From: a virus
Virus record (IMG/VR): IMGVR_UViG_3300050343_000110
Strand: one strand, 5' to 3'
Length of the DNA stretch: 64,000 nt
A program made the position numbers and the translations under genes. Of the stretch, positions 1-64,000 are shown in pieces. Each line of letters opens with the position of its first letter. Within the stretch, counting starts at the first letter, position 1. A model generated the notes under the pieces. That model searched no databases. It was not told the origin of the DNA and saw only the letters and a program-made list of their open reading frames with translations.

Positions 1-23
1 TGTTATTGACCGACTGACCAGAA

Positions 24-52
24 ATTATACCACACTTTTTCATATTTGTCAA
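24..52 (-). promoter_or_regulatory. sigma70-type early promoter, leftward
   Basis: Minus strand TTGACA (52-47), 17 bp spacer, TGG-TATAAT (29-24): perfect consensus with extended -10. Confidence 0.8.
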
Positions 53-174
53 TAGCCGAATCGGGCCGAATCACTAATTATTTTCATCTTTTTTGTCAAG
101 AGTTTTCTGAAATTTCTCTGAGAACCCTCTGTAAGCCATTGATTTTACTAGCGAATTTAATGCCAAATTAGGCC

Positions 175-203
175 TTGACTTGCTCTGAGAACAATGGTAT
201 AAT
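175..203 (+). promoter_or_regulatory. sigma70-type early promoter
   Basis: TTGACT-17bp-TATAAT with TG extension, followed by AAGGAG RBS and ATG at 236. Confidence 0.85.
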
Positions 204-235
204 AGCTATATAATCAGAGAGTAAGGAGAGTTCAC

Positions 236-649
236 ATGGCATACATTTCAACCCCAGAGGTAGCAGCGATTCGGAAACAACTGAAGGAGCAGCTTCCACA
301 GTATAAGTTCTCTGTAAAGAAGGATCATCATTCTTCTGTTACGGTTGCTTTTATGAAAGGGCCTGCTTGGAAAGAGTTCCAGACTCGTGATAGGTACACT
401 GGTGAGTACAGTGAAGCTACTATGGATGGCCATGAACAGTTGAACCATCGCTGGGCAAATGACTTCTATGGTGAGGAGAATGGTGCTATCATTCAGAAGG
501 TAGAGAAGATTATCAAGACTGCTCCCTTTATGGAAGGTGTTGGAGATATGTGGTTTGATGAGTCCGATTCGCAAAGTGACTACTTTCACACTGCATATTA
601 CATGAGTATTCACATTGGTAAATGGGATAAGGATTATCAGGTAGTCTGA
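236..649 (+). CDS. hypothetical early protein, LPD29-like
   Basis: ORF with RBS; IRKQLKEQLPQYKFSV and DSQSDYFH motifs resemble LPD29-type phage proteins (recognition only). Confidence 0.6.
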   Translation: MAYISTPEVAAIRKQLKEQLPQYKFSVKKDHHSSVTVAFMKGPAWKEFQTRDRYTGEYSEATMDGHEQLNHRWANDFYGEENGAIIQKVEKIIKTAPFMEGVGDMWFDESDSQSDYFHTAYYMSIHIGKWDKDYQVV

Positions 650-712
650 AGCCCTTGCTGGTCAACGGTTACAGGGCAGCCAAATTAATTTAAATTATTT
701 TAGCGAAAGCCC

Positions 713-741
713 TTGACAAGCTGTTGACAGCCTGGTAACAT
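713..741 (+). promoter_or_regulatory. sigma70-type early promoter with tandem TTGACA
   Basis: TTGACA(713)-17bp-TAACAT with TG extension; second TTGACA at 724. Confidence 0.7.
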
Positions 742-774
742 AGCTATGTTGATAATGAGAAAGGATAAGAGTTT

Positions 775-1033
775 ATGAGTTATTCAAATTTAATTGCTGA
801 GTTGTCTACGAGTGTTGATTCAAGGTATCTTTACTTCTAAGAGATATCTAACATCAACCATGAAGAGATGCACTACGGCCCAGAGAACAAGAAGGACTGT
901 CCATGTGATACCTGTCCTATGATGCAACAGTGTCTAGAGAATGTCACTGAGTGTTCTGCCATGAGGAATTGGTGTTCTAAGGGAGACTTCGCTGAGAAGG
1001 ACTCTGATGAGGTTAGTTAGGGGTGCTGCATAA
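775..1033 (+). CDS. small Cys-rich hypothetical protein (frameshifted)
   Basis: RBS AAGGA plus ATG 775; downstream frame reads CPCDTCPMMQQCLENVTECSAMRNWC; indels break the frame. Confidence 0.5.
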
Positions 1034-1038
1034 AGGTA

Positions 1039-1067
1039 TTGACAAACCGCTGTGATTGTGGTAGTAT
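1039..1067 (+). promoter_or_regulatory. sigma70-type early promoter
   Basis: TTGACA-17bp-TAGTAT with TG extension; overlapping TATAAT at 1065. Confidence 0.75.
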
Positions 1068-1153
1068 AATAGGGTAAGTGATTCGGCTGTACCCCTAAAG
1101 CTGAGAAACAGTTTGTAATCTATAAATGCAATAAAGATACGGAGATAAATCTA

Positions 1154-1312
1154 ATGAGAGTAAAAGAGTTGATAATGAGAAAGTTGGTTGATGATATGTA
1201 TTGGGAGTATGATAGAATGTCATCCTCTGGACAAGAAACCTTAGATAAGATTGCTGATATGCTTGGCCTTCCTACTGAGAGTGAAATGAATGAGGAGATT
1301 GCAAATGACTAA
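1154..1312 (+). CDS. hypothetical protein, 52 aa
   Basis: GGAG RBS; MRVKELIMRKLVDDMYWEYDRMSSSGQETLDK...; below the ORF-track cutoff. Confidence 0.7.
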   Translation: MRVKELIMRKLVDDMYWEYDRMSSSGQETLDKIADMLGLPTESEMNEEIAND

Positions 1313-1653
1313 AGAGTTTACTGACACTGAGATTGCTGCTCTGAATAAAGAGTTCAAGACTGCGAATGCATTTACACAATGGAAGTTTATGCAGACACCA
1401 GAGTATCAGAGATTACCTCTCGCAGTACGTTGTACTATTGAGAAGAATTGTCTGACACATTACTTTAACATCCTTACTGATGGTATGCCTGATTGGAAGT
1501 TACCTATCTCTGGTACTATTCCTATTTCATTATTGAATCCTTTCCGTAAGGCTGTGGAATACTTTCACTGGCACTGAGTTGAATGTAATGGAACAGGATG
1601 ATACCAACTTCAAAGTATTCGCACGAGGTTATTACCTAATGGGTACTGACTAA
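1305..1653 (+). CDS. hypothetical protein (frameshift near 1570)
   Basis: GAGGAG RBS before ATG 1305; coding-like continuation to TAA 1653. Confidence 0.6.
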
Positions 1654-1776
1654 AAGAATGTGGGTGTTCTTCTTTTATTTTATTTGCACATACATTGTTA
1701 TGTTTCTCCTCTTGATGCAATGGAATAAAGAAGAGCCCCACTCCCCCCAAAGCTCACACGATAAGGATTAACATTC

Positions 1777-2061
1777 ATGGACAAGAAAACAGAAACCCTT
1801 GTGATACTCATGGAAGAGTGTGGGGAAGTGATTCAGGAATGTAGTAAGATACTACGGTTCGGCAATGGTGATGAGGGTATGACGAATAGGTTACATAAGG
1901 AACTAGGAGATTTAATCTGCATGATAAAACTCACAGAGGATAATCTCAACCTTGACTTTAATAAAACCTTTGAGTATAGTACCGATAAGTATAATAAGTT
2001 AAGAAGCTGGTCAAATCTGGTCGGAAACTCTGAGAGGAAGTATCATGGAAGAACTGTATAA
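1777..2061 (+). CDS. MazG-like NTP pyrophosphohydrolase
   Basis: EECGEVIQ...KELGDL motif of the all-alpha NTP-PPase family. Confidence 0.75.
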   Translation: MDKKTETLVILMEECGEVIQECSKILRFGNGDEGMTNRLHKELGDLICMIKLTEDNLNLDFNKTFEYSTDKYNKLRSWSNLVGNSERKYHGRTV

Positions 2062-2266
2062 TCAACTGTGTAGATTCGATTGGTGGTATGAATACTCTGA
2101 TGATTATTCTGTATGGAAACGTGGTAGTGATAAGGAGAGGGAGTTAGGACATCTCGCCGAATCACTTGGCGAATCAGGTAAGGCGATGTACTCCAAGTTT
2201 CGTTATGAGTACTCTAGTGGTAAGTGTGAACTACCACAACTGTCTGATTTTACTGAAGAAAATTAA
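2045..2266 (+). CDS. hypothetical protein
   Basis: ORF with GAGG RBS; DWWYEYSDD motif. Confidence 0.7.
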   Translation: MEELYNQLCRFDWWYEYSDDYSVWKRGSDKERELGHLAESLGESGKAMYSKFRYEYSSGKCELPQLSDFTEEN

Positions 2267-2280
2267 TTACAAATAAGCCC

Positions 2281-2309
2281 TTGACATATGCTATAAGAAC
2301 AGGTATACT
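2281..2309 (+). promoter_or_regulatory. sigma70-type early promoter
   Basis: TTGACA-17bp-TATACT. Confidence 0.85.
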
Positions 2310-2340
2310 GTAAGTATAGTTAATAGAGAGAGGAATAAAT

Positions 2341-2610
2341 ATGAAAAAGATATTACTTGCAACAGTGATGACAATGGGTATGGTAACGAATGCGAATGCG
2401 TTTGATATCAACTTTACTCATAATCAAAATATAATGACGGAACATTTTATTGGACAGGTTGTCAAACAATTGTTTCCACATAAGATTGTAACGAACAATG
2501 CGATTGTCTATACAGGTAGTGTTGCAAACAAACACGTTCAGAAACATTGTTATACCAAACTTGTCTATGCAAGTGATGGTACTGCAAGACCTATCGTGGT
2601 GTGTAGATAA
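2341..2610 (+). CDS. putative exported protein
   Basis: MKKILLATVMTMGMVTNANA signal peptide with A-x-A cleavage site. Confidence 0.7.
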   Translation: MKKILLATVMTMGMVTNANAFDINFTHNQNIMTEHFIGQVVKQLFPHKIVTNNAIVYTGSVANKHVQKHCYTKLVYASDGTARPIVVCR

Positions 2611-2750
2611 TGAAGTTTTCTTGGAAGGTGACATATCCAGATGGGGATGTCGAGTTCTGGTATAATACAGTTACAGAAACAATTTCGGAACTGGCCAGAC
2701 TACAGAAGATACATAATAATAAAGTAAGGATAGAACTCCATGATGTTTGA
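2610..2750 (+). CDS. hypothetical protein, 46 aa
   Basis: TAATG coupling to the upstream stop; open frame MKFSWKVTYPDG... Confidence 0.55.
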   Translation: MKFSWKVTYPDGDVEFWYNTVTETISELARLQKIHNNKVRIELHDV

Positions 2751-3045
2751 AGGTGTAACAGAAAAACCTGTATCAGACTTTCTTCTCTTTGAAGATGAAG
2801 AGTTGAAAGGTACAGAGTACCAAGGTGTGATTGAATTCTATAATGGATACGAACTATCTATTGTAAAACATAACTCTTCTTACGGTGGTAAGATGGGTTT
2901 GTTTGAGATTGCATTGTCTAAAGGTGAAAGTCAAATCTGTATGCCTCCTATCACAGCCGAGGGTGATACCGTCAAAGGTTTCCTTACAAAAGATGATGTA
3001 CTTGAAATCATTGAAACAACTAGAGACTTGCCCGGCACTGTCTAA
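2740..3045 (+). CDS. hypothetical phage protein
   Basis: ORF with AAGGA RBS. Confidence 0.7.
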   Translation: MMFEGVTEKPVSDFLLFEDEELKGTEYQGVIEFYNGYELSIVKHNSSYGGKMGLFEIALSKGESQICMPPITAEGDTVKGFLTKDDVLEIIETTRDLPGTV

Positions 3046-3073
3046 CTAACATTCTATAGATTCTCGTTTGCAG

Positions 3074-3081
3074 TATAAATA
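3074..3081 (+). promoter_or_regulatory. T4-type late promoter TATAAATA
   Basis: Exact gp55 consensus upstream of gp5; further exact intergenic copies at 5180, 10732, 22024, 34029, 37966, 40391, 48400, 53948, 55231, 56650, 57253. Confidence 0.85.
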
Positions 3082-3099
3082 CTACAAAGAGGATTTTGA

Positions 3100-4375
3100 A
3101 TGAATAATATGTTTTCATACTTTATGGGGAAGGATGGCTTCCATTGGTTTATCGGTGTCTGTGAGGACAGAGATGATCCAGATAGTTTAGGCCGTATTCG
3201 TGTTCGTGTCTTTGGTACACACACTGATGATTTAATTAAACTCCCCACACAAGACTTGCCATGGGCGCACGTTGTCATGCCACCTACATCACAGGTTGGC
3301 GCATTCCATAATATTAAACCAAGCGACTGGGTATTCGGTTTCTGGCGTGACCCCTGATTTCTTTCAGCAACCTGTAGTCATGGGTGTCATGCCTGGCATC
3401 CCTGCTAATGAATCTGATGCAACAAAAGGATTCAATGACCCTAACTCACCAGATGCTCCAGACACACAGGATGAGAAGTATAAGAAAGATCCAGACTTTG
3501 GGCCTTACCCAATAAAAGATTTGGTTGGTAAAGCAGATACGTCACGATTGACTTCTGGTTTACTTGATGCTCATCCAGAGATTGAAGCACGAGACAAAGA
3601 AGTTACGGAAGGTGTTCCTACTGCAAACCAGAGAAAGATTTTAGGTGACGCAGACTTTACGGTTGATGTTGCATCCAACTGGACTGACAAACTAGCAACC
3701 AATACAGACTTAACTGCAACGTCTTGGAAAGAACCAAAGACTACGGATGACTCCATTCGTGGTGAAGATGCGTCAGGTAAAAATCCTGAGACACAAGAAG
3801 ATAGAGAGCCTCCATACAAAAGACGGAACACAGAGTATCCCTATAACCATGTAAGGGAAACTGAAAGTGGTCACATACAGGAGTTTGACGATACACCATT
3901 TGCAGAGCGTATCTATGAGAAGCATAGAAGCGGAACATACTATGAGATTGATGCTGACGGAAACAAGGTAACACGAGTTGTCGGACAGAACTATCACATT
4001 GTTGCTGGTAACAACTTTGTTAATATCAAGGGTGACGTAAACCTTACGATTGATTCAAACTGCAAGACTTATATCAAAGGTGACTGGGATATTCAAGTTG
4101 ACGGTAACAAGACGGAAGTTGTCAAGAAGAATGTTACGGAAACATACGGTACAGAAAATGGAGCTCATGCACATACTATAAGTGTTACAGGTAAAAGAGC
4201 AGAGACAGTAACCAATACTGTTACGGAAACATATCAAGACGCAAAGACGGAAGAAGTCACTGGACTTGTTTCCGAAACATATAAAGCAAATCAAACAACA
4301 AACATAACAGGTACACTGGACTTGGATGCATCTACGGAAATAGATGCTGACGCTGGTGTAATCAATCTGAACTAA
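3100..4375 (+). CDS. gp5: baseplate hub/central spike gp5-like, no lysozyme domain (frameshift ~3352)
   Basis: WFIGVCEDRDDPDSLGRIRVR OB-fold; YPYNHVRETESGHIQEFDDT; C-terminal beta-helix repeats. Confidence 0.9.
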
Positions 4376-4764
4376 TGCCTGGCGTAGTAAGAATAGGGGA
4401 TGCTCACATTGGACACGCTTCTCCCACACCAAGTCCATTTCACCAAACCACATATGCAACTGGTTCTGGTAATGTTTTAGTAAATGGTAGGGGAGCAGTA
4501 AGGATAGGTGACATTACATCTTGTACTGATCCAGCCGTGGGTTCTAGTCCTGATGTATTTGTAAACGGAATACTAGTTCATCGTTTAGGTGACGCAACTG
4601 GCGGACATGGTTCATGGGTGCCAAATGCTTCTGCATCATCATCGTCAAATGTTTTTGCGAATGGTGGTAGTGGGGGCGGAACACCAGCAGACCCATCAAA
4701 GGCAATTGCACAGAATGGTTCTTGTGTTCAGTATGATTGGAACAATGGAGTCTGTCTAGACTAA
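4375..4764 (+). CDS. PAAR spike tip protein gp5.4 with C-terminal extension
   Basis: VRIGD...GSGNVLVNG...GSSPDVFVNG...HRLGD PAAR repeats; directly after gp5. Confidence 0.9.
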   Translation: MPGVVRIGDAHIGHASPTPSPFHQTTYATGSGNVLVNGRGAVRIGDITSCTDPAVGSSPDVFVNGILVHRLGDATGGHGSWVPNASASSSSNVFANGGSGGGTPADPSKAIAQNGSCVQYDWNNGVCLD

Positions 4765-4776
4765 GGAGATAAAGTA

Positions 4777-5172
4777 ATGCACGAGTATAAGTGTAAGATA
4801 ACAAGAGTGGTTGATGGTGACACAGTAGATGTTGATATCGACTTGGGGTTCGGTGTATGGATGCTCAAACAAAGAATTCGTATGTATGGTATTGACACAC
4901 CAGAATCTAGAACAAGAGATTTAGAAGAGAAGAAGTACGGACTGGCTGCAAAAGACTTTCTTGTGAAGTGGACTAACGCCGGCGGACTTGTTCTCAAAAC
5001 ACACAAGGATGGTAAGGGTAAGTTCGGTAGGATACTTGGTGAGTTGTGGTATGGTGAAGTAAACATCAATGAGAAGATGATTGAAGAACATCACGCAGTA
5101 AGATACATGGGTCAGTCCAAAGAAGATATCGCAGAAGAACATATCAAGAATAGAGCTTTCATTAATCTATAA
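4777..5172 (+). CDS. SNase/thermonuclease-like nuclease
   Basis: RVVDGDT, RIRMYGIDTPE, GKFGRILG motifs. Confidence 0.85.
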   Translation: MHEYKCKITRVVDGDTVDVDIDLGFGVWMLKQRIRMYGIDTPESRTRDLEEKKYGLAAKDFLVKWTNAGGLVLKTHKDGKGKFGRILGELWYGEVNINEKMIEEHHAVRYMGQSKEDIAEEHIKNRAFINL

Positions 5173-5203
5173 GTTTCGTTATAAATACAAATAGGAGAAA
5201 CCT

Positions 5204-5644
5204 ATGACTGCAAACCCAACAGCATTTCGTGATGCAGAGAGAACGAATAGCTCTGATAGAAATGCACAAATATTCAAAGACATTAACCTGTCACTTGCAA
5301 GACATCCTATTACTGGTGACATTGCAACGCTTTCTAATGTTGAGGCAGTCAAACGTAGTGTTCGCAATTTAGTTAATACCAATTTCTATGAGCGTCCTTT
5401 TCATCCAGAGATAGGCTCTAATGTTCGTTCAGTTTTATTTGAACCAGTATCACCAATCGTTGCAACGGTTTTGGAAAGACACGTTAGAGATGTTATTGCA
5501 AACTTTGAACCAAGGGCAGAACTAGTTGATGTTATTGTTTCGGACAATTCTGATGCAAATGAGTACAGAGTACAAATAAAATTCTTTATAGTCAACTCTT
5601 CGGACATTGCAGACATGAACATATTTTTAGAGAGATTAAGATAA
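5204..5644 (+). CDS. gp25: baseplate wedge protein gp25
   Basis: AVKRSVRNLVNT...ERPFHPEIGS...NFEPR. Confidence 0.92.
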   Translation: MTANPTAFRDAERTNSSDRNAQIFKDINLSLARHPITGDIATLSNVEAVKRSVRNLVNTNFYERPFHPEIGSNVRSVLFEPVSPIVATVLERHVRDVIANFEPRAELVDVIVSDNSDANEYRVQIKFFIVNSSDIADMNIFLERLR

Positions 5645-5645
5645 G

Positions 5646-7547
5646 ATGGCAGAGTCAAAATTACAAGTCACCGAATTAGATTTCGATGATATAAAAAATA
5701 ATCTAAAGACATATCTCAAAGGCCAGTCAGAATTTTCTGATTATAATTTTGAAGGTTCAGGGTTGTCTGTTCTAATTGACACCTTAGCATATAATACACA
5801 TTACCTTGGTATGAATGCAAATATGCTTTCAAACGAAATGTTTCTTGACACTGCAACACTTCGTTCATCTGTAGTATCTCATGCAAAGAAACTAAACTAT
5901 ACTCCACGTTCTGCTAGAGCTGCAGAAGCATTCGTCAACGTACAAGTTAATAATAGTAATCTTTCTTCAGTAACAATAGATAAGGGTACAAAGTTTACAA
6001 CTTCAATAAACAATAATACATATGGTTTTGTTGTGAATGAATCAAGGACTGTTCAACCAACGAATGGTGTTCTCAAATTTGAAAACCTACCTATCTATGA
6101 AGGAACATTGGTTAGTGCAAAGTATACCGTTGACTTCAATAATCCAGAAAAGAAATATGTTATTACAAGTGACAGAGCAGATACTACAACTCTAACCGTC
6201 ACCGTTCAAAACTCTTCGTCTGATGCCACTACAGAAGTTTTCAATCTTGCAAAAGATATCTCAACTGTAAACGCTACTGACAAAGTTTATTTTTTACAAG
6301 AAAATGAAGAGGGTAGATTTGAAGTTTATTTCGGTGACAATGTTATTGGTAAGAAACTTATTAACGGAAACATTGTTATACTAGAATACATTGTAACTAA
6401 CAAAACAGAAGCAAATGGTGCAACTACATTCAGTGGTACAGCAATTGGTGGTGTGTCTAACATTACTATAGAAACCATGCAGGCTGCGTCTGGTGGAGCA
6501 GAACCAGAAACTATTGAATCAATTAAGTACTATGCTCCTCTTAATTATTCTGCACAGAGAAGAGCAGTAACCACATCAGATTATAAATCTATTCTACCAG
6601 AGATATATCCAAACGTCAAGTCTGTTCAGGTATGGGGTGGTGAAGATAATGATCCACCAATCTATGGACAAGTGTATATCGCAATCAGTCCATTGTCTGG
6701 AGCAAAACTAACTCAGGCCCAGAAAGAATTTATTGTTACTGGATTGAAACCATTTAACGTAGCATCTGTTCGCCCACAGATTGTTGATCCTGAGACAATT
6801 AATATTATTGTAGATACAAACTTTAGATACAATGCTCTTGCAACAACAAAGACTGCATCTGATTTACAGACAGAAGTTAATACGACAATAACAAATTATT
6901 CTGTAGGGAGTCTTGAGAAGTTTGATAATATGTTTAGATATTCTGAGTTATCACGTTTGATTGATAGCACAGATGAATCCATTCTTTCAAACATCACTAC
7001 TGTTCGTATATACAAATCCTTAACACCACAACTCAATACGTTAACACAATATACAACAAAGTTTTACAATCAATTTTTTAATCCACACGCAGGCCATGGT
7101 TCTGTTTTATCTACTACTGGATTTAAAATTTCTGGTTCAACTGCTGAACAGTTCTTGGATGATGACGGTAGAGGTAATGTTAGAATTTTTAAAGTTGAAT
7201 CTAACCAAAAGGTTTATGCAAACGCAGCAGTAGGAACAATTGATTATACAGAAGGAACTATAATTCTTAATAATCTTACGATTACATCTGCAACAAATAC
7301 TGATGGGCACTCTATTCACATGATTGTTATTCCAGAGTCAAATGATGTTCTCCCTGTAAGAAATCAACTCTTGCAAATAGACATATCCAAAGGAAGTGTT
7401 GGTGCAACATCTGACAATTCTGGCCAGGGCGCATCAACTAGTTCATATTCTCCTGTTGGTGGGGGAACTGTGACAGACACTACCACCACAACAACAAGCA
7501 GTAGTTCTTCATCAAGTTCAAGTTCATCAAGTTCAAGTTCTTACTAA
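5646..7547 (+). CDS. gp6: baseplate wedge protein gp6
   Basis: LDFDDIKNNLK..FSDYNFEGSGLS; RAVTTSDY; VWGGEDN; Ser/Thr-rich tail. Confidence 0.92.
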   Translation: MAESKLQVTELDFDDIKNNLKTYLKGQSEFSDYNFEGSGLSVLIDTLAYNTHYLGMNANMLSNEMFLDTATLRSSVVSHAKKLNYTPRSARAAEAFVNVQVNNSNLSSVTIDKGTKFTTSINNNTYGFVVNESRTVQPTNGVLKFENLPIYEGTLVSAKYTVDFNNPEKKYVITSDRADTTTLTVTVQNSSSDATTEVFNLAKDISTVNATDKVYFLQENEEGRFEVYFGDNVIGKKLINGNIVILEYIVTNKTEANGATTFSGTAIGGVSNITIETMQAASGGAEPETIESIKYYAPLNYSAQRRAVTTSDYKSILPEIYPNVKSVQVWGGEDNDPPIYGQVYIAISPLSGAKLTQAQKEFIVTGLKPFNVASVRPQIVDPETINIIVDTNFRYNALATTKTASDLQTEVNTTITNYSVGSLEKFDNMFRYSELSRLIDSTDESILSNITTVRIYKSLTPQLNTLTQYTTKFYNQFFNPHAGHGSVLSTTGFKISGSTAEQFLDDDGRGNVRIFKVESNQKVYANAAVGTIDYTEGTIILNNLTITSATNTDGHSIHMIVIPESNDVLPVRNQLLQIDISKGSVGATSDNSGQGASTSSYSPVGGGTVTDTTTTTTSSSSSSSSSSSSSSSY

Positions 7548-7562
7548 GATAGGTAATTAAGT

Positions 7563-10500
7563 ATGGCTGGTAATAACCCATCTTTCAAAAATAAAGTATC
7601 TCCTCTCATTGATGGACAACTTCCTAATTTTGTTAGGGATGACCATCCACTATTCATAAACCTCTTAAAACATTACTATGAGTTTATGGAAGGGGCACAA
7701 CTATCTCTTGGTGGATTTAATGATTATATTATTCAAGAAACAAACTCTGTCAATTATGTTCTAGACCAGAACGGAGACAATATTGTTCTTGAAACATCTG
7801 TGGCAAAGTTTGTTACAGGAGAAACTATTGTTGGTGATACTTCAAAGAGTAGTGCAAAGATTATTGTAGATGATTATGATGCTAGTAAAAAGATTTACAT
7901 CACATCACAACAAAGATTCAATTTTGGGGAAAAGGTTACTGGACAAACTTCTGGTGCAAGTGCAGTAGTTACTGACTACAAAGCAAACCCCATACAAAAT
8001 ATTCAACAACTTCTTGCATATGCAGATGTTGATAATACCGTATACAAATTCCTTGATAAGTTTAAAGAATCAATTCTTCGTTCTATACCAGAGACAGTCG
8101 CAGAAGGTATAAGTATCAAAGAAACCTTATTAAGAATATTAAAGATTTGTATGAGGCAAAAGGAACTGAAGATGGTCATAGACTATTCTTTAGAATTCTT
8201 TTTGATGAGGAATCTGAATTTCCTATACCCAAGGGAGAGTATGCTCAGAACATCTGACGGTCAATGGTCAGATGATTTTGTTATGAGGGTTCTTGAAATT
8301 GGAACATCTGATTTCAGTGAACTTATTGGACAAACAATTACTGGACAAACATCTGGTGCAACAGCCATTGTATCATCTCTTGTTAAGTTTAAGAGTGGAA
8401 CAACACTTGTCACAGAACTCAATCTAGATCAAACTACTATTAATGGAACATTTGTAATCGGTGAGGTTATAAAAGGTATATCCACAGAACTTGACTTAGA
8501 GATTAGTGCAACACTGTCTGGTATTGTTGGTGAGGTGACTATTACCGATGGCCCTGCCATGATGATGGACATGGATGGGTATGGTATTAAAGGTGGACAA
8601 TATTACGAGGTTGGTGACACAGTTACATTTGAAAAGCTAGGAACAATTGGTGTTCGTGGACAGGTTAGCAGAGTTGGCGCTGGTAGTATTGATGAGATAT
8701 ACATTGCCAATCGTGGTACTGGTTATAATGAAGGTGATGTAATCGCTATCGAAAATGCAAACACAAATGGTGTTGGCGCTGCAGCAAAGCTTGCAGTTGT
8801 TGGTGGTTCATTCCTCTTAGAACCTTTTACTGCTCCAGATAGTGTGGTTCAGAACTGTACTGACGTACATGACTTGGTTGTAGACCATGCAAGTCAGATT
8901 GACTTAGAAGATGCAAGCATAACAACCAAGTATCTACAACTTGAAGATGGTACTGGCTCAATAGTACAGGAAGATGGAACACTAGTAACAACAAGTCATC
9001 GCTCTCAATTATTAATTGTAGAAGAACCTGACTCTCAGGATATTAGTTATCAGGGTGAAGCACTTATACTTGAAGATGGGAAATCAACTTCTTAGAGAAG
9101 AGACTAACGAATTCAATATCGGTATGGAACAAGATACTGATGGTGTGACTAAACTTCTCCTTGAGAATGGGGATGATATTATTATTGAAACACAAACCTT
9201 TACAGATTTGGGAGTTGCGGCAGAGGCTGGACAAATCACAAAGGTTACAATTCTTGACGATGGTAATGGATACACATCTCTCCCAGCAATCAGTGTTACA
9301 AGATTCAGCTGCGAATCCTTCAGCAACTAATGCAGTGTTGGTTGGAATATCTCATAGTGGAGTGGGTAGTGTAAAGGATGTTTCTATAACAAACTATGGT
9401 TTGGAATACACTGGAGCTCCAAAGGTTACATTCAATAAAAAGATTATTATTGCAAATCCAACAGGTAACTATACTGTCGGTGATACTCTTACCTCATTCA
9501 CTGGAACAGTTGTTGATTGGAATGCAGATACTAACCTTCTTGAACTAGAAACAACTGTAGAAGATTTTGTTTTAGGGGATATCATTACTTCAATTGGCGG
9601 TATCACTGGAACAGTTGTACAGGAAATGGGAGCGTTCGGTTCTACAACCCTAGAACCAGTTGTTCGTTCTGATGGTTCATTCATAACTGATAGAGGTAAA
9701 ATATCAGAAGATACGATGAGAGTTCAAGACTCCCTCTACTATCAAGACTATTCATATGTTGTTCGTATTGGACAGTCTATTAACCAGTGGAGAGAGAGTA
9801 TTAGAAACTCTGTGCATCCTGCTGGTTGGAATGTCTTTGGTGAGGTTTCTTTTGCAACAAGTCTTGCACAAGCACAAGCAAACTCATTAAGAATTCAAGT
9901 ACCTACTGCTGGTGATGTTCAAGACTTTACTGCTGATACTGATACATTCACACCAGAACTTGCATCTACTCTCACAAACCTTTTCACTTCTATATTTGGT
10001 AGAAGGTTAGGTACAACTACAGACGGAACAACTGTTGTCTCTACACCACTCAAAGGATACTCTGATATTTCTGATGTTCCAAGTGGTAGAGAAGTGACAC
10101 TAACCTCTACTGTTTCTGTAACAATCGGAACAGGAAACAATATTGGAAAACAACAAACCGTCTTGGGCCCAACACTTGACTTGTTACCTAAGTATGCGTT
10201 TGCAGTTCCACCTGTATTAGATGACGGACAGATACCAAACTATCCTGGCATCTATCGTAATCCAAGAGCTGGACACAATAGTGGTGCATACTTTACTATT
10301 GACCAATTTGGACAGTATCCAATTAATCATGTGTCAACGAGGTTTGGTACATTAGATAGCTTTGATGATACTACTCAAACTTTTGATTCAAATACTACAT
10401 CATTTGATGATAATGATATTGTTATTCCACCAATCGCATTTAAGACTAGGATTAATGTTCCACCGCCTGGCGAAATAAAAGTAACTCGTGGAACACTTAT

Positions 10501-10736
10501 CAATGCGTTTAGATCAAAACTTTATTACATTTGATAATGCAAATAACACATATGATGAGGACGGAACTCAGGGAACTTATGGTACACATAACGCATCATT
10601 TGATGATGCCACTGGAAGTGGTGGTACTTTTGACTCAGGAACAATAACTTTTGATACGGCTCCATCTCAGAAATCATTTGATACTAACCTAATTTCATTC
10701 GATTCAAGTACAAATACACTTGACGAAACCTTATAA
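7563..10736 (+). CDS. baseplate wedge initiator gp7-like (several frameshifts)
   Basis: Between gp6 and gp8; alternative frame near 8120-8220 gives LIKNIKDLYEAKGT; QDSLYYQDYSYV and VHPAGW motifs. Confidence 0.75.
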
Positions 10737-10770
10737 ATAACATTAGAATATATCTACTAGGAGATAAGAA

Positions 10771-11590
10771 ATGGCAAAAGCAGCAATCGGCGTAGGCTCA
10801 TCAGCAAACGATGGTACAGGAGATGACCCTTCGTTCTGGTGCAGTTAAAATTAACGCCAACTTTACAGAACTCTATACTGAATTGGGTGACGGCACTAAC
10901 TTGCAAACTACATCCAAAACTCAAACACTTACAAATAAAACTTTAACAGCACCTTCTATTAATGGTGTCGTTGGTGGAACTCAAACTTCAGCAACAATCA
11001 CCACACTTACAACTGGTGGAATTACTGGAACTGGTGGTGCATTAGAGATTACCGCTGACAACAACATTGTTGAGTTCAGAGGTGATGGTACAAACAGTGG
11101 TACTGTTGGAACAATACAGTTAAATTGTAGTGCAAACTCACATGGACAAAAAATTCAATCTCAGCCACATAGTGCCAATGTAACAAATACAATGACACTT
11201 CCTGCTGGCGCAAGTTCTACATTAGTAAGTTTGGTATCTGCTGATACACTTACTAACAAGACTTTGACTGCACCTACTATTACTGGTGCCGGTGCAATCG
11301 CTGGTGTGTTCACTGGTAACATCACTGGTAACGTAACTGGTAATGTGACAGGAAACGTAACTGGAACAGTTGACGGTGTTGTTGGTGGTAACACTCCTGC
11401 CGCAATTACAGGTACAGCCATTAGTGGAACATCTATTGCCGTTACTGGTACTGCTGGTGCAATGACACTGAACACAGTTACAACAACACAACGTAATGCG
11501 TTGACTGCTGCTGTTGGAATGATAGTATACAATAGTACTACAAGTAAAATCGAAGCATACGCTGGTAGTGCTTGGGTACAATTACACTAA
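10771..11590 (+). CDS. gp9/gp10-like baseplate-fibre connector (frameshift ~10828)
   Basis: MAKAAIGVGSSANDGTGD..LRSGAVKINANFTELY N-terminus; TLTNKTLT and GNVT repeats. Confidence 0.75.
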
Positions 11591-11603
11591 AGGATAATTA
11601 ACA

Positions 11604-12801
11604 ATGGCGATTGATAGAATTAGTGCAAAGGGTCTTTTGGATGGCGGTATTTCTACAGCAGATATTGCTGATGGAGCGGTGACTGCTGTAAAACTAGATG
11701 CGGCCGCAGTAACACCTGCCGCAGTATCGGATACTGCAAACACATCCACTGGTGCATTTGATATTCCATCAGGAACAACTGCACAACGGCCCACTAGTGG
11801 AATTAGTTCTGGTTATACAAGATATAATACTACAGAAAATTGGGTTGAAGTTTATACTGGAAGTGCATGGGAAGTTGTTGGAGATCTAAACCTCTAAGAT
11901 TGAGGCAGAATACTTAGTAGTTGGTGGAGGCGGGCCTGGCGCATCAGCTGGTGGTGGCGCCGGTGGTGTTTTACATAATTATGGTGCATCTAAACCTCTC
12001 TTACTTGACTCAGGCAGTACCTATACTGCAACAATAGGTGCCGGTGGTACTGGGAACAGTCTATAACAATACACCAGTTGACGGAACTCAATCAAGTTTA
12101 ACTGGTATAAACATATCAGTAATTGCTGTTGGTGGAGGCGGTGGAGGACAGTTTCAAACTGGCGCCACCTCTACGTCTTTTGGTAGAGATGGTGGTTCTG
12201 GTGGAGGCGGTGGTTGGTTCTCAACACGCTAGTACTGGTGGTGCTGGAACTGCTGGGCAAGGTAATGCTGGTGGTTCAACAGGTGGAATAACAGGATATC
12301 AAACAAATGGCGGAGGCGGCAAAGGTGCTGTCGGTGGAACACAGAGTGGTAACAATTCTGGTAACGGTGGCGCTGGACTTCAAATAAACATTGATGGTGC
12401 TAATCACTATTATGCTGGCGGTGGCGGCGGTGGTGCTCAAGGTGGTAGTAAGGTTACTGGAAGCGGTGGCATCGGCGGTGGAGGCGCTGGCGGTGGATAC
12501 AATGCAACAGGTGGCGCTGGTACAGGAGGCGGTTCTGCAAAGAACGCTGGGTGGAAATGGTACAATTACCAATGTAACAAGTGCTGTTCAAGCTGGTGGG
12601 ACACGGTGGTGCAAACACTGGTGGCGGTGGTGGTGGCGATGGCCAAACTGTCAACGTGCCAGGCAATGGTGGTTCTGGTATTGTTATCGTTAGATTGCCT
12701 ACAGCAGATTATTCATCCACAGTAGGTGGAACAGCAACAACTAGTGGATATCGGACACGATAGTAACATTTACTTCGTCTGGAACATTCACAACTGCATA
12801 G
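11604..12801 (+). CDS. glycine-rich fibre/adhesin protein (frameshifted)
   Basis: PSGTTAQRP motif, then GGGGG-rich domain ending GGSGIVIVR. Confidence 0.7.
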
Positions 12802-12814
12802 GAAATAATATAAA

Positions 12815-13193
12815 ATGGCACATTTTGCAAAAGTACAAAACGGAAAAGTAATTGAAGTCCTAGTTGCGTCACAGGATTTTATTGATAATTATCAAGACAA
12901 TCGCCCAGGCAGATGGGTTCAAGCCTCATACAATACTCGTGGTGGAGTTCACTACGACCCAGAAACTGGAGAACAAAGCAAAGAATCAAAGTAAAGCACT
13001 TAGAAAGAACTTTGCTACTATCGGTGGATTGTTTGATGTCAGTGAAGATGCTTTTTATTTACCACAACCATATCCTTCTTGGACATTAAATAAAACTTCA
13101 TACTTATGGGAGCCCCCTGTGGAAAGACCAAAAGATGACAAGGTATATAACTGGAATGAAGAAACTCAAAAATGGGTTGAGATAACCGAATAA
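12815..13193 (+). CDS. small partner protein of the Gly-rich fibre (frameshifted)
   Basis: MAHFAKV...LRKNFA...PQPYPSWTLN...WEPPV; paralog at 24623. Confidence 0.7.
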
Positions 13194-13214
13194 ATAAGAT
13201 TATAGGAAAAAACA

Positions 13215-14733
13215 ATGGCAGCGATTATTACAGAAAAATTTAGACAACACAATGCAGATCAGTTCTTTGAGTCATTCTCTGAAGCTGCTGCAAATAACTA
13301 TTATTTGTTTATTGGCAAGACTTCACCGTTTACCACTGGAACAACTGGTGGTTCAGACACAACTCCCCCAACACCTGTAGATACAATTACACTTGATAAC
13401 TATAAGTGGGATTCAATGATTGCTGCCAAAAGCATTGGAACTACTGATGTTACTTATGTAATACCAAGAAGAAATTATGTAGAAGGTGCAACTTATGATA
13501 TGTATGAACATAACATTAGTTCTTCTAATGCTACTACCTCTGGTGCAACAAATCTTTTTGACTCAACACACTACTTCGTTACTGATGAGTTTAAAGTTTA
13601 TAAAGTTCTAGACAATAACGGTGGACAAGCAATTACTGCTGGTGCAACTGGCCCAACGTCAACTGCCTCAGACCCCTTCTTCTCTGGCAACTATTATCTT
13701 CAGTATATGTACACACTATCCACATCACAGATTCAAAAGTTTGTAACAACAGACTTTGTTCCAGTAGTTGCGAACTCAACTGTTGTAGGTGATGTTCAAA
13801 CAAACTCTGGTGATACTGCTCCATTTAATGGAGCTCCAGTTAATGTAATAAAAGTAACTGGTGGTTCTGGATATACTAACGGAACATTCTATGCTCCTAT
13901 TCGTGGAGATGGAACAGGTGGTGTCGTAAAGATTCACGTTTCTGGTGGAGAGATTCAAAAGTTCGGAAACACTGTCAACAACTCACAGATTGAAAATGCT
14001 GGTTCTGGTTATACATACGGTATAGTAGATTTAACAAATGATATCTTCACTACATATTCTAGTAACACACTATCAAATGCATCTTCACTTGGTTCAGGAA
14101 GTAATGGTGTGATAACCCCAATAATTTCTCCAAGAGTTGGACACGGACATGATCCAATTGGAGAACTTGGTGGCCACTACATTATGTTGAATGCAAAACT
14201 AGAACAAGCCGAAGGTGATGATTTTGCTGTAGGAAATGACTTTAGAGAAGTAGGACTGTTAGTTGATCCTGGCCAATTTGGTAGTGCAAATGCTGCTACT
14301 ACCACAACTGCAAGACAAACATATGCCGTTGCATTCTCTTCTTCATCTGCAACATTTGAACCTGATGAAAGAATTACACAATCAACAACTGGTGCAGTAG
14401 GTAGAGTTGTTGAGTATGATGCAACAAGAAAAATACTTTACTATCTACAAGAAAGATTTGAGACATACGGTGTAAACGCAAGTGGAGATTATGTTGCTTT
14501 TACTGGAACAGGTGATATCGTTGGTGCGACATCTAGTTCTACTGGTGTTCCAGCCCAACCAAGTGGTGGAAGTATAACTCTCGCCGGCGGTAATTCAATA
14601 ACATTTAATGGTGGATATGCAAATCCAGAATTACAACCAGACAGTGGAAATATTATCTATGTGGAAAACAGACGGCCGATTTCTCGTGCGTCTGACCCAA
14701 ACAGAAGATATTAAAGTTGTCGTAGAATTCTAA
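13215..14733 (+). CDS. gp8: baseplate wedge protein gp8 (frameshift near end)
   Basis: MAAIITEKFR...; C-terminal SGNIIYVENRRPISRASD(Q)TEDIKVVVEF. Confidence 0.85.
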
Positions 14734-14754
14734 TTTGAGATAAGGTGTATATAA

Positions 14755-17700
14755 ATGGCTGAAACGCTAACAAACTTCAACGTCACTCCATATAATGACG
14801 ATTACGCAACTACGAAAAATTTTCATCGTGTTATGTTTCGTCCAAGTTTCGCTGTGCAAGCAAGAGAGCTTACACAGTTGCAAACTATTCTACAGGAGCA
14901 GATTAATAAAATAGGTTCACACATTTTTGAACAGGGTTCTATGGTAATCCCTGGCGATATCAATGTTGATATGTTCTATGACTATATTCAATTAGAGTCA
15001 ACATTTAATGCGGCGACAGTAGAAACATACAGAACTGAATTTCAAGATAAGATAATTGAATCCACAACAACAGGATTGAAGGCAAGAGTTATTACAACAA
15101 TTGCAGCGACTGATACTGACCCCTCTTACTCTTTATATTAAGTATGAGAACACTGGTAATGATGGTGTTACTAAGACATTTGGTGTTAGTGAAACAATCA
15201 TATCTACCAATGCAAATAATACTACGACTACAAACTTCAAACTTACAACAAATCAAACTACAGAGCGTTCTGCACAAATTGGTTCTTCTTCCACATCTAT
15301 TGGAATAGGTTCGGCCGTTCTGGTTCATGCAGGCGTTTACTTCGTAAACGGTTTCTTTGTAGAAAATACAGAACAAATTATTATACTTGAGAAATATTCA
15401 AACCGTCCGTCATTTCGTATTGGATGGGAAATTGGAGAAACATTCGTAACACCAGAAGATGATCCTTCTCTTCTTGACAATGCACAAGGTTCATCAAATG
15501 TTAATGCTCCTGGCGCTCACAGATTTAAGATGTCTCTTACTCTTGTTAAGAAAACTTTAGATGCAACTGATGATACAGACTTCATCGAACTCGCTCGGAT
15601 TGACAGAGGTAATATTCAAAAGTTTGTTAAGTATGCTGATTACTCACAACTAGAACACACACTTGCTCGTAGAACATTTGATGAAAGTGGTAACTATGAA
15701 GTGCGTCCTTTTAAACTTGAAAAGAGAGAACACCTTAATGATGGAACAAACAGAGGTGTGTTCCTTTCTACTGGTGGTGGTTTAGAATCTAAAGTTGCAT
15801 ATTCAATTGAGCCCGGCAAGGCATATGTTGAAGGTTATGAATTAGAGACAATGGGTTCACAGATTGTTCCTGTAGATAAACCAAGAACTTTCGATAGAGA
15901 AGTTGATAGACCAGTTCAAACACCTGTTGGAAATTTTCAACTTGTAGAAAATGTAAAGAATATTCCGAATATCAATGCATTTGAAGAAGTTGCATTGTAT
16001 GATGACTTGGGTGGACAGCCTGGCGGTGGTACTCAAGTAGGTACTGCCAGAGTTCGTGCGTTCTCTTTGCACGATGGTGATTACACTTCGACTGCGGCAA
16101 CTGTCAAATTTAAACTTGGCCTCTTCGATATTAATATGAATACAGGTAAAGATTATGATAGGGATGTAAAGTCTTTTGATGGTGCAAACTTTCTTGCAGA
16201 TGTAAGTCCTACACAATCATCACTCTTTGGTACAGCCTCAGTTGCTGGTTCTGGTTCTGGAACACAAGCGATTACTGGTGTAGGAACTTTATTTAATACT
16301 GAATTAAAAACTGGTGATTACATTTTCCTAAATGGAACAAGACTTGGGCCGATTACTGTCACAAACAATTTGACGGCAAGTGTTACATATACTGGTGCCG
16401 CAATCGCTGGTGGACAAATCAAAAGATTTAATGCAAAGATTGAAGAAGCAGATAATAAGTCTCTTGTCTTTGACTCAAACTTTTTCAGACTTAGAAAAGT
16501 TAGAGGTGACTCTACTTCAAATCCAGATAACGAACAATCTACATCATATACTTTAAGAAGGCAGTTCACGCCAGTGCAAGTTTCTGGTGCCGGTGTTGCT
16601 CAGTTCAGTGTGACAGATAATGAATCTTTTGCATCTGGTTCAAACTTACAAAACTATACTCTTGTTATTACTGCAAGTTCTAACGCATCTACTGTAGGTA
16701 GAGTTCTTCCAATTAGGACAAGCGATATTACTGTCTCAGGTGGTGGACTAACTGTTAGTTTTGCAAACCTTACTAGTCTTTCGGCTGCAGCTGCATCTGG
16801 CGACTTTGTTGGTCTGATAGCATCTGTTGATGTAAGTTCAACTGCAGCGACTGAAAAAACTAAAACTCTTCTTGAAAATCAAACCGTAGAAATTACAACA
16901 TCTGCTGCAACTGCATTAACGAATGTTACATTAGGTAAGGCAGATGGATTTAAACTTCGTTCTGTAAAAATGGCAACAGCGTTTGGTACATATAGTACAA
17001 CAAATCAGATTGATATTACAAACAGATACACATTTGATACTGGTATGAGAGATGCATTTTATGGACTTGCATCAATTAGACTTAAGCCAGGCCAACCTGT
17101 TCCTACAGGTTCTATTCGTGTGGCATTTGATTTCTTCACACATGGTGCCGGTGACTACTTCTCAGTAGATTCATATACTGGACAAGTTACTTATGAAGAA
17201 ATTCCAACATACATTTCAAAGGATAATGGTTCATCACTAGAACTACGAGATTGTTTTGACTTCAGACCTCGTGTAGATGATACTGGATCATTCTCTGGTG
17301 CAACTGCATCTATAACAGAACTTCCATTTGTTGGTACAAATGTTTCTGCTGACTTCTCATTCTTCTTAGGAAGAAAAGATTTAGTATTCATGGATAGACT
17401 TGGAAAGTTTAATGTAATAACAGGTGTTCCTTCACTTAATCCTACAACTCCACAGGCTCCTGAGACTGGCATGGTTCTTTTTGAAACAACCATGTCTCCA
17501 TACGTTATTGGACTAGATGAAATCAATATTAGAAAACTCGATAATCGTAGGTATACGATGAGAGACATTGGTAAACTTGACAAAAGAATTACCAACCTAG
17601 AATATTATACTTCACTCAATCTTCTAGAGAAAGAAGCCGCATCACTTGTATTAAAAGATAGTGATGGAAATGATAGACTTAAAAATGGTTTCATAGTAGA

Positions 17701-20700
17701 TAACTTTACAGGACACGCAATCGGTGATTACGAAAGTCCAGATTATAAAGTCGCTGTCGATTTCCAAAAACGTCTTGCTCGTCCAATGGCATTCTCTGAT
17801 AACGCCACTATGATTGAAACTCTCTCCACTGCATCTGCAAGAGCTTCTTCTGGTTATAGAAAACATGAAGATGGTATCATAACTCTTCCATATTCAGAAG
17901 TTACATATATTCAAAACCCATATGCAACAGATAGTTTCGATGTAAACCCATACAAGGTTGCACCATTTACTGGTGAGATGGTACTTGTTCCATATTCAGA
18001 TGACTGGCAAGATGTAACTCGCCGCCCTGATGTTGTTGTAGATGATGACAATAACTTTGATGTTATCAATCGTCTTGCAGAAGAGATGGGTGTAACTGGT
18101 ACAGTTTGGAACTCATGGCAGAACTCTTGGTTTGGTGAAAGACAATGGACAGGAACACAAAGTTCATCTAGTACTCAAAGTATATTACAAGGTGATGGTA
18201 TTGCAACCATAAGAACAACGACAACAAGAAGAACAGGTACACAACAAGTAGGACAAACTCGTTCTGGTATTGAAACCTCTATTCAATCTTCAGTTGATTC
18301 ACATAACATGGGTGATAGAATTGTTGGTATCAACATGATACCATTCATGCGTTCAAGACCTGTTAGTGTTGTAGTTGCAAATATGCGTCCTAATACAAAA
18401 ATGTTTGCATACTTTGATAATGAAAATGTAACAGACTTCTTCCGTCCAGACGATGTATTCACAGTTACTTCTGGTTCAAGAGCAAACTTTGATTTTAATA
18501 GTACAGAACTCCCTGGCCCAGAAACTTCTACTGATGCCGCAAGACAATTTAACGGTGAGGCAGTACAGGCATTTGGATTTGGTGATATCATTAAAAACCA
18601 AACACATACTGCAACTGCTGTATCAGGTGTTGTAAAGAACAATGATACTACTGCAACAATTACTCTTGCAAGTGTTTCTGGTATTGCAGTTGGACATCAT
18701 GTACAGTTTAGTAGTATTGGTGGTTCAACAAGATTAAACTTTAGAACATCTAGAAACAATAACTATATTGTAACTGGTGTAAGTGGAAGCACAATAACTA
18801 TTCAAGAACTTGATGGTAGTGCATTAGGTACTATTGGTTCATATTCATCTGGTGGTTCTTGTCAGAGACTTCAAGCCTCTGCCCATGTTACTGGACAGAA
18901 TGCAACTGCAACTGCAACAGAACTTCCTGTAGATATTAGAGTAAGTAATGTACAAAATGGATTTGCAATAAGCGATAACCTTTCTGGTTCTGTTCCAAGA
19001 ACAACTGATGGCGGTACGAACCTTTGTCAAATTACAACTATTAACGGTTCAACTTCAACTACAACCGTTCCCTCTATGAAGGTAAATACTAGCGATATTG
19101 TCACAGATGGTAGTGGCAAAATTACTGGTGTGTTTACAATTCCTAACAGCGATTCTTTAAGATTTAGAACTGGTGAAAGAGTTTTAAGACTTATTGATAA
19201 TATCAATAATAATCCAGAGATTGGGCTACACTCATCAAAGGCTGAAAAGATTTATTCTGCAACAGGTATTGCAGAAGAAAGAGAACAGACTATTCTTAAC
19301 GTAAGAAGAGCAGAGTTTGTTCGTGATAGAGTACAGGATAGTCGTGTTATCTCTCGTGATGTTCGTGGTGCAGCATCTACAAGGTCACAACAAATTGGAT
19401 TCCAACAATTGTCACAGGGTGATGGTGGCGATGGCGGTGACGGTGGCAATGGTGGTCAACATGATCCACTAGGACAGACATTTATTTCAGAAGGTATTAA
19501 TGGTGCATTTGTAACTTCTATTGACTTGTTCTTCTCAACTCGTGGTACACGCCCAGTGTATGTACAACTTGTAAACGCAGTTGATGGACACCCATCACTT
19601 AAAATTATTGCACAAAAAATTATAGATGCAAAAGATGTAAACGTATCAGATGATGCATCTGTTCCAACTAGATTTACATTCCCTTCTCCTGTTTATTTAA
19701 CAGATGATGTTGAATATGCATTTGTAATCAAAGTTGATGAGCCAGGATGTAGAGTATTCTTCTCAGAGGTTGGCCAAACTAACTTAACTGATAATCGTAT
19801 TGTCTCTTCCAATCCACTGACAGGAACATTGTTCTTATCACAGAATGGACAGGCTTGGACTCCACACCAATATAGAGATGTTAAGTTTAATCTCAATCGT
19901 GCAGATTTCCAAACTACTGCAACTGGAAATCCAGTGTTTGTAAACACTGCTCTTCCAAAGAGAGAACTGAAAGCAAACCCATTCCAGTGTGCAGCTGGAA
20001 CAAATAAAGTTCGTGTACATCACATGAATCATGGATTTACAGACGCAGATAAAGTTACCTTTAGTGGTGTTGAAGATGGTTTCTATGGAGCAAACTCAAC
20101 AACTCAAGGTATAGATTCTGATGCACTGAATAAACAACACAGTGTTTCTGAAGTTACAATTGATAGTTATGTAATCACTCTTGACAATGCTGATATTACA
20201 GGAAGCAATTCAGTTCTTGGTAATGACTTCTTCGGTGGAAGTGGTGTTAAGGCAACTATGAATTTGGCTGGTGATATTATTCAACCTTCAATTTCACAAT
20301 TGAGTTTCCCTGATACATCTCTCGTATATCGTTACACTGGAATGTCTAGTGGTTACTCTAAACAGTCAGTTAGAACTGTTCAAGAAAATGATAATTATTA
20401 TCCATCACTAAGAAATATTATTGCATCTGAAGAAAATGCAGTAGTTAAATTGACAGGTGGTAGAGCAAATAATATTATCAGTGGTACGTCTGCAAAACTA
20501 GAAGCAATTATGACAACGCAGAACTCTTATCTTTCTCCTGTTATTGATACAGAAAGAGTTTCATTGTGTATGACTTCTAACAGAATTTCAAACTACACAA
20601 AATCGACAAAGAACGTAACAGAGATTGACGATAGAGCTCTGCCGGTATCCACAGGTGTTTCATTTTCTGGCAGTACAATATCTGCAACAGCAAGTGGAAC

Positions 20701-21259
20701 GATTAGAGCCGATATTCAAACTTTAGATATTGGTAAAGAAATAACTATATCTGGAAGTAGTAATAACAATAGAACATTTACTATTACTAGTGTTGCAACT
20801 GATGGTGCTAGTTTTACTGTATCACCTTCAACTACTTCGGAAAGTGCAGGCCAGTCTGTTATAATCACTCAACACGAAAACTATCTTGACGGCATCGCTC
20901 CAGAGGGAACTTCAAACGAAGCAAACTATCTTACAAAGAGGTTTACTCTTGCAAACCCAGCGACTGCACTGAAGATTTTATATGAAGCCAATCGTCCAGA
21001 ACCATCAATCTTGCAAATATATTATAAGATTGCTGAAGAGGGTGATCCTAGAAACTTTGACGATATTCCATATGTATTATCTAATACTGACGTAACTGAT
21101 AATCCAGATGAAAATAGAGAGTTGTTTAGAGAAAGAGAACATACCATTTCTGGACTAAATGCATTCTCTACTGCGGCCGTAAAGTTTGAGTTTAAATCTA
21201 CTTCGACTGTAGAAGTTCCAAAGATTAAAAACCTTAGAGTATTGGCACTTGCACTATGA
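14755..21259 (+). CDS. giant virion structural protein, VrlC/DUF4815-like (frameshift ~15122)
   Basis: PYNDDY..FHRVMFRP..VQARELTQLQ; APGAHRFK; RYTMRDIGKL; DPLGQTF; VPKIKNLRVLAL. Confidence 0.85.
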
Positions 21260-21480
21260 CGCATATTAAAGTAGAAGGACACAGTGAATATGCAAGAGAA
21301 GAAAAGTCTCATGCAATAATTAATACTGATACGTCAAATTATACTAGTTATATGAAGATGATGGAAAATAAAAAGAAACAAAAGGATCAATTGAGAGATG
21401 CAGTTAGAGAGATAAATACTTTAAAGTGTGAAATGCACGAAATCAAATCTCTATTGATGCAACTAATGGATAGGAAATAA
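21256..21480 (+). CDS. hypothetical coiled-coil protein
   Basis: Overlaps the upstream stop; EINTLKCEMHEIKSLL heptads. Confidence 0.75.
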   Translation: MTHIKVEGHSEYAREEKSHAIINTDTSNYTSYMKMMENKKKQKDQLRDAVREINTLKCEMHEIKSLLMQLMDRK

Positions 21481-22019
21481 TGGCAGACCGTAACGCACCA
21501 GCTACCTTTACATTTGAAGAGTGGAGAGTAGAATTTAATGAACTCGCAGTTGATGTCGGTGATATCAGCAATCTACCTACTTCTATTAATGGACAAGCAG
21601 TAACAGATGTTATTGAAGCAATTAAAGAATTGGAATCAGGACTCAGTTCTGTTCTCTTTCCTACGGTAATTGACTTTGATGATTCTACAGGTGCGGCTAG
21701 TGAAAGAATCAAATTTGGACTCCATGACGATTTGCAAATCTACCATGATAGTAATAACTCACAGGTTATTCATAATGGAACTGGTAATCTAAAGGTTGAT
21801 AGTAATAATAGAACTGAGGTTGATGCAACATCAGGTGTTGATATTCAGTTTAATGGAGCAACAAAACTTACATCATTAAATACTGGTGTAGGTATTAATG
21901 GTGCGCTTTCAGATTCAAGTGGAAGTGGAGCAATGACTGGCACATTGACATTTCCTACAATTGGTGGTAGAATAGCCACTGAAGGTTTTGGTATTGCTCT
22001 TGCTGTTGCATTAGGGTAA
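21480..22019 (+). CDS. virion structural/fibre protein ending in IALAVALG
   Basis: TFEEWRVEFNEL N-terminus; DDLQIYHD fibre motif. Confidence 0.7.
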   Translation: MADRNAPATFTFEEWRVEFNELAVDVGDISNLPTSINGQAVTDVIEAIKELESGLSSVLFPTVIDFDDSTGAASERIKFGLHDDLQIYHDSNNSQVIHNGTGNLKVDSNNRTEVDATSGVDIQFNGATKLTSLNTGVGINGALSDSSGSGAMTGTLTFPTIGGRIATEGFGIALAVALG

Positions 22020-22055
22020 TCATTATAAATAGATTAAACAAAGGAAGATAAAAGA

Positions 22056-22403
22056 ATGGCAAACAATTTTAAGAATGCATTTGCAACGAGTATATCCACA
22101 AACAGTGGTTCTCCTACAGATGTATATACTGCTAATGATGGTTCATCTGCCGTTAATTCAATTCTTATCGAACTTGATATTGCAAACACAGGAACTTCTG
22201 CTGTTCAAGTAACAGTTCTTGTAAGAGACAGTAGTGCTAGTGCAACATTTCATATTATTAAAAATGCACCTATCCCTGTTGGTTCAGCGCTTAAAGTTGT
22301 ATCAGGACAGAAGGTTGTGTTGAATGGTAATGACAAAATTCAAGTATATGCTTCTGCTGCAACTGTGGATGTGGTTGCATCAATTCTACAAGATGTCACA
22401 TAA
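22056..22403 (+). CDS. small beta-sandwich structural protein (MANxFKN family, copy 1)
   Basis: Paralog of 25645; late promoter at 22024. Confidence 0.75.
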   Translation: MANNFKNAFATSISTNSGSPTDVYTANDGSSAVNSILIELDIANTGTSAVQVTVLVRDSSASATFHIIKNAPIPVGSALKVVSGQKVVLNGNDKIQVYASAATVDVVASILQDVT

Positions 22404-22413
22404 GGGGTAGATA

Positions 22414-23229
22414 ATGTCTGATTCATATATTGGGTATCAATGCACCAAACAGAATATCTGCTGCATTTCAGAAAGAGGATTTCGCTGGTTCTGACTTGGG
22501 CAACATTACTGTTAGTGGTGTGACACACGCAAACGCATATGCGTTGGATACAGATGTTGATGGTTCAAATGCCGAAAACCTTTATGTGGTTGTAGATAAC
22601 GTGGTTCAAGAACCAGAGGTAGCATTTACAATTCACGAGAATGCAAGTCAACAACCAAGAATTATTAAGTTTGCTGGTTCTCTCTTGTCAACCGCTTTCT
22701 ATCTATGTAGTTCATAGAGGTATCGGTTCTATGACAATGAAGCCGCCAACAGGTTCAGTTGGTGCAGATGAACTTGCAGCGAATCTAAAGTCATTCACTA
22801 CAGATGTATTTACTGCAAACGGTTCAACTGCCGCATTCACTTTATCAGAGACACCACCAAACGCAAACTCAGTTTTGGTTTTCGTTGATGGTATCTTACA
22901 GAAGGCGTCAACCAACTATTCTATCTCAGGAACAACTCTGACATTCACATCTAATCCAGATAATAATTCAGAGATTGAAGCAAAACACATGGGTATTCGT
23001 GGAGTGGTTCGCAGAAGCACAGACTTTATCTATGATTCATTTACTGGTGATGGTTCAGACACTACATTCACTTTAAGTAATAATGGTGCAACAACAAATA
23101 GTGCGTTTGTATTTTACAATGGTATAGCACTTAAACCAACAACTGATTATGCCATTAGTGGTACTACTTCTAACAACAACATTTGCACCAGTAGAAAATT
23201 CAGAAATAATGGTGAGGTATCAAATCTAA
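22414..23229 (+). CDS. structural protein with three FxGDGS..FTL / VxVDxVxQ repeat domains (frameshifted)
   Basis: MSDSYIG start; repeats visible across ORFs 22430 and 22641. Confidence 0.65.
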
Positions 23230-24610
23230 TGCCAAGTAATTCAAAAAATATCGCAGAATCACAAATTTACGATGTAAACTCAACGGCCACTGGTGCATTT
23301 GACTTGCCATCAGGAACTACGGCACAAAGGCCTGGTTCACCAAATAGTGGACAAGCTAGATTTAATAGCACCATTGGTTCATTAGAATTTTATGATGGAA
23401 TTGGTTGGGTGCAAACAAATTTAACTCCAACAATAAATTCTATTACTGGAAACATTAATAATGGGTATGGATCTAACTTTGACTTTAAACGTATCTAATT
23501 CCACTGATACTGTTTCTCTTCAATATAAAGAAGGAAAACTCAGTAGTGGCAACAGTCGGTAATGTTGGAATAAGTGGTGGAACTGGTACTACTGTTGTTC
23601 CTGCCGCAGTTTATGGACAAACTGCTGGTGATACACTTACTCTTACTGTATTAAATGCAGATGGAACACCTAGTACAAATACAGTAACAAAAACTGTTCT
23701 TGCCGCACCAACTGGTGGAGCTATTACAACAAGTGGTAACTTTAGAATTCATACATTTACATCATCAGGAACTTTTGCCGCATCTGGGTTTTCTATTTCA
23801 AATGCAGAATATCTTGTAATCGCTGGTGGTGGTGGCGGCGGTGCTGATATTTCTGGTGGGTGGCGGAGCAGGCGGTTATCGTTCTTCAGTTGTAGGACAA
23901 GGTTCTGGCGGGGGCGGTTCTGCCGAGGCAAGAATTACTGTGGCACAAGGAAACCACACTGTGACAATTGGCGCCGGTGGCGCTGGTGGAACAGGCTTGG
24001 CACAAGAGATACCGATACAACAACAGGAACAACTGGAAGTAACTCTGTTTTTGGTTCAATAACATCAACGGGCGGTGGAGGCGGTGGCGTTTACGGTGCC
24101 GCTAACTCGACACGGAGAGATGGTAAAGCAGGCGGTTCTGGTGGCGGCAGTGGCGCTGGTGACGCTGGTGACCGTGGCATAGCAGGCGCTGGTACTAGTG
24201 GCCAAGGTTATGTGGGCGGCCGTGGTTCTGAAGGTAATCCATATGACGGTGGTGGCGGCGGTGGTGCTGGTGCAGCTGGTGGTGATAGGGCATCTGCAAC
24301 TCAAGGTGGCGCAGGCGGAGCTGGTGTATCATCAAATATAACAGGTTCAGCCGTAACTCGAGCTGGCGGTGGCGGTGGTGCTTGTTATAATAATGCCGAT
24401 TCAAGCACACCTGTTGGCGGTGTTGGTGGATCTGGCGGCGGTGGCCGAGGTGGCGCTGGAAGTGGTAGTGGTGCATTGAATGTTGGTGTTGATGGCACTG
24501 TGAACACTGGTTCTGGTGGAGGCGGTAGTTCTTGGAACGGTGCTCCAATCGCTGGTGCCGATGGTGCTTCAGGTATTGTCATTGTAAGATATGACATGAC
24601 GGCTAATTAG
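23229..24610 (+). CDS. glycine-rich fibre/adhesin protein, copy 2 (frameshifted)
   Basis: TAATG coupling; PSGTTAQRP; HTFTSSGTF, YLVIAGGGGG, GASGIVIVRY. Confidence 0.7.
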
Positions 24611-24622
24611 GAGATTATGTAA

Positions 24623-24974
24623 ATGTCACATTACGCAAAAGTAGAAAAAGGTAAAGTAATTAAGGTTATAGTTGCCGAAGAAGAGTTTTTTTGAAACATT
24701 TGTAGATGACACACCGGGCGAGTGGGTTAAAACAAGTTATAATACAAAGGCAGGTGAACATACTGAAGGGGGAACACCTTTAAGAAAAAATTATGCTGGA
24801 GTAGATTGGAACTATGATGGAGTAGGTTTCTTCCCACCACAACCCTTTAATAGTTGGACACTAAATGATACAACATATTTATGGGAGCCTCCTGTAGATT
24901 ATCCATCAGATTATGATGGGAGCAATTATACTTGGAATGAAACAAATAAAAGATGGGTTGAGACAACCGAATAA
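24623..24974 (+). CDS. small partner protein, copy 2 (frameshifted)
   Basis: MSHYAKV...LRKNYAG...PQPFNSWTLN...WEPPV. Confidence 0.7.
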
Positions 24975-25004
24975 ATAATAATGGAAAACAAAGGTAGAAA
25001 CTAA

Positions 25005-25630
25005 ATGGCATATATAGGAGCAGCAACCAACCTATGGTGTATTTGATAGACAAGTATTGGCAGGTGATGGTACAACCACATCTTTCAATCTTGATCATAT
25101 GGCCGTACCAACATCTTTGTTGGTCGTATTAGATGGTGTTGTACAAGAACCAGAACATTCATATTCAACTAATCTTGCTGCCGGACAACCAAAGATTACT
25201 TTTTCAGAAGCACCAGATAACGGTGGTAGAATCTCTATTGTATATCTTGGTAATGAGATTCTTACTGCAACTCCTGCCACTTCATCTACATTTATAGATG
25301 AGTTTAATGGTGATGGTTCTGATACCACATTTACATTGACAAGAACTCCTGCCGCAAACACTGCTGGAAACTTTGCTGTATTTGTAGATAATGTATATCA
25401 AAGATATGGTTCTTCATATGCATACACGGTTAATGGTGCAACGTATTAACATTTACTTCTGCTCCACCTTCTGGAACAAATAACATTCAATGTATTCAAT
25501 TGAATGGTGTGAACACACTAAATACTATTGCAGATGGTTCAATCAGTTTCAAAGATTGCGAAAGTTCAACAGGGACGTATTCGACCAAGCAGAAGATGAC
25601 GCAACAGCATTGGCAATTGCTTTAGGATAA
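25005..25630 (+). CDS. structural protein MAYIG...ATALAIALG (frameshifted)
   Basis: Two GDG..F repeat domains; terminal motifs read directly from DNA. Confidence 0.65.
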
Positions 25631-25644
25631 TATAGGAAAAAAAC

Positions 25645-25981
25645 ATGGCGAACACATTCAAGAATGCAGCACTGGCAAACGTAAGTCCAATAGTTCTTAT
25701 CAGACATTATATACTACCCCTGCAGCATACACAAACAGTTATTTTAGGACTTGCAATTGCAAACAAGACAACGAGTGCAGTTACAGTCCAAGTACAATTC
25801 AGAGATAGTTCTGCATCGGCCGACTTTCAGTTACTAGATGGTGTAACCATCCCAGCAAATACAACACTAGAAACACTTGCTGGACAGAAGTATATTCTTA
25901 GAGGCCGCAGACATTCTAAAAGTAAAAGCCGGAACTGGTTCGGCACTAGATGTCGTTCTTGGTTTCATGGAAAAAGCATAA
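25645..25981 (+). CDS. small structural protein (MANxFKN family, copy 2; frameshifted)
   Basis: MANTFKNAA...IANKT..AVTVQV...GQKYIL; paralog of 22056. Confidence 0.7.
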
Positions 25982-25993
25982 GGGGAGTAATCT

Positions 25994-26787
25994 ATGCCGT
26001 ATCTTGGAAGTACACCAAATGCTAGTTTCTCTTCAAGAACTAAACAAGACTTTACTGCAAACGGTAGTACAACAGCATTCACATTAAGTAGTGCAGTTGC
26101 TTCTGCAAACGATATTGAAGTATTCGTAGGTAATGTTCGCCAAGAACCTACTGATGCTTATACCGTTAACGGAACAACTCTTACAATGTCTGAAGCGCCT
26201 GCAACTGGAATTGAACTTCTATGTCGTATTCAAAGCAACTAGAAGAGAACTCAGTCGTTCCAGCAGATGGAACTATCTCTACTGCAAAGATTGCTGCTAA
26301 CGCAGTTACTACTGCAAAGATTACAAACGCAAATATCACTCAGGCAAAATTAGCATCTGGTGTCGCTGGCAACGGCCCTTCATTTTCAGCATACTTAAAC
26401 TCAAATTTCAGTATATCGAATACAACACATACAAAACTGCGATTTGACGCAGAAGAGTGGGATAGTGATGGTTGTTTCGACAGTACAACAAACTTTCGTT
26501 TTACACCAAATGTGGCAGGATATTATATGATTGGTGGTCACTTCCAACCAAACGCAAGTTACACCGTAGGAACTACCACCCTTTATAAAAATGGAAATTT
26601 ATATAGAGTTTTACATTGGAATCAACAAAGTGCAACAACACCAGCGCCTGTTGGTGGAACAACTTTGGTTCATATGAACGGAAGTAGTGATTATGTAGAA
26701 CTTTATGGGTACATGACTGTTGGCCAACAAATTCAATCAGGCAGTGAGTGGACATGGTTTCAAGGACACATGGTGAGGAGTGCTTAA
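25994..26787 (+). CDS. fibre protein with C1q/TNF-like head (frameshift ~26230)
   Basis: MPYLG start, FTANGS repeat; FSAY...FDAEEWD...RFTPNVAGYY...DYVELY. Confidence 0.7.
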
Positions 26788-26957
26788 TGACTTTGTATGA
26801 AAAAATAATAAAATTACACGATTCATTAAAAATTTCTGATTTCGATTTTGGTGGAACAATTGAACTAAGAAATGATGGTGATGGTGATTACATTGCAAAG
26901 TGGAATCATAAGACAATTAAACAACCAACACAATCAGAACTAGATGCTGTGGAGTAA
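26787..26957 (+). CDS. XkdW-like small protein
   Basis: LRNDGDGDYIAKWN...QPTQSEL motif; TAATG coupling. Confidence 0.6.
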   Translation: MTLYEKIIKLHDSLKISDFDFGGTIELRNDGDGDYIAKWNHKTIKQPTQSELDAVE

Positions 26958-26961
26958 ATAG

Positions 26962-28054
26962 ATGCCATTAAGTAAAATACAAGGAATTGAAGGACAGGTT
27001 ACACCAAATCTTGGTCGTAGGAATCTTATCATTAACGGCGCTATGCAGGTCAACCAACGAGGCACTAATTCTAATATTACCTCTGGCAGTGCCAATTTCG
27101 GCCCAGATAGATATAAATTTCAAATTAATGATTTAGGAACTTGGGAACTAAGTCAATCAACAATAGTGCCTTCTGGTCAAGGATTTTCAAATAGTCTTAA
27201 ATTAAATTGCACGACGGCTGACACTTCAGTTGCAGCGGCCTCTTATTTATTACTGCAACAAAGAATAGAAGGTGCCCACCTTCAGCATTTTAATTGGGGT
27301 ACATCTTCAGCAAAAAATTTAACATGGTCGTTTTGGATAAGGTCAACTAAGACTGGAACTGTTAGCGTAGAGTTTCAACACCAAAAATACCAGTGGTAAT
27401 TATTATACTAGAAGTAGCACTTTTACTATTAGTGCTTCAAATACATGGGAAAAGAAAACTATTACTGTACCGTCTAACACAGCACAAGACGTTAAAAATC
27501 ATCAAGGTGACGGAATTTATCTTTCATTTTGGTTTACCGCTGGAACTGACTGGACATCTGGCACATTTAATACTAGTACTTATTCAACTGGCGTATCAAA
27601 CACCACTCGTGTTTCTAGTTCTGTACCAAACCATGCAGATAGTACAAACAATGAAATTTACTTAACTGGAATACAGCTAGAGGTTGGCGATACTGCTACA
27701 GATTTTGAACACCGCTCCTATGCAGAAGAGCTTGCGCTTTGTCAAAGATATTTCTATAGGTTCACTGGACACGGTACATTATTCTACGCTGATTATTACT
27801 CTAACGATACGTTTATCACTAAAGAACCATTGCCAGTTGAAATGAGGGTTAATCCTACAGTAACTACAAGAGGAACTGGTGGAAGTGGTAATACAGCATT
27901 TTCTTATACAAATTTAGCAGCAACTCCTACTATAAGTGCATCAGGCAAAACTTCAGTTGCCGTATATAGAGGCGTAGCATCTGCGGCAAGAACATATATC
28001 CACATATATAACACCACAGCTGCTTATTCAGTAGATGCAAGTGCAGAGTTATAG
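26962..28054 (+). CDS. fibre/adhesin with carbohydrate-binding-like domain (frameshift ~27388)
   Basis: RRNLIINGAMQVNQRG...NTWEKK...GIQLEVG...EELALCQRYF. Confidence 0.75.
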
Positions 28055-28065
28055 GAGAAGATGAC

Positions 28066-28242
28066 ATGAATATTACATCAGCACAATGGTTTGACGGCCC
28101 AACCGGCAACGAGAAGGGGGTTATTAAAGCTATTATTGATGGTCAAGTAATGTGGGTGCCTCCAGAAATAGGCAACACAGAATATGATGAAATCTTAAAA
28201 CAAGTTGCCGATGGCGACTTGACTATTGCAGATGCAGACTAA
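28066..28242 (+). CDS. small partner protein (TIxDAD family, copy 1)
   Basis: NTEYDEILKQVADGDLTIADAD; paralog of 30524. Confidence 0.7.
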   Translation: MNITSAQWFDGPTGNEKGVIKAIIDGQVMWVPPEIGNTEYDEILKQVADGDLTIADAD

Positions 28243-28264
28243 ATATGAAAAAGGAAATTAGATA

Positions 28265-29144
28265 ATGCCATTCATAGGACAACAACCAATAACAGGTGCA
28301 TACTCTAAGTTAGATGCTATTACAACATCTGCTACTGCAACATATAACTTGTTGTTGAATGGTAGTGCATACTCTCCTGCTAGTGCAAATCATTTGTTGG
28401 TTTCACTTAATGGTGTTATGCAGGCTCCACAAGATAGCTTCACAGTATCAGGTTCAACAATCACATTCGCTTCTGCTCTAACAAGTTCTGATAACATCGA
28501 CTTTATCATGGCACTTGGAGATGTTCTTAATATTGGAACACCAAGTGACGGAACGGTTACTGCTGGAAAGATCGCCAGTGGTGCAGTGACAGATGCAAAA
28601 CTGGCATCTACTCTAGACCTATCTGGTAAAACAGTTACACTACCAACTGGAACAGGTGGAAAAGTTTTACAAGTTGTACAAGGATTTGTTGGCACCACGG
28701 CTACTATAGCTTCGTCAAACACTAATAATTATGCAGACTTTACTGGCCTGTCTGCTTCAATTACACCATTATCGACATCATCTAAGATACTTGTTCAGGT
28801 AGATGTTAATTTTGGTTTTGAAGTTGGTACAATTCATTTCAGAGTAGTGAGGGGTTCAACAGCAATTGGAGTTCATACTGGCACACTAGGAGGCACTAGG
28901 CTTGCCTCATCTAAATCCTTCAGAGTGGCAGCAACACCTTATGCAATTCAATCTGCGAATGCTACCCTGACGCATCTTGATTCACCTAACACTACAAGTG
29001 CAACAACATACAAGTTACAGGGTACGTTAGGTGCAACTTATAACTCCAATATGTATATGAATCGACCCCTACCATATGGGTGATACTAATGATTATAATG
29101 CAAGAAGTTCGTCAACAATTATTTTAATGGAGATTGCGGCATGA
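28265..29144 (+). CDS. fibre/adhesin protein (frameshift near end)
   Basis: MPFIGQQP start; GKVLQVVQ...DSPNTTSATTYK...STIILMEIAA head. Confidence 0.75.
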
Positions 29145-29475
29145 TACATGAGGCTATTATTAAACTTTATCCTTCTGTTAAAAGTGTTGTTGGTGAAGAC
29201 ACCCCCCTGTAGCATATGATGCAAACGGCGATGTTGTTTCTTGGGATGCAACTGCTGTTGCAGCGAAAGAGAAAGAATTGTTAGATGCTTATAAGTTGAG
29301 TTACTTGCGATATGAAAGAAACTTAAAACTTACAGAAACAGATTGGGTTGTCACTATGCACAAAGAGTTGGGAACAAACATTCCTACTGCATGGAAAACA
29401 TACAGACAGGCATTAAGAGATATAACAGATGATGCAACATCGCTTGATGATGTTACATGGCCGGAGAAACCATAA
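29141..29475 (+). CDS. tail fibre assembly chaperone-like (frameshifted)
   Basis: LRYERNLKLTETDW...WKTYRQALRDIT...WPEKP. Confidence 0.75.
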
Positions 29476-30512
29476 TGGCATTGATTAAAGTAAATAATAG
29501 AGGACAAGGGGTGCCTGTCAAGAATCTTATTGTCAACGGAAATTTTGAAGTTGACCAGAGAGGCTCTTTAGCATCGCCAGTTACGTCTGCATCATCAACA
29601 TATCCTAGAAGTGTTGATGGAAACTGGATGGGTGTAGAAGTGACTGATGGACAAATTTCTATGGGTAAAGTTGCTGATGCACCAGCTGGAACTGGACTCC
29701 AATCTTCTTTAAAAGTAACAGTTACATCAGCTGATACATCTTTAGCGGCAAACCAAAGGTGTCAGGCCTCACATTCAATAGAAGCATCTACTTGGCAACA
29801 CCTTGATTGGCATACTTCAAATGCAAAACCTATTGCAGTTCAGTTTTGGGTAAAAAGTTCTATAACTGGAACTTTTGGTTTTACATTTAGAACTTCTGGT
29901 GCTGGAATGTCTTATACTCATCCATATACAATTAGTTCTGCTAATACTTGGGAAAAGAAAACATTTACTATTGCCGGCCCAACATCTGTTTTAGGTGGTA
30001 GTGTTGGTTCTAGTACAGATATTTTTTACTATGTAATTTTTGCTTTAGGAATTGGTACTGATTTTGATACTGGTGCTAATGGTGCATGGACTGCTGTTGG
30101 TAATGGTCAAGGAAGAAGTTCTCATACAAGTCTAATTGGAACAAATGGTGCAACTTGGCAAATGACTGGTTTTCAAATTGAAGAGGGTACTATTCATTCA
30201 GAATTTAAACACGAATCATTTGCAGAAAATCTAGAAAAATGTCAGAGGTATTTTGTAAATTGTGGTAAATGGTTTGTTCAAGGGTACGGTTATGGTACTG
30301 GTTCAGATGGTTCTGGGAGTCCTTTAATGTTTCCAACGAGAATGAGAGCTGCACCAACAATAACACAAACTAATGGTTCTGATGGTGGTTCTTCCTCTTC
30401 TATGAATTTTAATTATATAACTACTACTGGTTGTTCCCCAGAATCAAGAAATACTGGTTCTGGACAAGCTGTTTGGTATCATGCAGATATTACTCTTAGT
30501 GCAGAAATTTAA
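29475..30512 (+). CDS. fibre/adhesin with carbohydrate-binding-like domain, copy 2
   Basis: KNLIVNGNFEVDQRG...ANTWEKK...CQRYF; paralog of 26962. Confidence 0.8.
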   Translation: MALIKVNNRGQGVPVKNLIVNGNFEVDQRGSLASPVTSASSTYPRSVDGNWMGVEVTDGQISMGKVADAPAGTGLQSSLKVTVTSADTSLAANQRCQASHSIEASTWQHLDWHTSNAKPIAVQFWVKSSITGTFGFTFRTSGAGMSYTHPYTISSANTWEKKTFTIAGPTSVLGGSVGSSTDIFYYVIFALGIGTDFDTGANGAWTAVGNGQGRSSHTSLIGTNGATWQMTGFQIEEGTIHSEFKHESFAENLEKCQRYFVNCGKWFVQGYGYGTGSDGSGSPLMFPTRMRAAPTITQTNGSDGGSSSSMNFNYITTTGCSPESRNTGSGQAVWYHADITLSAEI

Positions 30513-30523
30513 GGAAATTAATA

Positions 30524-30712
30524 ATGACACAATATAAAAATGCAGTTTGGAATATTAGAAAGGCTCCAGATGGAGAGGTGATGAGTAAAAATATTCAAGT
30601 AGAAATTAATGGTGTAATGTCACATATACCAAGTGACGAAAATAATTCAGATTATATAGAAATTCTAAAACAAGTGGCAGATGGCACACTAACAATCAAA
30701 GACGCAGACTAA
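30524..30712 (+). CDS. small partner protein (TIxDAD family, copy 2)
   Basis: NSDYIEILKQVADGTLTIKDAD. Confidence 0.75.
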   Translation: MTQYKNAVWNIRKAPDGEVMSKNIQVEINGVMSHIPSDENNSDYIEILKQVADGTLTIKDAD

Positions 30713-30735
30713 ATAAAAGAAACAGGAAAAGATAG

Positions 30736-33700
30736 ATGCCAATTTCACAAATTAAAACTGATGGTATAGCCAGTGATGCTGTAACCCAACCAAAGATTAA
30801 AGATAATATAACTTTGGATGGTACAGAGTTTGTTCGTGTGCCTGCAGGCACAACAGCGCAACGTCCATCTAGTGCTGCCGGTGGACAACTTAGATTTAAT
30901 ACTGACATTGGAACTTTAGAGCAGTATAACACACTTACTTCTGCTTGGCAGGCAATTGACAGTCCGCCTATTATAACTTCTGTTACTCTCGCTGGTTCAG
31001 CAACAGCCGCTAATCCTGCTGGTGGTGAGACAGTTACAATCACAGGTTCAAACTTTAAGGCAGGCGCAACGGTGACTATTGGTACTACTGCTGCTAGTTC
31101 TGTGACTATTAATTCTACTACACAAATTACAATAACTCTACCCGCTAAAACTGCTGGTGACTATGATGTTAAGGTAACAAATACAAATGGACTTGCTGCA
31201 ACAGCAACTAATGCTATTTCATACAATGGAACACCAGCGTTTACAACTGCGTCTGGTAACTTAGGAAGTCTTGCTGAGGATGTCGCAATGTCAACGATTA
31301 CTATTGTTGCGGCTGAACCAGATGGTGGAACACTTGCGTATTCAGTAACTAGCGGTGCATTACCTACTGGTGTTTCTTTAGGTTCTGCAAATGGACAACT
31401 AACTGGAACTCCCAATGTAAACCCTTCTGCTAATACAACATTCAACTTTACTGTAACTGCAACTGATGATGAGAATCAGACAAACAGTAGAGCATTTAAT
31501 CTAATTGTTCTTCGTCCTATCTATGCGACTAGTATTGCTAACAGTTTAGTATTTAACGATAATGATAGCACGAGATTGTATCGCACACATACTGCCGGTA
31601 ATCGTAAGACTTGGACTTATAGTTTCTGGATTAAACGTCTACATTTGGATTTAGGATATCAAACTCTCTTCCACACAGGTGCTGCAAATGGAAACTACTT
31701 TAATATGTCCTTTGGCACCAACAATAAGATTTTTATAAGTACATGGGCTGGCGCATTTCTGGGTACAACTAGAGAATTTCGTGATGGCCACGGTTGGATG
31801 CACATAGTCCTGGCCGTAGATACTACACAGGCAACTGCTACGGACAGATTCAAAATTTATGTAAATGGCGAATCACAAACATATAGCACAAACAGTATTA
31901 ATTCGCAGTTTGCACAAAATGCCGACACGCCCGTAAATCAGGCGCAACAACATACAATAGGTAGTAGAAATCCTTACAATACTGATGTCATTCTGGATGC
32001 CTATCTAGCAGATGTTCACTTTGTTGACGGTTCGGCACTTGCTCCGACTTCTTTTGCAGAATCCTTTAATAATGTATGGGTGCCTAAGGCATACTCTGGA
32101 AGTTATGGAACTAATGGATTCAAACTTGATTTTGCTGATTCAGCTGCGCCTGGAAATGATGTTTCTGGGGAGAACCATGATTGGTCAGCAACTGCTTTCA
32201 CTGCAAGTGACAATTCAATTGATTCGCCTACTAACAACTTTGCAACCCTTTCTCAAATTACAATGGGATCAAGTAATTCACTGAAAATAGGCGGCCTAAC
32301 TATTAATGGAGTTTATTCTGCTGACTTGTCTGGTTTTACTGGATCACAATTTCTTAATAGTGGTAAATGGTATTGGGAAGTGCGGGCAAACAGCACTGGC
32401 ACATATCCATACATAGGTATTACTACACAAGAAAAGACAATGAGAACTGCGGCAAGTGGAAGTTATTATAGTATTGCTTGGAACGCCGCCGGCACTGCTG
32501 TTTCAAGTGGCAGCGATATGGGAACAATCACAAAAACTAATGTTGAATCATATGGAAACGGTGATGTTATAATGATTGCAGTGGATGTGGATGCTAGAAA
32601 AATTTGGTGGGGCGAAAACGGTACTTGGTCGAATAGTGGCAACCCAGCAAACGGTACTGGTGAGCGTGCCTCATGGACAGTGAATGAACCTATCACTCCA
32701 TCTTTTATGGGTTATAATGGCCAAGGGGTAGGAACTAACTTTAACTTTGGTCAAGATTCTACTTTTGCTGGCAACGAAACCGTTGCAACAAATTCTGACA
32801 GTAATGGCATTGGCGAATTCCATGAAACTGTACCAGCAGGCTTCCTTGCTATTTGCTCTAAAAACCTATCAGAATCATCAATCAATACAACAACTGATGA
32901 TCGTCCAGAAGATTACTTCACAACAACTCTTTACGTTGGTGATAATTCTAATGATAGAACTATTACTACAGGATTCACGCCAGATTTTGTTTGGTTAAAA
33001 GCCAGAAACTCAACTAGTACTCACACCTTGTACGATTCAATTAGGGGAAATACACATTGGATTTCTACTGTCAGCAATCCGGCGCAGGTCACTAACTCTT
33101 CGTTGGGATGGGGAGATTCAGGCCCTACAACTAATGGATTTAAAGTTTATAAGGGAACAAATGCAGCTATCAATAATACTGGAACGAATATGGTTGCATG
33201 GACTTGGAAGGCCGGTGGCGCTCCAACTGCATCAAACTCTAATACGTCTGGTGCTATGACAGCAAACTCAGTTTCACTTAATGGAACACTTCAATCTTCA
33301 TACACACCATCTGGTTCACCTACTCAGTATCCAACAAAAATGTCTATAAACACAAAGGCAGGATTTAGTATTGTCGGTTGGACTGGCGCTGGGGCCATCA
33401 AAACTCTTCCTCATGGTTTGAGTTCTGCACCAGAAATGATGGTACTAAAAGGAACAGATGCTAGAGTTTGGTCAATATGGCATAAGGACTTGACAAGTGG
33501 TGCTTATTATGTAAACTTCTCATCAACTAATAATCAAAGTTCTGATAACGCTATGTTTAACAGTGCTGTTCCAGATGCCAATCTATTTACCATAGGAACT
33601 TACAATTATGTAAATACTGTACCTTACTTTGGTTACTTCTGGCATTCAGTTCCAGGCTACAGTAAAATAGGCAAGTATGTTGGTCAGAATGTTGCTAATG

Positions 33701-33999
33701 ATGGGCCATTTATAGAGTTGGGATTCAAGCCCGCTTGGATTATGTTAAAATCTTTGCAAGCTTCTACTCCATGGCAAATTTATGACAATAAAAGGTCTCC
33801 AGTTAATCCTGTCAATGAGGATTTGATTGCACAAGGTGATAATGCAGAACCTTATTCCACAAATTCACAGTTAGATTTTGTTGCCAACGGTTTTAAGTTG
33901 ATGGCTGGTGGTAATAATGGTTGGAACAACTATAATACTGGCACTTGGATTTACATGGCATTTGCAGAAGACCCATTTAAGTATTCCGAGGCTCGGTAA
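30736..33999 (+). CDS. large adhesin: IPT/TIG + Ig-like + LamG/ConA-like + SPRY-like domains
   Basis: GGETVTITGSNF (IPT); SGALPTGVSL (Ig); WMHIVLAVD (LamG); SGKWYWEV (SPRY); YMAFAE end. Confidence 0.8.
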   Translation: MPISQIKTDGIASDAVTQPKIKDNITLDGTEFVRVPAGTTAQRPSSAAGGQLRFNTDIGTLEQYNTLTSAWQAIDSPPIITSVTLAGSATAANPAGGETVTITGSNFKAGATVTIGTTAASSVTINSTTQITITLPAKTAGDYDVKVTNTNGLAATATNAISYNGTPAFTTASGNLGSLAEDVAMSTITIVAAEPDGGTLAYSVTSGALPTGVSLGSANGQLTGTPNVNPSANTTFNFTVTATDDENQTNSRAFNLIVLRPIYATSIANSLVFNDNDSTRLYRTHTAGNRKTWTYSFWIKRLHLDLGYQTLFHTGAANGNYFNMSFGTNNKIFISTWAGAFLGTTREFRDGHGWMHIVLAVDTTQATATDRFKIYVNGESQTYSTNSINSQFAQNADTPVNQAQQHTIGSRNPYNTDVILDAYLADVHFVDGSALAPTSFAESFNNVWVPKAYSGSYGTNGFKLDFADSAAPGNDVSGENHDWSATAFTASDNSIDSPTNNFATLSQITMGSSNSLKIGGLTINGVYSADLSGFTGSQFLNSGKWYWEVRANSTGTYPYIGITTQEKTMRTAASGSYYSIAWNAAGTAVSSGSDMGTITKTNVESYGNGDVIMIAVDVDARKIWWGENGTWSNSGNPANGTGERASWTVNEPITPSFMGYNGQGVGTNFNFGQDSTFAGNETVATNSDSNGIGEFHETVPAGFLAICSKNLSESSINTTTDDRPEDYFTTTLYVGDNSNDRTITTGFTPDFVWLKARNSTSTHTLYDSIRGNTHWISTVSNPAQVTNSSLGWGDSGPTTNGFKVYKGTNAAINNTGTNMVAWTWKAGGAPTASNSNTSGAMTANSVSLNGTLQSSYTPSGSPTQYPTKMSINTKAGFSIVGWTGAGAIKTLPHGLSSAPEMMVLKGTDARVWSIWHKDLTSGAYYVNFSSTNNQSSDNAMFNSAVPDANLFTIGTYNYVNTVPYFGYFWHSVPGYSKIGKYVGQNVANDGPFIELGFKPAWIMLKSLQASTPWQIYDNKRSPVNPVNEDLIAQGDNAEPYSTNSQLDFVANGFKLMAGGNNGWNNYNTGTWIYMAFAEDPFKYSEAR

Positions 34000-34057
34000 A
34001 ATTATATAAACATCTAATACACAATCCTTATAAATAGAACAAAGGAGACTGTGTTCG

Positions 34058-34393
34058 ATGGCAACTATTTCTAATTTATTTATTGACCAAGACGCTGACT
34101 TCACCACAACGGTGACAGTCAACGATTCTACTGGTACTCCACTTGACTTGACAAATTTTACTGCACTTGCAATGTTACGAAAATCGTATCAATCATCAAC
34201 TGCAACTACATTTACTTCTGCATTCGTTTCTCCACGAACCACAGGACAAATCACAATTTCACTAACAGACACGCAAACCTCTGCTCTTGAATCTGGACGT
34301 TACGTTTATGACTTAGTTATAACCGATGCATCTGGTAATAAGACAAGGGTGGTAGAAGGTATTGCAACTGTAAACCCAAGCGTATCAAGGTAG
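34058..34393 (+). CDS. conserved virion structural protein
   Basis: NLFIDQDADF...GRYVYDL...RVVEGIATVNP; late promoter at 34029. Confidence 0.75.
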   Translation: MATISNLFIDQDADFTTTVTVNDSTGTPLDLTNFTALAMLRKSYQSSTATTFTSAFVSPRTTGQITISLTDTQTSALESGRYVYDLVITDASGNKTRVVEGIATVNPSVSR

Positions 34394-34397
34394 AACT

Positions 34398-34685
34398 ATG
34401 GCAATCACAGCAACAGTAAATACAACAAGAAGTGTAGTGGGTTCGGTATCGCAAGGTAATCAACCTCAAGTAACTCGTGTAACAGTGCCAGGCCCCAAAG
34501 GGGATACTGGACTTGCTGGTTCTGCACAGAATCAGATATCAGCAGCATCTGATGTAGACATTACATCATTTCCTCTGCAAGATGGTTCTCTATTACAATA
34601 CAGACAATCGACTGGTAAGTGGACTGCAAGAAATGAACTCGATACAACTTCTGGAAACCTCGTGCTGAGTGGTGGAAGTTTTTAA
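34398..34685 (+). CDS. small structural protein
   Basis: VPGPKGD, SDVD..DGSLLQY..GKW, ends GGSF. Confidence 0.7.
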   Translation: MAITATVNTTRSVVGSVSQGNQPQVTRVTVPGPKGDTGLAGSAQNQISAASDVDITSFPLQDGSLLQYRQSTGKWTARNELDTTSGNLVLSGGSF

Positions 34686-34704
34686 CTAATAGGAAGAAAG
34701 TAAA

Positions 34705-36297
34705 ATGGCACTAACATTACAAATTAAAAGGTCTACTGGTAGTACCGCTCCATCGGCTCTTGCTGATGGTGAACTCGCCTATACCCACGGTAACGATGTA
34801 TTATATATTGGTGATGGGTCTACAGTAGAAGTTATCGGAGGTAAATCCTTTAACGATAAAATTGATCACACTGCTGGTACACTAACTGCTAGTTCTGCTG
34901 TCCTTGTTGATAGTAACAAGGCAGTTGATGAGATGTTTGTTGGTAATCATGCAACAACAGGTGGACAGATTAAACTCAATGAAGGTACTAACAACGGCAC
35001 ACACTTTGTTGGACTGAAAGCACCTAACGCACTTGGGGGTAACGTAACATTTACACTACCGACTGCTGATGGAAGTGCAAACGAATTTCTTAAAACAAAC
35101 GGTTCTGGTGCATTGTCATTTGGTGCAATATCAAGTTCATTTACACTTGCAGCCGATAGTGGTTCTAACGATACATTTAATACCAGTGAGACACTTACAT
35201 TTACTGGTGGAACAGGTATTGACACAACAGTATCAAACAATGAAATTTCATATGCAATTGATTCAACTGTCGCAACCCTAGCAGGTTCACAGACATTAAC
35301 AAACAAGACACTAACTGCTCCAGTAGTTGAAGGTGGTACGATTGGTAATTCAACAGCAGTAACAATCGCAAAAATTGATAATATTACTATTGATGCAAAC
35401 ACAATTTCAACAACTAACTCAAATGGTAACTTGGTTATCTCACCAAACGGAACAGGTTCAATCACAGTTCCTTCAGGTTATGAGGGAAGAGCTGGATTTG
35501 GTGATGACTCACTTGTAAACAAATCATATGTTGACGCAGTTGCAAACGGACTTGATGTTAAAGCATCTGTAAAAGTTGCAACCACAGCAAACCTTTCTGG
35601 TACATATAATAATGGTAACGGAACAATTACTGCTGGTTCAAACGGTGCAATCTCAGTTGACGGTGTAACTCTCTCAGTAAATGATAGAGTTCTTGTTAAA
35701 GACCAGACAACACAAACACAAAACGGTTTCTATAAAGTTACTACAACTGGTTCTGGTTCTGCTGCATTTGTTCTTACAAGAACACCAGATGCAGATGCAG
35801 CCTCTGAACTAACAGGTGGTGCATTTACATTTGTTGAAGAGGGTACTGCAAACGCAGACAACGGTTTTGTTCTGACTACAAACGGAACACCAACACTTGG
35901 AACAACTAACATTACCTTTGAACAATTCTCTGGAGCCGGACAAATTTCTGCTGGCGCTGGTTTGACTAAAACTGGTAACACAATTGATGTTGTAGGAACA
36001 GCAGACAAGATTACTGTATCTGCAAACGCTCTTACAATCGCATCAACTTATGTTGGCCAGTCATCTATTACTACTTTAGGCACTATCTCAACTGGTGTTT
36101 GGAATGGCACTGCAATTGCAGCGACTTCTGGTGGTACTGGACTTTCCAGTATAGCAAAAGGTTCTGTACTTGTGGCGAACTCTGCCAATACTTTGTCTGC
36201 ACTTGATGGTGGCGGTTCTAATGATGGAGTGTTGTTTTATACATCATCTTCTGATACACTTTCTTTTGCAACGAGTATTGACGGCGGCACATTCTAA
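34705..36297 (+). CDS. tail fibre-like protein
   Basis: LQIKRSTGSTAPSALADGELAY N-terminus; DRVLVKDQT...NG domain; ends IDGGTF. Confidence 0.8.
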   Translation: MALTLQIKRSTGSTAPSALADGELAYTHGNDVLYIGDGSTVEVIGGKSFNDKIDHTAGTLTASSAVLVDSNKAVDEMFVGNHATTGGQIKLNEGTNNGTHFVGLKAPNALGGNVTFTLPTADGSANEFLKTNGSGALSFGAISSSFTLAADSGSNDTFNTSETLTFTGGTGIDTTVSNNEISYAIDSTVATLAGSQTLTNKTLTAPVVEGGTIGNSTAVTIAKIDNITIDANTISTTNSNGNLVISPNGTGSITVPSGYEGRAGFGDDSLVNKSYVDAVANGLDVKASVKVATTANLSGTYNNGNGTITAGSNGAISVDGVTLSVNDRVLVKDQTTQTQNGFYKVTTTGSGSAAFVLTRTPDADAASELTGGAFTFVEEGTANADNGFVLTTNGTPTLGTTNITFEQFSGAGQISAGAGLTKTGNTIDVVGTADKITVSANALTIASTYVGQSSITTLGTISTGVWNGTAIAATSGGTGLSSIAKGSVLVANSANTLSALDGGGSNDGVLFYTSSSDTLSFATSIDGGTF

Positions 36298-36321
36298 TAA
36301 GTAGTCATGTAGGAGTGCCTC

Positions 36322-37965
36322 ATGGCTGTGGATTTAAAACTTAAAAGGTCGCATACCCACTCTACAATACCATCTACTTCGGATTTGGTAGAGGGTGAGT
36401 TTGCAGTCAATACATATGACGGTAAAATGTATATGCGTGATGGCAGTAACAATGTTGTTACTGTTGGAAACCATTATGCAACTGATTATGAATCTTCCAC
36501 AAAAACTTTCTATATAACTGTTGCATCCTCAACTTCTGCTCACGTTCATAACGGTAGTGGTTCTAGTAGTAAGTATAAAGTTAATGGTGTCTTTTCACCC
36601 TATCTAAAACTTATCCCTGGCATCACATACAAGTTTGATCAAGCAGATAGTAGTAATGCTAACCACCCATTTAGATTCTATTTGGATGAAGGCAAAGGCA
36701 CTGCATATACAACAGGCGTAACAACTAATGGAACTGCTGGTTCTGCTGGTGCATACACACAGATTGTTGTAACACACTCAACCCCTGCTGTTCTTCATTA
36801 TCAATGTTCTGCACACTCTCTTATGGGATGGGCAGCGTTTGTGCATACGGATAACCTAACTGCATTTGATACTGGTGACTTGACAGAAGGTTCTAATCTT
36901 TACTTCACTAACGCACGAGCAGACGCACGAGTAAATGCAGTATTACCAAACACTGATAGTCTTACAGAAGGCTCTAGTAACCTTTATTACACTGATGCAA
37001 GAGCGCAAGCAGTTTCTATCAACAATGTCGTAGAAGATACTTCGCCTCAACTTGGAGGCGCTCTTGACTTAAACTCACAAAATATTACTGGTACTGGTAA
37101 CATTTCTACCACTGGTGATTTAACACTTACATCCACTGATACTGGTTCAAGTGCAGAACCCTATAATTAGTTTGGTTCGTGATAGTTCAAGTCCTGCTGA
37201 TGCAGACTATCTTGGTCAAATTAAATTTTTAGGTGACGATGACGGTGGTAGTCAACACGTTTATGCAAAGATAACTGGTAAAATTGCTGATGCATCTGCT
37301 GGCACAGAAGATGGTATTATTGAAATTGCAAATGTTAAGGCTGGTACAAATACTATTACTGCAAGATTTACGTCATCTCTTCTAAAGTTGTTGAACGGTA
37401 CAGGGTTGACGGTTGATGGTAATACGACACTATCTGGTACACTAAACGGACATACAATTCCTGGCGGTTCTGGTACACTTGCATTGACAAGTGATATTGG
37501 GGTTCTACAGACTTATCTGCCGATTCAACTCCTCAACTTGGAGGCGACTTGGATGTAGTCACACACGGAATTGTTTCCACCTCAAATAGAAACATTGCAA
37601 TTACACCAAACGGTTCTGGTAAAGTTATCATTGATGGACTATCACATCCTGTCGCAGACGGTAACGCAGGCCAAGTTTTAAAGACAGATGGTTCTGGTAA
37701 TCTTGCATTTGCTTCAGTTGGTTCACTTGCTGGTTCTGGTATTCAAAATGTATCAGATGATAGTTCTCCTCAACTTGGAGGCAACTTAGATGTTGTGACA
37801 CATAGTATTATATCAACATCCAATAGAGATATCAACCTTACACCGAATGGTTCTGGTAAAGTTGTTGTGAGTTCAACTGGTATTGAGTTTAGTGATGGTT
37901 CAGTTCAGACTGCCGCTGGTGCCGATCAAGGATTTGCAATCGCCATGGGCATTGCACTTGGGTAG
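36322..37965 (+). CDS. tail fibre-like protein with cupredoxin-like segment, ends FAIAMGIALG (frameshifted)
   Basis: LKLKRS..GEFAVN; HPFRF..YQCSAHSLMG; LTEGS(S)NLY x2; PQLGGxLD x3. Confidence 0.7.
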
Positions 37966-37992
37966 TATAAATACTATAAAAGGATAAATTAA

Positions 37993-38809
37993 ATGGCAAT
38001 ACCTACAACAAGAACAGATTTTAAAGAGTGGTGTCTCAGGAGTCTAGGTAAGCCTGTAATCGAAATTAATGTCGATCCCAGATCAGGTAGAAGATAGAAT
38101 AGACGAAGCTTTACAATACTTTGCACAATATCACTATGATGGTGTAGAAAGAGTATACCTAAAATACCAAATTACACAGGCAGACATCACTCGTTCTAGA
38201 AGTGATAATAGTCTTGCACAGGTTACGGATGTTGATTCGTCAACAACAGCAGTCTGGAAAGAACAGAAGAACTATATTCCTGTTCCAAGTTCTGTTATGT
38301 CTATTGTCAAGGTATTCCCTATGACAGACAAAGCATCACTGAATATGTTTGATGTTAGATATCAGTTGAGACTAAATGACTTATATGATTTTAGTTCAAC
38401 TTCTTTGATACATTACGAAATGACAATGCAACACTTAGATTTCTTGGATCATATTCTTATCGGTGAGACTGCAATACGTCACAACCAACATCAAAACAGA
38501 TTGTATCTGGATGCTGATTTTCAAACAGACTTTGTTGATGGAGATTACATCATCATTGAATGTTATCGTGCAATTGATCCTGCTACATATTCTGATGTTT
38601 ACAACGATATCTTTTTGAAGAAGTACACGACACAACTTATCAAGAAACAATGGGGTGCAAACCTTTCCAAGTTCCAAGGTATTCAGATGTTGGGTGGAGT
38701 TGCTCTTAATGGTGAACAGATTTACACGCAGGCTCAAGAAGAGATTGATAAATTGGAAGAACAGATTCAACTTGCATACGAACTGCCTCCAATGCATATG
38801 ATAGGGTAA
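37993..38809 (+). CDS. gp13: neck protein gp13 (frameshift ~38078)
   Basis: LG.PVIEINVD..QVEDRIDEALQYF..YHYDG; KKQWGANLSKF. Confidence 0.9.
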
Positions 38810-38812
38810 GTT

Positions 38813-39571
38813 ATGCCAACAAACGTATATTTTGATACAGGTACGAAACCAGAACAAGCGCTCTATGAAGATTTGATGATAGAGCAATTGCGTATCTACG
38901 GGCAGGATGTTTATTACATTCCTCGTAAGATGGCTGGTACTGATACTATTTGGCAAGAAGATATTAGTTCTTCTTTTGAATCTTCATATCTTATTGAAAT
39001 GTACATGGAGAACTTAGATGGGTATGAGGGTGAAAAAGAACTCATGTCTAAGTTTGGTTTAGATATACAAGACGATGCAACATTCATTGTTGCAAGAAGA
39101 AGGTGGGAACAATTTGTTTCGATAGATAATAATGTAATTGTTTCATCACGACCGAATGAGGGAGACTTGGTTTATTTTCCAAAAGGAAACAAACTATTTG
39201 AAATCACATTTGTAGACCATGATGATCCATTCTATCAGGTACAGAATCTACCTACATATAAGCTCAAATGCAAAACTTTTGAATATGCATCTGAGGTTAT
39301 CGACACAGGTATTGCAGAAATTGATGCCATTGATGCTGACAATTCTTTGGATATGATGCAACACCAAATTACTTTGGAAACCGCTACTGGTACTGGTTCA
39401 CTAATTTTAGAGAATATAGTAGAGAGTGCTGCGGCGTCCTATATAATACTAGAAACTTATAATATCGCACTGATTGATGAGAATTCACAAAATGATGACT
39501 TTGAACTTGCAGATGACAATATATTAGACTTCACTGAATCTAATCCATTCGGTGATGCTGGGATGAAATAA
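38813..39571 (+). CDS. gp14: neck protein gp14
   Basis: YGQDVYYIPR; RPNEGDLVYFP; DFTESNPFG. Confidence 0.92.
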   Translation: MPTNVYFDTGTKPEQALYEDLMIEQLRIYGQDVYYIPRKMAGTDTIWQEDISSSFESSYLIEMYMENLDGYEGEKELMSKFGLDIQDDATFIVARRRWEQFVSIDNNVIVSSRPNEGDLVYFPKGNKLFEITFVDHDDPFYQVQNLPTYKLKCKTFEYASEVIDTGIAEIDAIDADNSLDMMQHQITLETATGTGSLILENIVESAAASYIILETYNIALIDENSQNDDFELADDNILDFTESNPFGDAGMK

Positions 39572-39573
39572 CT

Positions 39574-40395
39574 ATGATTGGACAATATTTTTATAATCAA
39601 TCCACACGAAATGTTGTGGTAGCATTTGGTACTCTTTTCAACAATATTCAGTTGACAAAGAAAGATGCGAGCGGCGCTACTATTCAGGCAATGAAAGTTC
39701 CTCTTGCGTATGGGCCTAAACAAAAGTGGTTGGCAAGACTGACTGAAGACCCCAACCTTGCAAAAAAGGTTGCAGTAACTTTACCTCGTATTGGTTTTGA
39801 GATTTCTGGTATAACATATGATGCGACTAGAAAACAAAACAAAGTAATTAAGGTGAAGAAGGTTGCAGACGGAGCTGACAACGAACAAGTGAAATCAGGA
39901 TTTATGCCTGTTCCATATAACGTGGAGTTTGAACTGTTTATCATGTCAAAGAGTTCAGATGATGCACTACAAATTGTAGAACAGATTCTTCCATACTTTC
40001 AACCAGAGTACACAGTAACTTTAAGAGAGAGCCCAGACTTGGATATCATTCGTGATGTTCCAATCGTACTCAATAGTATCTCATATGAAGATGACTATGA
40101 GGGTGACTTTACAAGTAGAAGGAGTGTTATCTACACTTTGTCTTTTACTGCAAAGTACTACTTGTACGGCCCAGTAACATCGCAAAATGTTATTCGTACT
40201 GTACAGGTTGACCAGTATGCGAATATGCCTGTCAATGCACCTTCAAGAGAACAAAGATATACTGTTACACCGAATCCATCTAATTCTACAGCAACAGAGT
40301 TTGACCCTGATGATGATAACTTTGGATTTAATGAAACATCATCTTTCTTTGAAGATGCGAAAACTTATGACCCTAAGACGGACACAGACGTATAA
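39574..40395 (+). CDS. gp15: tail sheath stabiliser/completion protein gp15
   Basis: FGTLFNNI; VPLAYGPKQK; QIVEQILPYFQP. Confidence 0.92.
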   Translation: MIGQYFYNQSTRNVVVAFGTLFNNIQLTKKDASGATIQAMKVPLAYGPKQKWLARLTEDPNLAKKVAVTLPRIGFEISGITYDATRKQNKVIKVKKVADGADNEQVKSGFMPVPYNVEFELFIMSKSSDDALQIVEQILPYFQPEYTVTLRESPDLDIIRDVPIVLNSISYEDDYEGDFTSRRSVIYTLSFTAKYYLYGPVTSQNVIRTVQVDQYANMPVNAPSREQRYTVTPNPSNSTATEFDPDDDNFGFNETSSFFEDAKTYDPKTDTDV

Positions 40396-40422
40396 ATAGT
40401 AAAAAGAAATTAGGATAAACAA

Positions 40423-40939
40423 ATGGCAAGCATTCTAAAAGTAAATGAAATTCAACACACTGGTGGCACTACAGCGGCAACTATTGATAGTAGTGGGCGT
40501 ATTTTGACACCAGCTAGACCTTTATTTATGGCGCCTGGAAATGCCAGTGGTTATCAAAACACCAGTGCTAGTAACACTATAATTTCCGATTGGAACACAA
40601 GTGACTCAACTATTTCTATTATGCAAGGCGGTATGTCTTTCGGTTCTTCAGGTGTGACTGTACCAATAGCGGGGATTTATGAAGTTTTTAGTTCGGTTAT
40701 ATTTAAAGTAGAAAATGCAGAGTATGGACTACTTATGATTTATAAAGGCAATGACGCGTATAACACTTAGCCAAAGCTATAACATAACAACAGGCGTAAC
40801 CACTGAAAACAGTGTTGTAACTAAAGCTTTTGTAAATTGTGCAGCAGGAGATGTTTTAAGTATTAGAGAGCAGGGGCAAAACGCACAGTGGTATAATGCT
40901 GGTACATACTCAACATTTAGCGTTCAACTAATAGGATAG
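40423..40939 (+). CDS. small adhesin with C1q-like head (frameshifted)
   Basis: MASILKVNEI; TVPIAGIY; ends FSVQLIG. Confidence 0.65.
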
Positions 40940-40943
40940 AAAA

Positions 40944-41291
40944 ATGGCAATTAGAAAAATCGGAACAAGAGCAATCGGAGTTGACGTTATTCTCGCAGAG
41001 GATATTGCTGCAAACGCAATCACAACTTCTGAAATCCAAGACGGTGCAGTAACCGCTGCAAAAATCAACAGTGGGGTTACTTTGGGTGTTGGTGCATTCT
41101 TCGGAGACAACGCATCGGGCGCTTTGCGTGGTGACACGACAAACGGTAAAAAAGATATTTTCAGAGTTCACGAACAAGAATTAAACACAAACGTAACAAT
41201 ACCATCAACGGACAATGCTCTTGCAGCAGGCCCGTTGTCAATCGCAAACAATATCACTCTCACTGTTAGTGGTAACTTGACAATCGTATAG
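40944..41291 (+). CDS. small structural/adaptor protein
   Basis: DGAVTAAKI; C-domain NVTI..NALAAGPLSI..ITLTV..LTIV, paralogous to 43131. Confidence 0.7.
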   Translation: MAIRKIGTRAIGVDVILAEDIAANAITTSEIQDGAVTAAKINSGVTLGVGAFFGDNASGALRGDTTNGKKDIFRVHEQELNTNVTIPSTDNALAAGPLSIANNITLTVSGNLTIV

Positions 41292-41301
41292 GGGATAGAG
41301 A

Positions 41302-41808
41302 ATGGCATCAACATTAACAGTAGATAACATCGTAGGAGCAACCACGGCTGCAAATGTTAAGTTGCCCGCTGGTTATGTGATTCAAACGCAGTATGCTCAA
41401 TCTATGGCGCAAGTTACTTCAACTATTACTACTCTTAATAATCCAACTGAAAGTGGTTTGAATGTAATTATTACACCAAAATATAATACTAGTAAAATAC
41501 TTCTTATGATGTCAATATCACTTAGAGGTGATGGTAGTAATGCTTATGTGAATGCATTAATCAAAAGAAATACCACATTGATTGATTTGCTGGGTGGTTC
41601 TCAGACTAATGATGGGGTGATGGATTATGCGATTAATTTTACTGGTGGAAGGTTTCACGGTCAATTTTTAGATTCGCCAGCAACTACCAGTGCAACAACT
41701 TATAAGTTTTGTTTTACAAGATACGGTGGTTCTGGAACTGCATATTTTAACAATAGTGGTTCTAATTTATCATTCAGTTCAATGGTTGCTATGGAGATTG
41801 CACAATGA
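41302..41808 (+). CDS. small adhesin
   Basis: MASTLTVDNI; ITPKYNTSKILL; DSPATTSATTYK; MEIAQ (same head type as 28265). Confidence 0.75.
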   Translation: MASTLTVDNIVGATTAANVKLPAGYVIQTQYAQSMAQVTSTITTLNNPTESGLNVIITPKYNTSKILLMMSISLRGDGSNAYVNALIKRNTTLIDLLGGSQTNDGVMDYAINFTGGRFHGQFLDSPATTSATTYKFCFTRYGGSGTAYFNNSGSNLSFSSMVAMEIAQ

Positions 41809-42300
41809 GTACATTAAATGTAAACACAATTGCAAATTTAACTGGCACTACAGCGGCAACTATTGATAGTGCTGGTCGTATTCTTCAACCATTAAAACCA
41901 CATATATTTTGCCAAGGAAACAACAACAATTGGGTAACACATACAGCAAATGATGCAATGACTTGGCTAACTGTTCAGTATAGTAGTGGTATGGCCTTTA
42001 CCTCTAGCAGTGGAAATTTTAGTGTTCAAGTTGCTGGCGTTTATTTTGTTACAGGTAGCATTTATGCAACTGGAGCAGGTTCTAAAAGATTATCGTTGAT
42101 GGCTGGCACGAATAGTGGCACACTAATAGCAAACGGACACAATGACGCCCTACCAACTCTGATGATGGTACTATAACGGTATCTGCAATTGTGAATTTAG
42201 CTTCTTCTGATACTTTTAAGTTTGTGTTACCGTATGCACACCAAGTTTACCAAGGCAACGCACATTGCTATGCCTCTGCATATTTAATTAATTAGGATAA
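41805..42300 (+). CDS. small adhesin with C1q-like head (frameshifted)
   Basis: MSTLNVNTI; FSVQVAGVY; paralog of 40423. Confidence 0.65.
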
Positions 42301-42305
42301 AAAAG

Positions 42306-42698
42306 ATGGCAGACGTAACACAAGCACTACACGAATTAGGAATTACAGAATGGGTTCTCACAGGGAGACGTCCAACAAGTGAATCAGAGTTCGCATCAAT
42401 GTTTAGAATATCTATCGGAGCAACAGACGATGGTTCTTCAATCCTATCGGACAACTCGGTAGATTGGCCTGAAGGTTTGACATGGGATGCAGTAGAAACT
42501 AAACTTAAAGAACTTAATGATGCAGAACCTTTAAAGTTCCTCAGAGAAGAAAGAAACCGTAAACTTGCAGAAACGGATTGGTGGGCAAGTTCAGACTTGA
42601 CTATGACAGAGGAACAAACTGCTTACAGACAAGCGCTTCGTGATATTACAGAGGACTACAGTTCTTTGGATGATGTCGAATGGCCAGACAAACCATAG
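42306..42698 (+). CDS. tail fibre assembly chaperone-like
   Basis: LREERNRKLAETDW...YRQALRDIT...WPDKP. Confidence 0.8.
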   Translation: MADVTQALHELGITEWVLTGRRPTSESEFASMFRISIGATDDGSSILSDNSVDWPEGLTWDAVETKLKELNDAEPLKFLREERNRKLAETDWWASSDLTMTEEQTAYRQALRDITEDYSSLDDVEWPDKP

Positions 42699-42705
42699 GT
42701 ATGAA

Positions 42706-43128
42706 ATGTCAAACCAAACTGATATTCTAGATAATGTACTTGGTATTACAGATGTAGTAGAGAATACAACAAAAGACGTAACACCAACCAAACCAGTTCT
42801 TGTTCCGGCAACAACTGGTACTGAAGCAGATATAGATAATGATTATAAATATCAGAGAGAAAACTTTTACAATCTGATAGAAAGAGGACAGGATGCAATT
42901 GATGGCATACTCTAGAACCTTGCAAGAGAAGGTCAGAACATCCTCGTAGTTATGAAGTGGCTGGAAACTTAATAAAACAGGTTGCAGAGGTAACGGAAAA
43001 ACTTGGCGACTTACAGGACTAAGATGAAGAAACTCAAAGAAGTTCCTAACTCTGCCCCACAGAATGTAACAAATGCATTGTTTGTTGGTTCTACTGCTGA
43101 ACTGCAAAAAATGTTAAAAGGAAAATAG
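42706..43128 (+). CDS. gp16: terminase small subunit gp16 (frameshifted)
   Basis: DYKYQRENFYNLIERGQDAI; HPRSYEVAG; NALFVGSTAELQKML. Confidence 0.85.
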
Positions 43129-43130
43129 AT

Positions 43131-43547
43131 ATGCCACTAACAAGAATTAGTTCTACAGCGCTTGCCGCAAATAGTGTGGGAACATCAGAGATTACTGATG
43201 GTTCAGTTGCTAGTGCAGACCTTGGATCAAACCTTGCATTGTCTGGTACAGATTCAGTAACAGTTCCAAAAGGTACAACTGCACAAAGAGGTACAGGGGT
43301 AGACGGTAAATTTAGATTTAACACAACCACAAACTCTTTTGAGGGATACTCAAATAGTGCTTGGGGTTCTATCGGTGGTGGTGCAACTGGCGGTGGTACT
43401 GATGCAGTATTCTATGAGAACGATCAGGCAGTTACCACAAACTATACAATTACTGCAAGTCAAAATGCCATGGCGGCAGGGGTTATCACTGTAAATAGTG
43501 GTGTAACATTAACTGTACCTTCTGGTGCAAGATTGGTGGTAGTATAA
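43131..43547 (+). CDS. small structural/adaptor protein
   Basis: PKGTTAQR; FYENDQAVTTNYTI..NAMAAGVITV..VTLTV..LVVV. Confidence 0.75.
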   Translation: MPLTRISSTALAANSVGTSEITDGSVASADLGSNLALSGTDSVTVPKGTTAQRGTGVDGKFRFNTTTNSFEGYSNSAWGSIGGGATGGGTDAVFYENDQAVTTNYTITASQNAMAAGVITVNSGVTLTVPSGARLVVV

Positions 43548-44418
43548 TGGCAATTACTTTAGACGGAACAAATGGTGTAACCACGCCAGAACCTTACAGT
43601 AGATACTACTACAATAACGGTAGACATCCATCAAATAATCGTGTGGGGCATAGGAACTGCAAGCCCATCTAAAACTCTTCATGTATCTCTACCAAGTGGT
43701 AGTGGTGCAACAGCAACAACTGGCTCAGTTGCAATTATTGATGGTAATGACAATACAGAATTAAGTATATTAGGTGGTAGTTCATCTGTTCTTGGAATAA
43801 ACTTTGGTCATAGTGGTGACAATAATGATGGAATTATTAATTATAATACCACTAATGGCAGTGAAACTATGGGTTTCACAGTCAATGCAACTGAACGTAT
43901 GCAAATCCGTCAAGATGGTAAAATAAGTATTGGTGGAGCTCCATATGCTTCCAGTGCCTTTTCTGCTATAAATTTACCATCACAAGGTATTAATATAATC
44001 AACGCCGACACTAATGGTCATTTCAGAGCAATTTATCAATCCGGCGACCCAAAATACTTATTTCACAAATGGTTCTGTTCAAGCATATTTGTCTAGTAGC
44101 GGCGCTTGGACTAACGCATCAGATATTGCATATAAAAAAGATATTACTGATGCTACTTACGGAATTGATGCTGTCAAAGATATGAAGCCTCGTTTTTACT
44201 ATATGAAAGACGAATCAATTGAAGATACTACTCGTAACATTGGATTCATTGCACAAGAGTTAGAAACTGTAGTGCCAGAAGTTGTGAGTGGTGATGACGG
44301 TTCAAAGGGTGTAAATTATGGACATTTGACAGCGGTATTGACTAAAGCATTACAAGAGGCTATTGCTGAAATCGAAACATTGAAAACTAAAGTTGCAACA
44401 TTAGAATCTAAAGAGTAA
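43547..44418 (+). CDS. fibre protein with C-terminal intramolecular chaperone (peptidase S74-like; frameshifted)
   Basis: GIGTASPS; SDIAYKKDI...GFIAQE...VPEVV...VNYGHL...KALQE. Confidence 0.8.
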
Positions 44419-44445
44419 TAAATAAATTAAACAGGATAATAACAG

Positions 44446-45144
44446 ATGAGTAAAATTGCACTATCCCCAAATGCGAGTGGTTCTGGAACAGTAACTATTA
44501 CTGCTCCAAATACGAACACGAATAGGACTATTGCGCTTCCTGATGAATCAGGAACATTGTTATCTAGTGGAAGTGCCTTGCCCGCTATTGACGGCTCTGC
44601 ATTGACAGGAGTTGGTAAGGTATCAGTTATAAGCAGTTCCGATACTGGTGCTAGTAATGTTGCCAATCTTGAAATTGATTTACCTACAGATTCAAAATAT
44701 AGATATTTTCAATTAGTGATTACTGGTGCTTGGGGTGGTGGTGGTGACCCTTATATGAGATTCAGAAAGTCTGGTGACAGTACTTTTGATTCATCATCCA
44801 ACGCATACAATTGGATTATGAACTCTGTACACCACGGTACAAATTCATCGGCAAAGAGGTCATCTAATGGTGACAATTATGCAAGATTGGGATGGTATAC
44901 GATGGGTAATGCCGCTACCGAAACAAGCACTTGGATGTTTGAATTTTTTGCAACTAATACCAATAAAAGGTCATATGCTTATTTCAGAAGATATGGTGTA
45001 GATACAAGCAATGACCAGACAGCAGATATGGGTGGGTTTAGACACAATGGCCATGAGGGTGTAGTGGACAGACTTAGATTTTACCAAGCCAGTGGAAATA
45101 TATATTATGATACCTATACACTATATGGTATTGAAAAGGATTAA
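44446..45144 (+). CDS. fibre/adhesin protein
   Basis: MSKIAL...RTIALPDESGT; LPAIDGSALTG; ends TLYGI. Confidence 0.75.
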   Translation: MSKIALSPNASGSGTVTITAPNTNTNRTIALPDESGTLLSSGSALPAIDGSALTGVGKVSVISSSDTGASNVANLEIDLPTDSKYRYFQLVITGAWGGGGDPYMRFRKSGDSTFDSSSNAYNWIMNSVHHGTNSSAKRSSNGDNYARLGWYTMGNAATETSTWMFEFFATNTNKRSYAYFRRYGVDTSNDQTADMGGFRHNGHEGVVDRLRFYQASGNIYYDTYTLYGIEKD

Positions 45145-45147
45145 GGT

Positions 45148-45435
45148 ATGAAAAAATCATTAAACGGTATAACAGTTGAAATGACTGCTGAGGAAGAAAA
45201 AGAATTCTTGGCAGGATTACCTTCTGATTCAGAAATTGCTGCTAATAAACTAGTGGTGTTAAGAGACGAAAGAAACGCTAAACTCGCAGAATGTGATTGG
45301 ACACAAACAGCAGATAGTTCTTTGAGTGACTCAGAAAAGACAGCGTGGGTAACATATAGAACTGCCCTTAAAGACATAACTAAAACGTATCAATCTACAG
45401 AAGATGATGGATTTAGTTGGCCGGAGAAACCATAA
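45148..45435 (+). CDS. tail fibre assembly chaperone-like
   Basis: LRDERNAKLAECDWTQ...WVTYRTALKDIT...WPEKP. Confidence 0.8.
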   Translation: MKKSLNGITVEMTAEEEKEFLAGLPSDSEIAANKLVVLRDERNAKLAECDWTQTADSSLSDSEKTAWVTYRTALKDITKTYQSTEDDGFSWPEKP

Positions 45436-46043
45436 TGAGTGAAATAAAAGTAGACACCCTATCAACCGTTAGTGGTTCTGGCAACCTTACTGTAAGTAAT
45501 AATATCGTTGGTTCTGGCACGATTAGTGGAACAAACCTTACTGCATCTGGAACACTTACATCAACTGGATTAATTACTGCAAGTGCTGGTGTCGCAATTG
45601 GTGGAACTGGTGCTGTTAACACCCTTGACGATTATGAAGAAGGCACATTTACTCCAGTTCTTACTAGGTGGACAAGTGATATGACATTTACTGGAAGTCC
45701 ACACAGCCGAACTGGAAAGTATACAAAAATTGGCAAGCTTGTGCAGATAAATTTTTATATTCAATGGGCAACATCAGCAGTATCCAGCGCTGGTTCTGGT
45801 GGATGGAGAATCACTGGTTTACCTTTCAGTAATTATGAAACAAATAGTATTAACTTTCTGCCACTTGGTTATCACTATGATGGTATTGACAGTAAAGGAG
45901 AATCTACAACTGGAAAATCTGCAAGATTACAAGTAAATTACTCAAGTGGAATTCTAGATATGTATAGTCAAAATTCTACTTCATACGGAACATCTGGTTC
46001 TTGGTTTATTATTAGCGCCTGTGGTACATTACGTCTTGCATAA
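45435..46043 (+). CDS. fibre/adhesin protein
   Basis: MSEIKVDTL; NTLDDYEEGTFTP..GKYTKIG..ITGLPF. Confidence 0.75.
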   Translation: MSEIKVDTLSTVSGSGNLTVSNNIVGSGTISGTNLTASGTLTSTGLITASAGVAIGGTGAVNTLDDYEEGTFTPVLTRWTSDMTFTGSPHSRTGKYTKIGKLVQINFYIQWATSAVSSAGSGGWRITGLPFSNYETNSINFLPLGYHYDGIDSKGESTTGKSARLQVNYSSGILDMYSQNSTSYGTSGSWFIISACGTLRLA

Positions 46044-46094
46044 ATAACTTTATACCTCTAGTGGATGCTAGGGGCGGACAAAAGGAGAAAAATA

Positions 46095-46361
46095 ATGGCG
46101 ATTACAAAACGTACAGAACAAGATAAAATTGAAGTAGTAGGCGAGTTCAAGCACATTCAAGTGAGAACTGCTACTGTTATTGAAGAAGATGGTGTAGAAC
46201 TTTCTAGAAGTTTCCACAGACATACTGTTGATAAAGAACCAGATGCAGATTCATCTGGTGAAAGTGCAGATGTAAAGGCAATGGTTGCACAGTTTCATAC
46301 TGATACAGTCAAAGCTGCATATGCAAAACATCTAGAAGATAATAAACCATCTGAAGAGTAA
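46095..46361 (+). CDS. small partner protein
   Basis: AAGGAG RBS; DKIEVV..IQVRTATVIEEDGVELSRSFHRH. Confidence 0.75.
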   Translation: MAITKRTEQDKIEVVGEFKHIQVRTATVIEEDGVELSRSFHRHTVDKEPDADSSGESADVKAMVAQFHTDTVKAAYAKHLEDNKPSEE

Positions 46362-46380
46362 TCAACTCTAAAGTTATGTT

Positions 46381-48031
46381 ATGCAGAATTATGATCATTA
46401 CCTTGGAAACCCTCTACTAAAGAAATCTAATGTTCCTGTAGAGTGGACAAAAAAACAAATCCTTGAATATCAGAAGTGTATGGAAAATCCCATATACTTC
46501 ATTAAGAACTACATCAAGATTGTGTCTCTTGATGAAGGACTTGTGCCGTTCAAGATGTATGACTTCCAAGAAGATATCGTAGACACAATTCATAACGACA
46601 GATTCACTATATGTAAGATGCCAAGACAGTCTGGTAAATCCACGACTATGGTATCTTACATTCTTCACTACGTTCTATTCAACCCTAACATGAATGTTGC
46701 AATCCTTGCCAACAAGGCTGCGACTGCACGAGACATTCTTGGTAGACTGCAACTTGCATACGAGAACCTTCCTAAGTGGTTACAACAAGGGAGTGGTATC
46801 TTGGAACAAGGGTTCGGTAGACTTAGAGAATGGTAGTAGGGTGGTTGCATCCTCAACATCTTCATCTGCTGTTCGTGGTGGTTCTTACAACATGATATTC
46901 TTGGACGAATTTGCATTCGTTCCAACTAACGTGGCAGAGGACTTTTTCAGTTCTGTGTATCCTACAATCTCATCTGGTAAAACTACAAAGGTTATTATTG
47001 TATCAACACCTAACGGTATGAATCTTTTCTACAAGTTATGGGTGGATGCAGAGAATAAAAGAAACTCGTATAATATCATAGATGTTCACTGGAGTCAAGT
47101 GCCAGGCCGAGATGAGAAGTGGCGAACAGAAACAATCGCAAACACTTCAGAAGAACAGTTCAGAAGAGAGTTCGACTGTGAGTTCCTTGGTTCTGCAAAC
47201 ACACTGATTGCCCCTGCAAAGATTAAGTCAATGGCATTTCATAATCCTATTCAGTCAAACGCTGGATTGGATATGTATGAGAAACCAAAAGAAGGTGGTA
47301 CATACGTTGTGGTTGCTGACGTGGCCAGAGGAACGAACAACGACTACTCTGCATTTATTGTTTTTGATGTAAGTACAGTTCCTTATAATATTGTTGCAAA
47401 GTATCGTAACAACGAAATCAAACCTCTACTGTTTCCTAACATTATCTATGATGTATCTAAGGCATACAACGAAGCATACGTTATGGTTGAGGTAAATGAT
47501 ATCGGTGAACAGGTTGCAACTGCACTACAGTTTGACTTAGAGTATGACAACCTTATTATGGCAAGTATGCGAGGTCGTGCAGGTCAAGTCGTTGGAGGCG
47601 GTTTTAGCGGTGGAAAAGCCCAACTTGGGGTAAGGACAACAAAAGCGGTAAAAAGACTAGGATGCTCCAATCTAAAGCAGATTGTAGAGACAGACAAGTT
47701 AATTATCAATGATTATGACTTAATCAATGAGTTCTCAACCTTTATTCTTAAAGGACAATCATATGAAGCAGAAGAAGGACACACAGATGACCTTGCAATG
47801 TGTTGTGTATTGTTTGCATGGTTAGTAGAACAAACATATTTTAAAGAGTTGACAGATGATGATATTCGTGCTAGAATGTTCTTGGAACAACAACACCAAC
47901 TAGAACAGGACATGGCCCCATTTGGATTTTTTGATGATGGGTTGGGAGATGTCGATGACGCTCCAACTATGATTGATGAGTACGGAACGAGATGGAGTCC
48001 AGTGGTTCGTTCCTATGATTCAGATTGGTAG
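46381..48031 (+). CDS. gp17: terminase large subunit gp17 (frameshift ~46790)
   Basis: YLGNPLLK; PRQSGKST Walker A; IFLDEFAF Walker B; STPNG; DDLAM. Confidence 0.95.
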
Positions 48032-48045
48032 AAAACATTAAAACC

Positions 48046-48345
48046 CTACATAATATCAATAATATCATTCTCTAATTTTAGAAAGCAATTTGAACAAACA
48101 ACTTTAGATTTACTTATGTAATCATTTACTTCAGTTCTAGAGTGTTCATTTAAACCTTTTCTTTTAGTAAGAGAACGTATTTTCCTCTCGTGAGGATAAA
48201 ATTGGAGACAGGCAGTTTCAGATTCCCCACAGTAACCACAGGTTTTGTTCCCAAGATATTCATTTACCCATATCTTGCGAGCCCTGTAGTTACGTTTAGA
48301 AACCTTTTTAATGGTTTCTTTGTATTTCTGATAGTGTTCTGACAT
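48046..48345 (-). CDS. degenerate HNH/Zn-finger-like protein
   Basis: CGYCGE...CLQF...VVCSNC; only convincing minus-strand gene; own late promoter. Confidence 0.7.
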   Translation of the reverse strand: MSEHYQKYKETIKKVSKRNYRARKIWVNEYLGNKTCGYCGESETACLQFYPHERKIRSLTKRKGLNEHSRTEVNDYISKSKVVCSNCFLKLENDIIDIM

Positions 48346-48350
48346 AGATA

Positions 48351-48358
48351 TATTTATA
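48351..48358 (-). promoter_or_regulatory. T4-type late promoter on the minus strand
   Basis: TATAAATA ends 5 nt before the ATG at 48345. Confidence 0.7.
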
Positions 48359-48459
48359 TGTAAACAAACCTATAAAAAACTAGTGTAGAATGAGATTTTT
48401 ATAAATATTGATGTAAGTTTGGAAACTTTATATTAATGAACCCATAAGGAGAAAAGAAA

Positions 48460-50508
48460 ATGGCATTTCAAGTATCGCCTGGCGTTCTAGTCAAAGAAAT
48501 TGATTTGACCAATATTGTTCCAGCAGTATCCACCTCTATAGGTGCGATGGCAGGTAGCTTTAACAAAGGCCCTGTCGGAGAAGTTACTGCAATTAGTTCG
48601 GAACAACAATTGGTATCAGTTTTTGGCACGCCCGACTCAAATAACTTTGAGAACTGGTTTACTGCCGCCAACTTCCTACAGTATGGCAATGCATTGAGAA
48701 TAGTACGAGCAGAAATGGCTGGTATGAAAAATGCAGCAGTAGGAACACCAGAACTAGTAAAAAATAATACGGATTATGATGATAGCATCTTTAATGCTAC
48801 AGCGCCCGGCAGTGGTAAAGCCTCTGTGGGTGAGTGGATTGCAAAAGAAGCCGGAATAGAAGGAAACTCTCTCGGCGTATCAATGTGTACGAATGCAACA
48901 GCATTTGAACAAAACTTCACAGGAAACGCTGGTACACTTGGCGTAACAACTGGAACAACTGCCGCTGGTGCAACTACTGTCGGTGTTGACAATGGTGGTG
49001 GTTCTGCTGGTGCCGGTGGAGCTGCATTTAATGTAGGTGACATTGTTCACTTCCAAGAAGCAGATGGAACAGAGTACGAGATTACTGCTATTTCAACTGA
49101 CAATCTAACAATCAGACAACTAGACAATCCTAACGGTGGTGGAGTTAAAACTGCACTTGCAGCTGCGACTAATGTTCGTAGACGTTGGAAGTTTTATGAC
49201 CAAGTAGATGCTGCCCCAGGCTCATCCACATGGGCAACAGGCAAAAACCTAACTGCTGATGAAATCCATGTTGTTGTTTATGACACAACAGGAGAAATTA
49301 CTGGTTCTAAGTATGGTACTGCTGGTGGTAGAGCTGGTTCTGTGGTAGAGGTATATCCTTTCGTATCACAGGCATTAGATGCCAAAACTGCACAAGGTGG
49401 CACTAACTATTATGTGAATGTTATCAATACTGCATCACTTTATATCAGATGGGGTACACACACTGCATCTTTGAGTGAGGCAGGAGATACCGCTTCAACA
49501 AGAGCCGCAGGCGATTCTACATTTGCATCAACTGCTGGTAAAGGTGGAGTTATTACAGACGTACTGGCTGGCGGTGTATTAACAACTAACTCAGGTAGTG
49601 TTCCATCAGTTGGTGAACTAGATACTGCATATCAATTCTTTGCAGACTCAGCAACAGTTGACATTAACCTAGTAATGGCCGGTTCAACTGAAGTTGGAGC
49701 ATCAGGAGCAGATGGTGTAACTCATGCAACTAACGTCATTGACCTTGTAGAGGCAAGAAAAGATTGTATCTGTTTCATCTCACCTACTAGATCAGATGTT
49801 GTAAGTATTCCATCATCAATCACACAAACTGCAAACGTCAAAGGTTTCTTTGATGGCCAACTTGCAAGTTCTTCATATGCAGTATTCGATAGTGGATACA
49901 AGTATATGTACGACAGATATAATGATGTGTATCGTTTTGTTCCACTGAATGGTGATGTTGCCGGTTTGGCCGCATATACTGACCAAGTTGCAGACGCATG
50001 GTTCTCACCTGCCGGACTCAACAGAGGTCAAATTCGTGGTGCAGTGAAACTTGCATTCAACCCAAACAAGGCACAGAGAGACATTCTTTACCCTGCTAGA
50101 ATTAACCCAGTTATTTCTGAGGCAGGACAGGGAACATTCCTCTTTGGTGACAAGACTGCGCTTTCAAGACCTTCTGCATTTGACAGAATCAATGTTCGTA
50201 GATTGTTCCTTGTTCTTGAGAAAGCAATTGCAAATGCAGCCAAGTTCCAACTCTTTGAGTTCAACGATGACTTCACAAGAGCACAGTTCAAGAACTTAAT
50301 TGAGCCATTCTTGAGAGATGTGCAAGGACGTAGAGGTATCACAGACTTTAAAGTAATCTGTGATGATACAAACAACACAGGTGAGGTTGTTGACAGAAAC
50401 GAGTTTATTGGTGACATTTACATCAAACCAGCCCGTTCTATTAACTTCATCACACTGAACTTCATCGCCGTAAGAACTGGCGTTGAGTTCTCAGAGATAG
50501 CAGGATAA
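48460..50508 (+). CDS. gp18: tail sheath protein gp18
   Basis: MAFQVSPGVLVKEIDLT; WFSPAGLNRG; FDRINVRRLF; IKPARSINFI. Confidence 0.97.
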   Translation: MAFQVSPGVLVKEIDLTNIVPAVSTSIGAMAGSFNKGPVGEVTAISSEQQLVSVFGTPDSNNFENWFTAANFLQYGNALRIVRAEMAGMKNAAVGTPELVKNNTDYDDSIFNATAPGSGKASVGEWIAKEAGIEGNSLGVSMCTNATAFEQNFTGNAGTLGVTTGTTAAGATTVGVDNGGGSAGAGGAAFNVGDIVHFQEADGTEYEITAISTDNLTIRQLDNPNGGGVKTALAAATNVRRRWKFYDQVDAAPGSSTWATGKNLTADEIHVVVYDTTGEITGSKYGTAGGRAGSVVEVYPFVSQALDAKTAQGGTNYYVNVINTASLYIRWGTHTASLSEAGDTASTRAAGDSTFASTAGKGGVITDVLAGGVLTTNSGSVPSVGELDTAYQFFADSATVDINLVMAGSTEVGASGADGVTHATNVIDLVEARKDCICFISPTRSDVVSIPSSITQTANVKGFFDGQLASSSYAVFDSGYKYMYDRYNDVYRFVPLNGDVAGLAAYTDQVADAWFSPAGLNRGQIRGAVKLAFNPNKAQRDILYPARINPVISEAGQGTFLFGDKTALSRPSAFDRINVRRLFLVLEKAIANAAKFQLFEFNDDFTRAQFKNLIEPFLRDVQGRRGITDFKVICDDTNNTGEVVDRNEFIGDIYIKPARSINFITLNFIAVRTGVEFSEIAG

Positions 50509-50519
50509 GGAGAGAAAAA

Positions 50520-51041
50520 ATGGCAACAATTGATCAATTTAAAGCTCAACTTATCGGTGGTGGTGCAAGAGCAAACCAATTCAGAGTTATTCTGAATACA
50601 CCGCCAGGAATTGCAACTGGTTTACCATTGGGAACTTCATCGTTCTTTATTAAGGCAGCAAGTTTGCCTGGCCAGACAATCCCTGAAATTACTGTGAACT
50701 TCAGAGGACGCCAGTTGTTCCTCGCTGGTGACAGAACATTTGAAACATGGACAACTACTATTCTTAACGATACCGATTTTGCAATCAGAAACGGTATGGA
50801 AAGATGGATGAACGGTATCAACGACCTTGATACTAATACTGGTGTTACTAATGTTACTGACTATACTGCCGATATGGTAGTACAACAACTTGACAGAGAT
50901 GATACTGTACTAAAACAGTACACTCTAACTAGTTGTTGGCCACAGGCACTTGCTCCGATTGAACTGAGCATGGACACAGTAAGTGATATTGAAACCTTTG
51001 ATATTACATGGCGTTATACGTCATTTAATGCAGGCGTATAA
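50520..51041 (+). CDS. gp19: tail tube protein gp19
   Basis: GGGARANQF; FRGRQL..AGDRTFETW; QLDR. Confidence 0.95.
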   Translation: MATIDQFKAQLIGGGARANQFRVILNTPPGIATGLPLGTSSFFIKAASLPGQTIPEITVNFRGRQLFLAGDRTFETWTTTILNDTDFAIRNGMERWMNGINDLDTNTGVTNVTDYTADMVVQQLDRDDTVLKQYTLTSCWPQALAPIELSMDTVSDIETFDITWRYTSFNAGV

Positions 51042-51093
51042 TCTAGTTTTACAAACCGACTAAATAGTTGGGTAAAATTAGGAGAACTATAGT

Positions 51094-52612
51094 ATGGCTG
51101 AACTTTTTGGTTTCAGAATCACACGAGCAGACAAAGGGAGTGGTGATGGTTTCACCGCTCCCCCTTCTGATGATGGCACACTTGATATTGTATCAGGCGG
51201 TGGACATTATGCATCTGTGCTTGACATGGATGGGCGTGATAAAAATGAACTTGACTTAATTAGAAGATATCGTGATATTGCACAACAACCAGAGTGTGAT
51301 AGTGCAATTGAAGATATCGCAAACGAAGCGATTGTCTCAGATGAAAGAGATAAATCAGTTTCACTTTCCCTTGATAGACTAGACCTTTCCAGAAATATTA
51401 AATCAAAAATTCGTGAAGAATTCGATGAAGTTTTGCGTTTGATGGACTTCAATGCAAAAGGACATGATATTTTTAGGCGCTGGTATGTGGATGGACGTAT
51501 CTATTATCATAAGGTAATTGATACAAAGGCTCCACGAAAGGGTATTAAAGAATTACGTTACATCGACCCCTCGTAAGATTAAGAAGGTTAGAGAACAAAG
51601 AAAAGAAAAAGATCCAAAGACAGGTATGGACTTGGTAAAGGATATTGAAGATTTTTACCTTTACAATGAAAAGGGATTAGATCAAAATACTGGAACTACC
51701 AGTGGTGTAAAGATTACACAAGATTCTGTTTCATATTGTCCTTCAGGTGTTGTAGATATGCACAGAGGAACAGTCCTCTCTTATCTGAATAAAGCAATTA
51801 AACCTGTCAATCAGTTGCGTATGATTGAAGATGCGTTGGTTATCTATCGTATCTCTCGTGCGCCTGAAAGACGTATCTTCTACATTGATGTAGGTAACTT
51901 ACCTAAAGTCAAAGCAGAAGCATACTTGAAAGACGTAATGAATCGTTATCGGAACAAGTTGGTGTATGATGCACGAACTGGCGAAATTCGTGACGATAGA
52001 AATCATATGTCTATGTTGGAAGATTTTTGGCTACCTCGTAGAGAAGGTGGTAGAGGTACAGAGATTACAACTTTGCCGGGCGGTTCAAACCTTGGTGAGA
52101 TTGATGATATCAAGTACTTCCAAAACAAATTATATCGTTCATTAAATGTTCCTATCTCAAGACTTGAGGCAGAGAACTCATTCAGTATTGGACGTTCTGA
52201 TAACATTACTCGTGACGAACTGAAGTTTACAAAGTTTGTACAGAAGCTTCGTAAGAAGTTTTCAGTATTGTTTATGGATATTCTAAAAACACAGTTGGTT
52301 CTCAAAGGTGTTATTGCAATGGAAGAATGGGATATGATGAAAGAACATATCCAGTTTGACTTTATGCAAGACGGACACTTTACAGAGTTGAAGAATGCAG
52401 AAATTCTACAGAACCGTTTAGATATGCTCGGACAAATTGAAAGTTATGTGGGTACATACTTCTCTAAAGAATATGTACGCAAACAAGTTCTTCGTATGAA
52501 TGATGAAGAAATTGAAGAAGTTGAAAACCAAATTAAAGATGAAGAAGGTGGTGAAATGGGTGGAGATGACGATGGTATGTTTGCACATAATGACCCCCTC
52601 AAAAGGAGATAA
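51094..52612 (+). CDS. gp20: portal protein gp20 (frameshift ~51570)
   Basis: FRRWYVDGR; YRISRAPERRIFYIDVGNLP; EDFWLPRREGGRGTEI. Confidence 0.97.
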
Positions 52613-52792
52613 ATGATGGACACAGTAAAAGATTTTGTTAGCGCTATTGGAGATGGAGATAATCTCTCAGCAGAGACACATTTCAATAATGCACTTGCAG
52701 CCAAAGTTGGTGACGCATTAGAAACAAAAAGACAGGACGTTGCAAAAACATTTGTAACTCACCATGTACCAGAGGTAGAAGATAGTGAGTAA
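52613..52792 (+). CDS. prohead core protein gp67-like
   Basis: 59 aa acidic helical ORF directly after the portal gene, AGGAG RBS. Confidence 0.6.
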   Translation: MMDTVKDFVSAIGDGDNLSAETHFNNALAAKVGDALETKRQDVAKTFVTHHVPEVEDSE

Positions 52793-53033
52793 ACCTTTTT
52801 CTCAGTTCGCACAAGAACTACCAGAAAAGGATGAACACAAATCATCTAAGGAGTATAAGAAGTTATCTCCTAAGATGAAAGAAGCTGTTGACGCTATTTT
52901 TAAGGAAATGGATTCTAAACCCTCAGATTTCCTAAATACTTTTGACAAAACAATAAATAGTGTTTCAAAGAAGTTCAAAGTTCCGCCAAAGAAACTTATG
53001 GATTATTTTGAGGCAGAAGTACTATCAATATAG
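52785..53033 (+). CDS. hypothetical protein (prohead region)
   Basis: GTG start overlapping the upstream gene; GAGG RBS. Confidence 0.65.
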   Translation: MSKPFSQFAQELPEKDEHKSSKEYKKLSPKMKEAVDAIFKEMDSKPSDFLNTFDKTINSVSKKFKVPPKKLMDYFEAEVLSI

Positions 53034-53043
53034 GAAGAGTAAC

Positions 53044-53293
53044 ATGAAAATAATCGGAGCAGAAGAAGCACTGGCCACTGGAGCAACTAAGGGTAAAACC
53101 GCTACTGCACATTATGTATTCAATAATGGTTCAAAGGCGGCAGTTACAATTAGAAACGCTGCAGATGATGGCGATACAGGCTCAATAAGAATTAATGCAA
53201 ACTCTGGTGTTATTATCCATACAGATATTGGGGGTCGGAATGCGTGGTGCAACCGATTTTAAAATTACCCCAATAGTTTCGGCGGGGTTCTAA
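53044..53293 (+). CDS. hypothetical protein (frameshift near end)
   Basis: MKIIGAEEALA...; AGGA RBS. Confidence 0.6.
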
Positions 53294-53294
53294 C

Positions 53295-53943
53295 ATGAAA
53301 CTTATTGCAGAACAGATACAAGAAGTAGAATACATCACTGAAGATAAAGACGGTGGTGGTAAAGATATGAAGATTCGTGGAATCTTTATGCAGGCTGACC
53401 AGAAAAACAGAAATGGTCGTGTCTATCCAATGGGCGTACTTACTAAAGAAGTCGCTCGGTATAACAAAGAATTTGTTGCTGAAGGTCGTGCGTTTGGGGA
53501 ACTTGGACATCCAGAAGGCCCTACTGTCAATCTTGACAGGGTATCGCACATGATCACAAAACTTGAAGCTAATGGAAAGAACTTCGTTGGTGAGGCAAAA
53601 TTGTTGTCTACTCCTATGGGGGAAATTGCGAAAGCACTAATCAAAGACGGTGGTAAACTTGGTGTCTCTTCTAGAGGCATGGGTTCACTAGAAAACAAAG
53701 GTGGTGCAAATTATGTGAAAGACGATTTCTATCTCGCAACTGCGGCAGATATCGTTGCAGACCCCTTCTGCGCCTCAGGCCTTCGTTGAGGGCATTATGG
53801 AAGGTAAGGAATGGGTGTGGGATAATGGTATTCTCAAAGAAGTTGAGATTGCTGGAATCAAAGATGAGATCAATGAAGGTGTAAGACGTAAACAGGAAAA
53901 TGTTTCCGCCCTTGCATTTGCAAAGTTCTTGTCAAAACTTTAA
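53295..53943 (+). CDS. gp21: prohead protease gp21 (frameshift ~53763)
   Basis: NRNGRVYP; GELGHP; GVSSRGMGS; DIVADPSAP. Confidence 0.95.
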
Positions 53944-53989
53944 TCATTATAAATATGATAAGACAAACAAAACTCAAGGAGAAATCCCT

Positions 53990-55210
53990 ATGTCAGAACT
54001 AGACAAGACAATTGAGGAACTAGAAGCGGAAGTTCAGGGCGAGCTTGAAGAAGCAGCTCAGGATGCCCCTAAAAAGGGTGCCGCAAAAGGCGAATCAATG
54101 GATAAGGTAGAGGGTGAAGTCCAAGACCTCGGCGGTGCCGGTGAAGAGTCAACAGAAGCAGAATCAGGTTCAGCAAAAGCTGGAGATAAGATGAAGAAGG
54201 CGACTGACGCTCAAACCAAAGGTGCAAAAGATGCCGGTGGTGCAGACACACCAACTAAAATCAAAGAACCTCTTGCTGCAGAAACCGAAATTGAACATGA
54301 CGGTGAAGCACTAGAGGAAAAAGCCATGACTAAATCAGAAATGCTTAATGCTATGGCGTCTAAGATGGAAATGATGAAAGCAAAAGAACTCAAAGCCATG
54401 TACAATAAAATGGAGATGATGGGCAAGGAAGAAGAAGAAGAGTCAGTGAAAGTTGACGAATCTACTCTTGACGAGCGCATTGCTTCAGTAGATGTGTCTG
54501 ATGATGTTTCTGCCCTCACAAAAGATGAGGAACTTTCTGAAGAATTCAAAGACAAAGCTGCTACAATTTTTGAAGCCGCTATTAAATCCAAACTTCGCTC
54601 TGAAGTCGAAAGAATTGAAGAAGATAAAGTTCAAGAAGTCGCTGAAGAAGTAAACAGAGTGCGTGATGAGTTGACTGAAAAGGTCGACAACTACATGAAC
54701 TATGTTGTAGAAGAGTGGATGAAAGAAAATGAAATCGCAATTGAGCGTGGACTCAAAGGCGAAATCGCAGAGGACTTTATCTCTGGACTGAAAGACTTGT
54801 TCGCAGAACATTACATTGACGTTCCAGATGAAAAGTACGACCTTCTAGGAACTCAGTCTGAAAAGATTGATGAATTGGAAGCAAAACTTAACGAACAAAT
54901 TGAAAAGAGTGCTGAGATGAAAAAATCACATGACGTTCTAGTTCGTGAAAGTGTTTTTGCAGAAGTTTCTTCTGACCTTGCTGCTACTGAAGTCGAGAAA
55001 TTTAAGTCTCTCGCAGAAGAAGTAGATTTTAGTAATGAAGAATCTTTCAAGGAAAAACTCGACCAGCTCAAGGAAAGTTATTTTCCAAAGGCAACAACTG
55101 TCGCTGAATCAGTAGACTCTGAAACAGATAGTTCAGAATCTTTCGATACAACTGGTGCAATGGCCGCTTACATGGCTGCAATCAGTACAAATGTAAAGCG
55201 GGCGAAATAA
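53990..55210 (+). CDS. gp22: prohead core scaffold gp22
   Basis: Acidic coiled coil; EEFKDKAATIFEAA; YVVEEWM. Confidence 0.92.
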   Translation: MSELDKTIEELEAEVQGELEEAAQDAPKKGAAKGESMDKVEGEVQDLGGAGEESTEAESGSAKAGDKMKKATDAQTKGAKDAGGADTPTKIKEPLAAETEIEHDGEALEEKAMTKSEMLNAMASKMEMMKAKELKAMYNKMEMMGKEEEEESVKVDESTLDERIASVDVSDDVSALTKDEELSEEFKDKAATIFEAAIKSKLRSEVERIEEDKVQEVAEEVNRVRDELTEKVDNYMNYVVEEWMKENEIAIERGLKGEIAEDFISGLKDLFAEHYIDVPDEKYDLLGTQSEKIDELEAKLNEQIEKSAEMKKSHDVLVRESVFAEVSSDLAATEVEKFKSLAEEVDFSNEESFKEKLDQLKESYFPKATTVAESVDSETDSSESFDTTGAMAAYMAAISTNVKRAK

Positions 55211-55269
55211 AAGCTAAGAAATTAGTTTTTTATAAATATTATAAGAAAACTCAATAAGGAGAAACTAAA

Positions 55270-56591
55270 ATGTTCAAAACAGAACATCTACAGGAAAAGT
55301 GGGCACCAGTACTAGAGCACAACGATCTTCCAGAGATCAATGACTCTTATCGTAAGGCTGTCACCACTGTAATCCTAGAAAACCAAGAAAAGGCTCTCAA
55401 TGAGGACAGAGGTTTCCTCGGCGAAGCAGCCCCAACAAACGCAACAGGTTCAGCTGTTGACAATTGGGATCCGATACCTCATCTCCCTCGTAAGACGGGC
55501 GATGCCTAACCTTATCGCATATGATATTGCTGGTGTTCAGCCAATGACTGGCCCAACAGGACTTATCTTTGCAATGAGATCACGTTACAAGGCTCAGAAC
55601 GGTACTGAGAACCAGTACGCAGAACCAGAATCAGCATTCTCTGGTGCCGCAGCAAACACTAACATCCCAGGCTCTGCCGGTACTTCATCTAACGGTGAAA
55701 CTAACCCAGCAGTTCTTAACGATGGTTCGCCAGGCGCATATACTGCTGATGGTGGTATGACTACTGCAACTGCTGAAGCATTGGGTGATGCGTCAAACAA
55801 TGCATTCGCTGAAATGGCATTCTCAATCGAGAAAAACACCGTTGAAGCAAAGTCAAGAGCTCTTAAAGCCGAGTACACAATGGAACTCGCACAAGACCTT
55901 AAAGCAATTCATGGTTTGGATGCAGAAACAGAATTGGCAAACATCTTGTCATCTGAAATTCTTGCTGAAATCAACCGTGAAGTTGTCCGTACAATCTATG
56001 TAACTGCTAAGCCAGGCGCACAGACTGATACTGCAACTTCTGGTATCTTCGACATGGACGTTGATTCAAACGGCCGTTGGAGTGTTGAGAAGTTTAAAGG
56101 ACTTATGTTCCAAGTTGAGCGTGATGCCAACGCAATTGCACAAGAGACACGCAGAGGAAAAGGTAACATGATTATCTGTTCTTCAGATGTTGCTTCTGCA
56201 CTGCAAATGGCTGGTGTACTTGATTACACACCTGCTCTTAACAACAACTTGAATGTTGACGATGCTGGTAACACTTTCGCTGGTGTTCTTAACGGACGTT
56301 ACAAAGTGTTTATCGAACCCATATGCTGCAAACGGTGCTGCAAAACAGTACTACACTGTAGGTTATAAGGGTACTTCACCTTACGATGCAGGTCTGTTCT
56401 ACTGCCCATACGTTCCACTTCAGATGGTTCGTGCAGTGGGTGAGAACAACTTCCAGCCTAAAATTGGTTTCAAGACTCGTTACGGTCTTACTGCAAACCC
56501 ATTTGCTGGTGGTGCAACAGTACGCTCTGGCGCACTTACTGCCAACGACAACGTATATTACAGAAGAGTACAAGTTACAAACATCATGTAA
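55270..56591 (+). CDS. gp23: major capsid protein gp23 (frameshifts ~55475 and ~56315)
   Basis: GVQPMTGPTGLIFAMRSRY; ELAQDLKAIHGLDAE; YCPYVPLQM. Confidence 0.97.
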
Positions 56592-56618
56592 TAAGAGTTG
56601 TTTCAACAACCGAAACTC

Positions 56619-56646
56619 AAGGGGAGCAGAAATGCTCCCCTTTTTT
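56619..56646 (+). terminator. rho-independent terminator after gp23
   Basis: GGGGAGCA-GAAA-TGCTCCCC followed by T6. Confidence 0.9.
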
Positions 56647-56675
56647 CTTTATAAATAGTATAAAGGAAGAACACT

Positions 56676-57257
56676 ATGGCAAAAATAAATCCGTTACAAA
56701 GACAACCTTCTAACATGGACTTTGCAAGTCCTACGCAGTTTAGGTTTACATTGTTGAAGATACCTAACGTAGAGTATTTTACAACAAACGTAAATATCCC
56801 TGGCATAAGTTTTACAGGTGATGCATCTATTAATACACGTTTTAAATCTATTGCGTTCATGGGTGACACTATGGACTTTGAAGATTTGAGTATTACGTTT
56901 TTAGTAAATGAAGATTTGTCTAACTATCGTGAAATCCACGATTGGATGATTGGTATTGGTTTTCCTAAAAATAACGAACAATTCACTTCGGCTATCGCAT
57001 CAGAGGCACAAACAAATCCTGGCGAACCTTCAATAAACACACAAAGAAAGAGTGTGGGTAAACCATCAGTATTGATGAGTGATGCAACACTTACTATTCT
57101 AACCAACAAAAACAATCCAAAGGTAAGAGTAAACTTTTCTAACTGTTTCCCAACAACCCTTACTGGTATTGACTATAATACACAAGTTACAGATACAGAG
57201 CAGTTGACTGCAACTGTTACACTGAAATATGACTTGTACGAATTTGAAAGCATATAA
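56676..57257 (+). CDS. gp3: tail completion/tube terminator gp3-like
   Basis: PNVEYF..NIPG; FLVNEDLSNYREIHDW; SDATL; FP. Confidence 0.85.
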   Translation: MAKINPLQRQPSNMDFASPTQFRFTLLKIPNVEYFTTNVNIPGISFTGDASINTRFKSIAFMGDTMDFEDLSITFLVNEDLSNYREIHDWMIGIGFPKNNEQFTSAIASEAQTNPGEPSINTQRKSVGKPSVLMSDATLTILTNKNNPKVRVNFSNCFPTTLTGIDYNTQVTDTEQLTATVTLKYDLYEFESI

Positions 57258-57264
57258 ATATACC

Positions 57265-57351
57265 GAGCAGAAAATGGTTGACTTGGACACCCTTTTTTGA
57301 GGCTCTTTCGTAGAGACAATATAGTAACGCAAGTTACAACCCACTCTGCTC
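57265..57351 (+). ncRNA. putative structured leader RNA upstream of uvsY
   Basis: Nested complementary segments, starting just after TATAAATA (57253). Confidence 0.55.
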
Positions 57352-57372
57352 ACTTTATACTATGGAGATATA

Positions 57373-57802
57373 ATGAAACTAGATGAACTTCAGCAAATGG
57401 CTGAGATTGACATGAAACAGGATGACTTAGAACTCGCAGATGAGTCTTTAAGAAACGCATCCCTTCACCAAAAATATCTTAATCACCTAAATCACTACAA
57501 ACAACTTCTCATTATGAAGAGGGGTGAATATAATATTCTTAAAAGAAAAAAGTGGGAATATTATTCAGGTAAATCTGACCCCTGAAGTGTATCGTGATAA
57601 TCCATTCGATCATAAAATATTAAAAGCGGATTTGCATATCTACCTAGATTCGGATAAAGAAATGGTAGAGATGAAACAACTCATAGAATATTATGAGATG
57701 TGTGTATCTACTTGTGAATCTATTATGAAGAATGTTTCTGATAGACAGTGGAATATTAAGAACGCAATTGCTTGGCGTAAGTTTGTAGATGGTGCGATTT
57801 AG
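57373..57802 (+). CDS. uvsY: recombination mediator UvsY (frameshift ~57580)
   Basis: LHQKYL...KWEYYSGK...YLDSD...IKNAIAWRKF; precedes uvsW. Confidence 0.9.
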
Positions 57803-59274
57803 TGACATCAATCTCTAAGAAAAATGAGGTTTTTCTAAGGGTAGAGACTGAACCATCTGTTGCAAGGATGTTATCAGATTACTTTACCTTTGAAGTGCCA
57901 GGCGCTAGATTTATGCCTGCATATAGAAATAGGATTTGGGATGGAAAGATAAGACTTTTTTCTCCAGCCAATGGAGAATTGTATATTGGACTATTACCCT
58001 ACCTAACAAAATATCTAGATGATTTTGAAGAAGATTATACTATAAGTGAGGACTTACAAGATGAAAAACAAATCGACAGACAGATATTGGATGGATTCAT
58101 ACGCAGCCTTAGACTTCGATCCAATGGAAGAGGAATTAAACCTCGTGACTATCAAGTGGCTGCAGTGGAGTACGCAATTAGAAAACATCGTGCTTTGCTC
58201 CTTAGCCCTACTGCTTCGGGCAAATCTTTAATAATCTACATTCTGATACGATATTATGATATGTTGTTGTCAGAGACAGAACAAGATAAGATACTAATAC
58301 TTGTTCCCACAACATCTTTGGTTGAACAAATGCATTCTGACTTTATTGATTATGGATGGTTAGAAGCATATATGCAAAAAGTATATAGTGGGTATGATAG
58401 AAAAGTAGAAAAGAAACTTGTAATATCCACATGGCAATCTTTGTATAAAATGCCCAAGAGTTACTTTGAACAATTCGGTTGTGTAATTGGTGACGAGGCC
58501 CATTTATTTAAATCAAAATCCTTAACATCTATTCTAACTAAACTACATTTATGTAAGTATCGTTTTGGATTGACAGGTACACTAGACGGTATGCAAACCC
58601 ATCGACTTGTATTAGAAGGCCTGTTCGGCAGTCTAAATAAAGTTATTACCACAAAAGAACTAATTGACAAGAAAACTCTTGCAGATTTTTCAATTAAAGC
58701 ATTAGTTTTATCTTACCCAGAAAATGAATGCAAGTTAGTGAAAGATATGAACTATCAAGATGAGGTAGATTATATTGTACGTCACACAGAAAGAAATAAA
58801 TTTATTTTGGGGTTGACAAAGACAATAAAAGGTAATACATTAGTACTATTTCAATTTGTAGAGAAACACGGTTCTGTTCTATATGATATGATGAAAGACT
58901 TAGATAGAAAAGTTTTCTATGTGCATGGTGGAACAGATACCCAAACAAGGGAAGATATTCGTGCGATTACTGAGAAAGAAAATAATGCGATTATTGTTGC
59001 ATCCTATGGTACTTTTTCTACTGGCATTAATATTCGTAATCTACACAACATCGTGTTCTCTAGTCCTTCCAAAAGTCGTATCAGAGTTTTGCAGTCAATC
59101 GGAAGAGGCTTGCGAGTTGGAGATACTAAAGATACCGCTACCCTATTCGACATAAGTGATGACTTTACCCACAAGTCAAAGCGTAATTTTACATTGAATC
59201 ACTTTTTAGAAAGAATAAATATATACAATGAAGAGCAGTTTGATTATGAAATCAAAAGGATAAAAATGAAATGA
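57802..59274 (+). CDS. uvsW: DNA helicase UvsW
   Basis: WDGKIRLF; SPTASGKS; DEAH; QSIGRGLR. Confidence 0.95.
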   Translation: MTSISKKNEVFLRVETEPSVARMLSDYFTFEVPGARFMPAYRNRIWDGKIRLFSPANGELYIGLLPYLTKYLDDFEEDYTISEDLQDEKQIDRQILDGFIRSLRLRSNGRGIKPRDYQVAAVEYAIRKHRALLLSPTASGKSLIIYILIRYYDMLLSETEQDKILILVPTTSLVEQMHSDFIDYGWLEAYMQKVYSGYDRKVEKKLVISTWQSLYKMPKSYFEQFGCVIGDEAHLFKSKSLTSILTKLHLCKYRFGLTGTLDGMQTHRLVLEGLFGSLNKVITTKELIDKKTLADFSIKALVLSYPENECKLVKDMNYQDEVDYIVRHTERNKFILGLTKTIKGNTLVLFQFVEKHGSVLYDMMKDLDRKVFYVHGGTDTQTREDIRAITEKENNAIIVASYGTFSTGINIRNLHNIVFSSPSKSRIRVLQSIGRGLRVGDTKDTATLFDISDDFTHKSKRNFTLNHFLERINIYNEEQFDYEIKRIKMK

Positions 59275-59663
59275 TTCACGATACAAAAATATTAAAATTA
59301 TCAAGTGGTGAGGAAATCATATGCAAGGTGGTTCACCAACCAGAGAATGATTATATGAGTCTTGTGCAACCAATGAAATTAAATTCTTATCCAAAGGCTA
59401 CTAAGCATGGACTTGAAGAAGCACTATCTCTACAAAGGTGGATTCATTTTGCAGAAACAGATACCTTTGATGTTGCAAAATCTCAAGTTCTGGTATTAAC
59501 AGAAGCCTCTCTAGGCTTAGTAAAATTTTATGAGTACTGTGTTAAGAAAGCAAAGTGGGAAGAAGATGAAGTTCTAGCCCCATCCAATCAAGAGTTAAAT
59601 GATATTGAAAATGAAGAAATGTGGGAAGAGTTTGGTGAACCTGACTCTAGTACTATACATTAG
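59271..59663 (+). CDS. conserved T4-like hypothetical protein (Sm-like fold possible)
   Basis: KILKLSSGEEII N-terminus; usual position between uvsW and gp55. Confidence 0.7.
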   Translation: MIHDTKILKLSSGEEIICKVVHQPENDYMSLVQPMKLNSYPKATKHGLEEALSLQRWIHFAETDTFDVAKSQVLVLTEASLGLVKFYEYCVKKAKWEEDEVLAPSNQELNDIENEEMWEEFGEPDSSTIH

Positions 59664-59692
59664 ATCTATCTATTCTCAAACCCAGCATAGCT

Positions 59693-59721
59693 GTTATACC
59701 AAGTTGTCAAGGGCTTGTCAA
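59693..59721 (-). promoter_or_regulatory. sigma70-type promoter, antisense to the uvsW operon
   Basis: Minus strand TTGACA-17bp-TATAAC with TG extension. Confidence 0.6.
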
Positions 59722-59757
59722 TAACTTTTTGAAATTAAATGAATATTAATTTATCTA

Positions 59758-59786
59758 TTGACAATTGAATCAAGATATAGTATTAT
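59758..59786 (+). promoter_or_regulatory. sigma70-type promoter for the gp55 operon
   Basis: TTGACA-17bp-TATTAT. Confidence 0.75.
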
Positions 59787-59830
59787 GTATCTACTAATCG
59801 CATAAAAGCGATAAATTATGTGGAGTTATT

Positions 59831-60376
59831 ATGGCTAAAAGAAAAACAGGAGTGCATTATGTAAACAATGCACAATTCCTAGAAGCAATGAAAGAATGGA
59901 AAGATCGTTGCAAAGAAGCTGAGGAACTAGGTGAACCACAACCACCAGTGACTAACTATATTGGTGAATGCTTCTTAAAAATTGCAAACCATCTTTCTTA
60001 CAGACCAAATTTTATTAATTATACCTATAGAGATGAAATGATTTCAGACGGTATTGAGAATTGTCTACAATACTGTGGCAACTTCAATCCAGAGAAATCA
60101 AACAATCCATTTGCGTATTTTACACAGATTATCTATTACGCATTCATTCGTAGAATTCAAAAAGAAAAGAAACAACAACACATTCGTCACAAAGTAATTG
60201 AGAATATGAATGTTGATATTCTTGCAGTTGGTGAGGATATGGAACAGGCACAGTTTGTGGAGTATCTACAGAAGAACTTCCTACCAGCCGAAGATGTTTA
60301 TAAACCTAAGAAGAAAAAGAAAACTGAACCTAAAGGACTAGAGAAATTTTACGATGAAGATAGCGCTGATAACTGA
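59831..60376 (+). CDS. gp55: late-transcription sigma factor gp55
   Basis: HYVNN; YIGECFLKIA; EMISDGIENC; NPFAYFTQI. Confidence 0.97.
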   Translation: MAKRKTGVHYVNNAQFLEAMKEWKDRCKEAEELGEPQPPVTNYIGECFLKIANHLSYRPNFINYTYRDEMISDGIENCLQYCGNFNPEKSNNPFAYFTQIIYYAFIRRIQKEKKQQHIRHKVIENMNVDILAVGEDMEQAQFVEYLQKNFLPAEDVYKPKKKKKTEPKGLEKFYDEDSADN

Positions 60377-61430
60377 TACCCACTTTGGCGCTCGCAATGA
60401 TAATCTAGCATTCAACGAATACTTCTACAAGTTTTGGGAGAATACTTTCTTCCCTTATCTTGACGAACATAAGATTGATACGATTATCCATCTTGGTGAT
60501 TTGATGGACAGACGTAAGTTTGTATCCTATAAAATTGCAAAAGATTTGCGTGAGCGTTTTATCCTTCCTATTGTATCTAGAGGAATCAAGATGCACGTTA
60601 TGGCAGGAAACCATGATACCTATTATAAGAACACCAATGAGATTAACTCTCTCTACGAACTACTAGGTGGGCCAGGAGAAGAAAAATATTCTGGTATTGA
60701 ATGTTATGATGGCCCATGTACCCAAGAGTTTGATGGAACAGGGATTCACTTTATGCCGTGGATTTGTTCTGATAACTACGAGCGTTCTATGAGAAGTATT
60801 CAATCAACCTATGCACAAGTTTGTATGGGGCATTTTGAAATCAATGGATTTGAAATGCATAAAGGACACTTCTCAGAAAACGGTTACGATAAGAAGTTTC
60901 TAAATAAGTTCGATACTGTGTTCTCTGGACACTTCCATAAGAAGTCTGATGATGGCCATGTATATTATCTTGGTAACACATACCAGATGACTTGGAGTGA
61001 TGATGGTTGTCAGAAAGGTTTCCATATCTTTGACACCAACACCAGAGAACTAGAACGTATCGTCAATCCTTACACTATATTTGAAAAAGTATATTATGAT
61101 GATACTACTACAAATTATAATGACTTTGACATCTTGACATTAAGAGATAAGTTTGTTAAAATAGTAGTAGTAAATAAAAAAGACTTGTATCAATTCGATA
61201 GATTCATTGATAAAGTCCTTGGTGAATCTGGAGCCCATGAGGTAAAGATTGTAGAGGACTTCAGTGATTTAGATGCATCGAATGTTGATGATGCAATCAT
61301 TGAGAATGCAGAGGACACTATGACTCTGTTAGAGCGCTACATTGATGAACTTGATGTAGATTTGAATAAGAAAAGATTGACTAGTATGATGAAGTCACTT
61401 TATGTAGAAGCGAGCGACTTGGAACTTTGA
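60354..61430 (+). CDS. gp47: recombination endonuclease gp47 (Mre11/SbcD-like)
   Basis: DTHFG; HLGD; GNHD; SGHFH. Confidence 0.95.
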   Translation: MKIALITDTHFGARNDNLAFNEYFYKFWENTFFPYLDEHKIDTIIHLGDLMDRRKFVSYKIAKDLRERFILPIVSRGIKMHVMAGNHDTYYKNTNEINSLYELLGGPGEEKYSGIECYDGPCTQEFDGTGIHFMPWICSDNYERSMRSIQSTYAQVCMGHFEINGFEMHKGHFSENGYDKKFLNKFDTVFSGHFHKKSDDGHVYYLGNTYQMTWSDDGCQKGFHIFDTNTRELERIVNPYTIFEKVYYDDTTTNYNDFDILTLRDKFVKIVVVNKKDLYQFDRFIDKVLGESGAHEVKIVEDFSDLDASNVDDAIIENAEDTMTLLERYIDELDVDLNKKRLTSMMKSLYVEASDLEL

Positions 61431-63133
61431 TTACATTTAATAAAGTACGGTGGAAGAACTTTCTATCCACTGGAAATCAATTCACTGAAATACAGTTGGA
61501 CTATGCTCCAACTACGTTAATTATTGGGGAAAACGGAGCCGGTAAGTCTACTATTCTGGATGCGCTTTGTTTTGTCCTGTTCAATAAACCTTTTCGTAAT
61601 ATCTCAAAATCACAACTCGTGAACTCTGTTAATGGTAATGGTACTATCGTTGAGGTAGAGTTTAATGTGAACAATAAAGATGTGAAGGTTGTTCGTGGTA
61701 TCAAACCAAACAAGTTTGAAGTTTGGATTGGTGGTACTATGATAAACCAAGACGCAAATGCAAGGGATTATCAGAAACATCTAGAACAACAAATCTTAGG
61801 ATTGAACTATCGTTCTTTCACACAGGTTGTTATTCTTGGTTCATCTACCTTTGTTCCTTTCATGCAGTTGTCTACAAAGGCTCGCCGTGAGGTTGTCGAG
61901 GATATCCTAGATATCAAGATTTTCTCACTGATGAACTTTCTTCTCAAGAACAAGAATAAGTCTCTTGCAGAGGATATTCGTGATGTTCAGTATAACTTTG
62001 ACTTAACAAAAGAAAAGGTTACATTACAAGAAAAATTTATTAAAGAAGTTGTAAACAATAAGTCTGCTATTATTGCAGAGAACCAACAGAAGTTATGGGA
62101 TAATAAAAGCACTATTGACTTCAGAAGAGATGATGTGAAAGCATTAGAGATTGATAACGAAAATCTATCTTATGATGCAGAAGAGAAAGCAAAACTAGAA
62201 CAGAAACTAAAGAAACTAACTCAAACAGAAGCAGCCCTTCAGAACAGGAAATCTGAGCATGACCGTCAAATCAAATTTTTCAAGGACAACGATGAATGCC
62301 CGTCTTGCGAACAGCCGATTACAGAATCAACTAAGCAGACGCAGATTGAATCCAGAACCACAAAAATCGGAGACATCGAAAACGGTATCGCAGATTTACA
62401 AAGAATGGAATCAGAAGAACAAGACAGACTCCAATCAATCTTAGTAGACTTAGAAACTATTCGTAAGAATGATGTTGAGAGGGCCAAAATACTTTCCTCT
62501 ATTGCAGAGTTGGAAAAGTTCAATGCAAAACTAGAAAAAGATATTGAGGCATATCAAAACGGTTCTGTGTCAGAAGAAGATAAGATAAAACTTGCAGAAC
62601 TAAAAGGACAGATAAAGTCGATTGAAGAACAAAAGACTAAGTTGAATGAAGATAAGTTTTACATTGATGTTGCTCGTAATCTTTTACAAGATAGTGGCAT
62701 CAAGACAAAGATTGTAAAACAGTATCTACCAATTATGAATAAGTTGGTAAACACATATCTATCATCTATGGATTTCTTTGTTAACTTTAATATTGATGAG
62801 AACTTCAATGAAACAATCAAGTCACGTTTCAGAGATGAGTTCTCTTATGCATCATTCTCAGAAGGTGAGAAGATGCGAATTGATTTGGCACTTCTATTTA
62901 CATGGAGAGCCATTGCAAAGATGAAAAACTCTACGAATACGAATCTACTAATACTAGATGAGATATTTGATTCATCTTTGGATAACACTGGTACTGATGA
63001 TTTTCTAAAGATTTTGAATACATTTGACCAACAGAATGTATTTGTCATATCACACAAACAGGATATGTTGTTTGATAAGTTTAGAAACATTATTCAGTTT
63101 AAGAAAGAGAAAAACTTTAGTAGGATGGTATAA
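61427..63133 (+). CDS. gp46: recombination ATPase gp46 (Rad50/SbcC-like)
   Basis: GENGAGKST; CPSC zinc hook; FSEGEK; LILDE; ISH. Confidence 0.96.
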   Translation: MITFNKVRWKNFLSTGNQFTEIQLDYAPTTLIIGENGAGKSTILDALCFVLFNKPFRNISKSQLVNSVNGNGTIVEVEFNVNNKDVKVVRGIKPNKFEVWIGGTMINQDANARDYQKHLEQQILGLNYRSFTQVVILGSSTFVPFMQLSTKARREVVEDILDIKIFSLMNFLLKNKNKSLAEDIRDVQYNFDLTKEKVTLQEKFIKEVVNNKSAIIAENQQKLWDNKSTIDFRRDDVKALEIDNENLSYDAEEKAKLEQKLKKLTQTEAALQNRKSEHDRQIKFFKDNDECPSCEQPITESTKQTQIESRTTKIGDIENGIADLQRMESEEQDRLQSILVDLETIRKNDVERAKILSSIAELEKFNAKLEKDIEAYQNGSVSEEDKIKLAELKGQIKSIEEQKTKLNEDKFYIDVARNLLQDSGIKTKIVKQYLPIMNKLVNTYLSSMDFFVNFNIDENFNETIKSRFRDEFSYASFSEGEKMRIDLALLFTWRAIAKMKNSTNTNLLILDEIFDSSLDNTGTDDFLKILNTFDQQNVFVISHKQDMLFDKFRNIIQFKKEKNFSRMV

Positions 63134-63444
63134 TGGATCAAAGTGAACGGTTTAAAGAATTACTAGAAGAAATGAAAAAGACACACGATGCAAAGCGTCA
63201 CGACTATGCAAGTGTGGAAGATGTGTTTGCAAACTTTAGAACCTGTGAGATGGGTGGTATCCCAGCATGGAAGGGATGTTGTGTTCGACTAGGAGACAAG
63301 TTCAGCCGTATTATGGGTTTTGCAAAGAAAGAACTACTTGAGGTTAAAGATGAGAGTATCAAGGATACACTTATTGACATGGCCAATTATGCTTTGATAG
63401 CATTAATTCTTTATGAGGAATATAAGGATGGGAAAAAGAAGTGA
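63133..63444 (+). CDS. DUF1599-like / nucleotide-modification-associated protein
   Basis: KRHDY..ANF..RLGDKFSR..ESIKDTLIDMANYA. Confidence 0.7.
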   Translation: MDQSERFKELLEEMKKTHDAKRHDYASVEDVFANFRTCEMGGIPAWKGCCVRLGDKFSRIMGFAKKELLEVKDESIKDTLIDMANYALIALILYEEYKDGKKK

Positions 63445-63952
63445 TTTTGAGAGGGTGGAAAGAGATTTCTACCCTACTCCTATAGAGGCAGTAAGGCCTC
63501 TTGTTCCCCACTTACCAAAGACAGGATTGTTTGCAGAACCTTGTGCCGGTGACGGTAGACTGATTCGACACATAGAACAACTGACAAAACTGTTAGGGTA
63601 CTGGATGACTGACATAGAACCTATGGCAGACTTTGTTGGTGATGGTGATGCAATGACTGATAAGATTGTAGGATGTGATGTTTGCATAACAAACCCACCT
63701 TGGAATCGTAAGATACTACACCCCCTTATCGTAAATCTATCTGACCAGTTACCAACTTGGTTACTCTTTGATGCAGATTGGATGCATACGAAACAAAGTA
63801 TAGAATTCATGCCTAGGTTGAGGAAGGTAGTCAGCATCGGCCGTGTGAAGTGGATAGAAGGTAGTAAGAGTACAGGTAAGGACAATTGTTGTTGGTATCT
63901 GTTCGATAAACCAGATGGTGAATGGCCAACACAATTTTTTGGAAGAAACTGA
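63428..63952 (+). CDS. putative amino (N6-A/N4-C) DNA methyltransferase
   Basis: DFYPTP; EPCAGDG SAM-binding motif; ITNPPW catalytic motif. Confidence 0.8.
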   Translation: MGKRSDFERVERDFYPTPIEAVRPLVPHLPKTGLFAEPCAGDGRLIRHIEQLTKLLGYWMTDIEPMADFVGDGDAMTDKIVGCDVCITNPPWNRKILHPLIVNLSDQLPTWLLFDADWMHTKQSIEFMPRLRKVVSIGRVKWIEGSKSTGKDNCCWYLFDKPDGEWPTQFFGRN

Positions 63953-63972
63953 AAAAAAGTTATAAAAACATC

Positions 63973-64000
63973 TTGACTTTTGTTATAAGAACGTATATAC
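63973..64000 (+). promoter_or_regulatory. sigma70-type promoter (truncated at window end)
   Basis: TTGACT-17bp-TATAC... Confidence 0.6.

Follow-up and report, generated by a model that had tools for sequence, protein, structure and literature searches.

The recurring unit of the region at positions 21480-37965 of the window (the complete 64,000-nt stretch of viral DNA analyzed here, IMG/VR record IMGVR_UViG_3300050343_000110) might be a non-covalent joint specified by three genes, which encode a protein with a hydrophobic C-terminal tail, a small jelly-roll adaptor, and a distal hub protein. We favor this reading, in which the contacts between the parts are deduced from the evidence below, and give it an even chance.

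Genomic setting

The region is the host-recognition (tail-fiber) cluster of a marine T4-type myophage that resembles Melnitz. The window comes from a relative of the OM43 myophage Melnitz, and the pattern is common to both, with intact genes in Melnitz and 1-nt indels in the window copies. The cluster is bounded upstream by a giant VrlC-like baseplate gene and downstream by a gp13 neck gene; in pelagimyophages, the host recognition cluster starts 3' of a VrlC-like giant gene (PMC7029224). The giant gene (14755..21259; all features given here as ranges are on the plus strand) encodes a structural protein with a DUF4815 domain (Pfam, E = 2.3e-33), matches Melnitz gp166 in two frames, and has a frame break near 15122. 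The T4 gp8-like baseplate wedge gene before it (13215..14714; Pfam Phage-Gp8, E = 3.1e-10; 57% identity to Melnitz gp165) marks the upstream baseplate module. The genes starting at 22414, 25005, 25645, 25994, and 26962 are also frame broken, through 1-nt indels seen in comparison with both contig L002 (94% identical) and Melnitz.

The cluster includes a 74-aa protein (21256..21480) from a PHROG family labeled "virion structural protein" (phrog_473, E = 3.6e-23) and a glycine-rich fiber or head gene similar to Melnitz gp171 (23230..24610; phrog_2295, E = 1.3e-41), which is frame broken and has an approximate start. Gly_rich_2 is hinted at in Melnitz gp171 by a score below threshold (22.0 bits versus a gathering score of 24.3). 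A small MAHYAKV-type protein (24660..24974) resembles Melnitz gp172 and gp176 and has a paralogue near 12815; the label "tail assembly chaperone" was rejected for it, as in Melnitz this label belongs to gp178 and gp180. The counterparts of these two are a 58-aa protein (28066..28242; 56% identity to gp178, labeled by the depositor) and a protein ending in ..WPEKP (29209..29472; gp180 match). Three more fiber-cluster genes (34058..36297; products of 111, 95, and 530 aa) resemble Melnitz gp184 to gp186, and the 530-aa product carries a sub-threshold N-terminal Mtd_N-like motif.

Tail-bearing, MANxFKN, and YIG proteins

Direct translation confirms the motif positions given in the preliminary description, namely three ..ALG ends, two MANxFKN starts, four YIG starts, and six MPLSKI-type starts. 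The three ORF ends are ..EGFGIALAVALG (22019), ..DDATALAIALG (25630), and ..QGFAIAMGIALG (37965), and no further [IV]ALG end is found in any plus frame of the window. The peptide shows alternating small and large hydrophobic residues. The first tail-bearing protein (21480..22019, 179 aa) belongs to the MADRNAPA family, in whose alignment a conserved N-terminal domain of ~50 aa is followed by variable β repeats and an F-type tail (here GFGIALAVALG, 21987-22016). The second (25005..25630), previously suspected to be an extender, is a conserved protein type that combines a YIG start, two XD-like domains, and a D-type tail (DDATALAIALG, 25595-25627). It is spread over three frames in the window and intact as Melnitz gp173 (211 aa), and its body family lies upstream of 19 MANxFKN genes among the loci surveyed below. 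The third ORF, with its end at 37965, covers the C-terminal portion of a longer fiber gene (36322..37965, in frames 1, 2, and 1) with an F-type tail (GFAIAMGIALG, 37930-37962). This third tail lacks a downstream MANxFKN gene, and the gp13 neck gene comes next.

Conservation among the tail-bearing proteins is limited to the last ~10 residues, where the entropy is ≤1.1 bits at -1 through -5 and at -7, compared with >2.4 bits beyond -12. BLAST separates the bodies that carry the tail into at least 6 groups (64 to 1280 aa), and the shortest proteins (64 to 90 aa) are hardly more than the N-terminal domain plus the tail. Judging by these alignments, the tail behaves as a module, its own ~10 residues being conserved across distinct bodies.

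The candidate joint adaptor is represented by MANNFKN (22056..22403, 115 aa, N clade) and MANTFKN (25645..25981, T clade), the latter with a frame break near 25900 and 74 to 78% identity to Melnitz gp174. For MANNFKN, AlphaFold confidently predicts a small compact jelly roll (pLDDT 91.5, pTM 0.84). Its VIA matches (Z = 9.8 to 8.4) are to small jelly rolls that form oligomers, namely nucleoplasmin-type cores, the KHP40 trimeric cement protein, the turret of HFTV1, and Ena spore-appendage subunits. MANNFKN has 727 close relatives within a family of 3681 clusters, for which neither a Pfam match nor a named PHROG function was found. Relatives in S-TIM5, MaMV-DC, S-SCSM1, HTVC010P, and rhizobiophages are named "virion structural protein" or "virion protein," and these database names suggest that MANxFKN might be present in the virion. 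MANxFKN is conserved better than any other gene of the cluster, with 78% identity to Melnitz versus 32% for the upstream gene. Between the stop codon of the tail gene and the MANNFKN start lies the T4 late-promoter-like TATAAATA (22024..22031), which, going by T4-type late promoters, we take to be a putative promoter.

The YIG starts are MSDSYIG (22414), MAYIG (25005), MPYLG (25994), and MPFIG (28265). With an HMM of the repeat domain, 7 copies are found, none of them outside these four proteins (3+2+1+1), in agreement with the one to three copies per protein proposed earlier. The first protein (22414..23226), a homologue of Melnitz gp170, has three XD-like domains by HMM; its gene has frame breaks at about 22430, 22696, and 23170, and the fold was taken from the intact orthologue in locus L039. 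The MPYLG protein (25994..26787; one XD-like domain, frame break near 26225) is orthologous to Melnitz gp175, with a match confined to residues 1-100; gp175 runs on into a glycine-rich head (Gly_rich_2, E = 1.5e-17). The intact MPFIG protein (28265..29083) consists of one XD-like domain and a head and matches the tail-fiber family phrog_18673 (E = 7.7e-35) and fiber gp28 of P-SCSP1u (residues 597-685, E = 6.3e-9).

The modeled domains of YIG proteins match XD2 of CBA120 TSP4 (Z = 9.7, rmsd of 1.5 Å over 64 residues, 25% identity), residues 5-78 of T7 gp17 (Z = 9.3), and the fiber anchors of LME-1 and HRP29, and Melnitz gp170 scores 26.6 bits with Pfam Phage_T7_tail (cutoff, 25.2). In these models, the "FxGDGS" domains have the fold of the T7 gp17 N-terminal domain and of T4 gp10 XD2-XD3. 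The XD2 and XD3 domains of T4 gp10 and TSP4 are docking modules of branched fibers, in which XD trimers bind the N termini of partner fiber trimers (PMC8825819).

Conservation of the triad

The survey covered 80 IMG/VR viral loci, partly retrieved by the MAN[NT]FKN pattern and selected by regular expression, so that the invariance of the heptapeptide is inflated; the tail and YIG motifs had no part in retrieval. An [A/I/V]ALG end is found on the gene upstream of 82 of 83 MANxFKN genes, and an M..(Y/F)(I/L)G start on the gene downstream of 58 of 67. For comparison, the remaining ORFs of these loci give 15/579 (tail) and 28/579 (YIG start), and most of these hits are genuine extra members. By this comparison, the pattern occurs far above chance across genomes, which bears out the gene adjacency on which the preliminary description had built. 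The remaining 9 of the 67 downstream genes lack the YIG start, and some begin with MPISKI or MPIQKG. The triad is also present in Melnitz, podophages HTVC010P and HMO-2011, cyanophage S-TIM5, Rhizobium phage RHph_TM30, and, in a more divergent form, Delftia phage phiW-14.

Tail class tracks clade: F-type tails are found in 41 of 42 rows of one MANxFKN clade and D-type tails in the other, and the match holds across unrelated upstream bodies. The alignments delineate two specificity classes, both represented in the window: the MANNFKN clade goes with an F-type tail and the MANTFKN clade with a D-type tail. As the tail and MANxFKN are only 3 to 71 nt apart, usually with several in-frame stops between them, genetic linkage instead of recognition could underlie this correlation.

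Such tight linkage could by itself explain the class correlation if the terminal motifs were intrinsic structural elements and the genes a co-inherited cassette, without contacts between tail, jelly roll, and YIG peptide. The tail would then close a trimeric shaft as a strand or helix, the YIG peptide would belong to an anchor that binds the baseplate or an XD trimer, and MANxFKN would be a separate baseplate or fiber decoration. In line with this, the giant VrlC-like protein, whose gene is not followed by MANxFKN, has a loosely similar C terminus, ..LRVLALAL, capsid cement and turret proteins are among the MANxFKN fold matches, and neither peptide is docked on the jelly roll in the AlphaFold model discussed below. 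However, the tail is kept on unrelated bodies while the residues preceding it are not, as would not be expected of a fold-intrinsic element. Moreover, the genes around the cassette vary freely while its three junction elements remain linked, including in podophages and rhizobiophages whose fiber genes are otherwise different. We regard this explanation as improbable.

The ALAIALG peptide is encoded by 19 DNA versions and MANTFKN by 22, and the strongly conserved tail-MANxFKN-YIG order is, by these coding sequences, under protein-level selection. The persistence of the peptides through so many synonymous versions largely refutes the idea that the conserved ends are nucleotide signals (late promoter, ribosome binding, or recombination linkers by which modules are exchanged) or reflect programmed read-through fusion. 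The variable spacing and the intervening stops also argue against it, and it is highly implausible in spite of the late-promoter-like element before MANNFKN and two database proteins that resemble fusions. Both of these were rejected as fusions, having a Q straight after ..ALG: P0272 is a confirmed TAG=Q gene call, and P0124, with the same Q, is probably another. No true fusion is found among the 3681 family clusters.

The proposed joint and known fiber systems

In the proposed joint, the last ~10 residues of a virion-proximal fiber or linker protein would form the tail ..[F/D]x[I/L]Axx[I/V]ALG-COOH. The ~110-aa MANxFKN jelly roll, probably an oligomeric knob, would hold the proximal trimer by its tails on one face and, on the opposite face, the distal protein by its N-terminal peptides or first XD domain. 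In the distal protein, a free peptide M..Y/F-I/L-G..P leads into one to three XD2-XD3-type jelly rolls. Its XD trimers would serve as platforms for further fibers, and the order of assembly would be that of the genes, as in T4 gp34-gp35-gp36. The YIG-type protein is tentatively placed distally from sequence matches: the distal third (about 751-1096) of the 1096-position tail-fiber family phrog_4492 is matched by RHph_TM30 gp310 (MSYIG..) and by the window genes at 26962 and 29475. The window has four YIG proteins, three tails, and two MANxFKN genes, and these counts, together with the third tail that lacks an adjacent adaptor, do not match a simple chain.

An AlphaFold model of the natural read-through fusion of tail, MANxFKN, and YIG in L039 shows no docking, with both peptides in coil (pLDDT <50); being monomeric, with short linkers and a 25-row, partly paired alignment (pTM 0.32), it is a weak test, and disorder of the tail and YIG N terminus in a monomer is compatible with ordering upon binding. 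The docking code put forward earlier, from tail to adaptor to YIG protein to MPLSKI-type adhesin, is favored in part, by the conserved order, the class match, the docking-module folds, and the conserved extender type, but not by this model. A strict hierarchy does not fit some genomes, such as locus L033, in which an MPxSKI-type gene lies directly 3' of MANxFKN.

Alternatively, MANxFKN might serve only the upstream fiber as a cap, tip, or assembly factor, like gp38 on gp37 (T2/S16), Tfa (Mu/P2), or the transient chaperone caps known from Alteromonas phages, and the YIG protein would be the next, independently anchored fiber. The jelly roll would bind the hydrophobic tail or help it fold, and the T7 gp17-like N-terminal domain of the YIG protein would bind the tail or baseplate directly. 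Factors acting on fiber C termini are usually encoded just 3' of the fiber gene (general knowledge; PMC10579305), the T7-like gp17 N-terminal domain docks straight onto adaptor and nozzle (PMC10575957), TNF/C1q-like jelly rolls, which are among the fold matches, are common fiber heads, and YIG proteins are more numerous in the window than MANxFKN genes, those at 25005 and 28265 having no MANxFKN before them. Nevertheless, this view seems rather unlikely: the strong conservation of MANxFKN fits poorly with a receptor-binding tip, no similarity was found to the established chaperone families (Tfa, gp38, and S74), and the cluster already has homologues (28066 and 29209) of the Melnitz "tail assembly chaperone" genes. 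Furthermore, the smallest tail-bearing proteins offer little to fold, the YIG start follows in myo- and podophages alike, and the relatives bear virion protein names.

The system, which we continue to read as a joint, is a variant of known branched receptor-binding systems; branched docking codes are on record for phages CBA120 and G7C and for Klebsiella phages (PMC6872550). The T4 gp10, CBA120 TSP4-N, and G7C gp66 hubs have the same small β-jelly-roll fold as the YIG-protein repeats. The domains are in tandem in TSP4 as well, two consecutive YIG-protein domains aligning to TSP4 187-333, and the three-domain YIG gene of the window, past the gp8-like and VrlC-like genes, is at roughly the place of gp10. 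However, no sequence-level membership of YIG proteins in the gp10 family was found. They have a short YIG peptide before the first domain instead of XD1 or a triple-β-helix anchor, and the hub gene is preceded by separate jelly-roll and tail-bearing proteins, which the gp10/TSP4 hubs lack.

The earlier view of the system as unlike T4 is wrong in spirit, as the hub domains are gp10-like and the logic of the joint resembles that of gp34-gp35-gp36. In this T4 joint, the proximal C terminus, a small connector, and the distal N terminus are encoded in that order, as are the parts of the triad; the likeness is one of logic, and gp35 is a 372-aa monomer, in contrast to the 110-aa jelly roll. The upstream gene of phiW-14, labeled gp34/gp36-like by its depositor, has no PHROG match.

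The Klebsiella KP32-type dual-RBP scheme (Latka et al. 2019, PMC6872550), with an anchor, a branching domain, and a conserved docking peptide, shares the short conserved terminal peptides on unrelated RBPs, the gp10-like socket, and modular head exchange. Its only plug, however, is N-terminal and fits the branching domain directly, whereas the window system, known from sequence and models, adds a putative C-terminal plug, a candidate stand-alone adaptor, and many more fiber genes. The T7 gp17 N-terminal anchor (PF03906; compare the SP6/K1-5 adaptor idea), which attaches fibers to the particle, shares the fold of the YIG domains with a weak sequence match. It begins near residue 5 of gp17 and binds adaptor and nozzle, whereas YIG proteins have a conserved N-terminal extension of 17 to 30 residues and up to three copies of the domain, in a myovirus.

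A mechanistic precedent is provided by the anchoring of Bacillus spore appendages (F-ENA/F-Anchor), in which the trimeric jelly roll ExsF holds the N-terminal leader peptides of trimeric fibers in clefts and DUF4183 trimers stack by N-terminal hooks that enter hydrophobic clefts (PMC12357932). The XD domains of the window score 24.2 bits with DUF4183, just below the threshold of 25.1, and MANxFKN has weak Foldseek matches to ExsF (E of about 4e-3), which is not among the best VIA matches. This system is bacterial, not viral, and the likeness, which is at the fold level, does not speak for kinship.

The MPLSKI-type starts are MAIDRI (11604), MPLSKI (26962), MALIKV (29475), MPISQI (30736), MAIRKI (40944), and MPLTRI (43131). 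Binding of such adhesins by the XD-like repeat domains is a candidate step suggested by analogy. The frame-broken MPLSKI fiber (26962..27865) resembles Melnitz gp177, and its translated part (26962-27399) aligns to positions 784-903 of phrog_4492. The MALIKV-type fiber (29475..30512) matches profile positions 785-1096 of the same family (E = 2.7e-38), the distal third forming its head. The 1087-aa MPISQI-type fiber or adhesin (30736..33999) contains TIG, He_PIG, SPRY, and DUF7483 domains.

The fibre region and its relatives

Every gene of the region, as translated from the window, lies on the + strand. The fibre genes are preceded by a gp8-like baseplate gene (13215-14714, + strand) and a giant DUF4815/VrlC-like gene (14755-21259, + strand) and are followed by the neck genes gp13, gp14, and gp15 (from ~37993, + strand). 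The closest named relatives of the window are four genomes of the Methylophilales (OM43) myophage Melnitz, which share its gene order in this region and show ~81% nucleotide identity to it over parts of 21000-38000. The corresponding interval of pelagimyophages and cyanomyophages is a hypervariable "host recognition cluster," of which no more is said than that it is a variable island containing tail fibres (PMC7029224).

Direct translation bears out all coordinates of the preliminary description. Three ORFs end in ..[VI]ALG* (22019, 25630, and 37965), two paralogous genes for proteins of ~110 aa start with MANxFKN (22056 and 25645), four ORFs have the start M..(Y/F)(I/L)G, hereafter YIG (22414, 25005, 25994, and 28265), and six have the fibre-type start M-P/A-L/I-x-K/R/Q-I/V (MPLSKI type). 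A profile search detects seven window copies of the "FxGDGS..FTL" domain (3+2+1+1), all within the four YIG proteins. After the third tail (37965) comes gp13 rather than a MANxFKN gene. Melnitz encodes two intact triads of a tail-bearing protein, a MANxFKN protein, and a YIG protein, namely, gp168 (..GFSIAIGVALG*), gp169 (MANNFKN), and gp170 (MSSYLG), and gp173 (MAYIG....ATALAIALG*), gp174 (MANTFKN), and gp175 (MPYLG); its third tail, on gp188 (..ITFAIALG*), stands directly before gp13.

Several fibre genes that are intact elsewhere are broken in the window by 1-nt insertions, found by comparison with Melnitz and a 94%-identical locus at 22430, 22696, 23170, 23858, 24686 (in a T homopolymer), and 25025, among others. 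These are probably sequencing or assembly errors; they might instead mark a decaying gene copy. The giant VrlC-like baseplate proteins have loosely tail-like ends (..LRVLALAL*, ..LRAIALAT*, or ..LRVIALA*; window 21230-21259, the end of Melnitz gp166, and locus L042 1342-4494), with no MANxFKN gene after them. The string TATAAATA, which we take to be the T4-type late-promoter consensus, is found at 22024-22031, between the tail-gene stop and the MANNFKN start, so that the MANNFKN gene may have its own late promoter.

Conservation of the three-gene arrangement

The arrangement was scored in 80 viral contigs, each with a gene for a relative of MANxFKN (39-98% identity), with [AIVLM]A[LI][GAS]* as the upstream tail and M.{0,4}[YFH][ILMV]G as the downstream start. 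The upstream ORF ends in the tail for 82 of 83 MANxFKN genes, and the downstream ORF has the YIG start for 58 of 67. The same patterns occur 15 and 28 times, respectively, in the 579 other ORFs of these loci, where most of the carriers are genuine extra members. The gene adjacency noted in the preliminary description is thus conserved far beyond chance. The strict docking hierarchy proposed there, with MPLSKI-type proteins attached to YIG proteins, is disfavoured by the 9 of 67 downstream genes without a YIG start, some of which open with an MPISKI-type peptide.

The triad is found in very different phages. Pelagibacter podophage HTVC010P encodes gp23 (..ALAIALG*) and gp24, followed in the gap at ~5367-5690 by an unannotated ORF, (L)AYIGNKPANK.., which probably represents an overlooked gene of the YIG type that starts with TTG. 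SAR116 phage HMO-2011 has the fibre gp43 (..AMAIAL*), gp42, and gp41 (MPYIG); cyanophage S-TIM5 has gp131, gp130, and the 1415-aa fibre gp129 (MPHIG); and Rhizobium phage RHph_TM30 has the 76-aa gp308 (..AIAMAIALG*), gp309, and the fibre gp310 (MSYIG). A more divergent triad is formed by gp63, gp62, and gp61 of Delftia phage phiW-14. Named phages also show the start variants MANTFKA, MANTFRA, MAQDFERN, and MATVFKS; the apparent invariance of the heptapeptide is inflated by the inclusion of MAN[NT]FKN among the retrieval patterns.

Among 22 representatives at most 75% identical, the upstream protein is conserved over its last ~10 residues only, where the entropy does not exceed 1.1 bits (positions -1 to -5 and -7); beyond -12 it is above 2.4 bits. 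The tail-bearing bodies are 64 to 1280 aa long, and BLAST separates them into at least six groups. A short terminal peptide shared by otherwise unrelated proteins is also a feature of the scheme of Latka 2019. Some carriers of the tail are mini-proteins of 64-90 aa with little besides this peptide and an N-domain. The YIG start spans downstream genes of 71-933 aa, whose bodies mostly form one BLAST cluster. At locus L049 (4590-4986), two tandem 64- to 65-aa MADR.. mini-proteins with F-type tails (..FSIAIAAALG* and ..FNIAMAVALG*) precede a single MANxFKN gene.

The conserved ends could in principle reflect a DNA signal or read-through between the genes, an explanation that is essentially excluded. 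The peptides persist through many synonymous DNA versions (19 for ALAIALG, 14 for ALAVALG, and 22 for MANTFKN), which argues that selection on the protein keeps them, and in-frame stops separate the genes. A search for longer proteins and a full-library profile search found no true tail-MANxFKN fusions; they yielded the chimera P0121, insertion and tandem variants, P0229, and two apparent fusions with the joint ..ALAIALG-Q-N-MAQTFKN in public gene calls. One of these, P0272 (locus L086), is an alternative-code artefact in which a TAG stop was called as Q, and the other, P0124, was rejected for the same Q directly after ..ALG. P0229 (locus L087) is a distant family member in an unrelated context, and the guess that its C-terminal extension is lectin-like found no support in Pfam.

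In a tree of 72 MANxFKN proteins, F-type tails (GF.IA..[VI]ALG) precede 41 of the 42 rows of one clade and D-type tails (DD..ALAIALG) precede the other, irrespective of the upstream body in both clades. As the tail and MANxFKN genes are only 3-71 nt apart, this correlation may reflect linkage, which would fit a co-inherited cassette whose products make no direct contacts. We regard such a cassette as plausible if rather unlikely.

The MANxFKN jelly roll and the YIG proteins

When 1.84 billion cluster representatives were searched with a profile, the MANxFKN family was found to comprise 3681 clusters at 50% identity, 1242 of them with E values of at most 1e-10. Nearly every relative among the matches listed is a separate protein of 100-125 aa. 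In Pfam no family is matched above threshold, and the only PHROGs matched, 26609 and 1276, are both of unknown function. AlphaFold predicts, with confidence, a compact eight-stranded jelly roll over the whole protein (pLDDT 91.5, pTM 0.84; 27-row alignment). Structurally it is most similar to small oligomeric jelly rolls: plant nucleoplasmin-type HDT1 (7vrr_A; Z 9.8, rmsd 2.3, 94 aligned), the trimeric cement protein of phage KHP40 (7dou_4; Z 9.5), the HFTV1 turret (8qpg_TD; Z 9.4), and Ena spore-appendage subunits (8pdz_R; Z 8.8), with TNF/C1q-like heads coming next. Since the top matches are tied, no single fold family can be named. Tandem jelly-roll duplications (P0139 and P0155, 225-231 aa) hint at neighbouring subunits in an oligomer. 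Some members (L053-L061 and P0122, 197-203 aa) carry an insertion of ~85 residues. A donor-strand reading, raised by weak FimG matches (E 0.33), was dropped, as the jelly roll models as complete alone.

Relatives in S-TIM5, MaMV-DC, and S-SCSM1 are named "virion structural protein" or "virion protein" in a viral model library; these names are database annotation. For S-SCSM1, 45 virion proteins are reported from mass spectrometry. The MANxFKN protein might be a cap, tip, or chaperone, with the YIG fibres anchored independently, a plausible alternative to which we give a low probability. No gene of the cluster is more conserved than MANxFKN (78% identity to Melnitz versus 32% for the preceding gene), which argues against a receptor-binding tip. 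None of the chaperones Tfa, gp38, gp57A, and S74 is among the fold matches listed, an absence from a list that is no exclusion.

Melnitz gp170 passes the Pfam family PF03906 (Phage_T7_tail) at 26.6 bits versus a cut-off of 25.2 (E 5.6e-6), and HMO-2011 gp41 falls slightly under the cut-off at 23.7 bits. The frame-broken window copy matches DUF4183 alone, just below threshold (24.2 versus 25.1 bits). Fold comparisons refer to the model of an intact orthologue from L039, a locus with all three triad genes in one frame, and not to the broken gene of the window. Residues 393-459 of this model have the fold of the T7 gp17 N-domain (7ey9_b 5-78; Z 9.3, rmsd 2.0 A, 67 aligned), and 8dsp_C (Z 9.3) and 7ey7_a (Z 7.8) match as well; the fibre anchors of LME-1 and HRP29 are among the matches of its XD-like (gp10-like) domains. 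The XD2 fold of CBA120 TSP4 is likewise recovered (7rfv, 187-250; Z 9.7, rmsd 1.5 A, 64 aligned, 25% identity), and TSP4 residues 187-333 (7rej_A) align to two consecutive domains (model 394-537). T4 gp10 binds gp12 and gp11 through XD2 and XD3, the TSP4 four-spike complex is similarly assembled, and partner binding by XD trimers is established only for T4 gp10, TSP4, and gp66 (PMC8825819). Because their repeat domains match the T7 fibre N-domain and TSP4 XD folds, the YIG proteins are predicted to be gp10-like hub or anchor proteins. The gene for the three-domain YIG protein comes after the gp8-like gene and the giant baseplate gene, at about the position that gp10 has in T4.

Proteins of both the YIG and the MPLSKI type align with the distal third of the 1096-position tail-fibre family phrog_4492, which would place them at the distal end of the fibre. 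The phrog_4492 head follows MPLSKI and MALIKV starts in the window (26962-27399 and 29475-30512) and the MSYIG start of RHph_TM30 gp310. As one head family follows these different starts, heads appear to be exchanged between plug types.

Dozens of weak matches of Melnitz gp170 (L001 9622-10440) to antibody kappa light chains are a chance likeness (FTGDGSDTTFTL versus framework FSGSGSGTDFTL) that could mislead automated annotation.

A possible joint for distal fibres

From this solid and widespread pattern we infer, as the most likely of the mechanisms considered, a joint between proximal and distal fibre proteins. The proximal protein, anchored by its N terminus, would present three hydrophobic tails, which a jelly-roll oligomer would cap and hold. 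On its opposite side the jelly roll would be bound by the next protein, through either its YIG peptides or its first XD trimer, and the remaining XD trimers would carry further fibres. Gene order would equal assembly order; this match, the presence of the tail on 64- to 90-aa mini-proteins, the correspondence between tail class and MANxFKN clade, the strong conservation of MANxFKN, and the distal matches of YIG- and MPLSKI-type proteins fit the joint. Against it count the short distances between tail and MANxFKN genes, by which linkage may explain the class correspondence, and the unequal numbers in the window, where two MANxFKN genes stand against three tails and four YIG proteins. A bolder and less likely reading makes the joint a universal one, with an orthogonal code and at least two specificity classes. 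Phages as different as pelagimyophages, cyanomyophages, pelagi- and roseo-podophages, and rhizobiophages would use this "snap joint" to attach exchangeable distal hubs to a proximal stalk that is conserved, and MANxFKN would be a new class of fibre adaptor.

The joint was modelled on a single chain of 537 residues, the L039 triad with stops read as glycine, aligned with 24 other read-through pairs. AlphaFold builds the jelly roll and three XD-like domains with confidence (pTM 0.32 for the fusion). The tail (125-136) and the YIG N terminus (269-284) have pLDDT values below 50 and no secondary structure in this monomer with 13- and 5-residue linkers, and neither peptide is docked. Since a monomer with short linkers can hardly represent a joint of one trimer on another, the model offers no support but is not a refutation; disorder of the peptides in the monomer fits docking, as docking peptides are often disordered.

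Three-part fibre joints are familiar from T4 gp34-gp35-gp36. The preliminary description recognised no homologue of T4 gp34-38, and no Pfam or PHROG match so described was found for any protein of 21256-37965. Branched receptor-binding complexes with gp10-like domains and docking peptides are known from T4, CBA120, G7C, and Klebsiella phages (PMC8825819, PMC6872550). Mechanistic precedent outside phages is offered by Bacillus, where N-terminal hooks link the stacked DUF4183 trimers of F-ENA appendages, and where collagen-like fibres are held by their N-terminal leader peptides in the jelly-roll trimer ExsF (PMC12357932). Apparently new are the ALG tail at the C terminus, the family of free-standing jelly rolls, and the constant pairing of both with YIG-XD proteins in many phage lineages. 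The triad is described neither in the Melnitz paper nor in the pelagimyophage paper (PMC7029224), and none of the papers listed in a literature search contains the strings MANTFKN, MANNFKN, or ALAIALG; the listed matches all stem from AVALG ("avalglucosidase").

Among marine viruses, pelagiphages, OM43 phages, and cyanophages rank with the most abundant. A conserved joint would supply a definite and testable rule by which the fibres of their large, hypervariable host-recognition clusters are assembled, explain module exchange between myo- and podoviruses, and add a new adaptor type to the gp10-type branching systems. If real and universal, it would account for the shuffling of many receptor-binding heads across virus families by some of the most abundant ocean phages. 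The idea can be tested at the bench because family members occur in phages of cultivable hosts (Rhizobium and Delftia).

A second junction, found in the window (40944-41808) and in HMO-2011, consists of ends of the form ..TLTV.SG.L.[IV]V* followed by starts of the form MAS/MS.L.V[DN].I. Such ends are found on the products of 40944 and 43131 and on HMO-2011 gp41 and gp33, and such starts are found at window position 41302 and on HMO-2011 gp40 and gp32, which form the pairs gp41-gp40 and gp33-gp32.
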